A stretch of 61,267 nt of DNA from Asterionella formosa (GCA_002256025.1 NKIB01013256.1:1-61267); one strand, 5' to 3'. Counted from the stretch's first letter, positions 1 through 61,267 are shown. The notes: a model not told the origin generated them from the letters alone. Program-made: numbers and translations.

Positions 1-124
1 ACTGAAGATGCCATTCTGAAAGAACTGCTTTGTTTGATTGCATATCGAGATTTGTTTCCCATGTAATGTGAAATACCGGCAGTTGAATTAGAAATCAACA
101 TATTTGATTGTACTTTTAAATTAC

Positions 125-440
125 GTACACAAATTTAAAACATTTCGTGAACTATATTATAGAATTACATGAACAAAATTATAAGGCAATGTGAACTAAA
201 TTACAGAATTAAGTGAATTATTTCAAATTATTATGTGAAGTGTTTCAAATAATTTTGTGAAGGTGATCACGTAATATAGTGATGATCAGGAATGCATGCA
301 TGATACTCTGATCAAATAATTAACGTGATGTATTCGGATAATATATAGATATATTCAAGTAAGCATTTTGATGTATTCAACTAATTCATGTGATCAATTC
401 AAAATCAACTAGGCTTATTTATGTGATGGTCACTTCACGT
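125..440. repeat. Degenerate AT-rich minisatellite with 22-bp period
   Basis: GTGAA/ATGAA/GTGAT core starts at 147, 169, 191, 213, 235, 257 and 279 (exact 22-bp spacing). It continues with drift at about 300, 325, 368, 390 and 423. Confidence 0.7.
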
Positions 441-876
441 AATACGCGGCTTAGATGCAAGTGTATTACTCTTACTAAGTCTTTGTATAACAATAGATAG
501 CATGCAAAGAGTAGTTCAGAGTACATTCACTAGCTACATATATGATTTTACTAAGATGAAATGTGAATTGTGCAAAGTCATTCATCCCGCAATTACCACA
601 TTGCATTGATTACCACTGACATATTCAAAAAACGAATTTCTCAAAAGAACGCCCGACTAGAGTTTCGAGATATATTTGGAAAAATGCGACATCTGCACAC
701 CATACAACATGTTGTATAACTTCAAATTAGGTGCGACTAAAAGGGCAATCAATTTTGGTGTTAAAAAGAATTTCTAACTTCTCCGCATTTTTAAAAGCTA
801 AATTGATTTCGTTTCGTCGCTGCAATCAAGAGAAAGTAAATGAGGGGTCGATCGAAAATGATTTCTTTCATTTGTC

Positions 877-959
877 AGCCGATCTTGGCCACATTTAAGA
901 CTATAGCTAATAAATATACTGCGAGCTTAGCTAAGTCTGAAATGTGGCCAAGATTGGCT
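877..959. repeat. Imperfect inverted repeat (about 33-bp arms, hairpin)
   Basis: AGCCGATCTTGGCCACATTTAAGACTATAGCTAA pairs with TTAGCTAAGTCTGAAATGTGGCCAAGATTGGCT, with 2 mismatches and 1 indel. Confidence 0.85.
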
Positions 960-1309
960 TAATGACGAAGAAGTTAAAATCGCGAAATAACAATAATTTT
1001 TTCGGATACAGAGTAAAGTAGCCTTCATGATGAGCCTTATTCAAGCGACAGTAGCTCTGCTGCTAACTAGGATTTTTTCTCCGCTTTTCCACAGTGCTGT
1101 TGACTTGAAAATATATCCACGTTGTGCCAAGGGTATAATATCCTAGAGAAGGAAATCAAAAAGTTGTCTATCATGGAATGCAGCTATTGGAAAACAAGAA
1201 ATCTCGCCAATCAACAGGTTGAAAGCGTCCACTTTGTCCAATAACCAACAAGTGCCTTGTTTATGGAACTTCCACCCCAAGCATGATTTAAGCGCTGCAA
1301 TAGTTACTA

Positions 1310-1720
1310 ATGATATCTACGAAACCAAGAAGAGACTGCTTTCACAATAAAGCTCCCACTACAAGCAAGAACCAATGGCTCGCACGAAATGACCGCAGTG
1401 GCTGTGGTACCGGAAATGTCATCCAAAGCATCAAATGCCATGATTAAACAAGCGCAGAAACAGCAATCACATCTACAAAACCAAGCAAAGACTGCTTTCA
1501 CAAAGCGCCCACTATAAACAACAACAAACAAGCATGCAACCACCATAGTGAAACAGCAATCACATCTACAGCATAAAGAAAGGGACTGTTTCCGCAAAGT
1601 ACCGCCTACAAAAAATAACCAACAAGCACGAAAGCGCCATAGTAGTAGTAGCAGCAATAGAACCGGACACCACTGACAAGTGCCAACAAAAACTAGAATG
1701 ACAATCACATCTATGAAGGC
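1310..1720. repeat. Degenerate direct repeats (3-4 copies of a CAATCACATCTAC...GACTGCTTTCACAA block)
   Basis: Copies start near 1313, 1465, 1557 and 1702. They appear as repeated (W/L)xCRCDC motifs in the minus-strand shadow ORFs. Confidence 0.65.
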
Positions 1721-2215
1721 GTATGAAAATACATTGTAGCATGATATTATGTTTCATTGTTACTTCAATGGCGATTTTATTTGATTGATTTTCGAATAGA
1801 AGAATGCAACTTAATTACTTCTTGGAGTAGCAAATTTACCATCATATTGCCTTGTATACCATGATCAGTGAAAAATACAGGTCCCAGTATAATGTCGCTA
1901 TTTTTGAAGAGGCAAACACACCTGTTGACTCTTATAGTATTTCATGGTCTCCAATGAATCCAAATAGACAGGCCTGATGCATCCAAAGGTTGTTTTTAAA
2001 CAAAAGCGTCGCCCTTGTAGAATCTGGAACATCCGTCGTCCGTCCGCCTCCCCCTATCATAATACCGGTATTTTGAAGCATTTCTCCCAAAGCTCTATAA
2101 AAAAAATCGCTACCGGGGTATACCAGTTAGTAACATCCGCATGTTCTCCTCCTCTTCCTCTTGTTCTTGCGTCTAACACTTCAGTTCACACAATTCAGTT
2201 GACTTATTATAAAAA

Positions 2216-2854
2216 ATGAATCAAGAACTCGCGTTATTGTTCGACGCTGAGGAAAGTGAATTCATTGATGGACGGTTTGTGTTCGACTCGCTGCCTTACG
2301 TTGACACCGTTCACGAGGACTACGAAGGCTATGCCCTCGCACTTATCGAAGAAGAGATGGAATCCATTCAACCTCCGAAAATCCGTAAGCTTGCTCCCAT
2401 TCAATATCGATCGGATTTAATGCGAACGGAAATGGACAATTTAGCGAAGACACCAGATCGGCCAAAATTGACTTTTGAACCCAAAGCTGCGGAGTCTCCA
2501 TCGATCGAGTCCGTGGAGGAATGGAGAAAGGTAGTGGCAGCTGAAAGGACAAAATTTGAAACTGAGAGACAACGTAGTATTATTTTGGAAATCGAAAATT
2601 CAGATGTATCGGCGCAGCAATGGAAGCACTATACAAGCATGGTTCTGGAGACGATTCAGGAGGTCACACTAGATCAACTGGGAAAACAAAGGCGTCGTGT
2701 GGACGAAATAAACGCGGAGCGACAGCAGCAACAGCAAAAAGTGGGGCACACCCTTTCAATTCTCACGAACCAATGGCATCAGCTTGTTCAAAAAAAGTTT
2801 AAGCTTGAGACTGCTATACGAGGTTTGGAGGCAGACGTCCATCCTAGCACCTAG
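2216..2854 (+). CDS. BCAS2: Pre-mRNA splicing factor SPF27 / BCAS2 family
   Basis: 212 aa. N-terminal DSLPYVD...ALIEEEM motif and a C-terminal coiled coil with INAERQQQQ and the LxxLxxxW pattern. Confidence 0.88.
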   Translation: MNQELALLFDAEESEFIDGRFVFDSLPYVDTVHEDYEGYALALIEEEMESIQPPKIRKLAPIQYRSDLMRTEMDNLAKTPDRPKLTFEPKAAESPSIESVEEWRKVVAAERTKFETERQRSIILEIENSDVSAQQWKHYTSMVLETIQEVTLDQLGKQRRRVDEINAERQQQQQKVGHTLSILTNQWHQLVQKKFKLETAIRGLEADVHPST

Positions 2855-3358
2855 GATGGCTAATTTAGCAAAATCTGAACTCGTCTATCAGCAGTGTTAT
2901 TTATGTCCGCTTTCCTATTGTATTTATTGGCATAGATTCAAAAAGGCACGATTCTTTTGTTTCCCGAATGGCTGCCTCTATAACATAGAAGCCACATTAG
3001 TTGCATGCCTGCTGACTTTTCATTTATCGATCCTCTTAACTTATCAAACTCATTTTTCCATCTGTGACTCATGAAGACTCTTACCAGGTACCGTGTGCAA
3101 GGTAATGCTATAGTAGCTATAGTCGTGTAAGGTGAGGAATCTTTTCAGTGACCCTTGCCGTAGTTAAAACAAGAATTTGCAGTTTTGTTTCAACAAGGCG
3201 GTGGAAGGTGCGAAAGGCAGAACCAACGCATAAGGAAAGACAGCACGCAGCTTCAAATTGGCTGAGCGAAGAAATGCCGGTATTATTTTAATCCATGTAT
3301 TGATCCAATTTTAAATTTCAAAGATTATATTTGCAAAACTTACTCTCGACATCACCAA

Positions 3359-3430
3359 GGGGGCGTAGCTCAGTGGCAGAGTGTCTGCTTTGCATGCAGA
3401 ATGCCGGGGGTTCGATTCCCTCCGCCTCCA
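3359..3430 (+). tRNA. tRNA-Ala(UGC)
   Basis: Cloverleaf: GGGGGCG/CGCCTCC acceptor stem with the G3:U70 Ala identity pair, GCTC/GAGT D-arm, TCTGC-TTTGCAT-GCAGA anticodon arm, GGGGG-TTCGATT-CCCTC T-arm and discriminator A. A T-run follows at about 3435-3443. Confidence 0.97.
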
Positions 3431-3470
3431 GCAGTTTCTTTTTGCATGTTTACCGGTAGATGCCACTCAA

Positions 3471-3572
3471 AACTCTGACTATTTTTTCTTTGGCATGAAT
3501 GATTGGACATCATTCATAACTCTTACAGCTATTTCTTTTGCATGAATGTTGGATATCATTCATAACTCTGAC
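3471..3572. repeat. About 47-bp tandem duplication, each unit containing a hairpin
   Basis: AACTCT units start at 3471, 3518 and 3564. Internal palindromes are ATGAATGAT-TGGAC-ATCATTCAT and ATGAATG-TTGGATAT-CATTCAT. Confidence 0.8.
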
Positions 3573-4838
3573 ATTTTTGTAACCTGCTTGCTTCCTACCG
3601 GTGTGTAAATCAGTGAAGTCTAAGGATTCCCCATAGACTACATAGAAAGTGTTCATAGTTCATAAATTAAAAATATATTTTGCACTACAGTACTTAAAGT
3701 TTCTGGTTCTGTAAACATAAAATTGCCATGGATGCTACCTGGTACTGTAAATGGATATAATCATCGCTTTTTATACTTATGTACTCGTTCTCCGAATTTC
3801 AGGGTGGTTACCAGTTACCTAACTCTCGACCTCTCATGTTCGACATGCAGATGCGAACCTTATAAACAACCCTAGCGATATTTTCTCCGAACTAGGGTTA
3901 AGGCGGGGCCGCAACCTTAAGGCTGTATTTGTAATGCCAGTCAGAATGGAAGTACATAGAGATACCAGAGCTATTTTGGTTACTAAGTATTCTGGATGCT
4001 CTCACGAGCTAGGGAAAGGCGTAGCTCAATGCAGATCATGAGTTACAAGTAAATTACATTCCTTAGACGAATCGAAATTTTGTGTGCACGACAGGTTTAA
4101 GCTGTGTGATATGTGGCACATTTGGGGAATAATGCTCTCTGTGCTTTGCTAGTGAAATCTCGGCAAACTCGTCATATCAAACACTCTTCTCACAGCGAAC
4201 TTGCTAGTTCGCCCACAATTTCGGTTCATGTAGATAAGTATAAAACAATATTTGACACATAACCTGGGATGGTGGACATTAACTATGTTCAGTTTGCCAG
4301 GCAATTCATTTTCTGGGCCATACATTTCTAATCTATCACCAAGACCACATTATGTTTTGTCGTCTCGCCTTCTCGTGATTTTCTCCCACAAGGGACGAAA
4401 TGTGAGATCGCCATCCATTGCTCCCCTCCTTTTCTAAACGTCAAAAATATATGAATTCAACGAGAGTATTCGGGGAGACGGTTCATTATTCACCACCTTT
4501 TACCCATGCGGCATCCTCGTATCTTGATATACTTGCGCCAAATTCATTCTAAGACTCTTGAAAGGGAAACCTGCAATCAAATACGAAACGGCGAGCATAA
4601 CTTTGTAAATGGCCCGCTGCCCGTGGAATATCTTAAGGGACCGGCAAGCCATCATCTTCATTCAATCAGGCCAAGAGTTTGATGGGACTCTCGCAAAGAA
4701 TACTTGTAGTACATTCATGTGATACATGTACAATCATACGAATAGAAAATGGATAAGCAAATCTTTGAAATTCACAAGTGACACCGAGAACTCAATATTG
4801 CGAGCCGCGCAGGTAAAAGTGCGTTAGACGTGGTGTAA

Positions 4839-7059
4839 CTAAAGTGTTGAAGTAGATCCAGAAAAACCATGTCCATGGATAAGGTTCAGGAACCAGGATG
4901 AAAGAATCTCAAACGAGACAGAGACTGACTCAACTACCTTGGAGGCATGAATGCTTGCTGATTTGGAGGCTTTATCTAGAGTCGCCCCCACTCCGCTGGA
5001 AAAAGAGTCGAAAAGAACCACAAATTTGGAACGGGTTACCAACATTTCTCCACTCGCATGGCACCACGCCGAGAAAATTGAAGACGAAAGGAATGCGAAT
5101 GCAATACTCGCAGAGTCACTGGCAGAGTTGAACAACGAAGCCAACCTTGTTGTACAAATCGTGAAACAAACCGAAGCCCTTCCTGTTACATTCGATATCA
5201 ACATCTCAGTATAAATCCAAGAAGGCATGACGACGGATGCCATTGCCGGAAGGAATCCACGAAGTGCCGAGCTGATGCCTGCGGCGACGTTCGATATGCT
5301 AATGAATAGCAATGATACCGTTCTTTCAGTTGATTGCGAAACCACTGTGCTCCATCTTGAAACAAGTGTTATCGTGAATTGGGACAGTCCCGATATCCAC
5401 GAGGCAAAATCAATCGTTCCGGTTACCACAACTGTAACAACAGTTGTTATAGTTACCCACATTCCCTTCGCCGCCTTTCCAATCACTGATTCCGAAATGG
5501 CAGCGAAAATGGTTCTCACAGCAGCCAAGGTCAAGGTGGAAACTGTCAGCGTCACCCTTCGGCTCAAGTCCAATGGTATTTTCAAGACTTTCAAAATAAC
5601 AGTGGATAAAGCAGTTATTAAGGATCCTCCAGCATGTGCAATACTTCTCAATACACTTCTGGCTGCATTTTGAATCAACAGGAAAGGAAACGAAAACCCT
5701 TCTTTGGCCGCAGAATGCATATTTCCACCAACTGTGGTCATGGCTCTATCGACTATTTCCATTTCTTTTTCGGACGCTCTAGAATTAACAAGTGCCATAA
5801 CCCCAATCATGATGAGTCCAACGCCCATTGCATATAGAACTGAATCAAATGGCGCATGTGAGAGCATGAGGGGAATTGGCGGCCAAATGTACAAGTAAAA
5901 TAGCGCTTTGAAACTTACATGCAGAGAGCCCTGGTTTAACAGCATATGTTACTGTATTTCGTATCGCTTCCCCTGTGGATCGCTGAATACCTTCGTCTCC
6001 CACCAGTTTTGTGGCGAATTCCATCGAATGGCTAAGAATCTCCTTGTCGTTCAATGCGTTGTGTGCACTTTCTGTCAAGAGATCCTGCGTTGCATCCAAC
6101 ACTCGCTGTTCACTCCCCAGACTTACCAAAAGTTTGGTCAGCTCCTCATATACTTTTTTGTCTTGGATAAGTGCAAGAACCAGTTTTTGCACGCTCGCTT
6201 GTATTTGTTCATTTTCAATTGCCTTTTGCAGTAACTTGATGATTCCGGCAAGCGTCTCAGGGTCAGCCACTAAATCTCCCCATAGCGCCATTACTAGTTT
6301 TTGAGCAGCGTCTTGAAATCGCTTCGACTCCAACACACGAGCCAGCAAGTCTGCCAACGTGTCTGCGACCTCTTGCGTACTCAATACATTCTTGATGAAT
6401 TTGGAAACCTTTTCTGTCAGGTTGGCTTGTCCCGACGCAAGAGCCCCATCTTCCAGATGCTCCTCCTTGACAATATCTCTCCAAACATGCGCCAAGTGTT
6501 CTTCTAACTCCTCCAACGCATCGTCGTCATAGGTAGACCTAGATACCTTCATAAACGGAAGGCCAAAGTAGGCAGCCGTACCCACGAGCACCGCTCCACC
6601 CACGGCTAACGGGATTGGTCCAATGTTCTGATAAAACGGATGGTCAGCGTTATCATTTTTCTTCTCTTTTATAGGACCTCGGTTGATATAGCTCATGTGC
6701 CGTTGTTGGTGTGATACCATCGTCGACAGAGTGGGGTGAAGATTCCAACAAAGATTCGTCACAGGCGCATAATTACAGCTCTTCCCAAACGACCTTATGC
6801 ACCTCGTATAGGAAGCCCCACTTGCGCTTACAGGTACTCGTAGATGCATTCGTTGGTTATTGTTCCTGTGGTGGTCAACAAATTGTCGTAATGCCAATGT
6901 ACTCGATGCTGGTCGAGAGTGTGACGACGATGAGCGCAGCAGCGATCGAACAAGTAATGGCGCAACTGAAATGTGCTCGTGGCATTTCATCGTATGCATA
7001 ATACCGGTACCACGTTGACCTGTTTTTCGAAAGGTCTGAATCAATGAAGATTGCAGCAT
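4839..7059 (-). CDS. Hypothetical membrane protein (about 713 aa, 2 exons), possibly mitochondrial
   Basis: A 79-nt GTAAGT...TTCAG intron at 5918-5840 joins ORFs 5845..7059 and 4839..5945 in frame. The protein has an Arg/Ser-rich N-terminus, a TM segment PIPLAVGGAVLVGTAAYFGL, a helical acidic domain, a second TM and an S/T/V-rich tail. The exact start codon is uncertain. Confidence 0.7.
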
Positions 7060-8189
7060 GATGGCGTGGTTGTTGTTAGCATATTACCTGGTACCGGTAG
7101 TAACTTGGTATGATGTATTAAAATAAATGTTTTCGTTTGTAAAAGGATGACAAAGGACTACAGCCTCATGATTGTTAGAGTTTATCCGTGTATGATATGT
7201 GAGCATACTACGATGCCTGGTAGGAGTAGTACCAGGTACCTGGTCTTGTACGCACAAGATCGATAGGATCCAACATGTTTGGACGATGTGGCTATTAAAT
7301 TCACAAAGGAATGTGATGATTTCTCTGCTTGCTTGATCATGGTCGTGTAACAAAGTCTGTGCATTTCTTGTTGCAATTATTGTTACCTTGCTTGTTGGTA
7401 CCAGGTCCCCGGTTGTCTACGTAGTCAATGGGTGGTGGCTTTCCTGTGCTAGATACCCAACAAGTGCTTGTAGTACCTTTAGCGTCTATTACTTTTCTAT
7501 GCTAGCCTTCCTGCTAGATAAACTAATTGACCTTCCCATCAATCAACACACTGTTTCCTCAATAGTTCATTCTAAAATTATAAGCTTAACTAAATCTTTC
7601 CTTTGTTTCCATGCATCTTTGCTTCCCAGCACAAAGTCATGCCAAGACTCTCTTCGAATTTTCACTTAATATTTCCATAAAAGTCATCAATCTTTGATCT
7701 TGGTATAGCCAGCTGATTGGCATGCATTGCATGATTCGACTCATTGGAGTACAATCGAGTTCACAATCTCATGAATCAAACTATTATTCTTGACATCCTC
7801 CCCAGCCATGCATGATTGCCAAGTTCAAGAAGCTCTAACATGCATTGTTCTGCCCAAAACTGGTTCAGACAATCTGGTATGAATCTGTTCCTTGACATTC
7901 TTGGTCATAATATCCACAAGGCTGTTTTACGACCTGATAAAAATGACCTTCAATTCTACATCCTCAATCATATCCTTCATGCCAGCATCATTTGGATGGA
8001 TGTGGACCCAGAAAAGCAAGGTGCATGGAATCCAGTGAACTATTTGATGTTACTAGTAAGAGAGGAGCAATGATAGCAGGAAGCATAATGAAGATTGCTT
8101 ACATTGCTCTCAAGGCAATATTCATATCAAAGATTTACTGAAGTTGAATTGGTATCATCCATGATGTTATCAACCACTGTGGCAGAGCA

Positions 8190-9290
8190 CACATTTTACA
8201 ATCATCATGTTAACAGAAAGTCGGTTGAATGCATCGATTCTGTGGTTTCATGGGAAATTGAATCATGCCGGTCCACATAGTTTGATTTTAATAATGTCAA
8301 GAATTCTATAACGCCCTCCTCAGCACTCAGCTGCGCAAAAAAGATCGAAAACTAAAAGTGCAAAATTGCAAAATTGCAAAACTTACAGAAATACAAACTT
8401 CAGGTTCGTGGATATAGACATTGATCACCTAGAGAAGTGTTAGTTGTAGTGAGTTATGAAGTGGTGATGATTGACACAATTGGACCTTGGGAACAAGTTG
8501 AACTGGCCAACAGTGAGACACACATATTCCATGTTTTTACAATAAATGACACTGCAAACAACTCGGTAGAGATTCAATGAGTGGAAACAACAAGTGAAAA
8601 AGATGCAGAAAAAGGCGTTTGAAATGAATTACTTACTTGAGTATCCTAGACGAGTGGGCCTGAGAGTCATCAATGATCAAGGAACAGAATTCATGGGAGA
8701 CAATTTCCAAGCACTTTTACGCCAATGGGGCATCAGGAATGCACGAATTAGTTTGAGGAACCTGCAATCAAATGTAGTTTGTGAAAGGATGCAGTGGTAG
8801 TAGGTAACATTTTGTGAACCTCGATTCATATTTGTAACCATCTACAAAATGTACAAAACATGGAACATGTGATCGATTATGCTTTGCAAATGGAAATATA
8901 TGCACTATAAACTTAAGTGAGGAGAACAACAGAAGTTTCTTCAGGAGCAACTGGTTTGTGGATTTACCTTTTATTGCAGATTTACTACCGCTGCAAAATA
9001 AATGGCTGGCAGGCTTTGATTGATTACAATTTAAATTGAGAGAACTTCAAGTGATTGAGTTTTTACAAAGCAAGAAAGGAAGTCTTGGAACTCATGCCAA
9101 ATCCAAAAAAGTTGGAAAAGTAACTTGTAATACATTCATGATTGAAAAATTGCATTGCAATGGAGCAATTACTATTTGCAGTGATCCTAATGTGGTGGAT
9201 CATATTAATATCTGGAACATCTGGCCAGTCAAACAAGTCATGGGGAATCACAAACAGGTGAAACTGAACCTCTAGTATGGAGTATGTAGG
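8190..9290 (+). mobile_element. Degenerate Ty3/gypsy LTR-retrotransposon integrase relic
   Basis: Fragments across frames: CxxC..KYKLQVRGY, VMIDTIGPW, INDQGTEFMG..F..LL..WGI....S..N.QSN.VCERM (rve core) and a C-terminal NGAITI...DHINIWNIWP. Many stops and frameshifts. Confidence 0.8.
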
Positions 9291-9801
9291 TCGCCCACAA
9301 TGGGGAACCAATGCAGGTTGTCTTGTTCTTCAAAACAAATTCTATGCCAAATATGATTCTATTCACAAGAGAAGGTTGATTATGATTCTAGCCCCATTTC
9401 CAATTGCCTCACCAGAAGAGAAGAGTGCAAGATTCCAGTGACTGCTGCGACTGATTTGAATCATAGATCATTAGCCCTTATAATGTTCCTTTCCAAAGGT
9501 TCCTCAGAAATTGAAAAATTTAGAAAATTTCCTGAATGCGATTTCCTGACCAGTAAGCAAGGGCCTTACCAGTAGTATCAAGGTTCACCTGGTGGTTCCC
9601 TCTGTCTCAATTAACTGAGAGCTTCTCATTATTTCTGTTATTTTTCACTGGTATATATTATAGACTAAATTTATTACCTCATTATATATAGGGTTGTGAA
9701 AAAACCGAACACGTGACAAAATGTTCAAACGACTACCCGTAGCGTACATACACTGGTATGTCCATCTGCATTTTTATCAGAATTAGATCCTTGACAGAAA
9801 C

Positions 9802-11903
9802 ATGAGCGAATCTGAAGGTGCCCCTTGGTTTGTCTGGCTTGGCTTATTCTTCATCACCTGCGTGAGTTTCTGGTGCCAAGCAACTGTGACAGAAGAGCGA
9901 TTTGTTCCGGCTCTCAATGTGATTGCCAACAAATTCAATATTCCTGACGATGTTGCAGGTGCTACATTAATGGCTGCTGGAGCCTCGTCACCCGAGCTAT
10001 TTTCTTCCTTTGTCTCGTTGTTCATTACTCATTCGTCCTTGGGTTTGGGTACAATTGTGGGATCTGAAATTTTCAACCAGCTAATTATTTGTGCTGGTGC
10101 AATTTGGGCAGGTAAATTGACCTCATTGACGATATATATGTGTATTTTTTACACTGAAGGCTTGCTACATGATTACTCACAACCTGATGATATACTAGCC
10201 AAGAGTGGGGAGTTGCAATTGGATCGTGCTATTGTCATTCGTGAGGTCGGATTTTATGCACTCTCGATTGGGTTGCTCATGTATGCACTCCATGATCGTG
10301 AGTCGGTGGATGACGATGAAGTTGGAAATGATCATATCTTTATAAGTTTCTTAGATGCATGTGTATTGTTTGGTGCCTATATTGCTTATGTGTTGGTATG
10401 TGCAAATTTTCCGGCCATATGTGCCATGATAAGCAGATCAGAACGATCGACAAGAAGTAAGGTATGATTCAACCAAAAATGAACAGAATGTTTTTGTGCA
10501 CATCTTTAAATTGACCAATAATCATCCCCCTCAAATTTTCTCTCCCACTACAGCGCGCTTCGTTGAATGTTCCTGGCATGCCATTTCTAACAGTACACGA
10601 GCAAACCGACGAGCCGGCTGAAAACTTTCTCCATAAAGAACTTTGCACTTATTTCGTTGAGGTCGGAGGAGGGCCTCAAACTTTAGAAGGCAATACCATC
10701 GATGAAACCTCGAGTCTCTTGGGATCATCTAGCGTCCCGGAAACGCACCGAGCCAGTGCTCTTGAAAATTCCTTGCGAAATACGATTGGTTTTTTTTCGG
10801 ATGGGGCGTCCGCTCGAAGGTTTAACTTCTTGATCGATACGGAGAAGCCTAGTGATCAACACGAAATTCATGATTTAGAAATCAACACCTTCGAGGAAAC
10901 CCTTTCCTGTTTCATGTGGCAACGGTCCTATTTCTATGACAAGGCCAAGTTCGGCACACATGGTTGGTATTTGAGATGGTTCACTTTTACGCGTAATAGT
11001 ATCTACTCCGTCGCTGACCGCGCCAACTTCGAAAAGCACAAGATCCACTATCCTAATTTTGCGGAAGTTGAAATGGACGAATCCCGCCTTATCATCAAAG
11101 TCAAAAACCCGCTCGAAGGTAGACATGACTTTTTATTCATGGTACCCTCCAAGGAGATATTTGATGCTGTCGTCAGGAAGTGCGAAAGAATTGTTGAATT
11201 GCTTGAAGACGAAGCACAGAAACACGGAAAGGCCGTTGCTGAAGTTGATCCTGACGATGAGGATGATCCCGAAAGTCACGGCTCCCTAATCGAATTCCCT
11301 ACTGGTGGTTCCAATTTTGAAGTTATCTGTCATATAGTCCTCTTTCCAATCAAGCTTCTCATGCATTGCACCGTTCCTGATGTTCGCAGCTTGGATGAGC
11401 GCGGTATACCAACTGCAGGTCTTGGACTGTCGTTTTTTGCATCGTTCTCGTGTCTTTGCTGGTTGATTGTCGGAAGTTACGCAATGGTTGCTTCTTTAGA
11501 AAAGCTGGCTGACTTGATGAATATACCGGATGCCGTCATCGGAGTCACAGTTTCTGCGGCTGGGACCTCGCTTCCAAACTACATCGCATCCAAGATTGCT
11601 GCTGAAAAGGGTTTCGGCAACATGGCTGTATCAAACGCCTTTGGATCTAACACATTTAATATATTGGTTGGTCTTGGATTGCCTTGGTTCCTCTACACTT
11701 CTCTTGCAACCAATTTTGAGCCTTATCACGGACTGCGTGATGACGGTATTTTGGAGTCTGTCACCCTTCTGTCAATTGTATTGTTGATCTTTGTTGTACT
11801 TCTCCTCAAATCAGGATTTAAGCTTTACAAGTGGCATGCAAACCTCTTCGTCGTACTGTACGTCGCGTATCTATTGGTAGCAATTATACCAGTATATATA
11901 TAA
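9802..11903 (+). CDS. K+-dependent Na+/Ca2+ exchanger (CaCA/NCKX family), 3 exons
   Basis: Alpha-1 repeat DVAGATLMAAGASSPELF...GTIVGSEIFN and alpha-2 repeat GVTVSAAGTSLPN...AVSNAFGSNTFNILVGLGLPW. GT-AG introns at 10112-10198 and 10462-10553 give a continuous frame. Confidence 0.92.
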
Positions 11904-11955
11904 ATTGGAATCACTAAATCTTTTCTTTTAAGAAAATTTAGCATAAGTGGCTGCT

Positions 11956-13800
11956 TTATGAAATCCATATAGCGTCATCTTCAAAAGAATCAAAATCATC
12001 GTCGTCATGGTCACCGTCTTCAAAATCTCCTTCCTCGTCCAAGAGCTCCCAGTCACCCGACTCGTTGAAACCAACGAGTTCCTCCGAATCGATATCCAGA
12101 AATCCACCTTTGTCAAACGGTCGCCAAGAAGCTTCTCCTTGTTTCTCTTCAGTCGCCCCGCCTCCTGCCAAATGAAGGGCATCAGCCTGAAGCAGCTCTG
12201 GGGGAATGTAATAATTTGACAGGCCCGGCGAGAATTCAAAGTCATAATCGCTTACCATGACCAAATCACCTTCGTCGGCACCTCGTTGAGTCAATTGATC
12301 TGCAATGCCCAAGGCCTCTAGCTGTCGACCAAAACGCTCAACAGCTTCAGGATATTCCCAATGTGTCATTCTAGCTATTTGTTCAATGTAAGTTCCGCTA
12401 ATTCTCCACTGTCCGGGATATGCGGGATCGCTTTGAATTTCAAAATCATCACTGTCGAACTCCAAATCGTGAATGGAGAAGTCAATTTCAGGAGGTGGCG
12501 GCAAGGCAGCTTCTGGTTGTGACATGACAAACTTCTTTAAGCGACCCATCAACTCCTTTACATTTTCGGTTGTGGCAGCTGAAATGGGCAGTACACGAGA
12601 GTGCCCCGCGGCTTCCTTGAGAGCTTCTAATATATCGTCCTTCATCTCGGCAACTTCCGATACATCAATCTTGTTGACGACAACAACTTGGGGCTTTTGC
12701 GAAAGATATTCGTCGTAAAGTTCCAATTCTTTGTTGATGGTATGAAAGTCTTTGATAGGATCTGCCGATGTCCCATCCACAACATGTAAGAGCACCTTAC
12801 ACCGTTGAACATGACGCAAAAAGGAAGGTCCCAAGCCAGCTCCACTCGAAGCTCCTTTGATCAACCCCGGGATGTCACACAAGATGAGCCCAGCACCTTC
12901 CTCTCCAATATCACACACCCCTAAATTAGGGACGATTGTCGTAAATGGATAGTCGGCAATCTTCGGTCTGGCATTAGAGGCAGCAGCCAATAAGGTGGAC
13001 TTGCCAGCATTAGGTACTCCCAAAAAACCCACATCTGCCACGAGTCTCAATTCCACACTCAGCCAGCGCTTGGCTCCTGGTTCCCCTCGTTCTGCCAATT
13101 TAGGAGACGTATTTCGAGCTGTTTCAAAGGCAGCATTTCCACGTCCTCCTCGACCACCACGAGCGACCAAAAGGATCTCGCCATGTTCTCTCAATTCTCC
13201 AGCAATTCGTTGAGTTTTCAAGTCTCGGATCAATGTTCCAGGTGGAACTGGCACCCAAATATGATTTCCTTTTTGTCCATCCTTGTCTTTTCCAATCCCA
13301 TTTCTACCCGTTTGCGCTCGAACGTGAACTCTATTTCTCAATGGTGCTAGTGTATTCATGCCCTTGTCACATATCAGGTAAATGTTCCCCCCTGGACCTC
13401 CTCTACCTCCCGAAGGACCGCCCAGTGGCGCTCCCTTTTCTCTTCGAAAGGCAACGCATCCATTCCCTCCGTCTCCACCAGACACGTGCAAGCGGGCAGT
13501 GTCAAAGAATTTCCATTCCGGGTCGTCCTTTTCCGAACGACCCTGTGTGGACAAGGCCCGTTGGCGACGATCCGCTTGCGCCTTTTTGCGAGCAGCAATG
13601 GCCTCAGCCTTGTCGGCATCAAAGACGTTGACTTCCAAAGAGGAGGATTCAAGGGAAGCGCTAAAGAGAGGTCGGAGAAAGGATCGCGTGATGGGCAGGG
13701 TAAAGCATGTTACAGACGATACTGTTAGTAAGACTGACAGCAGGGCGATAGCTGTTCTACTCCTGGGGCTCGATTCTGTTGATGATGAAACGTAAATCAT
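11956..13800 (-). CDS. obgE: Obg/CgtA GTPase, probably plastid-targeted
   Basis: Gly-rich Obg fold (GGDGGNGCVAFRREK), GVPNAGKS, YPFTT, DIPG, NKID and a C-terminal DUF1967-like domain. The N-terminus has a hydrophobic signal followed by VTC-F. First ATG is at 13800; the ORF track starts at a TTG. Confidence 0.93.
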   Translation of the reverse strand: MIYVSSSTESSPRSRTAIALLSVLLTVSSVTCFTLPITRSFLRPLFSASLESSSLEVNVFDADKAEAIAARKKAQADRRQRALSTQGRSEKDDPEWKFFDTARLHVSGGDGGNGCVAFRREKGAPLGGPSGGRGGPGGNIYLICDKGMNTLAPLRNRVHVRAQTGRNGIGKDKDGQKGNHIWVPVPPGTLIRDLKTQRIAGELREHGEILLVARGGRGGRGNAAFETARNTSPKLAERGEPGAKRWLSVELRLVADVGFLGVPNAGKSTLLAAASNARPKIADYPFTTIVPNLGVCDIGEEGAGLILCDIPGLIKGASSGAGLGPSFLRHVQRCKVLLHVVDGTSADPIKDFHTINKELELYDEYLSQKPQVVVVNKIDVSEVAEMKDDILEALKEAAGHSRVLPISAATTENVKELMGRLKKFVMSQPEAALPPPPEIDFSIHDLEFDSDDFEIQSDPAYPGQWRISGTYIEQIARMTHWEYPEAVERFGRQLEALGIADQLTQRGADEGDLVMVSDYDFEFSPGLSNYYIPPELLQADALHLAGGGATEEKQGEASWRPFDKGGFLDIDSEELVGFNESGDWELLDEEGDFEDGDHDDDDFDSFEDDAIWIS

Positions 13801-15591
13801 TTTCAGAATGGTTGCAGATTCGCTCAACAATGCAATTCACAGGAAGACCTCCTCGTGTTTTTAGCTGTCACAATGGCTTCTTGGTGTCTCAATAATGATT
13901 AGACAATTATTAGTCTACCTGGTCCTTCCGATTACTTTGATGTCTACCTTATTAGCTACCGGTATAGTTTTTGTATTAGAAAAGAATTCTACTGCCATCA
14001 TCGTCGCACAATACGTTTAATGTGGTACTTGGTAGGCAGGTACAAATCAGTTGTTGATGTGGGTGCGTTTCAAAGAAAAGGCAGGAAAACAATCTGCATG
14101 TGGCATCTAACGACTGAAATTGACTGGTTCACGAGGAACAAGTTAGTCGAATGAGTCATTGTCAAATTAGAACCCAGAGTACCACCTTTTGGTCTAGTTT
14201 GATTACACTTTTTCCATGGATTTTGTTAGCCAAGCCAGTGTAGCTGCCTTCGATGCAACAATATTCGATTTTCCACCTTGTTGTAGTTCCACCTTGTGGT
14301 AGTTTACCATTGTTATTTGCCTTTCAAGTTTCTAATTTCATAACTATATTATTTAAAATAAGTGATGCTAGAGTCGTCTTATCCGAAGAATTAGGTATCA
14401 CCTTGCACTTTTTGGATGGTTGAGGCTGTTTTCTTGCTGTAGGTTTCATCATTGTTAATGAGATAGATGACCGTGATTTGCTTCATTTTGTAATGTGATG
14501 GAAGCAATTTCTGAAATATTCCATTCATTTACTCAGAGTGACTAAATGATTCATTTATTGCTGCTATACCAGTAGTACATTGTCTGTGGGGGTTAAATGC
14601 GACTAAATTTATATTAGAAAAAAGCTTTCATCACAAATGTTTTCATCACAAATGTGTAGGTGAATTTCCGGGAGATGCCGGCTCATTGGTATAATATTTT
14701 TGTTTTTGCCACTTTTGGGCTGATCGCTAGTTTCCGACACATTTATCTGATTATCTAAAAAACACAAGACCTAAAATCGACAACAAGATATGTTGCATCC
14801 TGCGCGACGTCAGAAACAACTTTATTGTACTAAAAATAGTTAGTTTTTTCGTAACTTGGAAAATTTAGAAAAAATCTACTTGTACACAGGCAGTGTGAGG
14901 CTATAACTTTTCGTTGACACAAATACACAGCTTTTGGGCCATTAGTCATGCCATCTTTTGTCTCGCGCCAGGCAGTCTTGTGTACCATGTCGGCCATCTT
15001 AACACCAAATAGTTATATTGTATTTCAAAGACAAATACATTAGTATCGATAGAATGGAAACCAACAAATTATTTCCCCCCTTTTCGAAGACAAATATACA
15101 TTGTATATACATACTTTTCACCAGCAGTCTCCTTGTCAATGAATAATCATCTTCATTGACAAGGACAACATCGCCTGTTCAAATATCATTGTCTTGTCGC
15201 TTATATGAACAAAACAACTGATTTGAATTGTAAACAGGATGGCTGTTCAAAGGGAATGTCGTGCCGGCTGATCAATTCATGCTGTGCAACAGGTGCATCA
15301 GACACAACAGCCAGCACAAGTGCCAAACTCCCGATTTCCGACTTGCTCTGCTTCCCTGCGGCTTTTGTTGTTGTTGCAGCTCAGTTGGATGGCATGTCCT
15401 CCATGTCTTCTTCTATGTCAGACCAATCTTCATTGACGCTTACTGTACCAGCTGAGCCTACTGAAAATGATTTCATTGATAACTATGATTTGGATGGAAA
15501 TGATAATGACTATTCATTTTTGGAAAAAATTGTTCACTTCCTTGGTGAATACATCGCCCCTGAACATTGACTAGTATCCTGCAAAGCTGTT

Positions 15592-16530
15592 TTGGTCTTT
15601 CATGCTGGCTCGAAAACCAGCAAGCTTGCATCTATGAACAAAACAGCAAAAGAGATGACTTGTCTATTGGCATATAAGCAGGCGATTGCAGCATTAGACT
15701 CTACGCATTTTTCGGTTGAATCCCGGAAATATTTTGCTTGCTCCTTTAAGAAAAAGGATGAACCAATGACCTCTGAAGCTCTTAACCGATACTATTTGGA
15801 TTCAAGGAGCAAGATGAAGTGTGCTCTCATCCCTTTGTTGCCAGTAAATTTTGTATCTATGAAGAGTGGCAAGGGCTTCCACGACACATGTAATGACATG
15901 CTGATTCAAGAGTTTAGAAAGGAATTGGCCTTGAACAGCAAGTTGAACCTCACCCCTCAGGAAATCGAAAACGATCTTCCTCCCCAATTCTGGGAATACA
16001 AGAAGAGCCCTTGGTATCTTACATTGACAGCTAAAAAATTTCGCAGGGACCCACAGTTGAAACCCAATGTTGTAGAGGTGCTTGGCGATGCAAGTAAAAT
16101 TCCACTCTCTCGAGCAGCTCGAAAGTGTGAAGATCAGAAACATTGTCAGCAGAAGTATGAAGATGATTGTGTGGATCGCAAATCTAGGAAAATCAAGCAT
16201 GAAAATACCTTGAGTAAACAAAGCATGGTGGGCAAAGCTACATGGAGCCAAAGCTTTGGAAGAGACTGCTAATGTGTTGTGTCTACAGGGCTAGCTGGAT
16301 GACATAGAGAAAACCTTGAACTTGTTGGACAGGATGAAGTCAACAATTACTGATTCAGAATATACTTCTCGAGTGTGAGCTGTGTTCAAAGCAATTCCAA
16401 ACCCACAAACATATAAGGCAGATGCTCAAGTGATAATTGTTGATGATGGGGACCAAGAGAATAGGTCACATTTATTATAGAAGTCTGGGATCCCAAGGAT
16501 GCTAACGATGAAGATTAAGTTAATAAACTA
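15592..16530 (+). pseudogene. Disrupted ORF, probable accessory (ORF1) gene of the adjacent Harbinger-like element
   Basis: Long, broken, CpG-poor ORF convergent with the transposase, matching the two-gene layout of PIF/Harbinger elements. No clear family motif was recognised. Confidence 0.4.
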
Positions 16531-16599
16531 TTAATACTAGTTTATACATAGTTATATTATCTTAACTGGAAATGGTTCATCAATGCCTGGGTGCGAGCT

Positions 16600-18100
16600 A
16601 ACCACTGCCTTTCCAAATCAGGACCATTTACTCTGTCTGCTAATGCCGCCTAGAAGGTATTATCATTGCACTCATAACATATCCAAAGACCAAAGCCCCT
16701 TGGATCATTATTAATTTTGTTCTTTAGTCGTTCCTTCCCTCCACTTGGATAGTTGTTACTTTGTCTGCTCATGCCGCCTAGAAGGTATTATCATTGCACT
16801 CATCACATGTCCAAAGACCAAAGCCCCTTGGATCATTAGTAATTTTGTTCTTTAGTCGTGCCTTCACTCCACTTGGATAGTTGGTTAGATCACTACTGAG
16901 GTATCCATCTTCTTTTAATAGAATATTATGGAGTATACAACAAGTGACAAATGCATTGTCAATGTGCTGTTGATGATGCATGTGGTTGAAAACTTTAAGG
17001 AATGCAAACCGTTTTTTCAGAATACCAAAGACTCCTTCAATGTCTTTGTGAACAGACTCAAGCATAGCTGACCACCTCATTGTCTGATTTTTAGCAAGTC
17101 CTGTTTTTGAAGGATGTACAAGACATGGCCAGCGAAGATATCCACCATCGCAAATAAGGTATAGCCCATGAAATGATTGATAGTTCCCTGCTCCGCTCAT
17201 TAGTACTGCATTCCATACTTTTGAGTGTAGCCATCCATTGCCTTTTAAAAATTTCAGCACTGCAACATCGGTTCTGACTATGTGTTTATCATTTCTAGCT
17301 CCAGGATGGCCAGGTGAAACTGCCTGAATGAATTTTCGGCTTGAGCAGATGACCTCATATGCAATGGATGGAAAACCCTCTTTTGCCTGTGTACATGTGA
17401 AAATATTGACTAGGGCACTGGTCCCAGCCAGTGTGAACACAATCAACTGAACCAACACATCCAGGGAGTCCCATGTCACGGTATTCATTGACCAAAAAAC
17501 TGTATTGTTCATCATCACTTGGCATCGTGTAGATGAAGTCATATTGAAGTGATGCCATTTTCTCTGTCCAATTGATAAAGAATGAGCGATGTGTTTCTTT
17601 ACTCAAATTTGTGTTCATACTGACAACAAAATGAGTAGCAGCTGTCCCAAGTTTAAATAGAGCTCCAAGTAGTTTATCTTCCAAGTCGCCCACGGGAAGG
17701 CCACAACAGTCAACTTCTTTGTTGGCCTTCCATGATGGCCACCATTTTTCAACAGCTAAATCAAGAAGCTGATCTCTTAAAACGGAATAAGGGATCCTGA
17801 ACATTCTCCTGAATCTATTCGCTTCTCTTCCATTTGGTTCAGCCAAATATAGGGCCTTAATGGAAGGGTCAAGAAAAAGTGTCCACCAGTTGCTTGATTC
17901 TTTGGATTTCCTCTTGTATTGTGTTCTGTAAAACTTGCGCTTTTCGAATGTGTAGTCCTCTCCACCAGAAGAGAGTGACGACAGGATAATGCTGTCATCA
18001 TCACTGTTGTCCTTGTCCCCCTCATCCTTTTCACTTTCATGAATGATGGAAATAGCTGCATAATAGAGATTGACGCCAATTGATTCAGCAAGCTTATTGC
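16600..18100 (-). mobile_element. PIF/Harbinger-type transposase (Plant_tran/ALP1-like), frameshifted
   Basis: Motifs FRRMFRIP, GLPGCVGSVDCVH, PGARNDK, ICDGGY..WP and LESVHKDIEGVFGILKKRF. An extra A at 17381-17384 breaks YTGKEGFPS across two frames. Confidence 0.9.
16634..16887. repeat. 128-bp tandem duplication at the transposase 3' end
   Basis: TGTCTGCT..ATGCCGCCTAGAAGGTATTATCATTGCACTCAT...CCACTTGGATAGTTG occurs at 16634 and 16762 with a few substitutions. Confidence 0.92.
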
Positions 18101-18362
18101 TTGCGCTGCTGCCTCCTGCCAGTAGAGAAACAGATGATGGAATGGTGGGCAAGGACGTAAGAAGTTTGGAGAAGAGGCAACTCAGTGAAATGAAGCAACA
18201 ATCATGAATGCAACAGCAACAGAAGCAGATGAAACAACAAATTCTGTAATAAAGTACCGGTAAGTGTAGCAACTATACTACATACATATATATACTATCA
18301 TGCAGCAACACAACATTTCTACTACATGTTAGTCTAAAACTAAAATCAAATATTCTATTTGA

Positions 18363-18439
18363 TTCTTGTGTGGCCACACCGTAAACATTGGAGGACACGC
18401 AGAACTGTGTGTCCTCCAATGTTTTTGGTGTGACAAGAA
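18363..18439. repeat. Long inverted repeat / hairpin upstream of the transposase
   Basis: AAACATTGGAGGACACGCAG-AA-CTGTGTGTCCTCCAATGTTT core, extended by CACACC/GGTGTG and TTCTTGT/ACAAGAA. Confidence 0.85.
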
Positions 18440-19975
18440 ATATGGTTGTTTGTGCTGTGTATTGTATTGGATAAGGTGACACACACAATGAAATTTGATG
18501 CACAGACACAAAAAGCACGTATGTGTCTGTGTTTGTGTTGCGCTAAGAAATAGCCTAAATGTTATATCTTTCTTTAGTGGCTCAAAGCCATTTTTAACTG
18601 GTTTATACTGGCATGGAGAAAACGCTGGCGAAGTTGGTTTGCTCATGCATAATGTTTGACGATCAAAAAAGGTCCAATGCATGTCATGTACTCCCCTTTA
18701 AGTAAAATCAATCGTGGCTGTGTACATTGAGGGGTACAAGAGACCAGTTTTTACGGTACCCCTGGTACCCTGATGCCGCGTACATTAAGTAAAGTGATAG
18801 AAATGCTAATGGGCAGTCGTTCAGTTGAATTTACTACTGCCGGCAATAGTTTTTACTTTTGCCTCACCCCGTTTTGAGAAAGTCGCCCAGTACATGACTG
18901 ATGGTACCAGGTACCGGTACAAAATGAAAATGGTAATAGATCCGAGATCGGAGTGTTATTTATCATGTACATTTAGAATTTTGCGCTGGTGGAAACTATC
19001 TTCGTTTGCCCTTCAATCTTCGGAATACAAAAGGATGGTCAGCAACATCTGGGGTCATCCTCAAAATCTTCGACCGGTGTAGACGATGCATATTACTTCT
19101 ACAGCGGGGTTCGCAAAGAGTGCGAGGGAAACCCGGCAATGTCGCTGACCATGATGCAACTGTTGTTGAAGTGCGGGAGTAGATATTTTTTTTGCATAAG
19201 CAGCAAGGAGCACCTGGTAAGCTACCTGGTCCCTGATAGTGGAGAACGGTACACTTCATTGAAGGTGACCGGGACTGGTACCAGGAGTGCCTTCTAGTAA
19301 GGTTTGAGATTCACCCTGACATTCTTCATGCATTTCCTTTTACTTGAAGACCGACTATTATATACTTCAAGTTGTAGCCATCATGACTCCACAGGAGCAT
19401 GATACCCTTTTACCGTTTTTTGAATTTTTATTACACTACGGGGCACCGGTACACCATCTAGTATTTATATCAATGAAACGTACATAGGGAGAATTAAATG
19501 AATTCTTTCCATGTGGATATGAACATACATACATAAGTAGAGGTACATGTTTGTGTGCGTCTACCAGTAGACTACCAGGTACCTGGTACCAGGTACCGTA
19601 CTTTCGTTGGTCGTTGAGTTGTCTCAACTCATCAGAAGTTGAAAGAAGGGTGCTGTACGACCGCTACATGTATTATTTCTGATCCTCCATTGCGTGCTTC
19701 TGTTGCTCGTGTAGATACTTCAGAGCTTTTTTTCTGTTGGTCAATACCTCAAAACAGTCCACTCCGCCCTGACTAAACACAATATCGATCAGCAGAGACT
19801 CAACTAAATCCCACCATTTTCTTAAAACTGTGAATTGATCACAAAAACTGTCATGAGACGGAATCAGATAACTGACAATAACCAAAATATTTGAAAAGAG
19901 AATCCATAGAACACCGCGAATCAGAGCCAATTCACTTATTCGTCTTTGTTTGCTGTATCAGGGTAAAATACCAAG

Positions 19976-21598
19976 ATGCCACTACTGGATGATTTTGCAG
20001 TCGTATCCTTTGTTGATGTTGCTAACAAAGACGAGGACCAACACCAAATCCATTACGGTAGTTCACATACTGAACATCGTCGTCGAGATGGTACAGCAGC
20101 AACAACATCAACCGCAAGACATTTATCTGGCCATCAGTTCCATGAGTCATCCGGTTCCGCATCTACTACTATAAGTTGTTCTCATCGAACGCGATCATCA
20201 CTTATGATGGGATCATCATCATCAACGATAACGAAGACAATGGAAAATGACGACGACTTGATTCATGGCGATTTGGAACTTGCCGATGCATGGTCGCAGT
20301 GTGAGTGGTACAAAGCACAACATGAGCGATTGCTGACGGAATATAAAGAGTTGCAAGCGTTGTGTGAACAATTATTATTACAAAAATCGTCACTTGAACC
20401 GAAACAAACCAGTAACGCGAAAGGGGGATTCTTCATGAAAAAGTCAATAGTATCAGAGCCATTATCAATTTTAAACAGATATACCGGTACTCCAACCGAA
20501 GAGCCGCAGCTTATTTACGAGGATTCGTCGCAGCAAGAAGATGTATCATTTTATGAGGATAAAAAATTATCACCTCCTCGTGTTGAACTCCAGCAAGAAA
20601 CTGTGAAATTACCATGGTTATTACCGCGAAATCAAAAAACTAGATTGCAGCCATCACTGACAGAGGACCAGGTTATTGTTATTCCATCAAATGGAGATCA
20701 TCGACTGAAAGCAGATAACACATATCAAAATGAAAGTGAAGTAAAGAAACACGCGCAATCTGAAAACACGAGATTACTCACTTTGTGGAATCAGAACTTG
20801 TTGCAAAACGTCAAGGAAGACGAATTAGCACTCCCTCATCAACAGAAACAATGTAATGACGAGGATTTCAATTTGACAGGAGTGCTGGGGTGTTCCAATG
20901 ATGAAACAATCTTACCAATTTCCATTGATGATGACGATGATGACGATGATGCCATGCCAGTTGAATTGGATGGAAATTCGGTTGTTTTGACCGATGACGA
21001 CTCCTATTTGACATCACGTCTGCCACGAAAAGTCGGACGAAAAGATTCAATTGTAACTATTGCCGAAGCAAATATCGACATGACTGCACATGTCTCCAAT
21101 GTGGTTGTTCCAATACATCAAACATTTGACTCCTCACAAGGGAACGAGACACTTAATGTCGTATTAGACGACAATTCCTTGCAGAAAGAATACGATGATA
21201 TCAGTGTGCTTACGGACGCTGTATCCATATTCCCACACATGCCATTGAACCAAAATATAATGATGAGACGATTGTCAAACAAACTGGGCATGTCTGGCCT
21301 CATTTCCATTCAGGGATCCCAGTCGACTGATTGCGGTGTGTTGTCCCCTCAAATGAATCGGTGTGCACCAAGACGAAGGTTCTCCATGGAATCGGATTCA
21401 CATCGGATGATGCGTCGTCGATCCTCGGTGGTTGGTCAATTGACAGACATGAGCCTCAACGACACGCATGAAATGCACGAAGATACAGATATTGCAGTAG
21501 CGACAACCATAGATGATAGCAAAAAGGAGGGAAAAGACTCATTGTCATGGTGGACCAAGTTGACAGGAACATCTCTTGGTGTCAATCCGACACAATGA
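19976..21598 (+). CDS. Hypothetical, largely disordered protein with a short coiled coil
   Basis: 540-aa uninterrupted ATG-started ORF with gene-like composition and a poly-Asp tract. No recognisable domain. Confidence 0.7.
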   Translation: MPLLDDFAVVSFVDVANKDEDQHQIHYGSSHTEHRRRDGTAATTSTARHLSGHQFHESSGSASTTISCSHRTRSSLMMGSSSSTITKTMENDDDLIHGDLELADAWSQCEWYKAQHERLLTEYKELQALCEQLLLQKSSLEPKQTSNAKGGFFMKKSIVSEPLSILNRYTGTPTEEPQLIYEDSSQQEDVSFYEDKKLSPPRVELQQETVKLPWLLPRNQKTRLQPSLTEDQVIVIPSNGDHRLKADNTYQNESEVKKHAQSENTRLLTLWNQNLLQNVKEDELALPHQQKQCNDEDFNLTGVLGCSNDETILPISIDDDDDDDDAMPVELDGNSVVLTDDDSYLTSRLPRKVGRKDSIVTIAEANIDMTAHVSNVVVPIHQTFDSSQGNETLNVVLDDNSLQKEYDDISVLTDAVSIFPHMPLNQNIMMRRLSNKLGMSGLISIQGSQSTDCGVLSPQMNRCAPRRRFSMESDSHRMMRRRSSVVGQLTDMSLNDTHEMHEDTDIAVATTIDDSKKEGKDSLSWWTKLTGTSLGVNPTQ

Positions 21599-22249
21599 GA
21601 GGAACGAGAATCCCGCAAATCGGGCAATAAGAGTGTTTCTAATGATAATTACCAAGTTTAGTGCCGAGTCAGTTTGTTCTAAATAAATGTGTAGCTCTTT
21701 CTTCGACATGACGATAAACCACATGCATTAACAGGTAGACTATTGATTTCACCATCCTCAAATAGAAGCTCTTGCATACACATATCCACTAGCTGAATGA
21801 TAAGCCATGTTTCGTTAAATGTAGCAGATTTACTTCTCAATATGCATGTATCTTGTTGAGAAGCGATTGTGGCAAAATCTTCGAATTTCTAATTCGAGAA
21901 ATTTCATTGCCTCCTTACAAGTCCCGCAGATTAAATAAAGAGGCAATCCATAAAATAAATCACCCAATCTCGTGAATTGATATTTATTTCCTAAATGAAA
22001 ATATGGTAGTAGTCTCGTTTGTATGTAGATTGATTGTAATTATAATGAAATTCATTAGCACTCAACATTGCCATTGTCGTCATTTCTTTTGTTGTAAGCA
22101 TTGGCCTTCACATCGGCCTATCTCCTTTCTCCTTTCCCACCACCACCACCACCATACCGTCGCTATGGCGGCTCAAAGACCAACTGAATACTCGACTGAG
22201 AAGAAGCATTCCTTTTGCAACTAAGTTCAATATTGGATAGGTGGTCCCA

Positions 22250-23150
22250 TTCAAGCCACATGCTTTGTAGTTTGGAGATTACCATTATATTTGCTGCTGA
22301 TTCTAAAATTCAACACAGGTTTGCAGCTGGGAAAGAGAAGAAATTTCGAGATCAAGGAATAGCCATCAACCTTTTAATATACTGATTTTGCATTCAATAT
22401 CTTTTCTAACAGGCTCCATCATCATACCCCATGCACTTTCTTTTCCATGTTCATTGTCATATTTAATTGGACAAATCAACACTGGCCATCCCAGGTACTA
22501 CTCTCCATCACATGTAAAATGGTAGCCTTTGCATGTTACAGATGAATTCACAGTGAGCACATTCCACTCTTGCCTGCCAAGAAAACATCTTATTATGTAG
22601 ATTGGAAACAGCAGCATCAAACCTGCCTATGCTGTGTTGTCGTTTCTTGTTCCTGGATTTACGTAGCTGATGGACAAAATCTTCCTTGTTCGGTGATCAG
22701 AAATCGCCTCAAAATAAATGATGGACACCCTTTGGAACATGTAAATATATTCTTCTGGAAGGAGTGACATCGATTTAACCGAATGCGCACACAATCGACT
22801 GAACCTATACACCCTGGAATCCCAAGGGATCTGTTATCATTAAGAATTCGTTGCTTCTGGTGGTCATTCTCTTCCCCTTATTTTCTCACTATGTTTACAT
22901 ATTCATCCTACTTTTCTGCAAATTTTGTAGTCCAGTGAAAGAAAAATTCGTGGTTCACCTCTTTGCTGGAGATGTCAGTTTGAATGAATACATACAAAGG
23001 GGAAGCACCAGTTGCTAGAGTATAGAGTACACCCAGTTGTAGTAGTAGTAGGAGCAAGTCGAGATGATCCTTGCAGAGAAGATTGGCGCAATTTTTCTTT
23101 GGTGGACCATACCAACCGTTTGAGATTGTCATGTCATATAGCACTCTGAA
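22250..23150 (-). mobile_element. Second, more decayed Harbinger/Plant_tran-type transposase relic
   Basis: Minus-strand translation gives LGVLYTLATGAS...EVNHEFFFHW, LGIPGCIGSVDCVRI, YLGWPVLICP and MMEPVRKDIECKISILKG, collinear with the element at 16600-18100. Confidence 0.8.
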
Positions 23151-24066
23151 TATGATAAATGGAACCCGAAAATCCTAAAACTGAAGGATGACAAGCAGGA
23201 TCATAGCAGCTGCTGGGAGGAGAGCAACAAAATGTCATCGTACTTATGTTGAATTGCAATTTTGTTGTTGTTGTTGTTGATTCTTGAACTCACTCAGCAA
23301 ATCTTGCTCACTGCCTGCAGACAATCAATCTGTGGTGGGCCAGTTTGGGAAGAATGAAATGTGGCTGGATCAGACTAGCTATTGGTGGTAACAACTGGTA
23401 GGAGTGGTACCTGGCACCTGGACTGCTACCTGATACCATTAGTCTATGCATACCAGGCATCAACTTGTTATCCTATACATATTAGCTACACTGGCAATCA
23501 AGATTTTGTACCAATAGTAAAGTAGTAGTAACAAATTGTGACTTCTGTGATGGAGATGATTGGCAGAGGCAGAGGCAGATGTGTAGGCTTTTCACATCAC
23601 CAGAGGGAAAACTGTCAAGACATCCAACTCATACTAGCTACAAGCCAATATGTGTGTTTTAAATCACTCCTAACAAGAACTCAGTAATAGTTACATAGCT
23701 GCAGGTAAGGAGTACCCTTACTATTTATGCATAACTAATATGAGAAAACATGATCATAAGGAATAAAATGCAAAAACTAGAGGTGCTCTACAAATCTACC
23801 AGGTACCAGTAGCTGGTACGTTGAACTGAATAGAGTACCTGGTACCTATCGACTATTTTCTAATATTAGCTACAACATAAATATGATGATACATTTTAGT
23901 AATATGATACGAGATTTTTATACAGAACGGTAGTATGCCGGTGGTATGCTTGAGTACCCGTAGGTATTTCACAACCATCATCATAAGGGAGCTTGATATG
24001 ATAGGCAAAATGTATCTCGTCAGCACCAAATATCGGAATTGCAATTCATTGGCAGTGTCTCTCACC

Positions 24067-25809
24067 ATGAGAATTCGCGCTGTTGTTGCTGCCAGCCTGA
24101 TTGTGCTTGCCTATCGCTTGTTGGATACCCCGGTATTAGCATCGTCTAACAAAAAGACAAATAGGAATACAAACAATTTCTTTTGGAACAAGGCGAACAA
24201 TAATAGCGCGACCACAACAACGACAAACAAATCATCAGTCTCGGACAAGGAACGCAAGCCTTTCTTTCGATGGCCTACTGACATCAACAACAATAGAACG
24301 AAGGATTCAACGAAACAACCGGATAAACTGAATAATGACTCAACCAACACAACTACTACATCGACAACGCCGGACAATAGTAGTGACAATTCGACGAATC
24401 TCGATACTACCACCTCTGACAGCACTGTAATTACAGACCAGAATAAGACAGAGAGCCAAGAAGCTCCTGCAGACATTAAGAATCAGCAACTTTCCCAACC
24501 TCCTACCTTGACTATGATGCAACAACAACCACCAGTAGGTGGTATGGTGATTTTGATGGGACCTGATCACATGAAGCAGCAGCCGCAACAACCGCAACCA
24601 CAACAATTGCCATCGTCGTCGGCAATTATTTTAGCATCCATCGCAGGCCTTATTTCCACCTCGCTTCGCATTTGGTTTTTAACCTCACTAACTCATTGGT
24701 TCTCGGACAATGATTTCAAGTCCTTGGTCAAACCAACACAGCATTTCATGTGGGAACGATTGAATGACAGATATTCAAAAGACAAAGTAGCCTTGGAAAC
24801 GGCTATCCATGCAGCACCACTAGGAATGAGAGAGCGACCATGGCAACGTCAAATGGCACGTCATGAATCCAAGGAGCGAAAATTTATGCAACAACAACAA
24901 AATGTAGCGAACAAAGTACCCACATTGTTTGAAAAGACAGTTGTGGTGGTGGATATTCGGGCTGGACCATCGGGGGAATTGGACATTGTGCATCTGTCCG
25001 AAGTGATTACCTTTTTACTCTCCCAACATCGTCAACGTGCCTTTGGTAGTGTCAATGGGACATCCAAGCCACTGGAAGTGGTTATGACTGTAGAATCTCC
25101 TGGTGGCGCTGTGACTCATTTTGGATTAGCCGCAGCTCAAGTAGGACGCCTTCGAAGAGAAGAGGGCATCACTTCCACTTTGATTGCGGATTCAGTTATT
25201 GCTAGTGGAGGGTACATGGTGGCTTGTCAAGCAGACAAATTGTTGGCAGCTCCATTTGCAATTGTGGGAAGCATTGGGGTCATTCGAGAATCATACAGCA
25301 TCCACAACATGCTACAGAAATTTGGAATCGAACCTGTAAGTCTCAAGGCGGGAGAAGACAAGGCTCCTCTTACGCTGTTGTCAGAGGTGACAAAGAAAGA
25401 CGTTGAGAAAACTCAACAAAGTCTCGATAAAATGCACATGTCCTTCAAAGAACTCGTTGTCGCTGGCCGACCAATGTTGGCAGAAACCTTTGAAGATGTT
25501 TGTCAAGGGGCAATCTACTTGGGAGAAGAAGCCAAAGCACTACATCTCATTGATGGGGTCATGACATCGGAAGAATACATTTTAGAACGAATTCAAGCAG
25601 GGGACCGAGTTTTGAAATTACATCGTGTGCCAAGTTTTATCAAGCAGCGACGACACTTTCTGAAGGATCTGAATCCATTAGATTTTATTCGAGGGCAAGG
25701 ATTTGCGTGGTTGCGTGGTCAAGACCTTTCTCAGCTTGTTTCAAAGGTTCTTCAAACTACCACGGTCCTGCGGTTCGTGCAGCATTTGCTGCGTCATCGA
25801 GAGGGTTAA
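24067..25809 (+). CDS. Peptidase S49 (SohB/SppA-like) with a low-complexity N-terminal extension
   Basis: Motifs VESPGGAV..GLAAAQ, ASGGYMVAC, APFAIVGSIGV, KAGEDK and GAIYLGEEA...LID. The likely start is MRIRAVVAASLIVL (signal-like) at 24067. Confidence 0.9.
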   Translation: MRIRAVVAASLIVLAYRLLDTPVLASSNKKTNRNTNNFFWNKANNNSATTTTTNKSSVSDKERKPFFRWPTDINNNRTKDSTKQPDKLNNDSTNTTTTSTTPDNSSDNSTNLDTTTSDSTVITDQNKTESQEAPADIKNQQLSQPPTLTMMQQQPPVGGMVILMGPDHMKQQPQQPQPQQLPSSSAIILASIAGLISTSLRIWFLTSLTHWFSDNDFKSLVKPTQHFMWERLNDRYSKDKVALETAIHAAPLGMRERPWQRQMARHESKERKFMQQQQNVANKVPTLFEKTVVVVDIRAGPSGELDIVHLSEVITFLLSQHRQRAFGSVNGTSKPLEVVMTVESPGGAVTHFGLAAAQVGRLRREEGITSTLIADSVIASGGYMVACQADKLLAAPFAIVGSIGVIRESYSIHNMLQKFGIEPVSLKAGEDKAPLTLLSEVTKKDVEKTQQSLDKMHMSFKELVVAGRPMLAETFEDVCQGAIYLGEEAKALHLIDGVMTSEEYILERIQAGDRVLKLHRVPSFIKQRRHFLKDLNPLDFIRGQGFAWLRGQDLSQLVSKVLQTTTVLRFVQHLLRHREG

Positions 25810-26118
25810 CTATCAACGACAGGGAAACGGCAGTATCGATTCATCTAGCAGCTTCCGATTTCGCGGGATCATGACCTTTTCCGATACTATTTCTCCTTTT
25901 TCGAGCAATAGTCAACGACGGACAAGTCAACAATAGAGTAAAGCACTATATAGGATTACGCATCACCCGACAAAGTTATGCAAAATTGACGCAACAAATT
26001 AGAGCTGTATGATATCCCGGTGTTGAATAACTTGTTGAAGCTGCTACTCATCTGTATTGCAGAAATGGATGTAGGCTTACCAACCGTTATATTCTAATGG
26101 CCATTGAGAGTGGTACTA

Positions 26119-28363
26119 TCATTTTGCTCGAATCATTGCGAGAGCAAGTTCTTCTTGGGCCTCCACGTTGACTTCGTCGCCACTGTCACTGCTACTTTCG
26201 TCATCGGACGAGACTTCGTCACTTGAGACATCCTCGTCGGCATCTAGGGTCACGACGGCTTCGCCTTCCTCACCACGGGTGCCCTTCTCCTTTATTCTCT
26301 TCTTACGGTGTTTCTCACGGATACGGTCCTTCTCTTCTGCGAGATCAGTAGCCATGGTCGACTGCAGTCGTTCACGAACCTTTCGCATGTAGTCCGCATT
26401 CGCTGCTTCCAAATCGTCCACCTTAGTATCCCGTTCCACACTTTCCAGAACTGTCCTTTCTGCCTCTTCACCTCCATCTTCGTCAAAGACAATGCGTGTA
26501 TTGACTCCATTGGTTCCGTCAATACGAATTTTCTTTGATTTTCGAGACCTAGTAACAGCGTTGACATCAACGTCGGGCAGGGCTTCGTCGTCGTCAAACT
26601 CATGCTTCTTTTTTACCACAAGCAATTCATCTTCTTCCTCGTCGTCTCTAGAGCGTTTCGTGGGTTCAATAATTGGCCTGTCGCCTAACTTTTCAATCCT
26701 CCTCGCAAGCTTTTCGGCCTTGATTTGATCCTTCAACTTGCTCAGCTTGTGATTGACATTCTTTTGACTTCGAAGGGCTTCACGACTGGCATTTTTGATG
26801 AACTTGACATTAGGGGTGGATGCCAATCCAAGACTTGATGCGTATTCATCCAAAGGGAGATCGCTAACCGAAAATATGTCCTTGTTGGGCATCAGATAGA
26901 TTGACCTTACGTAAGATTTGAATGCCTTTCTGGCTAATTCATTCAACTTTGGGTTCGCCGCCACTAACGACGAGGCACGTTGTGTGACCAAGAGAGTTTT
27001 GGTAGGATTGATGGAAAGTTTCTTGATTGGAATCTTGGCATCTCGCAGCGCTGTCATGAAACCGTTTTCCTCACCTGGCGTCACCATGAGCAAAGCTTTC
27101 CCCTTGGACTTGAATCGAGCCGTCCGTCCCGCTCTGTGAATGTACATGTCCTTGTCTTCTGGGGCGTCCGCCTGCACTACCCAATCGACATTTGGAAAGT
27201 CCAGTCCACGTGCCGCAACATCGGTAGCAAACAAAATGGCATGTGGTTTGTTGAGAAAATCAAAATAAATCTTGGTTCGTTTTTCTTGGACCAATTTGCC
27301 ATGCAAAGCCATGATGGGAATGCCAGGTTGCAACGAACAGAACAATTCCCACGCATGACGGACCTGGGAGCAGGACGCCATAAAAATAATAGTCTTGTGC
27401 TTTAAATGAGATTTGGCAAAACTATAAATTGCATTCAATTTGTGCTCCAAGGGAATCACGACAAGTGATTGCTGAAGGGCCTCTGGCGTGGATGTTTTTT
27501 CATTGTCATGAACGCCAAGATATTCTGGTTGTTTCAAGGACAACGCTGCCAAATCGCTAACTTTTTTGGTTTGTGTCGCACTAAAGAGCATAGTTTGTCG
27601 TTCCTGGGGTAAGTACTCTAAAATGCGCATCATTTGTTCGCGAAAACCCATATCGAGGATGCGATCGGCTTCGTCCAAGACCAACACTTGCAATTGCGAC
27701 GTATCTAGATCTGGCGTTTGTTCCAAATGTTGCAAGAGTCTTCCAGGAGTGGCAATAATTACATTTGTTTTTCCTACATGACGTTGCTCTAGATGAAATT
27801 CTTTCTTTCCGCCCACCAAAAGCCCCGCCGTGAACGAATGATAGGCTCCAACTTCACGGAGGACATCAAAGATTTGGACAGCCAATTCACGAGTGGGAGA
27901 CAAAACGATGGCTCCAGCCCCGTCTGACGGTGAAAATCTGTTTCTATACAGTCTCTCCAACAAAGGAATCAAAAATGCCAGCGTCTTTCCGCTGAGAAAA
28001 ACAAGTAACGACATGAATGGTTAGGATCAAAAACTATCTGATGCCATACAAATCACTGGAATACACCTTAAAATCGTACCTTCCAGTTCTCGCTGCTCCA
28101 AGTATGTCCTTACCTCCCAAAGCATGAGGAATGCACGCATGCTGGATGGCGGTCATGGACTGAAAGGTCTTTTTTGCATTTTCAAGTCCTCGAAGAGTAT
28201 TCTCAGAAATGGGAAGTGTCCGAAAGGAAACTTGCTGGTGCAAAGGAGGCGTGAAGCCTCGACTCGGAGTTTCTTGCTGAATCCTTTCATTCAGCGTCTT
28301 GATCTCTTGCGAGCTATCATCGAATGAAGCCTGTTGGGTCCTTCGTTTGCTGGGTTTCGCCAT
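26119..28363 (-). CDS. DDX10: DEAD-box RNA helicase DDX10/DBP4, 2 exons
   Basis: An intron at 28079-27992 restores GAARTGSGKT. Also SPTRELA, TPGRLLQH, LDEADRILDMGF, SAT, ARGLDFP, YIHRAGRTARF and the AFKSYVRS C-terminal extension. Confidence 0.93.
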
Positions 28364-30119
28364 GGTGAACAGAACAAAAAAAAGCGGGCGATGATCCTGC
28401 TGATGTTACAGGTTGGTGACTATATTATACAAATACTGGTACCGGTATAGATGTGTAGAGAAATCATTGACAGTACCTGGTAGTCTAGTCTACCGGTTCA
28501 TGTACCGGTACTCAAACAAAAAGGATTGCACCATCAAGTGCACACTGTTTGTACGGTGCACGGCTACTTATTTCGGGCTGTCCTCTTACCACGACACGAA
28601 AGAAACAACAGACATCAAAATATTGGTGGAGAGGAGAAATACTGACGTCTGGCCGCCGAAATGATGGGGATGATTCCTCCTATCTATAAAACATCTACTA
28701 TACTTGAGTACGGTAATATACAGAGGAAAAGATATTTCGTCCCCCTAACCCTAAACCTTATCTCCAGATGCTACCATGGATTTTTTGGAAGAATATACAA
28801 TTGGTACCAGATGTCAAAGGGAGTGACATTGTTCACATCAGTCAAAATGGGAGATGTACTAGCTGGCAGATCTAAAAGAGAAGTAACAAAAGGAGCATGG
28901 CGGAAGGAGCAACAAAAAGCAAACAAAGCATGGCTGTTGAAAATACCCTGATGATAATGATCATCTCCAAGCAAAACTCATTTTCGATGTGCTCAGATTG
29001 AGGAAAGTGATTACACAGAACCAGCTTGGTACAGGGTTATAGGTTGTCCAAGCACAATGCATTTGAATTATGTATAGTGCATAGTATGCACTTGTAGTAC
29101 TTACAAAAGGTTTTCTTATATACATACGTAGTTCGACCCATTCGTATGTAGGTGTATGTATGCATAAATGAAATCATTTTTCTTTAAGAGCAAGAAATGG
29201 CTGATCAGACTACCAGTATGTACGACTTCTAGGCAAAAGGCAGACAATCTTAATTATTACATCGGCTGTGACGAATGAAAGAACACAAAAATCCATCCTG
29301 TGAAATCAAATCTATACTTTTGTATAAATACATAAAGATGGCATCCGTTCCAAAATCCCCGATTTAATTACCCGTTCACGGACAATTGTACCAAGATCAA
29401 AAAAAGGAAGCTTAATTGCCGTCGCAGCTCTCGTCCGCTGAAAACGCGTAAAAAGAAAACAAGCGCAAGAGGTTCCCCCATGTGGTCATAATTATGGGAA
29501 GAAAGAAACAAATAATGGTGTGGTTGAAGGTCACTGCCAGCATGGACGACAAGCGCATCAGTCTATCAGAAGTTGATTCCCAAATCCCACTGGTGTATAA
29601 TTTGCCAAAGCTTCCAGCAGTCCGTCGATTCGATGTAACAAGGTTTGAATCATCATCAAACAACACACCAGTGCAGCAATCGTAATCCGTTAGAAATCGC
29701 AGAGCATCGTGTCATCCTGTTCCGAAGGTAGACAATCGAGGCATGCCGCCCGGGATGTGGATGCAATGAGAATTACCAACGAATTCTTCACCGTGAAGGA
29801 CAGGAGAAAAAACGGTCAAGTTGCAATGTCTGATTAGGAGTGCAACATCGCTTGAACAAGTGAATATTTAGAAGACTGGGGGATCTGCGAATCTTTTTCG
29901 TGAAAGCTACATTCTGTTACATAAGCAAGAAATTGACTTTTGTGTCAGAAAAGTATACATTTTGCAATCTAGAAGGTGTTGTTGTATCATTTCCTGCTGA
30001 GTGGGGTACAAAAGTCTCAGTGCCACGACCACATAACATAAAGCTAGGATAACTAGCGCCAAATCTTCATCTTTAGTCGATTGCACATCTATGGGCTAAT
30101 ATCGCAGGGCTCAACTATA

Positions 30120-31142
30120 CTACTCGCTCATCTTGATGACAACTCGGAATCGACATTTGCCACTGCACATGTAATCGTAGGCTTCCTGGGCCTTTTCGAA
30201 AGGAAAGACTTCATTGATACTTTCAACTCCAGTCAGTTCCGCAAATCTGCAGGTATCTTCGCTGTCAGTAGCGGTACCCGAAGCCCATCCACAAATGCCA
30301 CTTTTCTTCCCGATCAGTTGAAAGGGACTAACAGGAAATGATGCTGCATCCGCTCATACAATCATGAGCCTTCCATTTGTACCTAGACCATTGATCAAAT
30401 CTCCCATGGATTCCGCGTTGGGCGATGTAGTCACGATAAGGGAAGCACCACCAAGGGCACGGAGCTGGTCCGATGCTGGCGTTTCGGACACATCAATATA
30501 ATGGTCCGCACCGAGCTTAATTGCAAGCTCCTTCTTGCTGTCAGAAGTAGATATAGCGACAACTCTATATCCCATTTTCTTGGCGAACTGAATACCAAGA
30601 TGTCCGAGGCCACCAATGCCATGAATCGCAACAAGGTCGCCAGGGTGCAGATGGGTCTGATGGCGGATACCATTGAACATTGTTACACCGGCGCAAAGAA
30701 GTGGAGCAGCAATGACTGGGTCGAGATCAGCTGGCATTTCTGCAATTCCTGTCCAATGAGCAAGCATGTACTCTTGGTATCCCCCATCGAGAGTAAGTCC
30801 AGTTGTCATATGGGCAGGACAAGCCATAAAATCTCCCTTGCGGCAGGAAGCACAGAAAAGGCAGTGCCCTCCGTGCCATCCAACACCGACGTAGGCTCCT
30901 ACGGCAGGCCACTTGACACCAGATCCAACTGCAACAACATGCCCTACGACTTCGTGGCCAGGTACACGAGGATACTGAACAGGCATAATGTTATGCACAG
31001 CGACTTTATCACCGAGGCAGACGCCACAGGCAGCCACTTTAATCAGCACTTGGTCATCTGCCGGGGTTGGGATCTCTCTCTCCTCAAAGGACAACTTGCT
31101 GTGGGCTTCTTTGAGAACAGCACACTTGTATGTATCAGGCAT
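30120..31142 (-). pseudogene. Zn-dependent alcohol dehydrogenase (MDR family) with a single in-frame TGA at 30356-30354
   Basis: Motifs CGVC, PGHE, CxxCxxCx7C, LLCAG and GIGGLGH. Past the TGA the same frame continues ADAASFPVSPFQLI...GWASGTATDSEDT..FA...EVFPFEKAQEAYDYM.SGK.RFRVVI to TAG at 30120, giving 340 codons in total. Confidence 0.85.
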
Positions 31143-31780
31143 GATAGACTTTCCAGATGGTGGTGCTTCGTCACAGAAGGCAAGGAGGTTAATGTGATTG
31201 TATCCTTGTCAATTGATAAGATGAGGAAATCATGATCTACATAGGATAGAGACACCCTGATGGTGCAACAGGCGGACTGCCGCCTTCGTATGTCATGTAT
31301 GTACGAATTCTCATGATGATACCAGAGGTACCAGGTACCATCAGCCAGAAATAATCGGAAGTGACTACAGAACACATTCGAAAACGAATGCCGGTTTGCA
31401 CCGGTATATATCTTCTCGATATGCTTACCGGTATGTATGTAAAGCGTATGCATTACTTCGAATTTGTTCATCATTGTTACCGGTAAGTACCGGCATGCTG
31501 AATTCGCGCGTAAAATTACAAAATGATAACTTCATCAAGTCGACCATATGCTCCGTCACATCAGTCAGCATTTAAGTATCTTTCTGACCTCTACGAGCTT
31601 ACAGACTTTAAACCGCTAATGCCCAACATAGCTTTTTGTAATAAACAATCATCAATTCATAAAAATAAATTTAAAATATTCGTTATTTCAACATTAATTA
31701 ATTGTTTGTTTGTACATGTACCCGTAATTTTCTATCCCAGATATTTTCCTCTATGGGTACATGATGGCTGGCTTGATCGC

Positions 31781-33220
31781 TCAAACAATTTTCGCAATGG
31801 GAGTTCTTCGCCATTGTACCGGCTTTCGGTGCTTGCTCCTTTCATATAGGAAACCATCATTGATATGAATAGTGCTGATTTCTTCATCGTCTGGCCAATC
31901 ATTATCTTGCTCCATTGGATGGTTCCTTCCGCAGCAGCACAGTAACCAACTAATCCAAGACAAAATTGAAAGCCAAGCCAAACACTTCTTGGGGAGACAG
32001 CACCCGCAGCAAGTACCCAAACATTGCAGAAAGTTTTCGTACAATGTCAAAGCCGAAGCCAGAATAACAATCCACCAGATAAACGTGACAATATTCACGC
32101 TAGTATCCACACCAAACCGTCTCAATGCCTTCTCTATGAAATTGGGCTTGGCTTTATCTTCTGCTCCAATTATCTGCTCTGATGCTGGAACGTAGACACG
32201 AGCCCTTAGCGCGAAGCACCCATTTCTAACAGACGAAACATTGTTGCCGAATGTAACATGCTCGGCCTCCACAAGGCAGTCTCCATCTTGGCCATCAAAT
32301 ATTTCAATAGTGATATAGTCATCATTGTCGCCATAATAGGGCGAATACACCATCCCGTTCAAGAGCTTGTTGACATCGTCAGGCTGGGCAACAAATGTCA
32401 TGTTTCGATCTGATCTCCCACGGCCTCTACATTTCCAGTTGGAATATTCCTTGTAGGCATATCGTGAAGCGCAGTCGTTAAAATCAGCAAGCTCGATAAA
32501 TTCTTCATTCAAATACAACGAGCCGTTGTTCGCCCACATGGTAACTCGGACCTTGTCGACATTCATGTCAATATCTTGTAGTCTAAAGTTATTAATAGTA
32601 AACATGCGAGTGGAACCCACGGTGCTTTGTCCTTCGATTGGAGTAGCTAGCTTTGGCGTTGACAAGGTTGGCTTGTCGTTGACATTCAAAACGAAAATGT
32701 GCTGTACAATGCTCTTCGAGATGTTGAATATTTCCCTCGTTTTCCGATCAACGGCTAGAATGCGATACGTAAAGGACTCTGGGTGGACGCCAGGAATGTT
32801 CTCCCCTTTGGAATTAGTCGAAGGAATATTGAAGTACTCATCATCAAATGCCTTGTATTGCATATTCACGTAGCCGCCAGTTCCATTTCCAGACCCAGCG
32901 AGTATGGTGTGATTGGTGAGAGGCAATCCCCCCAGATAGGCCAGGAAAAGGTCGCCTTGAGTCGGAACGCTGAGAATTTGAATGGCCGTTTTCCAGGAAT
33001 CATTGGATGGTTGAGATGGAATACCAATGGAGAATGTGGTCTTTCCGGTCATGCCTTGGATAAGGGTCAAATTTTTAATGGGATTACCGACCAATCCAGT
33101 CATGTCGACGAACTTATCAAGGCTGTCAGAAGCGGAGAGATGTCGATCAATAGGGCCATTGTCGAGATTGTTGCTATGACTCAAGAGTAACGGAGCTAAA
33201 GCAGCAGTCAAGTTCCACAT
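31781..33220 (-). CDS. Single-pass cell-surface protein with a cadherin/Ig-like beta domain
   Basis: Signal-like N-terminus MWNLTAALAPLLL, ESFTYRI..VD and VLNVNDKP (cadherin-type linker). A TM segment IVTFIWWIVILASAL is followed by a Cys-rich juxtamembrane stretch. Confidence 0.7.
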   Translation of the reverse strand: MWNLTAALAPLLLSHSNNLDNGPIDRHLSASDSLDKFVDMTGLVGNPIKNLTLIQGMTGKTTFSIGIPSQPSNDSWKTAIQILSVPTQGDLFLAYLGGLPLTNHTILAGSGNGTGGYVNMQYKAFDDEYFNIPSTNSKGENIPGVHPESFTYRILAVDRKTREIFNISKSIVQHIFVLNVNDKPTLSTPKLATPIEGQSTVGSTRMFTINNFRLQDIDMNVDKVRVTMWANNGSLYLNEEFIELADFNDCASRYAYKEYSNWKCRGRGRSDRNMTFVAQPDDVNKLLNGMVYSPYYGDNDDYITIEIFDGQDGDCLVEAEHVTFGNNVSSVRNGCFALRARVYVPASEQIIGAEDKAKPNFIEKALRRFGVDTSVNIVTFIWWIVILASALTLYENFLQCLGTCCGCCLPKKCLAWLSILSWISWLLCCCGRNHPMEQDNDWPDDEEISTIHINDGFLYERSKHRKPVQWRRTPIAKIV

Positions 33221-34429
33221 ATTGAATGTCGTAAAGTTTGGACGTGAAAGATATGATCTTCTTTTCACCTGTGTTGCCTATCATGTTGACGGCAGTTATC
33301 ATAAAACAAAACTCGTGACAGCGATTTGTGGTGACAGACTGGAATTTTGTTCCAGTCCATCACCATTTTGTCAAACGTCGTACTCGGATTATATTTTAGT
33401 CGTCAGAAATCTTTATTTATCATAGTGTTATATGTTAATGAAGATGAATGAAAATATTGAATGGTATACAACCTATAGTATAATGGTGTTGATTTTATAG
33501 TACCATTTTTATACAGATATTGATAGATACAGGATCCATTAATTCGATATTAAAAATTTTGGATGTACGACGTAAAAATGTGAAAGAAAGCAGACATTCA
33601 GGGTCATTTCCTCAAGACTGATAAAATAAAATTTTCCCGATGAAGTTTCTGATAAAACATGTTATGACATAAGACGCTTTATCACATTTGCCTGTTGGTT
33701 CCCTGAGGGCACCCATTCTTATCATGAACTTGTTCATAATGTGTGAATGCGTCAGTACGAGTTTTGCAGTAATTTCAAGCATTTTCATTGGATGTTGGGT
33801 TGTTGCTCAAACATTATTCTGTGATATAGGGGAGCAGCATTAATGTGAGTAAATTTACATGACAAATGTAAAAAACAGTCACATCATGTGTGTCAAGTGT
33901 CATAGAACCACAAAGCATATTGGTGGGTACAACGATACAATCCATCATCAGGATGAAGTACATTTGGAACAGCATATAAAGAATATACCCATTCAAGAAG
34001 GTATGATGGACCGCATTGATTGCCATATTAGGACTGAAATATCTAATGCTCTTGAAGCTTCTTTAGGGTGCTTGCAAGTCCAGGGCTAAGTCTTGCATGT
34101 ATCTAATATGAAACCATGTAACAACCATTTTTGAATGATTGAAACTTTCGAACCAGAACTTGATATATGTTTCTTCGTGGGGTTGCCTCGTCTACTTTAA
34201 CAATTATACCATAGAGACTTGACCATGGTTTGTGCTTCCTCTAAATCCAAGTTTCGGATTTTGGCAATTGACAACATCTGCATGGTGTTTGGTAGAGGCC
34301 ATACCAACATTACAACATTGAAAAGAGCAGGGTCATGGAAAATATAATGGGAGTAGTGTTTCCAGAGAGGCAGGAGGCAGGAATGCACCGCTTTCTTTAC
34401 CTGTTGCAGAAGCACGAGATCCATACAAA

Positions 34430-35690
34430 AACAGTTTTTTAATCAGCCGAGAAGTGAGCTGTCAGTAGTTATTCCAGGCTTGTGCTGAAGAGATGTTCAT
34501 CCCTACTTGATATTTCCTCTTTCCTATGATAGCATGCTTTGAATTTTTCGTCGTATTCCGATCAAACTATGTTACTGTACTTGCCGTTGTGGAGTGTTTC
34601 GTTTCTTTCCTGCCATGCTCCTTCCATGAAAAGCCAGATTTGTGTTATAGCCATTTCTATCCAAGTGTTGCATATTGTCTTTGTTGGATTGAGATCTGTC
34701 ATGGAGCTTTTTACTGCTCTTCTCCATCCCTTAATTAGGTATCCACATATCATCATTATTTGACCCATTGTGTTTTGTTGTTCTATGCATTGACTGGCAT
34801 ATTTTTTGTTGTGTCTGATGTGCCTGGCACGAAGTTAGGGTGAAAGAGCTCCTTAGTGCAGGATATGAGGCACTTAACATATTCCAGCCACCCAGACTGC
34901 TTGTGTGACTGTTTGACGACCTTTTGAGTTCTGTATCTTTGATGCCATTACTGAGATTCTGAGTCCTCTGTTGTAAGTACTTTTTGGATGTGTGCACATT
35001 ATCAAATGTTTATTTGTTTCGATTTCACCACATTGAGGGCAGGACTTGAGCCCTTGTTGCATTATGTTCCATTCACTCTCCTGTCGGGCGTCATCTGTTA
35101 TCATTTTAAATGCTGATGATACTACGATATCACAGTCAACCAGTTTTCCCTATTCTGGTCACACTTCTTAACAAAGTATGCTTTTAACTATTTTTCAAAT
35201 TTGATGTGTTGTCTCATGTGCTCCACTGATTTTGTGTGTATCTGTTAGTCTTGTATAAGTAGACTGGCTTGCATGGTTGGTAAGTGGAGTGATCTTCGCT
35301 TTGGTCCTTCTTTTGCCACTAATGTACATCTTTGTAGAAAATTGGATGCCATGATTGCATCCCCTGTGATGTTCATTTGTGCCAATAGTGGGACTTTCTC
35401 TATTGCCCTTCCTTTGATCTACCTTATTCTAACTGCAACCGGGAGTGTATCTATAATTTCTGACAGTAGGGAAACTATGTCTGCATTTGCTGGTTGTCTG
35501 CCTGTGTGCGTACATACTCCATGACAGAAACCGTATTCTTGCTATTGCCGCTGCTCTGCCTGTCTGTCCATACACTCCCAATTTTGTGTCTATCTTAATG
35601 AAGCTGAATGAAGCTAATCAAAACAGTTCTGCTCGAGTTGTTTCTGTCATAACTACTGTTTTTAGTAGTCTCATCTCGTGATTTGGTAAT
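34430..35690 (-). mobile_element. 5'-truncated non-LTR retrotransposon relic (RNase H plus C-terminal zinc finger)
   Basis: Minus-strand fragments: RAELF, ANADIV..I..LP.....IKG and LAQMNITGDA (RNase H-like), then CPQCGEIETNKHLIMC, GYLIKGW and W....W..RNETLH. Confidence 0.7.
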
Positions 35691-35740
35691 TCCAGAATGT
35701 GACTTGATGGCGCAGAACCTCTCTATACATAAAACAGAGA

Positions 35741-38104
35741 CTACCTAGGAACAATTTTTAATTGTTGAATCTCCTCGATGCCCTTATCAATTTGTCGCCA
35801 GCTCGTTGGAAACTCTCGGTTAAAGAAACTTCCTTTGAGGGGCTGAAAAACATGCATCTCGAGCTTTTTTTCTATTGTGGCATAGTAATATGTCGTTGGT
35901 AAGGTCCCGTTTTGGTATCCAGGAAGCTTCAACTTTACAGAGTAGTATCCACGCATTCTATTGATAAATCCTGTAAATGTTGAGAACCAGCATCCAAAGA
36001 AGACGTCTCCTTTTGCAGCAACCAACTGATCGATCATTCCGTAATAGTTAGAATTGACATCCTTCAAGACATCAAGATAATCATCCAAAAATACGACATC
36101 ATAGGCATCTTTAAGAGGTTGAAAAAATGACTTGTCCCGCTCATCAGTAGCGATAAAAACTGTCTTTTGACCGTGCAATACCCCTTTTGAGTTTCTCAAA
36201 ATGTCATTTGCCGAGATTCGAGTGGTCTTGTACTGAAAATCTCCTCGTCGAATGTGAAACGAGTCAAATGCTCCATTCAATTCAGGGTGCCGTTGCCGGG
36301 AGCGCTCCCGTACCTTTTCCACCACTCGTGCAGCAGCACATTGAATCTCGTCCATGTATCGCATATGATCTCTCATGAAACGCTTCATCCATAAGTCTTG
36401 CTTCCAATCTTCAAAGAATAGGAACGCATAGAAATGAACCAAGTATCTGATCCTCATCTTGTGATAGCACATGAAATGAACCACCAATTGTTCTTGCATC
36501 GCTTCATCATAAATGCAGAGCTTGCTTCGACCTGACAAGTTTTCTTGCAATCGCTTAAGTGGTGGCCCATCGACATCCGCGGGATTTCCTGCAAATGAAA
36601 ATTGATTGGAATCTTGAGTGACAATAAGCTTTTCCAATGCTAGAATGTCTTCGTGATCAACTGATGCAGGAAATGCAGCCAAGCATTTTTCTGGCTTCCA
36701 CATATGTTCAATGTAAGTCACATTTCTCAACCATTCCTTCAACTCCTTCACATTTTGTCCATCCCAATTTGTGCGGTTGTACGGAGGAAAACTGGGCTCT
36801 CTACTCAACTTGTCAACAAGTTTACCAGTCATTGCTTCAGACAGTAGGAATTCCTCCATAGTAATAATCTCTAATCCATCATTTTCTTGCGCCATTTCGA
36901 GCATAGGAAAGAAATGTGCAAATGAAAAGTCCGTGTTTTGAGACTTTTTGTCCTTTCCCAGTAAATACATCCCCTGGGCTGGTGGAAGAACAAGAGTACG
37001 CCCCATGGCTATAGCGAGACCGACGACAGTCTCCATGGCCATGCGAATATTGTTCCAACCACCACCATCTAAGGAGGAAAATTTATATACAAAAAAATTG
37101 AGCATAAATATTTGAAATCGTTCAATCAATAAATATCTTGAGAGATGTAACAGCAACAACTTACCTGGTTCAAACGTCATGTACTTCTTGTGTTCGCCAT
37201 TTTTCGCACGAAATGGTGACACATATTTTTGATCAGACGGAATATCGCTCCAGTAGACCATTTCCGCAGCTGATTCGGTCGAAGGGCCACCCCATTTGTC
37301 GCATTGAAGACCTGCAAGTTTTGAATGAACTGATGCGGTTTCTTTGACTTCTCCTGATACCTTTTCCTCTTCTTCCGAAATTTCTTGATCCTTGCCTTCC
37401 TCGATTATTAACTCCTCTTCGACTCTTTCTGCCTCCGCTTCTATACCATTCCATTCCTTTTCGTCGTTGCCCTCCTCCATTTCTTCGTCCCCCTTTTCCT
37501 CTTTTTCGTCGTCCCCTTTTTCCTCAGTTTCCTCTTCCCCTTCTCCCTCGGATAACTTCATATCTTCTTCCTCTACTCCATTTTTTTCGTCGTCACTTTC
37601 CGCTTCGGTCTCGTCTTTCCCCTCTTCTTCCGCTTCCCCTTCTTCCTCAATTTCTCCTTCCCGATCTCCTTCCTCTTTGAATAGCTCCTCTTCTAATTTC
37701 CCCACTTCCTCGTTCGCTTGCTCCTCTCGTTCTTCCTCCTCGTCCCCTTCTTTTTGTTCTTCTTCCTCAGCATTGACATCAAGCTCATTGTGTTGAGGAT
37801 TTTGGTTGTTTGCCTCATCGTCTCCCTCAGAATTTCCTTCTATCTCGTCTTCGACTGCTTCGATAATTAGACGACCCGCGTGACGAGGACGGCCTTCCAG
37901 AAACTCCTTCATGGCTTTGGCGATTGCCATGTCCGGATGGTGATGAACAAAGGTGTCGCCGTGAAGCATGTTCACGCTAACAGATATAAGACAACATATT
38001 CCTAGCAACACAAGAAGTGTCGTTGTCAAGCCAGATGCTGCAGGTCGATTCTGATTTGTGTTGCTCCTAGATTGGGAAGGAGCGGAGGATGATGAGCCTG
38101 CCAT
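35741..38104 (-). CDS. GDP-fucose protein O-fucosyltransferase family (O-FucT/POFUT2-like), type II membrane, 2 exons
   Basis: N-terminal TM anchor and Glu-rich stem. A 96-nt intron at 37164-37069 gives TFEPDGGGWNNIR. Also GRTLVLPP, HIRRGDF, FIATD, IDQLV and F.G...STFTGFINRMRG. Confidence 0.9.
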   Translation of the reverse strand: MAGSSSSAPSQSRSNTNQNRPAASGLTTTLLVLLGICCLISVSVNMLHGDTFVHHHPDMAIAKAMKEFLEGRPRHAGRLIIEAVEDEIEGNSEGDDEANNQNPQHNELDVNAEEEEQKEGDEEEEREEQANEEVGKLEEELFKEEGDREGEIEEEGEAEEEGKDETEAESDDEKNGVEEEDMKLSEGEGEEETEEKGDDEKEEKGDEEMEEGNDEKEWNGIEAEAERVEEELIIEEGKDQEISEEEEKVSGEVKETASVHSKLAGLQCDKWGGPSTESAAEMVYWSDIPSDQKYVSPFRAKNGEHKKYMTFEPGKLLLLHLSRYLLIERFQIFMLNFFVYKFSSLDGGGWNNIRMAMETVVGLAIAMGRTLVLPPAQGMYLLGKDKKSQNTDFSFAHFFPMLEMAQENDGLEIITMEEFLLSEAMTGKLVDKLSREPSFPPYNRTNWDGQNVKELKEWLRNVTYIEHMWKPEKCLAAFPASVDHEDILALEKLIVTQDSNQFSFAGNPADVDGPPLKRLQENLSGRSKLCIYDEAMQEQLVVHFMCYHKMRIRYLVHFYAFLFFEDWKQDLWMKRFMRDHMRYMDEIQCAAARVVEKVRERSRQRHPELNGAFDSFHIRRGDFQYKTTRISANDILRNSKGVLHGQKTVFIATDERDKSFFQPLKDAYDVVFLDDYLDVLKDVNSNYYGMIDQLVAAKGDVFFGCWFSTFTGFINRMRGYYSVKLKLPGYQNGTLPTTYYYATIEKKLEMHVFQPLKGSFFNREFPTSWRQIDKGIEEIQQLKIVPR
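37360..37860 (-). repeat. Coding Glu/Gly/Lys-rich low-complexity repeat in the O-FucT stem
   Basis: Purine-rich on the minus strand, encoding repeated EEEG/EKGDDE/EKGDEE units. Confidence 0.8.
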
Positions 38105-39379
38105 GGTCCCAATAACAAACGGTACGGCTTGTCGTTGTCGTCGCTATTACAATGAAAAGAAAAACAATGTCAGTGAACAATGCGAGGAGGTGGGGTTTTG
38201 TTTCGAAGATACCGGTACCATCAGGTACCTGATGGACAGATGCTGTCATGGACTTCGATATCGGATAGGTCTACCGGGTACACATTTCTGAATACCGGTA
38301 CATCATATTATATTATTATACGAATATAAATGGGTTGCATTTCGGTACTGCAAGTTGCGGTCATCATGCATATTGCTGTAACGGACAAAATAACACTTGG
38401 GCACAGGCGCTTGTTATCATGTTCATCATACATACAAAGAGAACGTTATCAATTCATTTTGAAACCATCTGTATCACAAATTCTAGAGACATTGGTTTTA
38501 TGCTGATATTATTCTTCCAAATGCGAAAACGTCAAAACGTGGGCATAATGATGGCTTAAATCGGGACGTGACAATCAATGCTGACCAGCACGCAATAATT
38601 TCTTTGTGATTATTTATGTGCCTAATGAGAAAGTGAAGAAATGAAAATAAAAAATTTCTTACTACATAAAATAACCATTTGCCTATACATACCGGGACAA
38701 AATTTCCATCTGTCACGAGGACTGCTCCATGTGTAATATAGATGTAGAAGAATCTACCAGTATATATGAGCGAATCTGACAAAGTCCCACACTACCGGTA
38801 CCGGTATATCGCTCATCAGCATTCTTACTTCATGATGGCGAGTGCCTGAGCGACACGAAAGAACTGCTATATGCTGAGGATAATTGATACGGTATCGACG
38901 TTACGAGGACATCAATACGAAAACCAATAGCTGGAGGGATACAAAGGGATTTAGGATGATGCTTGTTCGACCACAGCAGCTCCTCTGAATTCTTAAAAGG
39001 AATCGTCGGGATCAATTGTCAATGTCCTTTTGCGGAGAAATCGATTATCCCATTTCTTTTACGAAAGCCTTTTTATAATTCGGTATATTATTTTCCCAAA
39101 ATGGCCTTGATCGAATGCTATTCTGTTTACCAATTTCTCTGCACAAGCGCCGAACCTTCCTAATTGTTCTTCCTGTGAAGCTCAATATCACTTTCGGTGT
39201 ATCCTTGGTCGTGTGAACCCCATTCTACAACAAAGTCTTGCGCTGAAGTTCATCACCACCTACACAATAGCACCTTCCTAAAGCCCCCAGAAAACGTCGC
39301 AACTGATGTCGTCATGAATAAATGAGAAGGCGAATCAAATTCTCAACTCATATCTTTTCCGTAAACTGTTATCTAAGCC

Positions 39380-40195
39380 ATGAATCTACTGTCTGTTGTT
39401 ATCGTCCTCTCGGCCGCTAGATCTACCGCTGGTTTCACTAGTGCACCCATCGTCAGTCGAGCTATTACTGTTTCCAAGATGGTTGCTACCGAGGACGAAT
39501 ATTACATTGATGAAAAACGTAGATCGACAATGAATCTGATCCTTCTTGGATCCTCGGCCCTTACTTTTGCGGGTCTTGCAGTCCCCTACTTTGCGTTTCT
39601 TTACCCGCCAGTCTCTGGAAATGGAGGACTAGTGGTAACTGCGCAGGATGCGCTTGGAAACGAAATCTCCGCCAAGACATATATTGCCTCAAAGCCTGCA
39701 CTTGATCGTTCCCTTGTCCTAGGTCTCAACGGAGATCCCACGTGAGTTTTGTTGGACAGTGTCAAACCAGGATGGTGATGATGACCGATGTTGCTCACAG
39801 CCTTCCATCGGGTCTCTATTACAGGTACCTTATTGTCAAGGAGGACAAGACCCTTGAATCGTACGCTCTCAACGCTAGTAAGTATTGTGTCGATGAACAA
39901 AAGAATGATGAGAACTCAACGACTGTTGGACGTGATCTTACCATCAGCCCCCTCTTCTGTTTTCATAGTTTGCACTCACTTAGGTTGCGTGGTCCCTTGG
40001 TATCCTGAAGGGAACAAGTTCCAGTGCCCGTGCCATGGATCTCAATACGCTCCTGATGGTCACGTAATCCGTGGACCTGCTCCACTTCCTTTTGCCCTTG
40101 CTCATTGTGACGTTGATGCCAAAGACAACATGGTCAAGTTGTCTAAGTGGACCGAAACCGATTTCCGTACTGGCGAAAAGGGATGGTGGACCTAA
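39380..40195 (+). CDS. petC: Cytochrome b6f Rieske iron-sulfur protein, plastid-targeted, 3 exons
   Basis: Introns at 39742-39824 and 39878-39968 give GDPTYLIV...[36 protein letters not shown]. The signal peptide is followed by AG-F. Confidence 0.95.
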
Positions 40196-41052
40196 AGTAA
40201 ATACAAATAGGGGGTACAGATTTTCATGGAGGAGGCCTGAAACTCCCATTCTTGTTTAGCAAAGGTTTTGTATTGCTATAATAGTGTAGTACTTGTCAAC
40301 CTTTGTTCATTATTCAGCCGAGCTCCTTTTTCGTTTGCACTGTTAGTAGAAGTCTCAGGTATAGCTATTATATATATACGTGATCCAATATTATGTGCTG
40401 CCAACTACCGGTACGAATTTTGTGACCGGGAGTTGTACAATGAACACGATGGACTATTGATTATTGTGAGGTCATGGCGCGAGTACCCGAAAAACTTGAT
40501 TAGTATTCATGACAAGCCCTAAGAAAAAAATTCCTCAACATTCTATATGGCAGTAGATATGGGTAAGTTTTCCCGGTTCGCAACGTTTCAATGATTCGAA
40601 ATCGGGACACTGAGTATATACCGGTATTATATAGAATGATACACGCATATATACATATGGATGAGGTAGGTCTCCCAGTTCCCTTGCCCGCCCTTTGAAA
40701 GGAGTTGTACAATGAGCAGTACCTCCTTTCTAATGAAATGGCAAGTGGACGATTGTAGCGTTTTTGACTGAAGTGGATACATCGTGCAAAAGGCTCATAT
40801 CGCTCACGAGACGATTTTCCAGTATCATGTAATTTGCGATCCTTCCCTTCTTTGCTATTTCCACCGTTCCCTTCATACTTCCGTCCCTAAGAAAATCCAC
40901 TTAGTGTAACCCATAGCTCTTGATCAAAATATCGTGTGCGTCTTTTTGCATTTGTGTAATCAGCCAAAAACTGGGTGCCCTTATGCGCAGAGTTATTATA
41001 CAACGCAAATGATGAATTTTGTGGATCGACTGTGCTGTCAGATTGACAAAAA

Positions 41053-42825
41053 TTATGCATGATCGGCATCAACGCCTACAAATGTCTCGACATCATGATC
41101 AATATCTCTCCATGCCATGGGAAATTCCCGACCATACCACAATGGCACAGGTGGGTGATAGGCTCGCATTTTGTTACGTTTGTCCATATCTTGATAGTTG
41201 TAAAAATAGCTCTCAATGATACCGTCGTGCCAGCCCTTCGTCTTGTCGTTTTGAGACCGATACCCTCTCATGCGGTTTATGAAGCCTGTAAAGGTCGAAC
41301 AGAATGCTCCGAAGAAAACTCGACCTCGACTAGCAACCAACTGATCAATGATGCTGTAGTAGTTATAGTTCAAGTCGCCCAAAAGCTCTTGAAAATCTCC
41401 CAGAAAATACACGTCATAATGATCCATGAGTGGTTGAAAAAACGTTCGATTCATATCATCAGTTGCAATATACAATGTTGACCCATCTGGTATATCCTTG
41501 ACTGATATCTTATAAATGTCTGTTGCTTCCGTTAAATTTCCATACTGCTCCTCAAACTCTCCTTTCCTTCGAATGTGGAAACTATGGAACTCGCCATTGC
41601 CATTGTGTTTCTTTCGAGCTTTTTCTCTCATGGCAGCCACAATTCTCGCTGCGGCACATTGTAACTCATCCTTATACCTTAAATGATCTCGAATAAATCG
41701 TTTCGACCATAAGTCCTGATGCCAGTCTTCAAAGAAAAAGAACTGATAAAACCAAATGAGCAATCGAATGTTGGTAACCATTTTAGTTTCATAACTCCCT
41801 GCATCGTAAAAAATCTTGTAGTAAAGATAGGGTTCATCGTGAAGTTGTGAATCATACAGACACAGGTTTGTTCTTTCCGTCAATAATTCTTCCATCCTCA
41901 TGATAATTGGTGAATCCACAGGATTTGGGTTATCGATCCAATGACCTGGTCCTGGGACATGCTTCTTGTTAAGAACTAAAATGGCTTCCTCCAACGCTGA
42001 ATTGTTAAATGGATGTGCAGGAAAGGCACCCAAACACGATTCTGGTCTCCATTTGATTTGAACTGTCACACGCTTGAGCCAGTTCTTCATTACTTTTTGC
42101 CACGATTTATCCCAATTGGTTCGATTATTGGGAGGAAAGAGAACTGCTCCATTCTCCTTGTCCTTTAGCATTCCCGTGACACCAAATCGTACTATAAACT
42201 CCTCCATGGATATAATCTTCAATCCAGCTTGATGAATCTTGTCAAGTTCATAAAAGTCCTCAAAGGACCAGCGAGGAGATTCCATTTGTGGGTTCTCCTG
42301 CCCATTCTCGTTTTGAAACCCCCACCAGAATCCCTTGGGAGGCATAACTAGAGTTCTCCCCATGACGTGAGCCATGAGTATAAAGTTCTCAAAGGAAATT
42401 CTCTTGTTGTTGAACCCAGCTGGGTCTGCATCAAAGAAGAGAAATTTTTCTGGTGCGCTTGAATTGTAAAATGGTGAGGTATATTGAGCGTCGGTTGGAA
42501 TGTCTCGCCAATAGACCATTTCTGCTGTAAGTAGTTCATCACTTGGACCACCCCACTTGTGACAAACGAGTCTAGCTCGTCTTGAGGGTTCTTCGTCAAC
42601 AAATGTGTGTGAAGCTGATTTGTTCTCGGCTACAAGTGAAATCTCAATGCTATTCTTTGCAGGAACGGGCGTATTGGGAAATATCGCCGCTGGAAAGGTA
42701 GTGTCGTCAATGAACTTCAAACTCACAAAGCTAATGCCAAGAGTCAATAGAATACTGGTCGTGAGGCCAAGTGCTAATACTCGAGTCGTGGCTTCGTTCT
42801 TGGAGGCCCTCTTTTGGCTTGACAT
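41053..42825 (-). CDS. GDP-fucose protein O-fucosyltransferase family, paralog of the gene at 35741-38104
   Basis: Shares CxKWGGPS...EMVYW.DIP.D..Y.SPF, GFNN.R, GRTLVMPP, FHIRR, YIATD, IDQLV, STFTGFINRMRGY and REFP..WR.ID with the paralog. N-terminal TM present; intronless. Confidence 0.9.
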   Translation of the reverse strand: MSSQKRASKNEATTRVLALGLTTSILLTLGISFVSLKFIDDTTFPAAIFPNTPVPAKNSIEISLVAENKSASHTFVDEEPSRRARLVCHKWGGPSDELLTAEMVYWRDIPTDAQYTSPFYNSSAPEKFLFFDADPAGFNNKRISFENFILMAHVMGRTLVMPPKGFWWGFQNENGQENPQMESPRWSFEDFYELDKIHQAGLKIISMEEFIVRFGVTGMLKDKENGAVLFPPNNRTNWDKSWQKVMKNWLKRVTVQIKWRPESCLGAFPAHPFNNSALEEAILVLNKKHVPGPGHWIDNPNPVDSPIIMRMEELLTERTNLCLYDSQLHDEPYLYYKIFYDAGSYETKMVTNIRLLIWFYQFFFFEDWHQDLWSKRFIRDHLRYKDELQCAAARIVAAMREKARKKHNGNGEFHSFHIRRKGEFEEQYGNLTEATDIYKISVKDIPDGSTLYIATDDMNRTFFQPLMDHYDVYFLGDFQELLGDLNYNYYSIIDQLVASRGRVFFGAFCSTFTGFINRMRGYRSQNDKTKGWHDGIIESYFYNYQDMDKRNKMRAYHPPVPLWYGREFPMAWRDIDHDVETFVGVDADHA

Positions 42826-43099
42826 GGTGCTAACATGACTACAAGCATATTATATAATGTAGCGAGTCAATACAAATACTCGATGGGGACGATGATTGAG
42901 AATGACATCAAATAATACCGATAATATCATTCCATGAGACCAAATACATGTTGGAATAATACATCGGGTTCTTTCCAGGTAATTAGGCTGATTTCAGTCT
43001 CCCTTCGAAGCCCATGATCAATGAGTGACGACATCACAAAGAGGACACTTTCCCTTATCTTCGCTCTTTCTTACACAATCAATTGTTGGAGGAATCATG

Positions 43100-43500
43100 G
43101 TTTTCCAAACAGTTCAGTCCATAATATGGAATGGGAGGATCCCAGCTCCAGATATATATATATATATATATAGATGTATAAATGACAGGCTGGTGTTGGA
43201 GGCGATTCTAAATCAACAAGATATTTTGTCTTGGGACCAGCAGGTTCTCCTTGTTGGCCAGATCACATTCACAAGGGATGGCCCAGTGCCCTATACCATA
43301 AAGCATGACAACATCGTCCCGATAGAAAAGTTAATGCACTTTGGCCCACAAGAACATGAATAATGAGCCATGATATTTGGTATCATTACAATATGATGGA
43401 AATTAGTCAATCAATTTTTGAATGGGGAAGACGATGAAGATCAACTCAAAAACGGTTGACAAATCATTGCAAAGTCATTCCAATTTATTTTTTTAAATCT
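43100..43500 (+). mobile_element. Possible non-LTR retroelement C-terminal relic containing a (TA)n microsatellite at about 43152-43172
   Basis: AILNQQDILSWDQQVLLVG resembles the Q..IGW...L.G motif, followed by WKLVNQFLNG. Highly decayed. Confidence 0.35.
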
Positions 43501-44917
43501 GAAATATGGATCATTATTTAAACTCCCCTGCTGCTTTATCTCAAAAGATCTTATGAATGAAGTTTGTAGAAACTTCATCAAAGGCATGGACTCCAGACAT
43601 GGGAGCCAACCTACTGATTTATTGGGAAACTTTGGATCCGCCTTGCGAAAAGAAAGATATGAGATGATGTTGGAGGGAATTTGTCCTCAAATATAGAACA
43701 GGAAACCCTGACACTTTTCCACTTTCCCTCTCATGTCCTCATGGCACAAGTGTGATCTAGTTTTGAAGTACTAATCTAGAATTATTTTTCAACCCTGTAT
43801 CAACATCGTCATCCTCATTCCCAGGAACTGCGACAATAATGGCCATCAAGTTTTTGATTTTCTTGAGCTCTTCCCTCTGCAGAGTAACTGTCTTTCTTTC
43901 AAGTCAGTGACCCTTTTCAATAATGACATAATGATCTTGTTGGACTAATGGGCGAAGGTATTTGAAAAGGCATGACAAGATAGCACCGTTGAAAATCGTC
44001 AATTTTTTAGATGATTTCGGCAGGCAGACTTCTTTTTCACTGCCTGAATTTCAGGTCAAACCAACACCTAAAAATGGTCAGTACAAAATAACGTATGTAC
44101 AAGATTGATTTCCATCATCTTGAGCGGCCACCCCCTTGTGCATCTTACACAGAAAATGCTGATTTTATGTTTGACCATGTAAAATTTCAAAACTAAATAA
44201 CAAAAATAGCGTGTATTCTTGGATAATTGAATAGCATTTATAGATTTTTAAGAAAATCAACTAGATTTTTATGGTATTATCAGAAATCCGGTTGATAGCT
44301 AGTACTGAAGAAAGGCGGCCATGCAACACAAACCTTGTTAGGCATGACCCTCCTCAAGTAGGTAGGTCACTTAGTTCGCTCTAGACGATGAAGCTGGCTC
44401 TATGGAGTCACTTTAGTAACTCCCAATCATGAACTAGTCATAATATCAAATGCATTCCTGGAATGTGACTCTGCCGACATTTCCTGATGTAGCGACCTTT
44501 TTCATGTGTGGCGAAATCTAACCTTCTTGCTCCCATAAGAAGCAGGAATTCCTCCAACCTTAGCCTCCAATTTCTCAAAAATTCAACATACATAGGCTTT
44601 AAGAACTTCATGGCAAACAACTGTACTGACACTGTATCCTTAGGATGCCATAGTTTGTTCGCAAGAAGGAACCCGCATTTTGGGAATTAACGTTTGCAAG
44701 TAAACCATTCTAAACTTTCTTCCCTGCATGCAGGTGAAATCAAATTTTATGTTCACCCATCAACTCAGCTTGATATGTGCCATCACCAGTATTTTATCAT
44801 CATGTCCAAGCTCGTTTAGAAATTGCATTGTGTAAAAGAAAGCGTGGTCAGGTCTTCAATCTCTTGTCTCAAGGTGACACATTGAAATGAATATTTTTTT
44901 CAACAATCAATTATAAT

Positions 44918-46100
44918 CTACATTAAATTTAATTCATGTAATTCCAACCTTTTTCTTTCAATATTACCTGGAGGTCTTTGCAAACCCATGTTAGCAATTC
45001 TTTCAAGAATAACATCTCGAATGACAGAAGTACCAGGCACTACATCCAATTTCTCAACCGTTGGCAAATATCCCCAACCAAGTGGAGAATTGTAGACTGG
45101 GGTGATTTCAGCTAAAATCTCCTGGATGTCATCTGCCTCATCACTTCCAGTTAACCCAGAAATATCCTTATCAACTTTATTTTCGTTTATGACATAATTG
45201 TGCAAACGTGCACGTACCTCAAGCACTTTTGCAGTTGTTTCCAAGCCAGTTGTTACGTTTCTTTTTAGAACAGCCCATTTTGTCTGTAACAAACCAAATG
45301 CCATCTCTATCCTAATCCGTAGCTGGGAAAGCAAGAAATTATAGGCATCTTGTGTTTGGTCGCTCGTCACGCTGAGAACAAACAAATGGAACTAACATGA
45401 CATGATCTGACAATGTATATGCTGCATCACCAACAAGATAGAAACCAGCGTCAAATGATGCAGTTTTGTTGGGTAGAGCAGTTCTCTCAAATGCAACTTG
45501 ATCACTGCATCGTCCAGGAGCAATTACCCCAAAAAATATAAATCTACTCTCAACATCACAGATAGCCTGAACATTGATACCATAAGTCATGTAATGTCCA
45601 GAAAAAAAGCTCCTGGATTGGTTCCACAGTCATGTAGATTGGGGCGACTAATTCAATGGCACCAACACACCCTCTGATCAACCCTTCTGTACTCTTTTGT
45701 TCAAAGGCCATAGCCAATTTCACCACATCACTCCTTGTTTCGGGAAATATAATTTTCAGATAATCACAGTTAAGCACAGCTTCAAGAAATAAATCTTGGA
45801 ATCTATAGATTGAAGCTATGATGCTACATCCATATGCATGATAAATGTCAATGTACTAGCTTCCTTCAGTCAACCATTGAATGCCAATGGCCAGCACAAT
45901 TTCTGGGAAAATTGGAGTAGTTGTACCGCACTTGGAGAAATTCACAATGACCTCACTCGCCAGCAAGCAAGTAAACCAACTTTTTAAAGGCTCGTCGAAG
46001 GGCCATTCTATAAGTCTTTTCAAAAGCGTCCTTGTGACACAGCTTCTTGGCATGAGAATGCCATGACATTCTCTCATGCTCCCATTTCGCCTTCCTCTTT
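44918..46100 (-). mobile_element. HARBI1-like (DDE_Tnp_4) Harbinger transposase, frameshifted
   Basis: Motifs IRGCVGAI, YGINVQAICD..SRF.....APG..SD..AF, YLVGDAAY and AYNFLLSQLRIRIEMAFGLL..KW..L, LHNY.I are split over several frames. Confidence 0.88.
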
Positions 46101-47632
46101 TAAACTTTTGTGTCAGCCTCCAGAGCTACTAGTAGATGACAAAGGATAAAGAATTGATGATGGTCATTGTAATCAAAGAATTGATGGTTGTTTTCATTAC
46201 CAAAAAATTGATGACTGATGACACACATCATTACCATCATCATCATTGCCATTGTTGATATTCACGACACCTTCAGTCCAATATTGACCTATGGTACAGT
46301 ATGTACTACGCTAGATCTACTATATCATTAGATGGTATAAGTCCTATATAACGTTAACCTTATAGGCTCTTCTATACAGACCATATACTTGTTTACTCTC
46401 ACTGTAGAGATTTACACAATACACACTGTGTACGTATACCACGTCAATCATAAGTGAAAGGTGTACCCTTTTACATTATGCACACGACTACCATGGAACC
46501 CATACGTAGTACATATACATGTACATAAGAGTGATCATGATTAGTACGTGATGCCATACACACGGTTACTAGTATGTAGCTCGTAGTACATATTGCATTA
46601 TTTACACGCAGCTATATCTTACGTGATAACTATTGGTACTGCAGATGTATCTCTAGAATAGACGTGCCAATGCTAGGCTATAACATGACACCTAGCATGG
46701 ACTCTTGACACCTAGTACATGCCCTTCTCATCAAGACCCTTGTGAGTCCCCTTGGACTAGTAGGAGCTAATATAGATACACTAATCATTAAGCTCATAAT
46801 TACCCAGAACCTACTTGTTGAATCCTGACAACAACCGTAGGGCAAATATTGATCCACTTGTTGATTGTTGTGCACTGACAATGATGACATGGTGCTGATT
46901 GCTTGTAAACCTGAAAGGAGATCACAAGCAGAAGTGGAAGAAGAAGTGTAAAAGATAATCTTGCATGTCTGTGTCGACTCATCGCAAATCAAGAATTCAG
47001 CAAGTATATCAGTTAATAATACTTTTCTCGTACATAATACGCGTAGGTTTCCTACATGGTTTTAGTACTGGAAAATTATCGAAATAGTCTAGAGGGAAGC
47101 CTGGAGGGGTATGCACATGATTGTAGCAAGCCCGTAACCGTTGAATTTTCGTGACACTTTTTGGTGATACAATTTTGTTTTTGTTTTTATGGAGAATGGA
47201 TTTTTTCGGTTTATATACATATATTAAATCGAGTAGCCGTTGCATGATACTTTTTCAAAAAATATGATACCAAATCGAAAATGACAAGAACGACCCTAAG
47301 TGAAATTGGTTTTAACCTACAAACCGGCAAATGAAAATTGTTGTTGCTATGCATATTATTCCTCTATGTATAGTAGTAACCTGCAAACTTGTTGATCATT
47401 TTTATTTATAGACCGGTATATAAATTAACTTTTCGCTCAGAAATTTTCGAAGTTTTGAACGGGGGCAAGGCATCATGGATTGAAATTCAGACTGAATCAA
47501 GTCTAATAGACTGAATTCAGCCTAGCCAAAAAGAATCCGTTTGTTAAGCAAATTCACGCCGCTCGTCGTTCAATCGTTTTTTTTGCTCCTTCGCTCGTCC
47601 TCGCTGAGAATTCGAGAACCACATCGAATAGA

Positions 47633-48682
47633 ATGCCGCCCACGAAGAGATCCAACGATGGCGATGTTGCCGCTTATATGAAAGCAATCCAATCAATGCT
47701 CATTTTCCTAGCTGGCGTAGCTTGTATGCATATGTGGAATGGAAATATGTTGACCATTTCCAATTCAGAGCAAGCATCAATGGAAACGCCCTCTCGACAA
47801 AACGTCGCGGAGGCTGATGGAGGGGAACTGGACTTTTATAGCCTTGGGTTAGCAAGTCATACCGACAAGGTTGCAGCAATCTCGCATGAACATTGCTACA
47901 AAACTGATGGCAAGGACACTTGTACCCGCGCTGGTTGCAAGAACCTAAAGTGCAGACCCTGGGGTCATTACTACCAAACCATGTATCAATCTCGGCTTGG
48001 GAAATACTCAAAGTCAACTGCTGCACCTTTTCAGTTTCTTGAAATTGGCTTTTTCAATGGTGGTGGGGCAGAAACCTACAGAAATTTTTTACCAAACGCG
48101 GAAGTTCACTCGTTAGAAATCGCTTGCCTTCCAGAAGGCCCTCGGGAGGAAGGGAAATGGCCATGGGGTAACTTCGCTGCGAAGCACAAGGATTATCAAA
48201 TGCTGCTCGATACCAAACGATTACACTGTGGTGATGCAAACGATGTCAATTGGCTAGATCAAGTGTGGACTACTCACATGAAACGAGCGGACGCTCCTCC
48301 CCTGATGATTGTTGTTGATGACGGTGCTCACTTAGCCGCGCACATGGCCCAATCGATGTTTTATTGGTTCCCAAGGATTCAGCCGAGAGGTCTAATGGTT
48401 ATCGAAGATATACAGCCGATTCAAGAGGCAAATTGGTTCAGAACTCGATTCCTTCCGAAGATAATGTCTGATCTTCACTATTGTGGCGATCCGAAGCAGC
48501 CAAATGATGAGCTATACTTTCCAACCCTGCAACCGCTTCTTGCCAGTATTCACTGTGAGATGCATATTTGTGTATTTGAAAGGAACGACGAACCACCCAT
48601 TGAACTGAGCTTGGAGCTATCAACCATGCCAGGCGATGCGTTTGATGATGAACGTCTAGTCGGCAGCTGGGGAGAGCTTTGA
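47633..48682 (+). CDS. Membrane-anchored class I SAM-dependent methyltransferase-like protein
   Basis: N-terminal TM anchor, then WGHYY..MY, FLEIGFFNGG (motif I), HSLEI, IVVDDGAH and GLMVIED. Confidence 0.75.
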   Translation: MPPTKRSNDGDVAAYMKAIQSMLIFLAGVACMHMWNGNMLTISNSEQASMETPSRQNVAEADGGELDFYSLGLASHTDKVAAISHEHCYKTDGKDTCTRAGCKNLKCRPWGHYYQTMYQSRLGKYSKSTAAPFQFLEIGFFNGGGAETYRNFLPNAEVHSLEIACLPEGPREEGKWPWGNFAAKHKDYQMLLDTKRLHCGDANDVNWLDQVWTTHMKRADAPPLMIVVDDGAHLAAHMAQSMFYWFPRIQPRGLMVIEDIQPIQEANWFRTRFLPKIMSDLHYCGDPKQPNDELYFPTLQPLLASIHCEMHICVFERNDEPPIELSLELSTMPGDAFDDERLVGSWGEL

Positions 48683-49069
48683 ATATATAAGAATGAATGG
48701 CAAGATAATCGGTACACATCTCTATTGCGTCACACCAGAGTATAGCTATTTGAAGTGATTGATCATTCATCATTGCTTTACATTGGCTCTTATTTTGGTG
48801 ATACAGTACCCCAAGCAAATAACATAAGTAGAAACCTTACTTGTCTGATCGAATTCAGCGTAAGCCAGATCTGTCCATGTGTAGATGTAGATTTTGAAAA
48901 AAAAAATTAAATACAGTCCACCACAAACGAGTACAGTTCTGCGACTGGCGGTCCGACACTGAAAATGGATGTTAAGCCCTCGCATTCATTTTCGCTTCGG
49001 CCATACTTTTGATGGAGGCGCTTCTGTGCCAACGTGACTGATGTCGTCTCCTGGATCAGGAGAGCAAGG

Positions 49070-50719
49070 CTAATTGCTTGCTACATCGGAAGTTACGATT
49101 GAAGTGCCTCCCTTTCGTCTGCGACGTCTTCGACCATTTCTGATTGGTACCAGCTCCCTCGCCCTATTCGGACCATTGCTGCTTAGTTCACTTCCAGAAA
49201 AATCAAAGTTAAACCCTTGATTCTCCTTTTCGTTCTGAGACCGAATGTATACTGTCGCTAGATCAATGGCTTTCTTCGCTTCCCATAGAGTGCGCCCGTA
49301 CTCTCCTCCTTTTCTCCCTTCCTCCAAGAATGGACGCTCGTTTATCAACATAAAGTTAGGCCCATACCTGGGAAAATATTCATGACGAGGCACATCTTTG
49401 GGTAGTTCATTGCTCAACATTCCGGGTCGAGCACCATCACAAGCCGCAGCTGTGCAAAGAAGAAAGGTTCTGGCTGCGCGAGCAGGATGGTAGCCACCTG
49501 CTCCAAGAAGCAAAAGCTTATGATTTTCGGCGCAGGCTTGAGCTGCAAAGCGTACACAGTCAGCGATACCCTCAGGCGTCAAGCCCCAACCGTCTAAATT
49601 TCCAACGAGGGGATCATCGAGTAGTCCGTCGGCACCAACACACAGAACAACAGCCTCTGGGCTTAGGGCCGCCAACAATTGTGTTAGGGCATATTGAAAG
49701 GTATTGAAAAAGTCAACATCCTTACAACCCTGCGGCATGGGCAAATTCAAATTATATCCTACTCCGTCTGTTCCGAAGGAGCCCTTTTCTCCAATTGATC
49801 CTGTGTGGGACGGGAAAAAGCCGGGAGTGTGTCGATGCAACGATACTGTCATGACCTTGTCGGTATCATAAAAAGCATTTTGGACTCCATCAGCGTGGTG
49901 AATGTCAATATCTATGTAAAGTAACTTGCTGTAGATACTTTGGAGATGCTGGAGAGCCAAGACAGTATCGTTTACGAAACAAAACCCGCCTGCTTTACTG
50001 GAGTGTGCATGATGGCGACCGCCTCCCCAATGGATAGCAACGTTGGCCTCGTTTGAACTTAACAGTTTTGCAGCATGCAAGGAGGCACCTGCCACATGTA
50101 GAATGTATTTCCAGAGAGCAGCTCTTTCTTTTTTCCCTGTTGGTAATGGGCAATCATCTGTCAGGCCATGAGCGTCCAAGAGGTGGAGTGGCATGGTTGC
50201 AGGAGGCTCGTGTTCTCGTCCGGGTACAGGATATTCCAATAAATCTAGGTAACCAGAAGAATGAAAGCTTTCCAGATGTTTCCTCGATGCTTTTTTAGGC
50301 GAAATTACCGATAGGAAGCTTGGTGTCTTGCGGAGGAAACCACAGTAATCCAACAATGCTGCTAAAAGTAAATCTCGATCTTTGTGAATAAATTCCATCG
50401 CTCGATGCAAAACTGTCGTATGAGCTGATGAGTGCATCAATGCCACTTTGATTTTCGTAACCTTCTTTTGCATGGAGCTATCAGCTACGTCCTTCGGATT
50501 ATAGCAACGACCATGGTTGATTCTTTCCTCGTTTGTCTGATCTGATTGACTCTGGATGGATGGAATGGCAATGTGTTCCTCTTTTTCCGAGTGTTGCTCC
50601 TCACTGGAAACACCCATTGGACAATTCTTCGTTACAGACGTCTCATCATCAATCATCTCGAGTATTGTTGTTGTTTTGTCTTGCATCGCTCTTGTCCCTA
50701 GCCTTGGTGCCGATGACAT
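49070..50719 (-). CDS. Class I histone deacetylase (HDAC8-like)
   Basis: Motifs GLTDDCP, WGGGRHHA, GFCFVND, YIDIDIHHADGV, SLH..GFFP, NLPM..G, GADGL..DP and GAGGY. Basic RRRRRRK near the C-terminus. Confidence 0.93.
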   Translation of the reverse strand: MSSAPRLGTRAMQDKTTTILEMIDDETSVTKNCPMGVSSEEQHSEKEEHIAIPSIQSQSDQTNEERINHGRCYNPKDVADSSMQKKVTKIKVALMHSSAHTTVLHRAMEFIHKDRDLLLAALLDYCGFLRKTPSFLSVISPKKASRKHLESFHSSGYLDLLEYPVPGREHEPPATMPLHLLDAHGLTDDCPLPTGKKERAALWKYILHVAGASLHAAKLLSSNEANVAIHWGGGRHHAHSSKAGGFCFVNDTVLALQHLQSIYSKLLYIDIDIHHADGVQNAFYDTDKVMTVSLHRHTPGFFPSHTGSIGEKGSFGTDGVGYNLNLPMPQGCKDVDFFNTFQYALTQLLAALSPEAVVLCVGADGLLDDPLVGNLDGWGLTPEGIADCVRFAAQACAENHKLLLLGAGGYHPARAARTFLLCTAAACDGARPGMLSNELPKDVPRHEYFPRYGPNFMLINERPFLEEGRKGGEYGRTLWEAKKAIDLATVYIRSQNEKENQGFNFDFSGSELSSNGPNRARELVPIRNGRRRRRRKGGTSIVTSDVASN

Positions 50720-51019
50720 GTTTGATCGCTTCGATCGTTGTCCTCAATTTCTTTCGTTGTTCATCATGGTTGTTGTTTAAATCTCTGCTCTTTTTGGCGC
50801 GCTGGAAATAACGGTAGCTTGATGATTGAGACATGTCTTTATATCCATTCCTTAATATGTTCATACGCTCTCCGGGTACCATATTTTCATGTATTCTACA
50901 CATAAATTCTTCACAACCAACAAATATTGAATCTGTTGCTCCAATTAACTGTTACTTTTTACTCTCTCTATCCAATTATAAAGGATACTAGTAAGTTTCA
51001 TAGCCAATTTGCACTCCCT

Positions 51020-51373
51020 ATTTCCCTTTTTCTAGGCAGGTCTTTCGTTGTGCTACCTTCTGGCTGGCTGACAAGACCTGGTGTGCTTCCCTGTCATAGT
51101 TTTGTTAGTGTAGCTAGGTGAGTCCCCGATAACATTTTGTGAAAGGTGATCATCCTGACTGCAGTGTTAGGAGAAACCCAACTGCCTAGGAAGGCAGTAC
51201 AAGCTGGTTGTAGGGGGGCAACCCACTATTTCTTGCACATCAGGCAAGACCATGCAGCCAGGACTGTAAGGAGTGTGAGAGTCGAACTCAACAATTGCTT
51301 CTCAATTTTTTTGTGAGAATCGAACCTCATAACCTCAGATCAAGGCAACATGCTAAACTATTAAGCCATTCCC
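51020..51373 (-). mobile_element. Probable tRNA-derived SINE or degenerate Pol III element
   Basis: The minus strand from 51373 reads GGGAATGGCTTAATAG (A-box-like)...GAGGTTCGATTCTC (B-box with T-arm pairing), then a second B-box GAGTTCGACTC. No full cloverleaf. The 3' boundary is a guess. Confidence 0.45.
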
Positions 51374-51439
51374 TTGTCTTGAAGCGCTTAAAATAAGTGA
51401 GGGTAAATTCTTTTACAATTAAACCATCCAGATAACATC

Positions 51440-52290
51440 ATCCTTACTACCCTGATATTGATTTCGATACTGTTGGGATATTATGATGGCTTCTACTACA
51501 TCAACCAGGTCCATATAGATGAAAAGTGGTTCTTTGTTTCAGAAAAATATTTGAAAATATACATCTGACTCATGGAGAAGTGGCTCCCATAAGACGAAAG
51601 AAACATAAGGAGCATATCCAAAAGGCAATATGCCTTTCGGTTGTGACTCGTCCGCATTTTGAGGATGAAAAGGTGTGTAGTACATTTGATCGAAAAATTT
51701 GAATTTGGTCATTCATGCACCAAGTAGTACTAGCAGAGCAAAGAGCTCAATTTAGCATCTGGCAGGGACAATGGAAACAAAGTCACTCCCAGCGACAATG
51801 CAGTTGGTGTGGTGCTGACATGATTGCTAATATTGTTTTACCTACTATGATCAAAGCGAAATGGCCTGATGGAAGCATATGAATATATCTGCAGCACAAA
51901 AATGATTCACCACATTTTGGTTCCGATTTTGTTCCCTTTGTAGCAGCTGCAACAGGCAAAGAATGGGATATTCGATTGACTAAGCAACCACCAAAACAGT
52001 CCGGATTTGAATATCAACGAACTATCTTATTTTAGGGCATTACAGTCAGTTCAATGTCAACGGATTGATAGAGGCAGTGCAGGCAGTATTAATTTCTTTT
52101 GAGCCAAAGAATAAAAATTTTTCTTTCTTAGCTAACATTACAGGCAGGGTTGCTTGGAAGAGAATATCTTGGTTAGTAATGGCAACAACAACTATGAGAT
52201 ACCTCACATTGGGAAGGCGGCTTTAGAACGGGTGGGGATTTTAACTGATAGGTTAGCAGCTGGGGAAGAAGCAATTAAGCTGGCCCATAC
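51440..52290 (+). mobile_element. Degenerate Tc1/mariner (DD39D, plant-mariner-like) transposase
   Basis: Fragments VHIDEKWF, KWPDG, NDSPH, QPP..S.DLNI..LSYFRALQS and GNNNYEIPHIGK..LER.GIL, with stops and frameshifts. Confidence 0.82.
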
Positions 52291-52779
52291 ATTCTGGGAT
52301 ATTAGTTTTAATAGTAGGGTGTGCTTGTATTACTAACAAGGGGTTGGGGTTTTCGTTTCCGCCGCCATTACGGCTTCATTGGATCGGACAACATTCCACC
52401 TTTTCTGCTCGGCACTGAGAGTTCCAATAATCGATACAACATCATTATTGGACAGAGGCGGGAGTACCGGTTTGTGTAATAGTGTATGATGTATAGCTAT
52501 GTATGTAGTGATGACAAGACTGGATGGTATGATGGTGTGATAATAACTATCTCAATGTATGCAAGAGGCTTTAATATGAGTCTAAAATTAACAATCTAGT
52601 AAATGCTGCGCCGTGGAAGTAGATTCTATGTAGATATTCTGAGTTAGATTATTTGTATCATATTCTTGACTGTTGGATCCAAGAAAGATTACACTACTGT
52701 TACTGTAATGAAAACTGATGACTGTTGACAAGGAGATTCACTTGTTTTATTCATTCCATTTAAATTCATGACCTTGCAT

Positions 52780-53550
52780 TCACCTTTGATCTACACAAGC
52801 CTGCCTTTGCCCTTGTTTTCCGCACTTCTTGCATGTACCTTAGTACTTTTGTGTGAAAAATGCAATCTCTTTTCCACTTTTTGTGCCCTTCAATTTTTGT
52901 TTGTAGAATGAACAAATCGTTTGTTCATGTAGGCTGATTGGTGTCATGCACTCAATGACCATCTTGCTCTATTGTACAGGAAGCTTGCTTGTTCATTATG
53001 TTGCAATGACTTGTTCCACATTCTTCTTTTTGAATGTTGGATCAATTGACATCATGTTGCTTTGAATTAGAGGGTCTAACCCAATGAATCATCTGTCTGC
53101 TGGATCAGAGGAGCTATCATCATTGAGTATGCACTTGTTTAATTCGCTTGCCAGCTAGATCAGATCCAGCAAAGCAGAAGGGGGGGGGGGTCATACCTTG
53201 TTTCAAGATTTTTATGCAATGTATGCATCACTATTGATCAGCTTCTTTGTTATTGCTTGATTGACAAGTCGAAAAGTGATCCCCATGTAACTCATAATGA
53301 GCAGCCGGTAGTCCTTTTGTTAGCTTCTTGGATTGCCTTTATGCTCTTGTTGGTTTTGTTTTCATTCTTGTCATCCAAGCATATGTTGTGACCTTAGCAT
53401 GCATCATGTGGGATCCTCTGGTCTTAGTACATGCAAGTGTCTTCATAGTCCACTGGTGGTACTCAGAATACCAGTTTGTTTCATTACCTTCAAACTTGAT
53501 GAGCCTCATGCACTGTAGACATGATTGCATTGTTTAAACCTTGAATCCAT
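52780..53550 (-). mobile_element. Possible Mutator-like (MULE) C-terminal relic
   Basis: Minus strand reads GHKKWKR...GTCKKCGKQGQRQAC, a basic patch plus a CCHC-like knuckle, in CpG-depleted broken sequence. Confidence 0.3.
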
Positions 53551-53803
53551 TTATAAATGTGTTAAAGTGTTACCTTTAGCTAGTAGATGATATATTTATT
53601 GTTGGGCAAAGAAAGCTCAAGAGTGTAGATGTTCATTTCCCTTCCACTGCTATATTCTTCACATATATTACACATCAGTTAGGGATATACTGGTACCTGG
53701 CTTATAGCTAAGCAAAGTATAACAATCGAAAACAACCACCGGTACTAAATATTAGAAGTATTATTTTTCCATTGCTCAAGGTTTCACCCTACATACATGA
53801 AGC

Positions 53804-54204
53804 ATGACAGCAACAGCAACAAGATCGTATCCATACATCTGTCAAGTGGACATTGCATTTCCAACTGCAGAGCATGCGGAAAACACCAAGAAAGTCATGG
53901 AAGTGGACGAAGAAATTGGGGACCGAGTCCAGCGCGAGTTTTCTCTTGTCCAGGGAACCGATACCGAAGAATTAGTTGTCATGAGAATGTGAGTCCCTCC
54001 CCTATTATGTAATTGGATTGCGCCATTGAATGATATTGTGGCGTGTACACGTGCCTCTCATAGTTTTATCTAATACTTACTTACATCTAAAGTCGATTTC
54101 AAGCCACAGAAGCCAAGATGCTTCGTGTTTCCATCTCGACGTTTTTTGATTATCTCAAGGTGGCACTAAAATGCATTCAAGAATTTGAACCTGAAGGCAT
54201 TTGA
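53804..54204 (+). CDS. PCC1: EKC/KEOPS complex subunit Pcc1/LAGE3, 2 exons
   Basis: IAFPT..HAE...VMEVDEE; an intron at 53989-54092 joins to RFQATEAKMLRVSISTFFDYLKVALKCIQEF. About 98 aa. Confidence 0.88.
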
Positions 54205-54752
54205 CGACGGTATGATTTTGAGGGAACTTTTGATTTCTTGTGTGTGGGCGCACTGATTGATGGTCAGAGAAATGGGCACATCGATTCTCGCATCATCAAT
54301 GGGAGATGTTCAAAGGAAATGTCTCGCCACAACCATTCAGCATTTGTTGCACTGGAATAGGATGAACTAAAATTGGGGAATTTTTGGATAATCAAAGTGG
54401 AGGCATTGACTCTATGGTATCTTCTCACATTCAACGTGCGATTATTGCTGCTGCAGCATTTTTTCGTGGGTTCAGAACTGATAGATATACAACCAAAGCA
54501 CTTTATGTATAATTTTCTATGGTGATAAAACGTTTAAGACACTTTCCATTTAGCTAGTAAATGCCTGAGACGGTTCGTGTGTAAATCCTAAATCGCAGTT
54601 CTTCCGTGATTTTGAGCCTGAGAGGTGAAAATCCCGGCTTTCTTCGATACACTTCTTGGACCGTTGCTGTGATCTCAATGAACATCATCAATCTGGTGCC
54701 AGTTTCCCGATTTTGATGATAAATGTGTTGACATCAAATTAAAGGATTCTTG

Positions 54753-56087
54753 TCATAGTTGGTCGAACTCAGGAGGGGATATTTCCTCACTTGCAGGGAT
54801 GGTTACAGTCTTCCCGCTAAAGTGCGGGATCCAAAAATATGCAGCTATCAGGATAATGAATTGTACGACGAAGGGAAGAAAGGAGATCAATTTCTGTGCC
54901 TTTCTATCCAGCTCGTTTTCGCTCTCATTTGTTGGATGAACTGCGTTCGTGATTTCGTTCGCATCGCACTTTTCCAAAGTAGCTTTTGAATCTGGTGGCA
55001 CCTCATTTGGCTTTTCGACTTTCATGGCTTGACTCATCCTTACCATCATTTCTTTAGACTTTGCTTTGTAATCTCGTTTTCTCAACTGTAGTTCTACTCG
55101 TAGCTTCCTTACATCTGCATCATCCGCATCCACTTCCTCGGCTGCAACAATGGCTGCACTAGACTCCTCAAAGCTACAACTTGGATCCAGCATGGCAGCT
55201 TTCGCAGCTCGCAAAAGTGCCTTGAGATTGTTTGGATCACGCATCAAAGCAAGTGTTGCCGATTCTTTCGCTTTGCCATACTCTTTTGCACGCATGTACA
55301 CAGCTGCTGTGTTGTTCAGGGCATCAATAAGAATCTCTTTCGCATCCTCTTGTAACGCGGCATCCGTGTCGTCACCGAGACTATTCGTCGCAGCTTCTCC
55401 GGCCTTTTTGTAGAGGAGTAGGGCCTTATTCTTGCCATACCCGTTAGACCATTCATTGGCATACACGTCATTGCCAATCGACTTCTTGTTCTTTGCAAGC
55501 TGCAGTTGAAATTTAGGTGATGCAATCGTGTTGTCGTCGGATATTACAGATTTAACGTGGATATGATAGACGACATTGGAATTCGGAGGCAATTCGTAGG
55601 AGCCGTGTTTCCGTTGCATGGGACCATATGCAAACTTTGAATGGCTGTACACAACGGACCGTTCTCCTTCCTTCATGAATCGAATACCCATTTCCAGTGC
55701 AGGGGTAACGTCCTTGTCACCCACCATGATCATCCAATCGTTGGCCTCGTGAAAAACCTCACCGCTTTCTTCACTGCGGTCCGATGCGCAACGTCCAACA
55801 AAATCCACAACTACAGCATCATGCGCTTCTACATCTTTTGATTTATTGCTCGACGAATCGTCTTTATTGATAATCTGCAGTAGTGGTGGGGTTGAATAAA
55901 AAAGCACTCGTTAGTGACTTGACGAATTGATCCACTCAGAAAAGGAAAGTTAACATGGCCCTGATTAAAAAGTTCGTACTTTCATTTGAAGATCATCGCC
56001 CATGAGATTCATCCAAGTGCCAAATCTCCCTCCTGTCTTCGGAGCTTGCTCCTCGTCCAATTCATCAATTTCTGAAATGACTACCAT
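54753..56087 (-). CDS. FKBP-type PPIase with TPR repeats and C-terminal membrane anchor (FKBP8/FKBP42-like), 2 exons
   Basis: Exon 1 spans 56087-55980 with an intron at 55979-55875. Motifs ALEMGIRFMKEGE...KFAYG...LPPNS.V.Y, TPRs (KKSIGN..Y, NNTAAVY, DPNNLKALLR) and a hydrophobic tail. Confidence 0.88.
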
Positions 56088-57455
56088 TGTTTCTTAATAG
56101 CTTTGGACCTTACAATCAAAAATGAAAAGATTATTGTGGAGTAGAGTATGTACCGAGAGTGTAGGACTTGTGCCTATTCCACTGCTTTATGCAACTTCGC
56201 TGGTGCTTGCTCTTGAATGCGTTTTTGTTGCAGTTGCTTGTTGTCGCCCTGAAGGTTGTTGTTGTGGCGGGCGAGTATGTATACCTTGTATTTGGTTACT
56301 TCTTATGATTTTTGTGCGTGATCGGATGAAGCATCAATGAATGATATGATTGATGACAATCACTTTTTTGTTCAAAAGAAGAAGCAAGAGCGAATGTACC
56401 GTAAGGAGTGGCACTGGTAAGGTACCTGGTACTGGTACCAGGTACCGTACCCTGGTACCTGGTACTATTCGGTGCCAGGTACCTGGTACACATACATCAT
56501 GCATAGTATGTGTCGAAACACAGATACATAGATGATACATCGCTGAAGCCACCATCATCAGCTCAAAATACAGTTGAATTATTCTAACAGTCAAAGTAAA
56601 CGTATTTAGTAGTCGTACGAATACAGGATATGTGAAACCACTATATTGTTGTACGTTCGGCTGCTCGTTCGAGCGAGCGATGGCTGACCCTTCATTTGTA
56701 GCCGGGCTCGTCGCTCGTTTAGCTTCTTTTCTGTTCCGAGATTCTAGGATGTACAAATGTACTGACGCCATGAATCTAGGATTTCTCTACCATACAGTAC
56801 CGGTAAGGAAGGCTAGGATGTTCGCGTGCCATACGGGTCGGAAATACTGGTACCAGGTCCAAGCGTTAGATTACCAGTTTTTAACTGCTGGTCATCAAGC
56901 AGGTAACGATTTAGCACTCCTCAGGGTTCCTTTCATGTACTTGTTTACCTGAACTCCAGCACTCCCGGCGTACTCCGATACAGGTACCTGGTACCAGTTT
57001 TTTTTCTCCCAGAGGGACCAGGTACCATACATACCAGCAACCACCAAAGAATGCTCAAGAGAAATGCATTTCACACTGGTGTGGACTGGCGCGTTGCTTC
57101 ATTTCTACACCACGAACACATCCGAAGGAGAAAGAACAAAATACAGTTCCTTTTCCAAGGTATCCCTGGCACCAGATACCCTTGGTACCAGGTACTGCAA
57201 CGACTTACCGGTACTCGTAACTGTTACCAGAGGATACGTACTGTGGTAACGAGACCACCAATGATTGTATAATGAGAACGTATTAGCTATATCTGTAGAT
57301 GACAACGAAGCGAATTCTTTCGTAGGTCACAGCCTCGAAATCACAGCCACAATTTCCAAAACATTTCTGAGTCGTCATAAATTTCTTCCATCACTCCCGA
57401 CTCATAAAAACGAGCCGACAATTCTTAAATCAAAGTTTCGAAAATTCAAGTCAAC

Positions 57456-57965
57456 ATGAACACAAAGACTATTCTCCTCGCTATTATGTATGCTCCAAAT
57501 GCGTTCGGTTATGTATCAACAAATACCCCTTTGGGAATTACGACGAAACCTTTTTTCGGAATAGAAAAAACCAATTCCGCCAGGACTGTTCCCAAACCTC
57601 GGCATGGTGGTATGGTCTACGACCTGGGCCTAGGAAAGAATCTTCCCGTGAGCGGAAGGGCTGCCACTGAAATAACTGATTTAGAGACAGCGACTCAATT
57701 TTTGGTAGAATACGAGGGAGTCAACCCCTTCCCCTCGCCAAGGTCAAGTGATACAGAAAACCCCGTCCTTCCGACCAAGCGAATACTACCAATCATAAAG
57801 CCAACACGCAAATCAGAAGATGTATTGAGCATTTTTACGCAAAATGATTCGGATTCTGTGCCTGCTACTATCTTTCAGGCAAAAGCAAATCTTAAGATGG
57901 ACCTGAACACGGTATGGGTCGAAATGATGATTCATAACCAACAGATGCAGCTTGCTAAAAATTAA
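57456..57965 (+). CDS. Small hypothetical protein with a signal peptide and NA-F plastid-type cleavage motif
   Basis: 169 aa starting MNTKTILLAIMYAPNAFG, with conserved-looking islands YDLGLGKN.PV and MDLNTVWVEMMIH. Confidence 0.65.
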   Translation: MNTKTILLAIMYAPNAFGYVSTNTPLGITTKPFFGIEKTNSARTVPKPRHGGMVYDLGLGKNLPVSGRAATEITDLETATQFLVEYEGVNPFPSPRSSDTENPVLPTKRILPIIKPTRKSEDVLSIFTQNDSDSVPATIFQAKANLKMDLNTVWVEMMIHNQQMQLAKN

Positions 57966-58096
57966 CAAGTTAATCAAGTCCAACAAAATATCATTTCATG
58001 TACTTGAGAGCTGTCAATGTCATTGTAAATTTTACTAGAAAATAGCATGAACTTTGTGATCAGAGTAACAACAATTTCACACCATATCACGAGCCA

Positions 58097-59618
58097 TTAC
58101 GCTGTCGACATTTCCAACTTTTCTGGTGACACAACCATCAACTGCTCTGCTCCAGACATGGGCGGCTTTGAGTCACCCTTTTTTGTTGCTGAATGGTAGT
58201 TCATACTGGCCCCAAACCAAGCATTCGGGTGGTTACCGACATTGTCGAGATCTAAATCTTTGATGGACGTTGCCTTTGGGTGCATCACTTCAAAGTGACG
58301 CAAACATGCGAGTTGGTAATTGTGGGTTTGCTTCAACCGCAGAATTTCGCCACGTTCCTGAGGAGTTCCAATGCTCATTTTGGACAACAACGAGCTTAAA
58401 TGATCGTCATCATAGTTCTTGTACGGGCACCCATGATGATCTCCAGCTCCAGGAGCCTGTCCCATGATAATCTTTTTGCAATTATATGGCGTATAAGTGG
58501 CTCGCTTCCCCTCCTTTCCGTACATGTGACGTACCCCATAAGCGTATTGTTTGTTGTAGTCTTCTGCTGTCATGAGCTTTCCAAATTCGCGCTGAAAGAA
58601 TAAGAGTGAATCCTCCATGGTCATTCCCGCTCCCTTTAAAAATAGACCATATTGCAAACGACCCCAATGTTTGAGCTTGTGATCGCGTTTCAGACCTGCG
58701 TGGAGTTGCGACATGCATAGCGGCATGCTGGATGCCAAAGAGTCCACTGTGGCTGCTGTGACATTCGTGTCTCCAATGGCAAGCGTATCCACGGCCCGAG
58801 ATGTCATTTGTGAGTTAATCGTTTTCAATAGAGGAGCAATGCGGCCTTCCTCCTCGACGGTCGAAAAGGCAGCCGCTGCCAACACCAACGAGCGAGACAG
58901 GGACATGCGGAATTTGGCTGCGAGAATAGAAACCACTTTTGGAAGTGGAACGTAGGCTTGGCCCTTGCTGATGAAACAAGCACGTTGAGCAACAAGCTCA
59001 ATGGCCTGAACAAAGGGTATCTTATAGTAGGGCGTTGCAGAATAGTCTCCAAGAGTCGTGCCCGGGAGGGACAGGAGCTGTTCGCGAAGAGCATCCTTTT
59101 CGTTCGTCGAAACCTTGGTCAACTCCACCTGTTTCAAGATAATTCCCAAGGAAGCTTCCGGCAGCAAATCAACGCGATGCTTGAAAAGGATACTTTCTTG
59201 AGCGAGAAACCAACGTCGAAGGTCCTCTGTGCGGCAATACGCAGCTCGGAGAATGAAATGAGAGGCAACATCGAGCTTTGGGTCGTGCAAATTGGCTTTG
59301 ATGGTCGATTCCAACTGAGTTCGAAACGAATCTCCAGTCACGTTGCGTACTTTGAGTTCCTCTATCTTGCGGAGGACCTGTTGGGCAAAAAGGGAAATTC
59401 TTAGCGTCTGTGTTGTCACTCCTTCTGTAATAATAAGAGTTCGCGCAATTTTGAAATACCTTGAGTCGAGCCAAAGCAAACTCCTCGAATTCGTCCAAGC
59501 TGAGTTCGAAGTTGGGAATCTCATCGTAAAAACAGACGGTTGGAGAATTGGACTTGCTGGATCCGTCCAACGATGGTCTCCCAAATCGCGACGAAGGCTT
59601 GCTACCTACTACGTTCAT
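58097..59618 (-). CDS. PRIM2: DNA primase large subunit, 2 exons
   Basis: An intron at 59459-59378 joins FY...P..ELSLDEFEEFALARLK to VLR. Also D.ASHFILR.AYC, Fe-S domain PLCM, HKLKHWGRLQYGLFLKG, YTPYNC, HGCPY and HPNAWF. Confidence 0.95.
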
Positions 59619-60179
59619 GATGGATATCTACAAACAAGAACTAATGATAAACGTCGATGGGATTGCTCGTTTTTGGATCAAGGAGTACTTAATCAAGCCC
59701 GTGTTACGGACACAGTAAAGGAGGAAAGATGGATGGGTTGTCGACAAGTTGTTTGGGGGGAAATTGCGATCAATGGGGGACCGATAATGATTGACGATTG
59801 TACCAGAATAACTACCGGTACCTGGTACCGGTAATATAAATCAACAATGCAACTACGCGGTACCTGGTACCAGGTACTATACATTCATATGCATACAGAT
59901 CTATTTGTAAACGAATGAAGAATTTGTATGCTATTTATTTCAAGTATAGACTGAGAACGACGTAACCGGAGTACTTGTACTCCTTATTTTATCGAAATAC
60001 CGGTATTTGTGGCATATTAGTTACCGGTATGACTGATACCAGTATAACATCCACACAGGTGTATTAAAACGATTTATGGCGCGCCACAACCAAATTGTTT
60101 CTCCGACAGCTACCGGTATCGTAAGTTCGACAAGGAAACTGTGGTTACTACCGGTATGTATGGATACTCTGACAGCCGT

Positions 60180-60660
60180 ACTACCAGGTAGCACGACCTA
60201 GATCGTACATACCAGGGTACCTGGTACCTGGTACCATTATCAGCTAGGTGTTTACAGGAGTTAAAACAGGAACTGAACTCATCTACCAGCACCTGCAAGT
60301 TGCGGTAATTTTGCTGAAACTAAAGCTTTAGCTTTCTTTATCCCAGATTAAAATGTTAGTTTAAGCAAAATGAACGCAAAGAATTTAGACTACCGGTACC
60401 AGGTACCTGGTACTGATACCGGTGGTCTAGAGTCTAGACGTATGTATTCCTGGTACCAGGTACCAGGTACCGGTAGTCTAGAGGTATGTATTCCATAGTA
60501 CCAGGTACCGCCAGGTACCAGGTACCTGGTACCTGGTACTACTAGGTACCACCGGTGAGTACATGGGCATCAGGTACTTGGTGCTAGCTGGTATGGTTCC
60601 TGGTACCTGGTACCATCATTGCGGATTGCGGTACCAGGTACCTGGTACATGGTACCACTT
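60180..60660. repeat. Dense palindromic (GGTACCW)n / TACCGGTA array
   Basis: For example CCAGGTACCAGGTACCTGGTACCTGGTAC at about 60511-60539, with a 7-bp period. Includes a local duplication of GTCTAGA(C/G)GTATGTATTCC. Confidence 0.9.
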
Positions 60661-60663
60661 AAA

Positions 60664-60872
60664 AACTGTAAGCCACCGCTATTTTACTCTATCTTTCGAC
60701 TAAAAATATTTATGTAATTCAACGATCAAAACTTGACGCAAGTACAAAGCTTATGTTAGACAATGCTCTCTGCTATACTATTAAGGAATCAGTTTTGATT
60801 CAGTGTATCTAGCCATGAAGAAATAATTTTTCCAAAGTCACTAAGATTATTGCATAGCGGTGGCTTACAGTG
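60664..60872. mobile_element. MITE (about 209 bp) with perfect 18-bp terminal inverted repeats
   Basis: ACTGTAAGCCACCGCTAT (60665-60682) and ATAGCGGTGGCTTACAGT (60854-60871) enclose an AT-rich non-coding interior. The right end reads CACTG on the minus strand. Confidence 0.8.
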
Positions 60873-61267
60873 CATATTTTTCTATCTGTACATGAATATA
60901 TTTTACCCCCAAACCGTGTTTATTTTTACTCCGTTAATACTACAAAAATTATTTTCTTATTACTTTACGTTTTACACTTTTGCAGGGGCAGCATCATCGT
61001 TGGAGAATTCTTCTGATGCATTACATTAATCTCGAGCTTCTTTGCATCTAATTTCTTGCTTGCGGAGTCTCAAACTTCATCACGGAATGGTGGATCGGCA
61101 GTAGCAGTTGTAGAAGGAAAGGGAATAGCAACAGGAGGAGGTGCAGTAACAACAACCACAGCAATAGGAGGTGCATGGAGAGGGAATGGCGGCTGCTGGT
61201 CACCACGGTGATTGGTATCGTCGAATCTTGTAATCAGAGCTTGCCTTGTTTGTGGAACCGGCAAATC

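Follow-up and report, generated by a model that had tools for sequence, protein, structure and literature searches.

GGTACC-type palindromic micro-arrays look like a general promoter element in Asterionella formosa and at least one more diatom

The window, by which we mean the whole analysed stretch of 61,267 nt, is nuclear DNA of the freshwater diatom Asterionella formosa. Its gene map is a curated list of 19 genes, the models being ORF/Pfam proxies, and it also contains Harbinger-type relics. GGTACC occurs 62 times in the window versus 6.21 times expected from 100 dinucleotide-preserving shuffles (shuffle maximum 13), TACCWGGTA 35 times versus 0.22 and TACCGGTA 28 times versus 0.24; for each of the three words the observed count was matched in none of the 100 shuffles, which bears out the motif observation made in a first-pass annotation of this DNA. 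All of the window's top eight 7-mers and top ten 8-mers are members of the GGTACC/TACCWGGTA/TACCGGTA family. Merging of the matches yielded 57 motif blocks (Table 1), among which nearly all example positions of the first-pass annotation were recovered, those at 47410 (partial aCCGGTAt), 50875 (a single GGTACC) and 53692 (GGTACCTGG plus a partial CCGGTAC) being weak. The name Pcc1, given there to the 87-aa ORF, was not confirmed by Pfam. Arrays of period 7 with 2-7 copies were detected by TRF at no fewer than nine places (19573, 31326, 56421, 59859, 60216, 60452, 60511, 60594 and 60630), and the distance from GGTACC to GGTACC has its mode at 7 (17 cases in the window and 86 in the metagenome loci described below). 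Many of the window's sites are single copies, not tandem.

Table 1. GGTACC-family blocks in the window and their position relative to genes
Feature	Position	Location
Isolated TACCGGTA	2063..2070	About 150 bp upstream of BCAS2 ATG; partial TACCGG at 2111
Three sites: TACCAGGTACC (3082), TACCGGTA (3451), TACCTGGTA (3736)	3082..3744	Convergent gap 3' of BCAS2; exception to the promoter rule
Four blocks	7002..7402	5' end of membrane (DUF445-like) gene (-), 33-340 bp upstream of first ATG; block 7002 just within the ORF
Isolated TACCGGTA	13957..13964	160 bp upstream of Obg (-); partial TACCTGG at 13916
Four blocks, with (GGTACCW)3.6 at 19573-19597	18755..19597	ORF 18332-18697 (-) to 543-aa gene (+)
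Three blocks	23406..23846	94-527 bp upstream of S49 peptidase gene (+)
Four blocks	28438..28808	37-400 bp upstream of DDX10-like helicase gene (-)
Three blocks	31327..31485	191-339 bp upstream of ADH gene (-)
Two blocks	38210..38300	115-192 bp upstream of O-FucT 1 (-)
(TACCGG)2TA, period 6	38793..38806	Divergent O-FucT 1 / petC region; 581 bp upstream of petC
Two isolated TACCGGTA	40406..40626	Between 3' ends of petC (+) and O-FucT 2 (-); exception
Single GGTACC	50875..50880	158 bp upstream of HDAC (-)
GGTACC(TGG)	53692..53697	55 bp upstream of 87-aa ORF
Dense array, period 7, about 6.7 copies	56421..56488	Starts 96 bp past the end of the FKBP (-) polyA RNA contig
Five blocks	56798..57213	Divergent FKBP / 178-aa gene region; nearest 206 bp before the 178-aa gene RNA contig
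Largest cluster, 15 blocks, 47 motif matches	59813..60656	Starts 73 bp past the end of the PRIM2 (-) polyA RNA contig

When the upstream zone is defined as the DNA within 600 bp of a gene's 5' boundary, 36 of the 57 blocks lie inside it, at 3.19 per kb; genes have 0.20 blocks per kb, 3'-only flanks 0.83 and the remaining intergenic DNA 0.35. A block is present in 14 of the 19 5' flanks versus 3 of the 14 3'-only flanks (Fisher p 0.005), and the upstream zone contains 15 of the 22 non-genic clusters, where 7.8 were expected (p 0.002). For three genes (PRIM2, FKBP and the 178-aa gene) polyA RNA contigs, which cannot reveal true transcription starts, stop at the distances from the first block given in Table 1. 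Five of the 19 genes are without a full site upstream, namely the Na/Ca exchanger, whose start is uncertain, the 15.2-kb unknown, the 498-aa gene, O-FucT 2 and the 390-aa gene. Array size differs widely from gene to gene, with no obvious tie to gene type in the window.

Two exceptions to the promoter rule had been listed in the first-pass annotation. The one at 40405-40630, between petC and O-FucT 2, is real, with sites at 40406 and 40619; the other, at 18750-19290 and described as having no gene, turned out to be the 5'-5' region that ORF 18332-18697 (-) shares with the 543-aa gene (+). This ORF adjoins a Harbinger relic. The sites at 3082, 3451 and 3736 in the 3' DNA of BCAS2 had not been mentioned there; those at 3082 and 3451 lie at most 600 bp past the BCAS2 stop.

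The repeat unit is the whole palindrome, TACCGGTA or TACC(A/T)GGTA. Adjoining palindromes may overlap via a common GGTACC, giving micro-arrays of the form (GGTACCW)n and, less often, (GGTACC)n. The centre of TACCNGGTA is A or T, in about equal proportion, at 35 of 36 sites in the window and 306 of 313 in the metagenome loci (341/349 together), and pairs of half-sites separated by 0 or 1 bp dominate over those with spacers of 2-6. Isolated perfect 8-mers also occur at promoters of the window, about 15 in the block list and 12 under a stricter filter.

A metagenome scan revealed arrays also in JGI and ENA contigs of a second, unrelated-looking diatom, and 23-24 long diatom-like metagenome loci served as replication set. 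In these loci ORFs and convergent gaps are poor in matches (0.30 and 0.31 per kb) and divergent and tandem gaps rich (5.44 and 4.82 per kb), and just 4 of the 214 matches in tandem gaps lie in the fifth that adjoins the 3' end of the upstream gene. Loci and window taken together, 2 of 26 convergent gaps contain a match versus 37 of 73 gaps containing a 5' end (p 1e-4); among length-matched gaps of 200-1000 bp the figures are 1 of 19 versus 14 of 36 (p 0.01). The window and the independent diatom contigs both bear out the proposed upstream enrichment of the motifs, which is strong in comparison with convergent or 3' DNA and with coding DNA. Orthologous gene pairs were found neither among the metagenome loci nor between loci and window. 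The earlier term 'lineage-specific' applies in no wider sense than that the motif is present in at least two diatom 'dialects', TACCGGTA numbering 15 beside 313 TACCWGGTA in the second diatom versus 28 in the window. The upstream gaps of the second diatom are flooded also with CTACTA/TACTAG (CTACTA 503 versus 40 expected) and with RGTACY.

The arrays vary between near-identical sequences. In the metagenome contigs L049 and L063, whose flanks differ by few substitutions and two short indels, one array of 26 bp is present in one contig and entirely missing from the other and a second array shows a difference of about 25 bp, and in other runs the array at 56421 exhibits only small indels, at 56444/56446. 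These whole-array and copy-number indels, together with the period-7 tandem copies, resemble the behaviour of expandable repeats, in line with the expansion process that the first-pass annotation had named as one of two readings. A DNA run from another study yielded contigs that cross the arrays at 56421-56854 (0 gaps) as well as 56983-60235. An assembly artefact was therefore rejected, the arrays being intact in that run and the same arrays being found in the JGI and ENA contigs.

Taken together, the arrays look like an undescribed general promoter element in A. formosa and at least one more diatom; a published description of GGTACC promoter arrays was not found in the literature, and those parts of the text of an oomycete factor PBM survey that were available contain none of these words. 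We tentatively propose, with somewhat less than even confidence, that the arrays are groups of overlapping sites at which a general promoter factor binds as a dimer, and that they expand and contract by slippage. The palindrome of 8 or 9 bp, with half-sites of 4 bp and its strict A/T centre, would be the recognition site of a putative abundant dimeric DNA-binding protein, which may serve as a general regulatory or chromatin-opening factor at the majority of promoters. The arrays would then be homotypic clusters of overlapping binding sites that grow and shrink by replication slippage, and site number, and with it factor occupancy, would drift and hence be tunable gene by gene. Binding and function we infer purely from the sequence; the strict W centre, the spacers of 0 and 1 and the TA..TA context are of a kind typical of recognition by a protein. 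Several observations speak against a promoter factor. Hypervariable arrays such as those in L049/L063 would also be expected of a neutral microsatellite, the flood of CTACTA/TACTAG and RGTACY suggests a regime of composition or mutation rather than a single site, the 7-bp register is too tight for dimers to sit on all overlapping sites at once, and there are the five window genes without a full site and the few sites in 3' DNA.

The serious rival, which we consider rather unlikely, is a functionless, hypermutable palindromic microsatellite. GGTACC-type seeds would arise and expand by slippage, hairpin formation or template switching, preferentially in open promoter DNA free of nucleosomes, and would be purged from coding and 3' regions, so that the link to promoters would be a by-product of where mutation occurs and where it is tolerated. 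The period-7 structure, the indels between near-identical contigs and within the 56421 array, the species 'dialects' and the wide variation in array size irrespective of gene type fit this explanation well, as does the general abundance of TAC/GTA low-complexity words in the upstream gaps of the second diatom. It fits less well that many promoter sites are isolated perfect palindromes of 8-9 bp rather than repeats, for which slippage alone is not a sufficient explanation, that the centre is strictly W with the excess residing mostly in the complete TACC..GGTA word, and that convergent intergenic DNA, which is non-coding and probably tolerant, is as site-poor as ORFs. Moreover, adjacent central W pairs are AA/TT in 19 and AT/TA in 12 cases in the loci (2 versus 2 in the window), an excess of identical units so weak that simple unit slippage is not the dominant process. 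A functional promoter element and a by-product of expansion in open chromatin are both viable readings.

The arrays could also act through DNA structure without a dedicated protein: negative supercoiling would extrude them as cruciforms or slipped hairpins, or they would exclude nucleosomes, and promoters would thereby stay open. Single-strand folding of the long arrays is indeed far better than that of shuffles (56415-56492, -26 kcal/mol, z -5.9; 60495-60555, -19 kcal/mol, z -3.75; 59805-59880, -15.4 kcal/mol, z -4.3), but most blocks are short, three-unit arrays fold weakly (about -7 kcal/mol, z about -2 to -2.6) and (TACCGG)2TA hardly at all (-2.9 kcal/mol, z -0.8). Isolated 8-mers cannot extrude, and in neither loci nor window is there a preference for the adjacent-W combination that gives a perfect long palindrome. 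This weakens the cruciform idea of the first-pass annotation and makes a purely structural element improbable. More improbable still are relics of mobile DNA, either MITE/TE fragments or target-site duplications or excision footprints of a transposon with a palindromic promoter target. They are suggested by the Harbinger-type relics, by the largest cluster, in which unique and short repeated DNA are interspersed and whose end abuts a MITE-like element, by the array wholly present or absent between L049 and L063 with TGC on either side, and by a depth of about 200 times single copy at 59944-61267 in DNA runs. However, the MITE and further short repeats account for part of the high depth, the flanking TGC lies within a (TGC)n-like tract, neither TIR nor TSD was seen around the arrays, and the array pattern had 0 matches in 2.9 million viral contigs. 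Self-BLAST revealed no flank similarity between the arrays of the window, an all-against-all comparison of 123 loci yielded duplicates only and no common array flanks, and the consensus agreement of loose ends was just 0.39-0.56, over up to 37 contigs, for which reasons fragments of one TE were rejected. Of the two origins that had been named at the outset as refuting the first-pass reading, a single known TE and an assembly artefact, the former thus disagrees with the unrelated flanks and the latter with the intact arrays in independent contigs. Finally, the units could be targets of a sequence-specific cytosine methyltransferase (Dcm-like CCWGG, or CCGG) that sets an epigenetic mark or boundary at promoters, which we regard as very improbable. 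In favour are the CCWGG or CCGG within each unit and the strict W centre, but the CCWGG excess is found mostly in TA..TA context (165/266) and upstream gaps show no enrichment of CCGG as such (45 versus 40.6 in the window; 97 versus 127.6 in the loci); the earlier proposal of CCWGG/CCGG as general methylation targets is weakened accordingly.

A site for a dimeric promoter factor would resemble several known elements. The Drosophila DRE (TATCGATA), which is bound by DREF, the apicomplexan TGCATGCA and the human TCTCGCGAGA are similar ubiquitous palindromic words of housekeeping promoters. Like the diatom word they are perfect palindromes of 8-10 bp, orientation-free, placed immediately upstream of a large proportion of unrelated genes and restricted to one lineage; unlike it they occur mostly in single or few copies rather than as overlapping period-7 tandems, and the word itself differs. 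The yeast Reb1 site (TTACCCG), an example of a general regulatory factor site, is likewise short and found upstream of numerous genes irrespective of their function, bordering the transcribed region, and it has the letters TACC(C/G)G in common with the diatom site; unlike the palindromic arrays it is asymmetric and single-copy. SBP-box factors (plant SPL, and Chlamydomonas CRR1 with its copper response elements) recognize GTAC-core sites, favouring CGTAC. The GTAC core is found in the diatom arrays too, and RGTACY is enriched upstream in the second diatom; an SBP-box element was rejected because CGTACN is the rarest upstream class (CGTACC 24 and CGTACT 24 versus GGTACC 147 and AGTACT 145). Heat-shock elements consist of contiguous inverted nGAAn units, and the HSF family of diatoms is very large. 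Both they and the diatom arrays are made of alternately inverted short units in variable number; the half-sites differ in sequence and length (3.5 bp in the diatom versus 5 bp), and heat-shock elements are restricted to stress genes, whereas the diatom arrays are found at most genes. GAGA elements with their GAF or BPC proteins are microsatellite-like repeats concentrated in promoters, and tandem repeats reportedly occur in yeast promoters. Such repeats change quickly in copy number, which may tune factor occupancy, nucleosome depletion and expression. The diatom arrays are equally microsatellite-like and concentrated in promoters, with a self-complementary 7-bp unit of strict sequence in place of non-palindromic units that are 2 bp long or AT-rich.

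In a comparison with dinucleotide shuffles of the window, the kind of control that the first-pass annotation had proposed for genome-wide counts, GGTACC was counted 62 times (6.21 expected, shuffle maximum 13), TACCWGGTA 35 times (0.22 expected) and TACCGGTA 28 times (0.24 expected), and none of 100 shuffles attained these counts. The top eight 7-mers and the top ten 8-mers by score across the window are all pieces of this one family. Its basic word is a palindrome with the half-sites TACC and GGTA and a spacer of 0 or 1: for TACC-Nn-GGTA with n = 0-6 the window contains 28, 36, 4, 3, 3, 0 and 1 sites, respectively. At n = 1, all but one of the 36 sites have A or T as their centre and, since A (17) and T (18) are equally frequent, the site has no orientation. 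Adjacent sites have GGTACC in common and thus form a (GGTACCW)n chain; the modal distance between consecutive GGTACC is 7 (17 cases), and TRF found arrays of period 7 with 2 to about 7 copies. TACCWGGTA mostly sits inside GGTACCWGGTACC, with flanking G/C at 73-89%, and TACCGGTA is frequently solitary with A/T-rich flanks. Together the motif matches in the window merge to 57 blocks.

The stretch can be placed by its PRIM2 ORF, which in a protein search had database relatives at 99, 86 and 79% identity, the best named matches being the diatoms Attheya septentrionalis (58%) and Cyclotella cryptica (53%). Since, in addition, the public runs in which it occurs carry the label freshwater, lake-water or algae metagenome, the window is nuclear DNA of a freshwater diatom. 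The gene calls made earlier were mostly upheld by Pfam on the long ORFs (see Table); the labels "Pcc1" (53749-54009) and "methyltransferase" (47510-48682) did not obtain Pfam support.

To locate the blocks relative to genes, we combined ORFs, Pfam and RNA contigs into a curated set of 19 genes. In this set, which includes two small unverified ORFs and an exchanger gene of uncertain start, 14 of 19 genes have a block within 600 bp upstream, versus 3 of 14 3'-only flanks (Fisher p 0.005), in keeping with the original proposal that the arrays lie upstream of most genes. When nearby blocks were counted as one, 15 of 22 non-genic clusters were centred in the upstream zone, which makes up 35% of the non-genic DNA, so that 7.8 were expected (p 0.002). 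The block nearest to the ATG or 5' boundary is typically 30-220 bp away. Five of the 19 genes are without a full upstream site; upstream of O-FucT 2 and of the 390-aa gene there are half-words only. Sites also occur in the 3' DNA downstream of BCAS2 (3082, 3451 and 3736) and between petC and O-FucT 2 (40406 and 40619), and with crude ORF-only gene proxies in the window alone the difference between convergent gaps (1/5 with a match) and others (9/13) was not significant (p 0.12).

Table. Features of the window and density of the motif family by gene context in the window and in 23 metagenome loci
Feature or zone	Position or set	DNA	Count	Density	Remarks
Pfam-backed genes	window				BCAS2, two-exon Na/Ca exchanger, Obg, S49 peptidase, DDX10-like helicase, ADH, two O-fucosyltransferases, petC, HDAC, FKBP, PRIM2
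PIF/Harbinger-type transposase relics	16781-18272, 44921-45629, 22662-22877				DDE_Tnp_4, Plant_tran (Pfam); split over several ORFs
MITE-like element	60665-60871	207 bp			perfect 18-nt terminal inverted repeats ACTGTAAGCCACCGCTAT; adjoins end of largest array cluster
<=600 bp upstream of 5' boundary	window	11.3 kb	36/57 blocks	3.19 blocks per kb	
601-1200 bp upstream	window	7.3 kb	8/57 blocks	1.1 blocks per kb	
Within genes	window	29.3 kb	6/57 blocks	0.20 blocks per kb	
3'-only flanks	window	4.8 kb	4/57 blocks	0.83 blocks per kb	
Remaining intergenic DNA	window	8.5 kb	3/57 blocks	0.35 blocks per kb	
ORFs	23 loci	147 kb		0.30 hits per kb	
Divergent gaps	23 loci	19.3 kb		5.44 hits per kb	gaps with match 10/20
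Tandem gaps	23 loci	44.4 kb		4.82 hits per kb	gaps with match 17/38
Convergent gaps	23 loci	9.6 kb		0.31 hits per kb	gaps with match 1/20

Contigs from polyA RNA of the same sample (X11), a metatranscriptome (X8) and DNA of other studies (X2 and X6) were aligned to 41268-61267. The polyA contig of PRIM2 (82-base intron at 59376-59457) ends at 59740, that of FKBP (intron at 55875-55979) ends at 56325, and that of the 178-aa gene starts at 57419. The nearest block starts 73 bp past the PRIM2 contig end and 96 bp past the FKBP contig end, and stops 206 bp ahead of the contig start of the 178-aa gene; hence the arrays are not part of these transcripts in their assembled form, the ends of assembled contigs being no proof of a transcript start. 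One metatranscriptome contig (59458-60318) enters the PRIM2 arrays, which may reflect DNA in the X8 library. DNA contigs of another study read through the arrays at 56421-56854 without a gap and likewise cross 56953-60318, so the arrays are not an artefact of a single assembly. Small indels within the 56421 array were seen in single contigs of X8 and X2. Joints between arrays (e.g. 56447->60455 and 60471->60651) were considered as deletions and rejected, their sides being just 18-26 letters long and lying in repeats.

In both DNA runs the summed contig depth over 59944-61267, including the bin with the MITE-like element, is about 200x the single-copy level. At the borders of arrays many contigs, as many as 37 at a single position, depart from the stretch, and their flanks disagree (consensus agreement 0.39-0.56), which indicates that the arrays, some short neighbouring repeats and the MITE are dispersed over many loci whose surroundings are unrelated. 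The arrays account for assembly breaks at promoters in these genomes.

A search with the 20-base pattern GGTACCWGGTACCWGGTACC gave no match in 2.9 million viral contigs and at least 124 stretches in metagenome contigs; 123 loci among the matches listed were collected, 80 of them with wide flanks. In about 30 loci with G+C >=0.58 (e.g. L003, L026, L030, L037 and L072) the array is mostly inside a long ORF; such cases are presumably repeats in bacterial coding sequence that have nothing to do with the diatom arrays. In the mid-G+C loci among the matches listed the array is mostly outside ORFs. Statistics were limited to loci of >=4 kb with G+C <=0.52, the duplicates L016 and L044 were removed, and Pfam was run on 127 of 161 long ORFs, those of L004, L019, L021, L035, L055, L060, L066 and L067 being excluded. 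The 23 loci retained carry eukaryotic genes, among them six DUF6824 ORFs and DUF285, ShK and PAP-fibrillin domains. For the phosphomannomutase of one locus (L065) the named best matches are diatoms only ("Asterio..." MMETSP 55%, Cyclotella cryptica 53%, Cylindrotheca and Nitzschia 52%); from composition, contig series and gene content we infer that the other retained loci come from the same or similar diatoms. No overlap of the retained loci with the window was found, and a search of the loci for window-gene orthologues, and for orthologous pairs within the set, yielded only a bacterial-type Obg (L066) and paralogous DUF6824 proteins.

The loci had been selected for the presence of an array, independent of its position relative to genes, and errors in ORF orientation would blur rather than produce a contrast between convergent and 5'-containing gaps. 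With L055 (without Pfam support) included, 1 of 21 convergent gaps in the loci has a match versus 28 of 60 others (p 4e-4); with the window added, the figures are 2 of 26 versus 37 of 73 5'-containing gaps (p 1e-4), and the pool narrowed to lengths of 200-1000 bp gives 1 of 19 versus 14 of 36 (p 0.01). In tandem gaps only 4 of 214 matches lie in the fifth adjoining the upstream gene's 3' end, the rest leaning to the downstream start. As a description this is firmly grounded: at least two diatom genomes contain a palindromic word of 8/9 bp that is dispersed, lies close to promoters and forms chains, the micro-arrays of period 7.

The two genomes use different dialects of the word. The second diatom, from which the mid-G+C loci appear to stem, has 313 TACCWGGTA (centre W in 306) versus 15 TACCGGTA. 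Its upstream gaps contain the RGTACY words GGTACC (147), AGTACT (145), GGTACT (102) and AGTACC (97), together with 503 CTACTA versus 40 expected, TACTAC and TACTAG being likewise abundant. RGTACY and CTACTA/TACTAG words are not enriched in its convergent gaps or ORFs, nor are CTACTA/TACTAC/TACTAG and AGTACT/GGTACT words enriched in the window. Short loci such as L042 and L015 resemble the window dialect in having many solitary TACCGGTA. A far longer array, with 7 + 6 units around one variant unit, lies at 9990-10100 of L067, a 15-kb contig with a long-ORF cover of 11% that may come from a different, gene-poor eukaryote.

Recognition by a protein is favoured by the strictness of the word, by its A/T centre and by the large number of perfect sites that stand alone. 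Our preferred, still tentative, reading is that the word is the putative site of an abundant dimeric factor at most promoters, that this factor would act like general regulatory or chromatin-opening factors, and that the arrays would be overlapping homotypic site clusters whose size is altered by slippage. The main rival, which we consider unlikely though to be taken seriously, is a microsatellite without function, whose origin and survival would be confined to open promoter DNA. In its favour are the different dialects of the species, the richness in TAC/GTA upstream of genes in the second diatom and the quick turnover of the arrays. The latter is evident from L049 and L063, homologous contigs from two samples, whose flanks are set apart by no more than a few substitutions and two short indels. 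An array of 26 bp is complete in one of the contigs and missing from the other, a second array differs by about 25 bp and a third in its central letters. Gain, loss and resizing of arrays are therefore much faster than change in the surroundings. A second 7-bp repeat, (GAGCATC/G)n, in columns 236-270 of alignment A1 of L049 has a copy number unlike that in L063; period-7 repeats may be generally unstable in this genome.

A purely structural role appears improbable. The first-pass annotation had suggested that the arrays could fold back or extrude cruciforms, and long arrays, taken as single-stranded DNA, do have stable folds (-15 to -26 kcal/mol, z -3.7 to -5.9); those of three units reach only about -7 kcal/mol, the period-6 word -2.9 (z -0.8), and for isolated sites a hairpin is impossible. 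Like and complementary pairs of neighbouring central letters are about equally common (AA/TT 19 versus AT/TA 12 in the loci, 2 versus 2 in the window), so the arrays do not appear to be built as perfect long palindromes. An origin from transposon fragments is slightly less probable still: self-BLAST of the window gave eight HSPs, of which the one touching arrays is a local tandem duplication (60431-60524), and no longer flank common to the arrays was found. Least probable is that the arrays serve as a methylation target, which had been suggested because the units contain CCWGG/CCGG. In the loci the upstream excess of CCWGG is mostly in TA..TA context (165 of 266) and neither CCSGG nor CCGG is enriched upstream, which indicates that the unit is the whole palindrome and not a Dcm-like core; CCWGG/CCGG as a general methylation-target word is weakened by this.

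A bolder possibility, to which we give little weight, is that the palindromic micro-repeat propagates itself and settles in promoter DNA free of nucleosomes. Two diatom lineages or more would have co-opted it, along with a dimeric factor particular to the lineage. It would spread via slippage plus whole-array insertion or templated repair, and array and factor together would have become the main general promoter-opening element. If so, a fast-evolving repeat number would set promoter strength across most of the genome, each lineage with its own dialect (TACCGGTA versus TACCWGGTA/RGTACY).

Lineage-specific ubiquitous promoter palindromes and promoter tandem repeats exist in other lineages, kindred systems being DRE/DREF, GAGA/GAF, TGCATGCA and the yeast promoter repeats. 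Diatoms contribute a large share of aquatic primary production, and to our knowledge next to nothing is known about their general promoter architecture. A single word marking most promoters would offer a direct handle on its binding factor, aid in locating transcription units in diatom metagenome assemblies and in designing synthetic promoters, and permit testing of repeat-number change as a driver of expression evolution in natural populations. In the portions of the literature accessible to full-text search, no description of GGTACC, TACCGGTA or the array words as an element of promoters or as a repeat was found, be it for diatoms or for other organisms; the matches there for these words or for diatom promoter motifs were primers, cloning sites and unrelated papers only. 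The words are absent from the text of an oomycete factor-specificity survey (PMC11267843), whose logos and supplements could contain a matching specificity.

Some smaller features of the window deserve mention. One of the few intragenic GGTACC (39824-39829) falls exactly on a likely 3' splice site in petC (ttacag|GGTACC), where the Rieske-domain exon begins. O-FucT 2, a gene without a GGTACC-type site, has an (AT)14.5 tract (43152-43180) about 250 bp upstream, overlapped by a region of cut reads reported by read mapping (43140-43185). The regions 44603-47270 and 50606-51939 have a high depth in DNA runs, of the kind seen in repeats. Beside a Harbinger relic a 128-bp unit is duplicated in tandem with 94% identity (16628-16883), and a 94-bp tandem duplication (1457-1643) lies within the ORF 1310-1753. 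The ORFs 15160-15570 and 15571-16272, which have no Pfam match, are in one frame with a single stop codon between them and could represent a pseudogene, an intron with an in-frame stop, or read-through.
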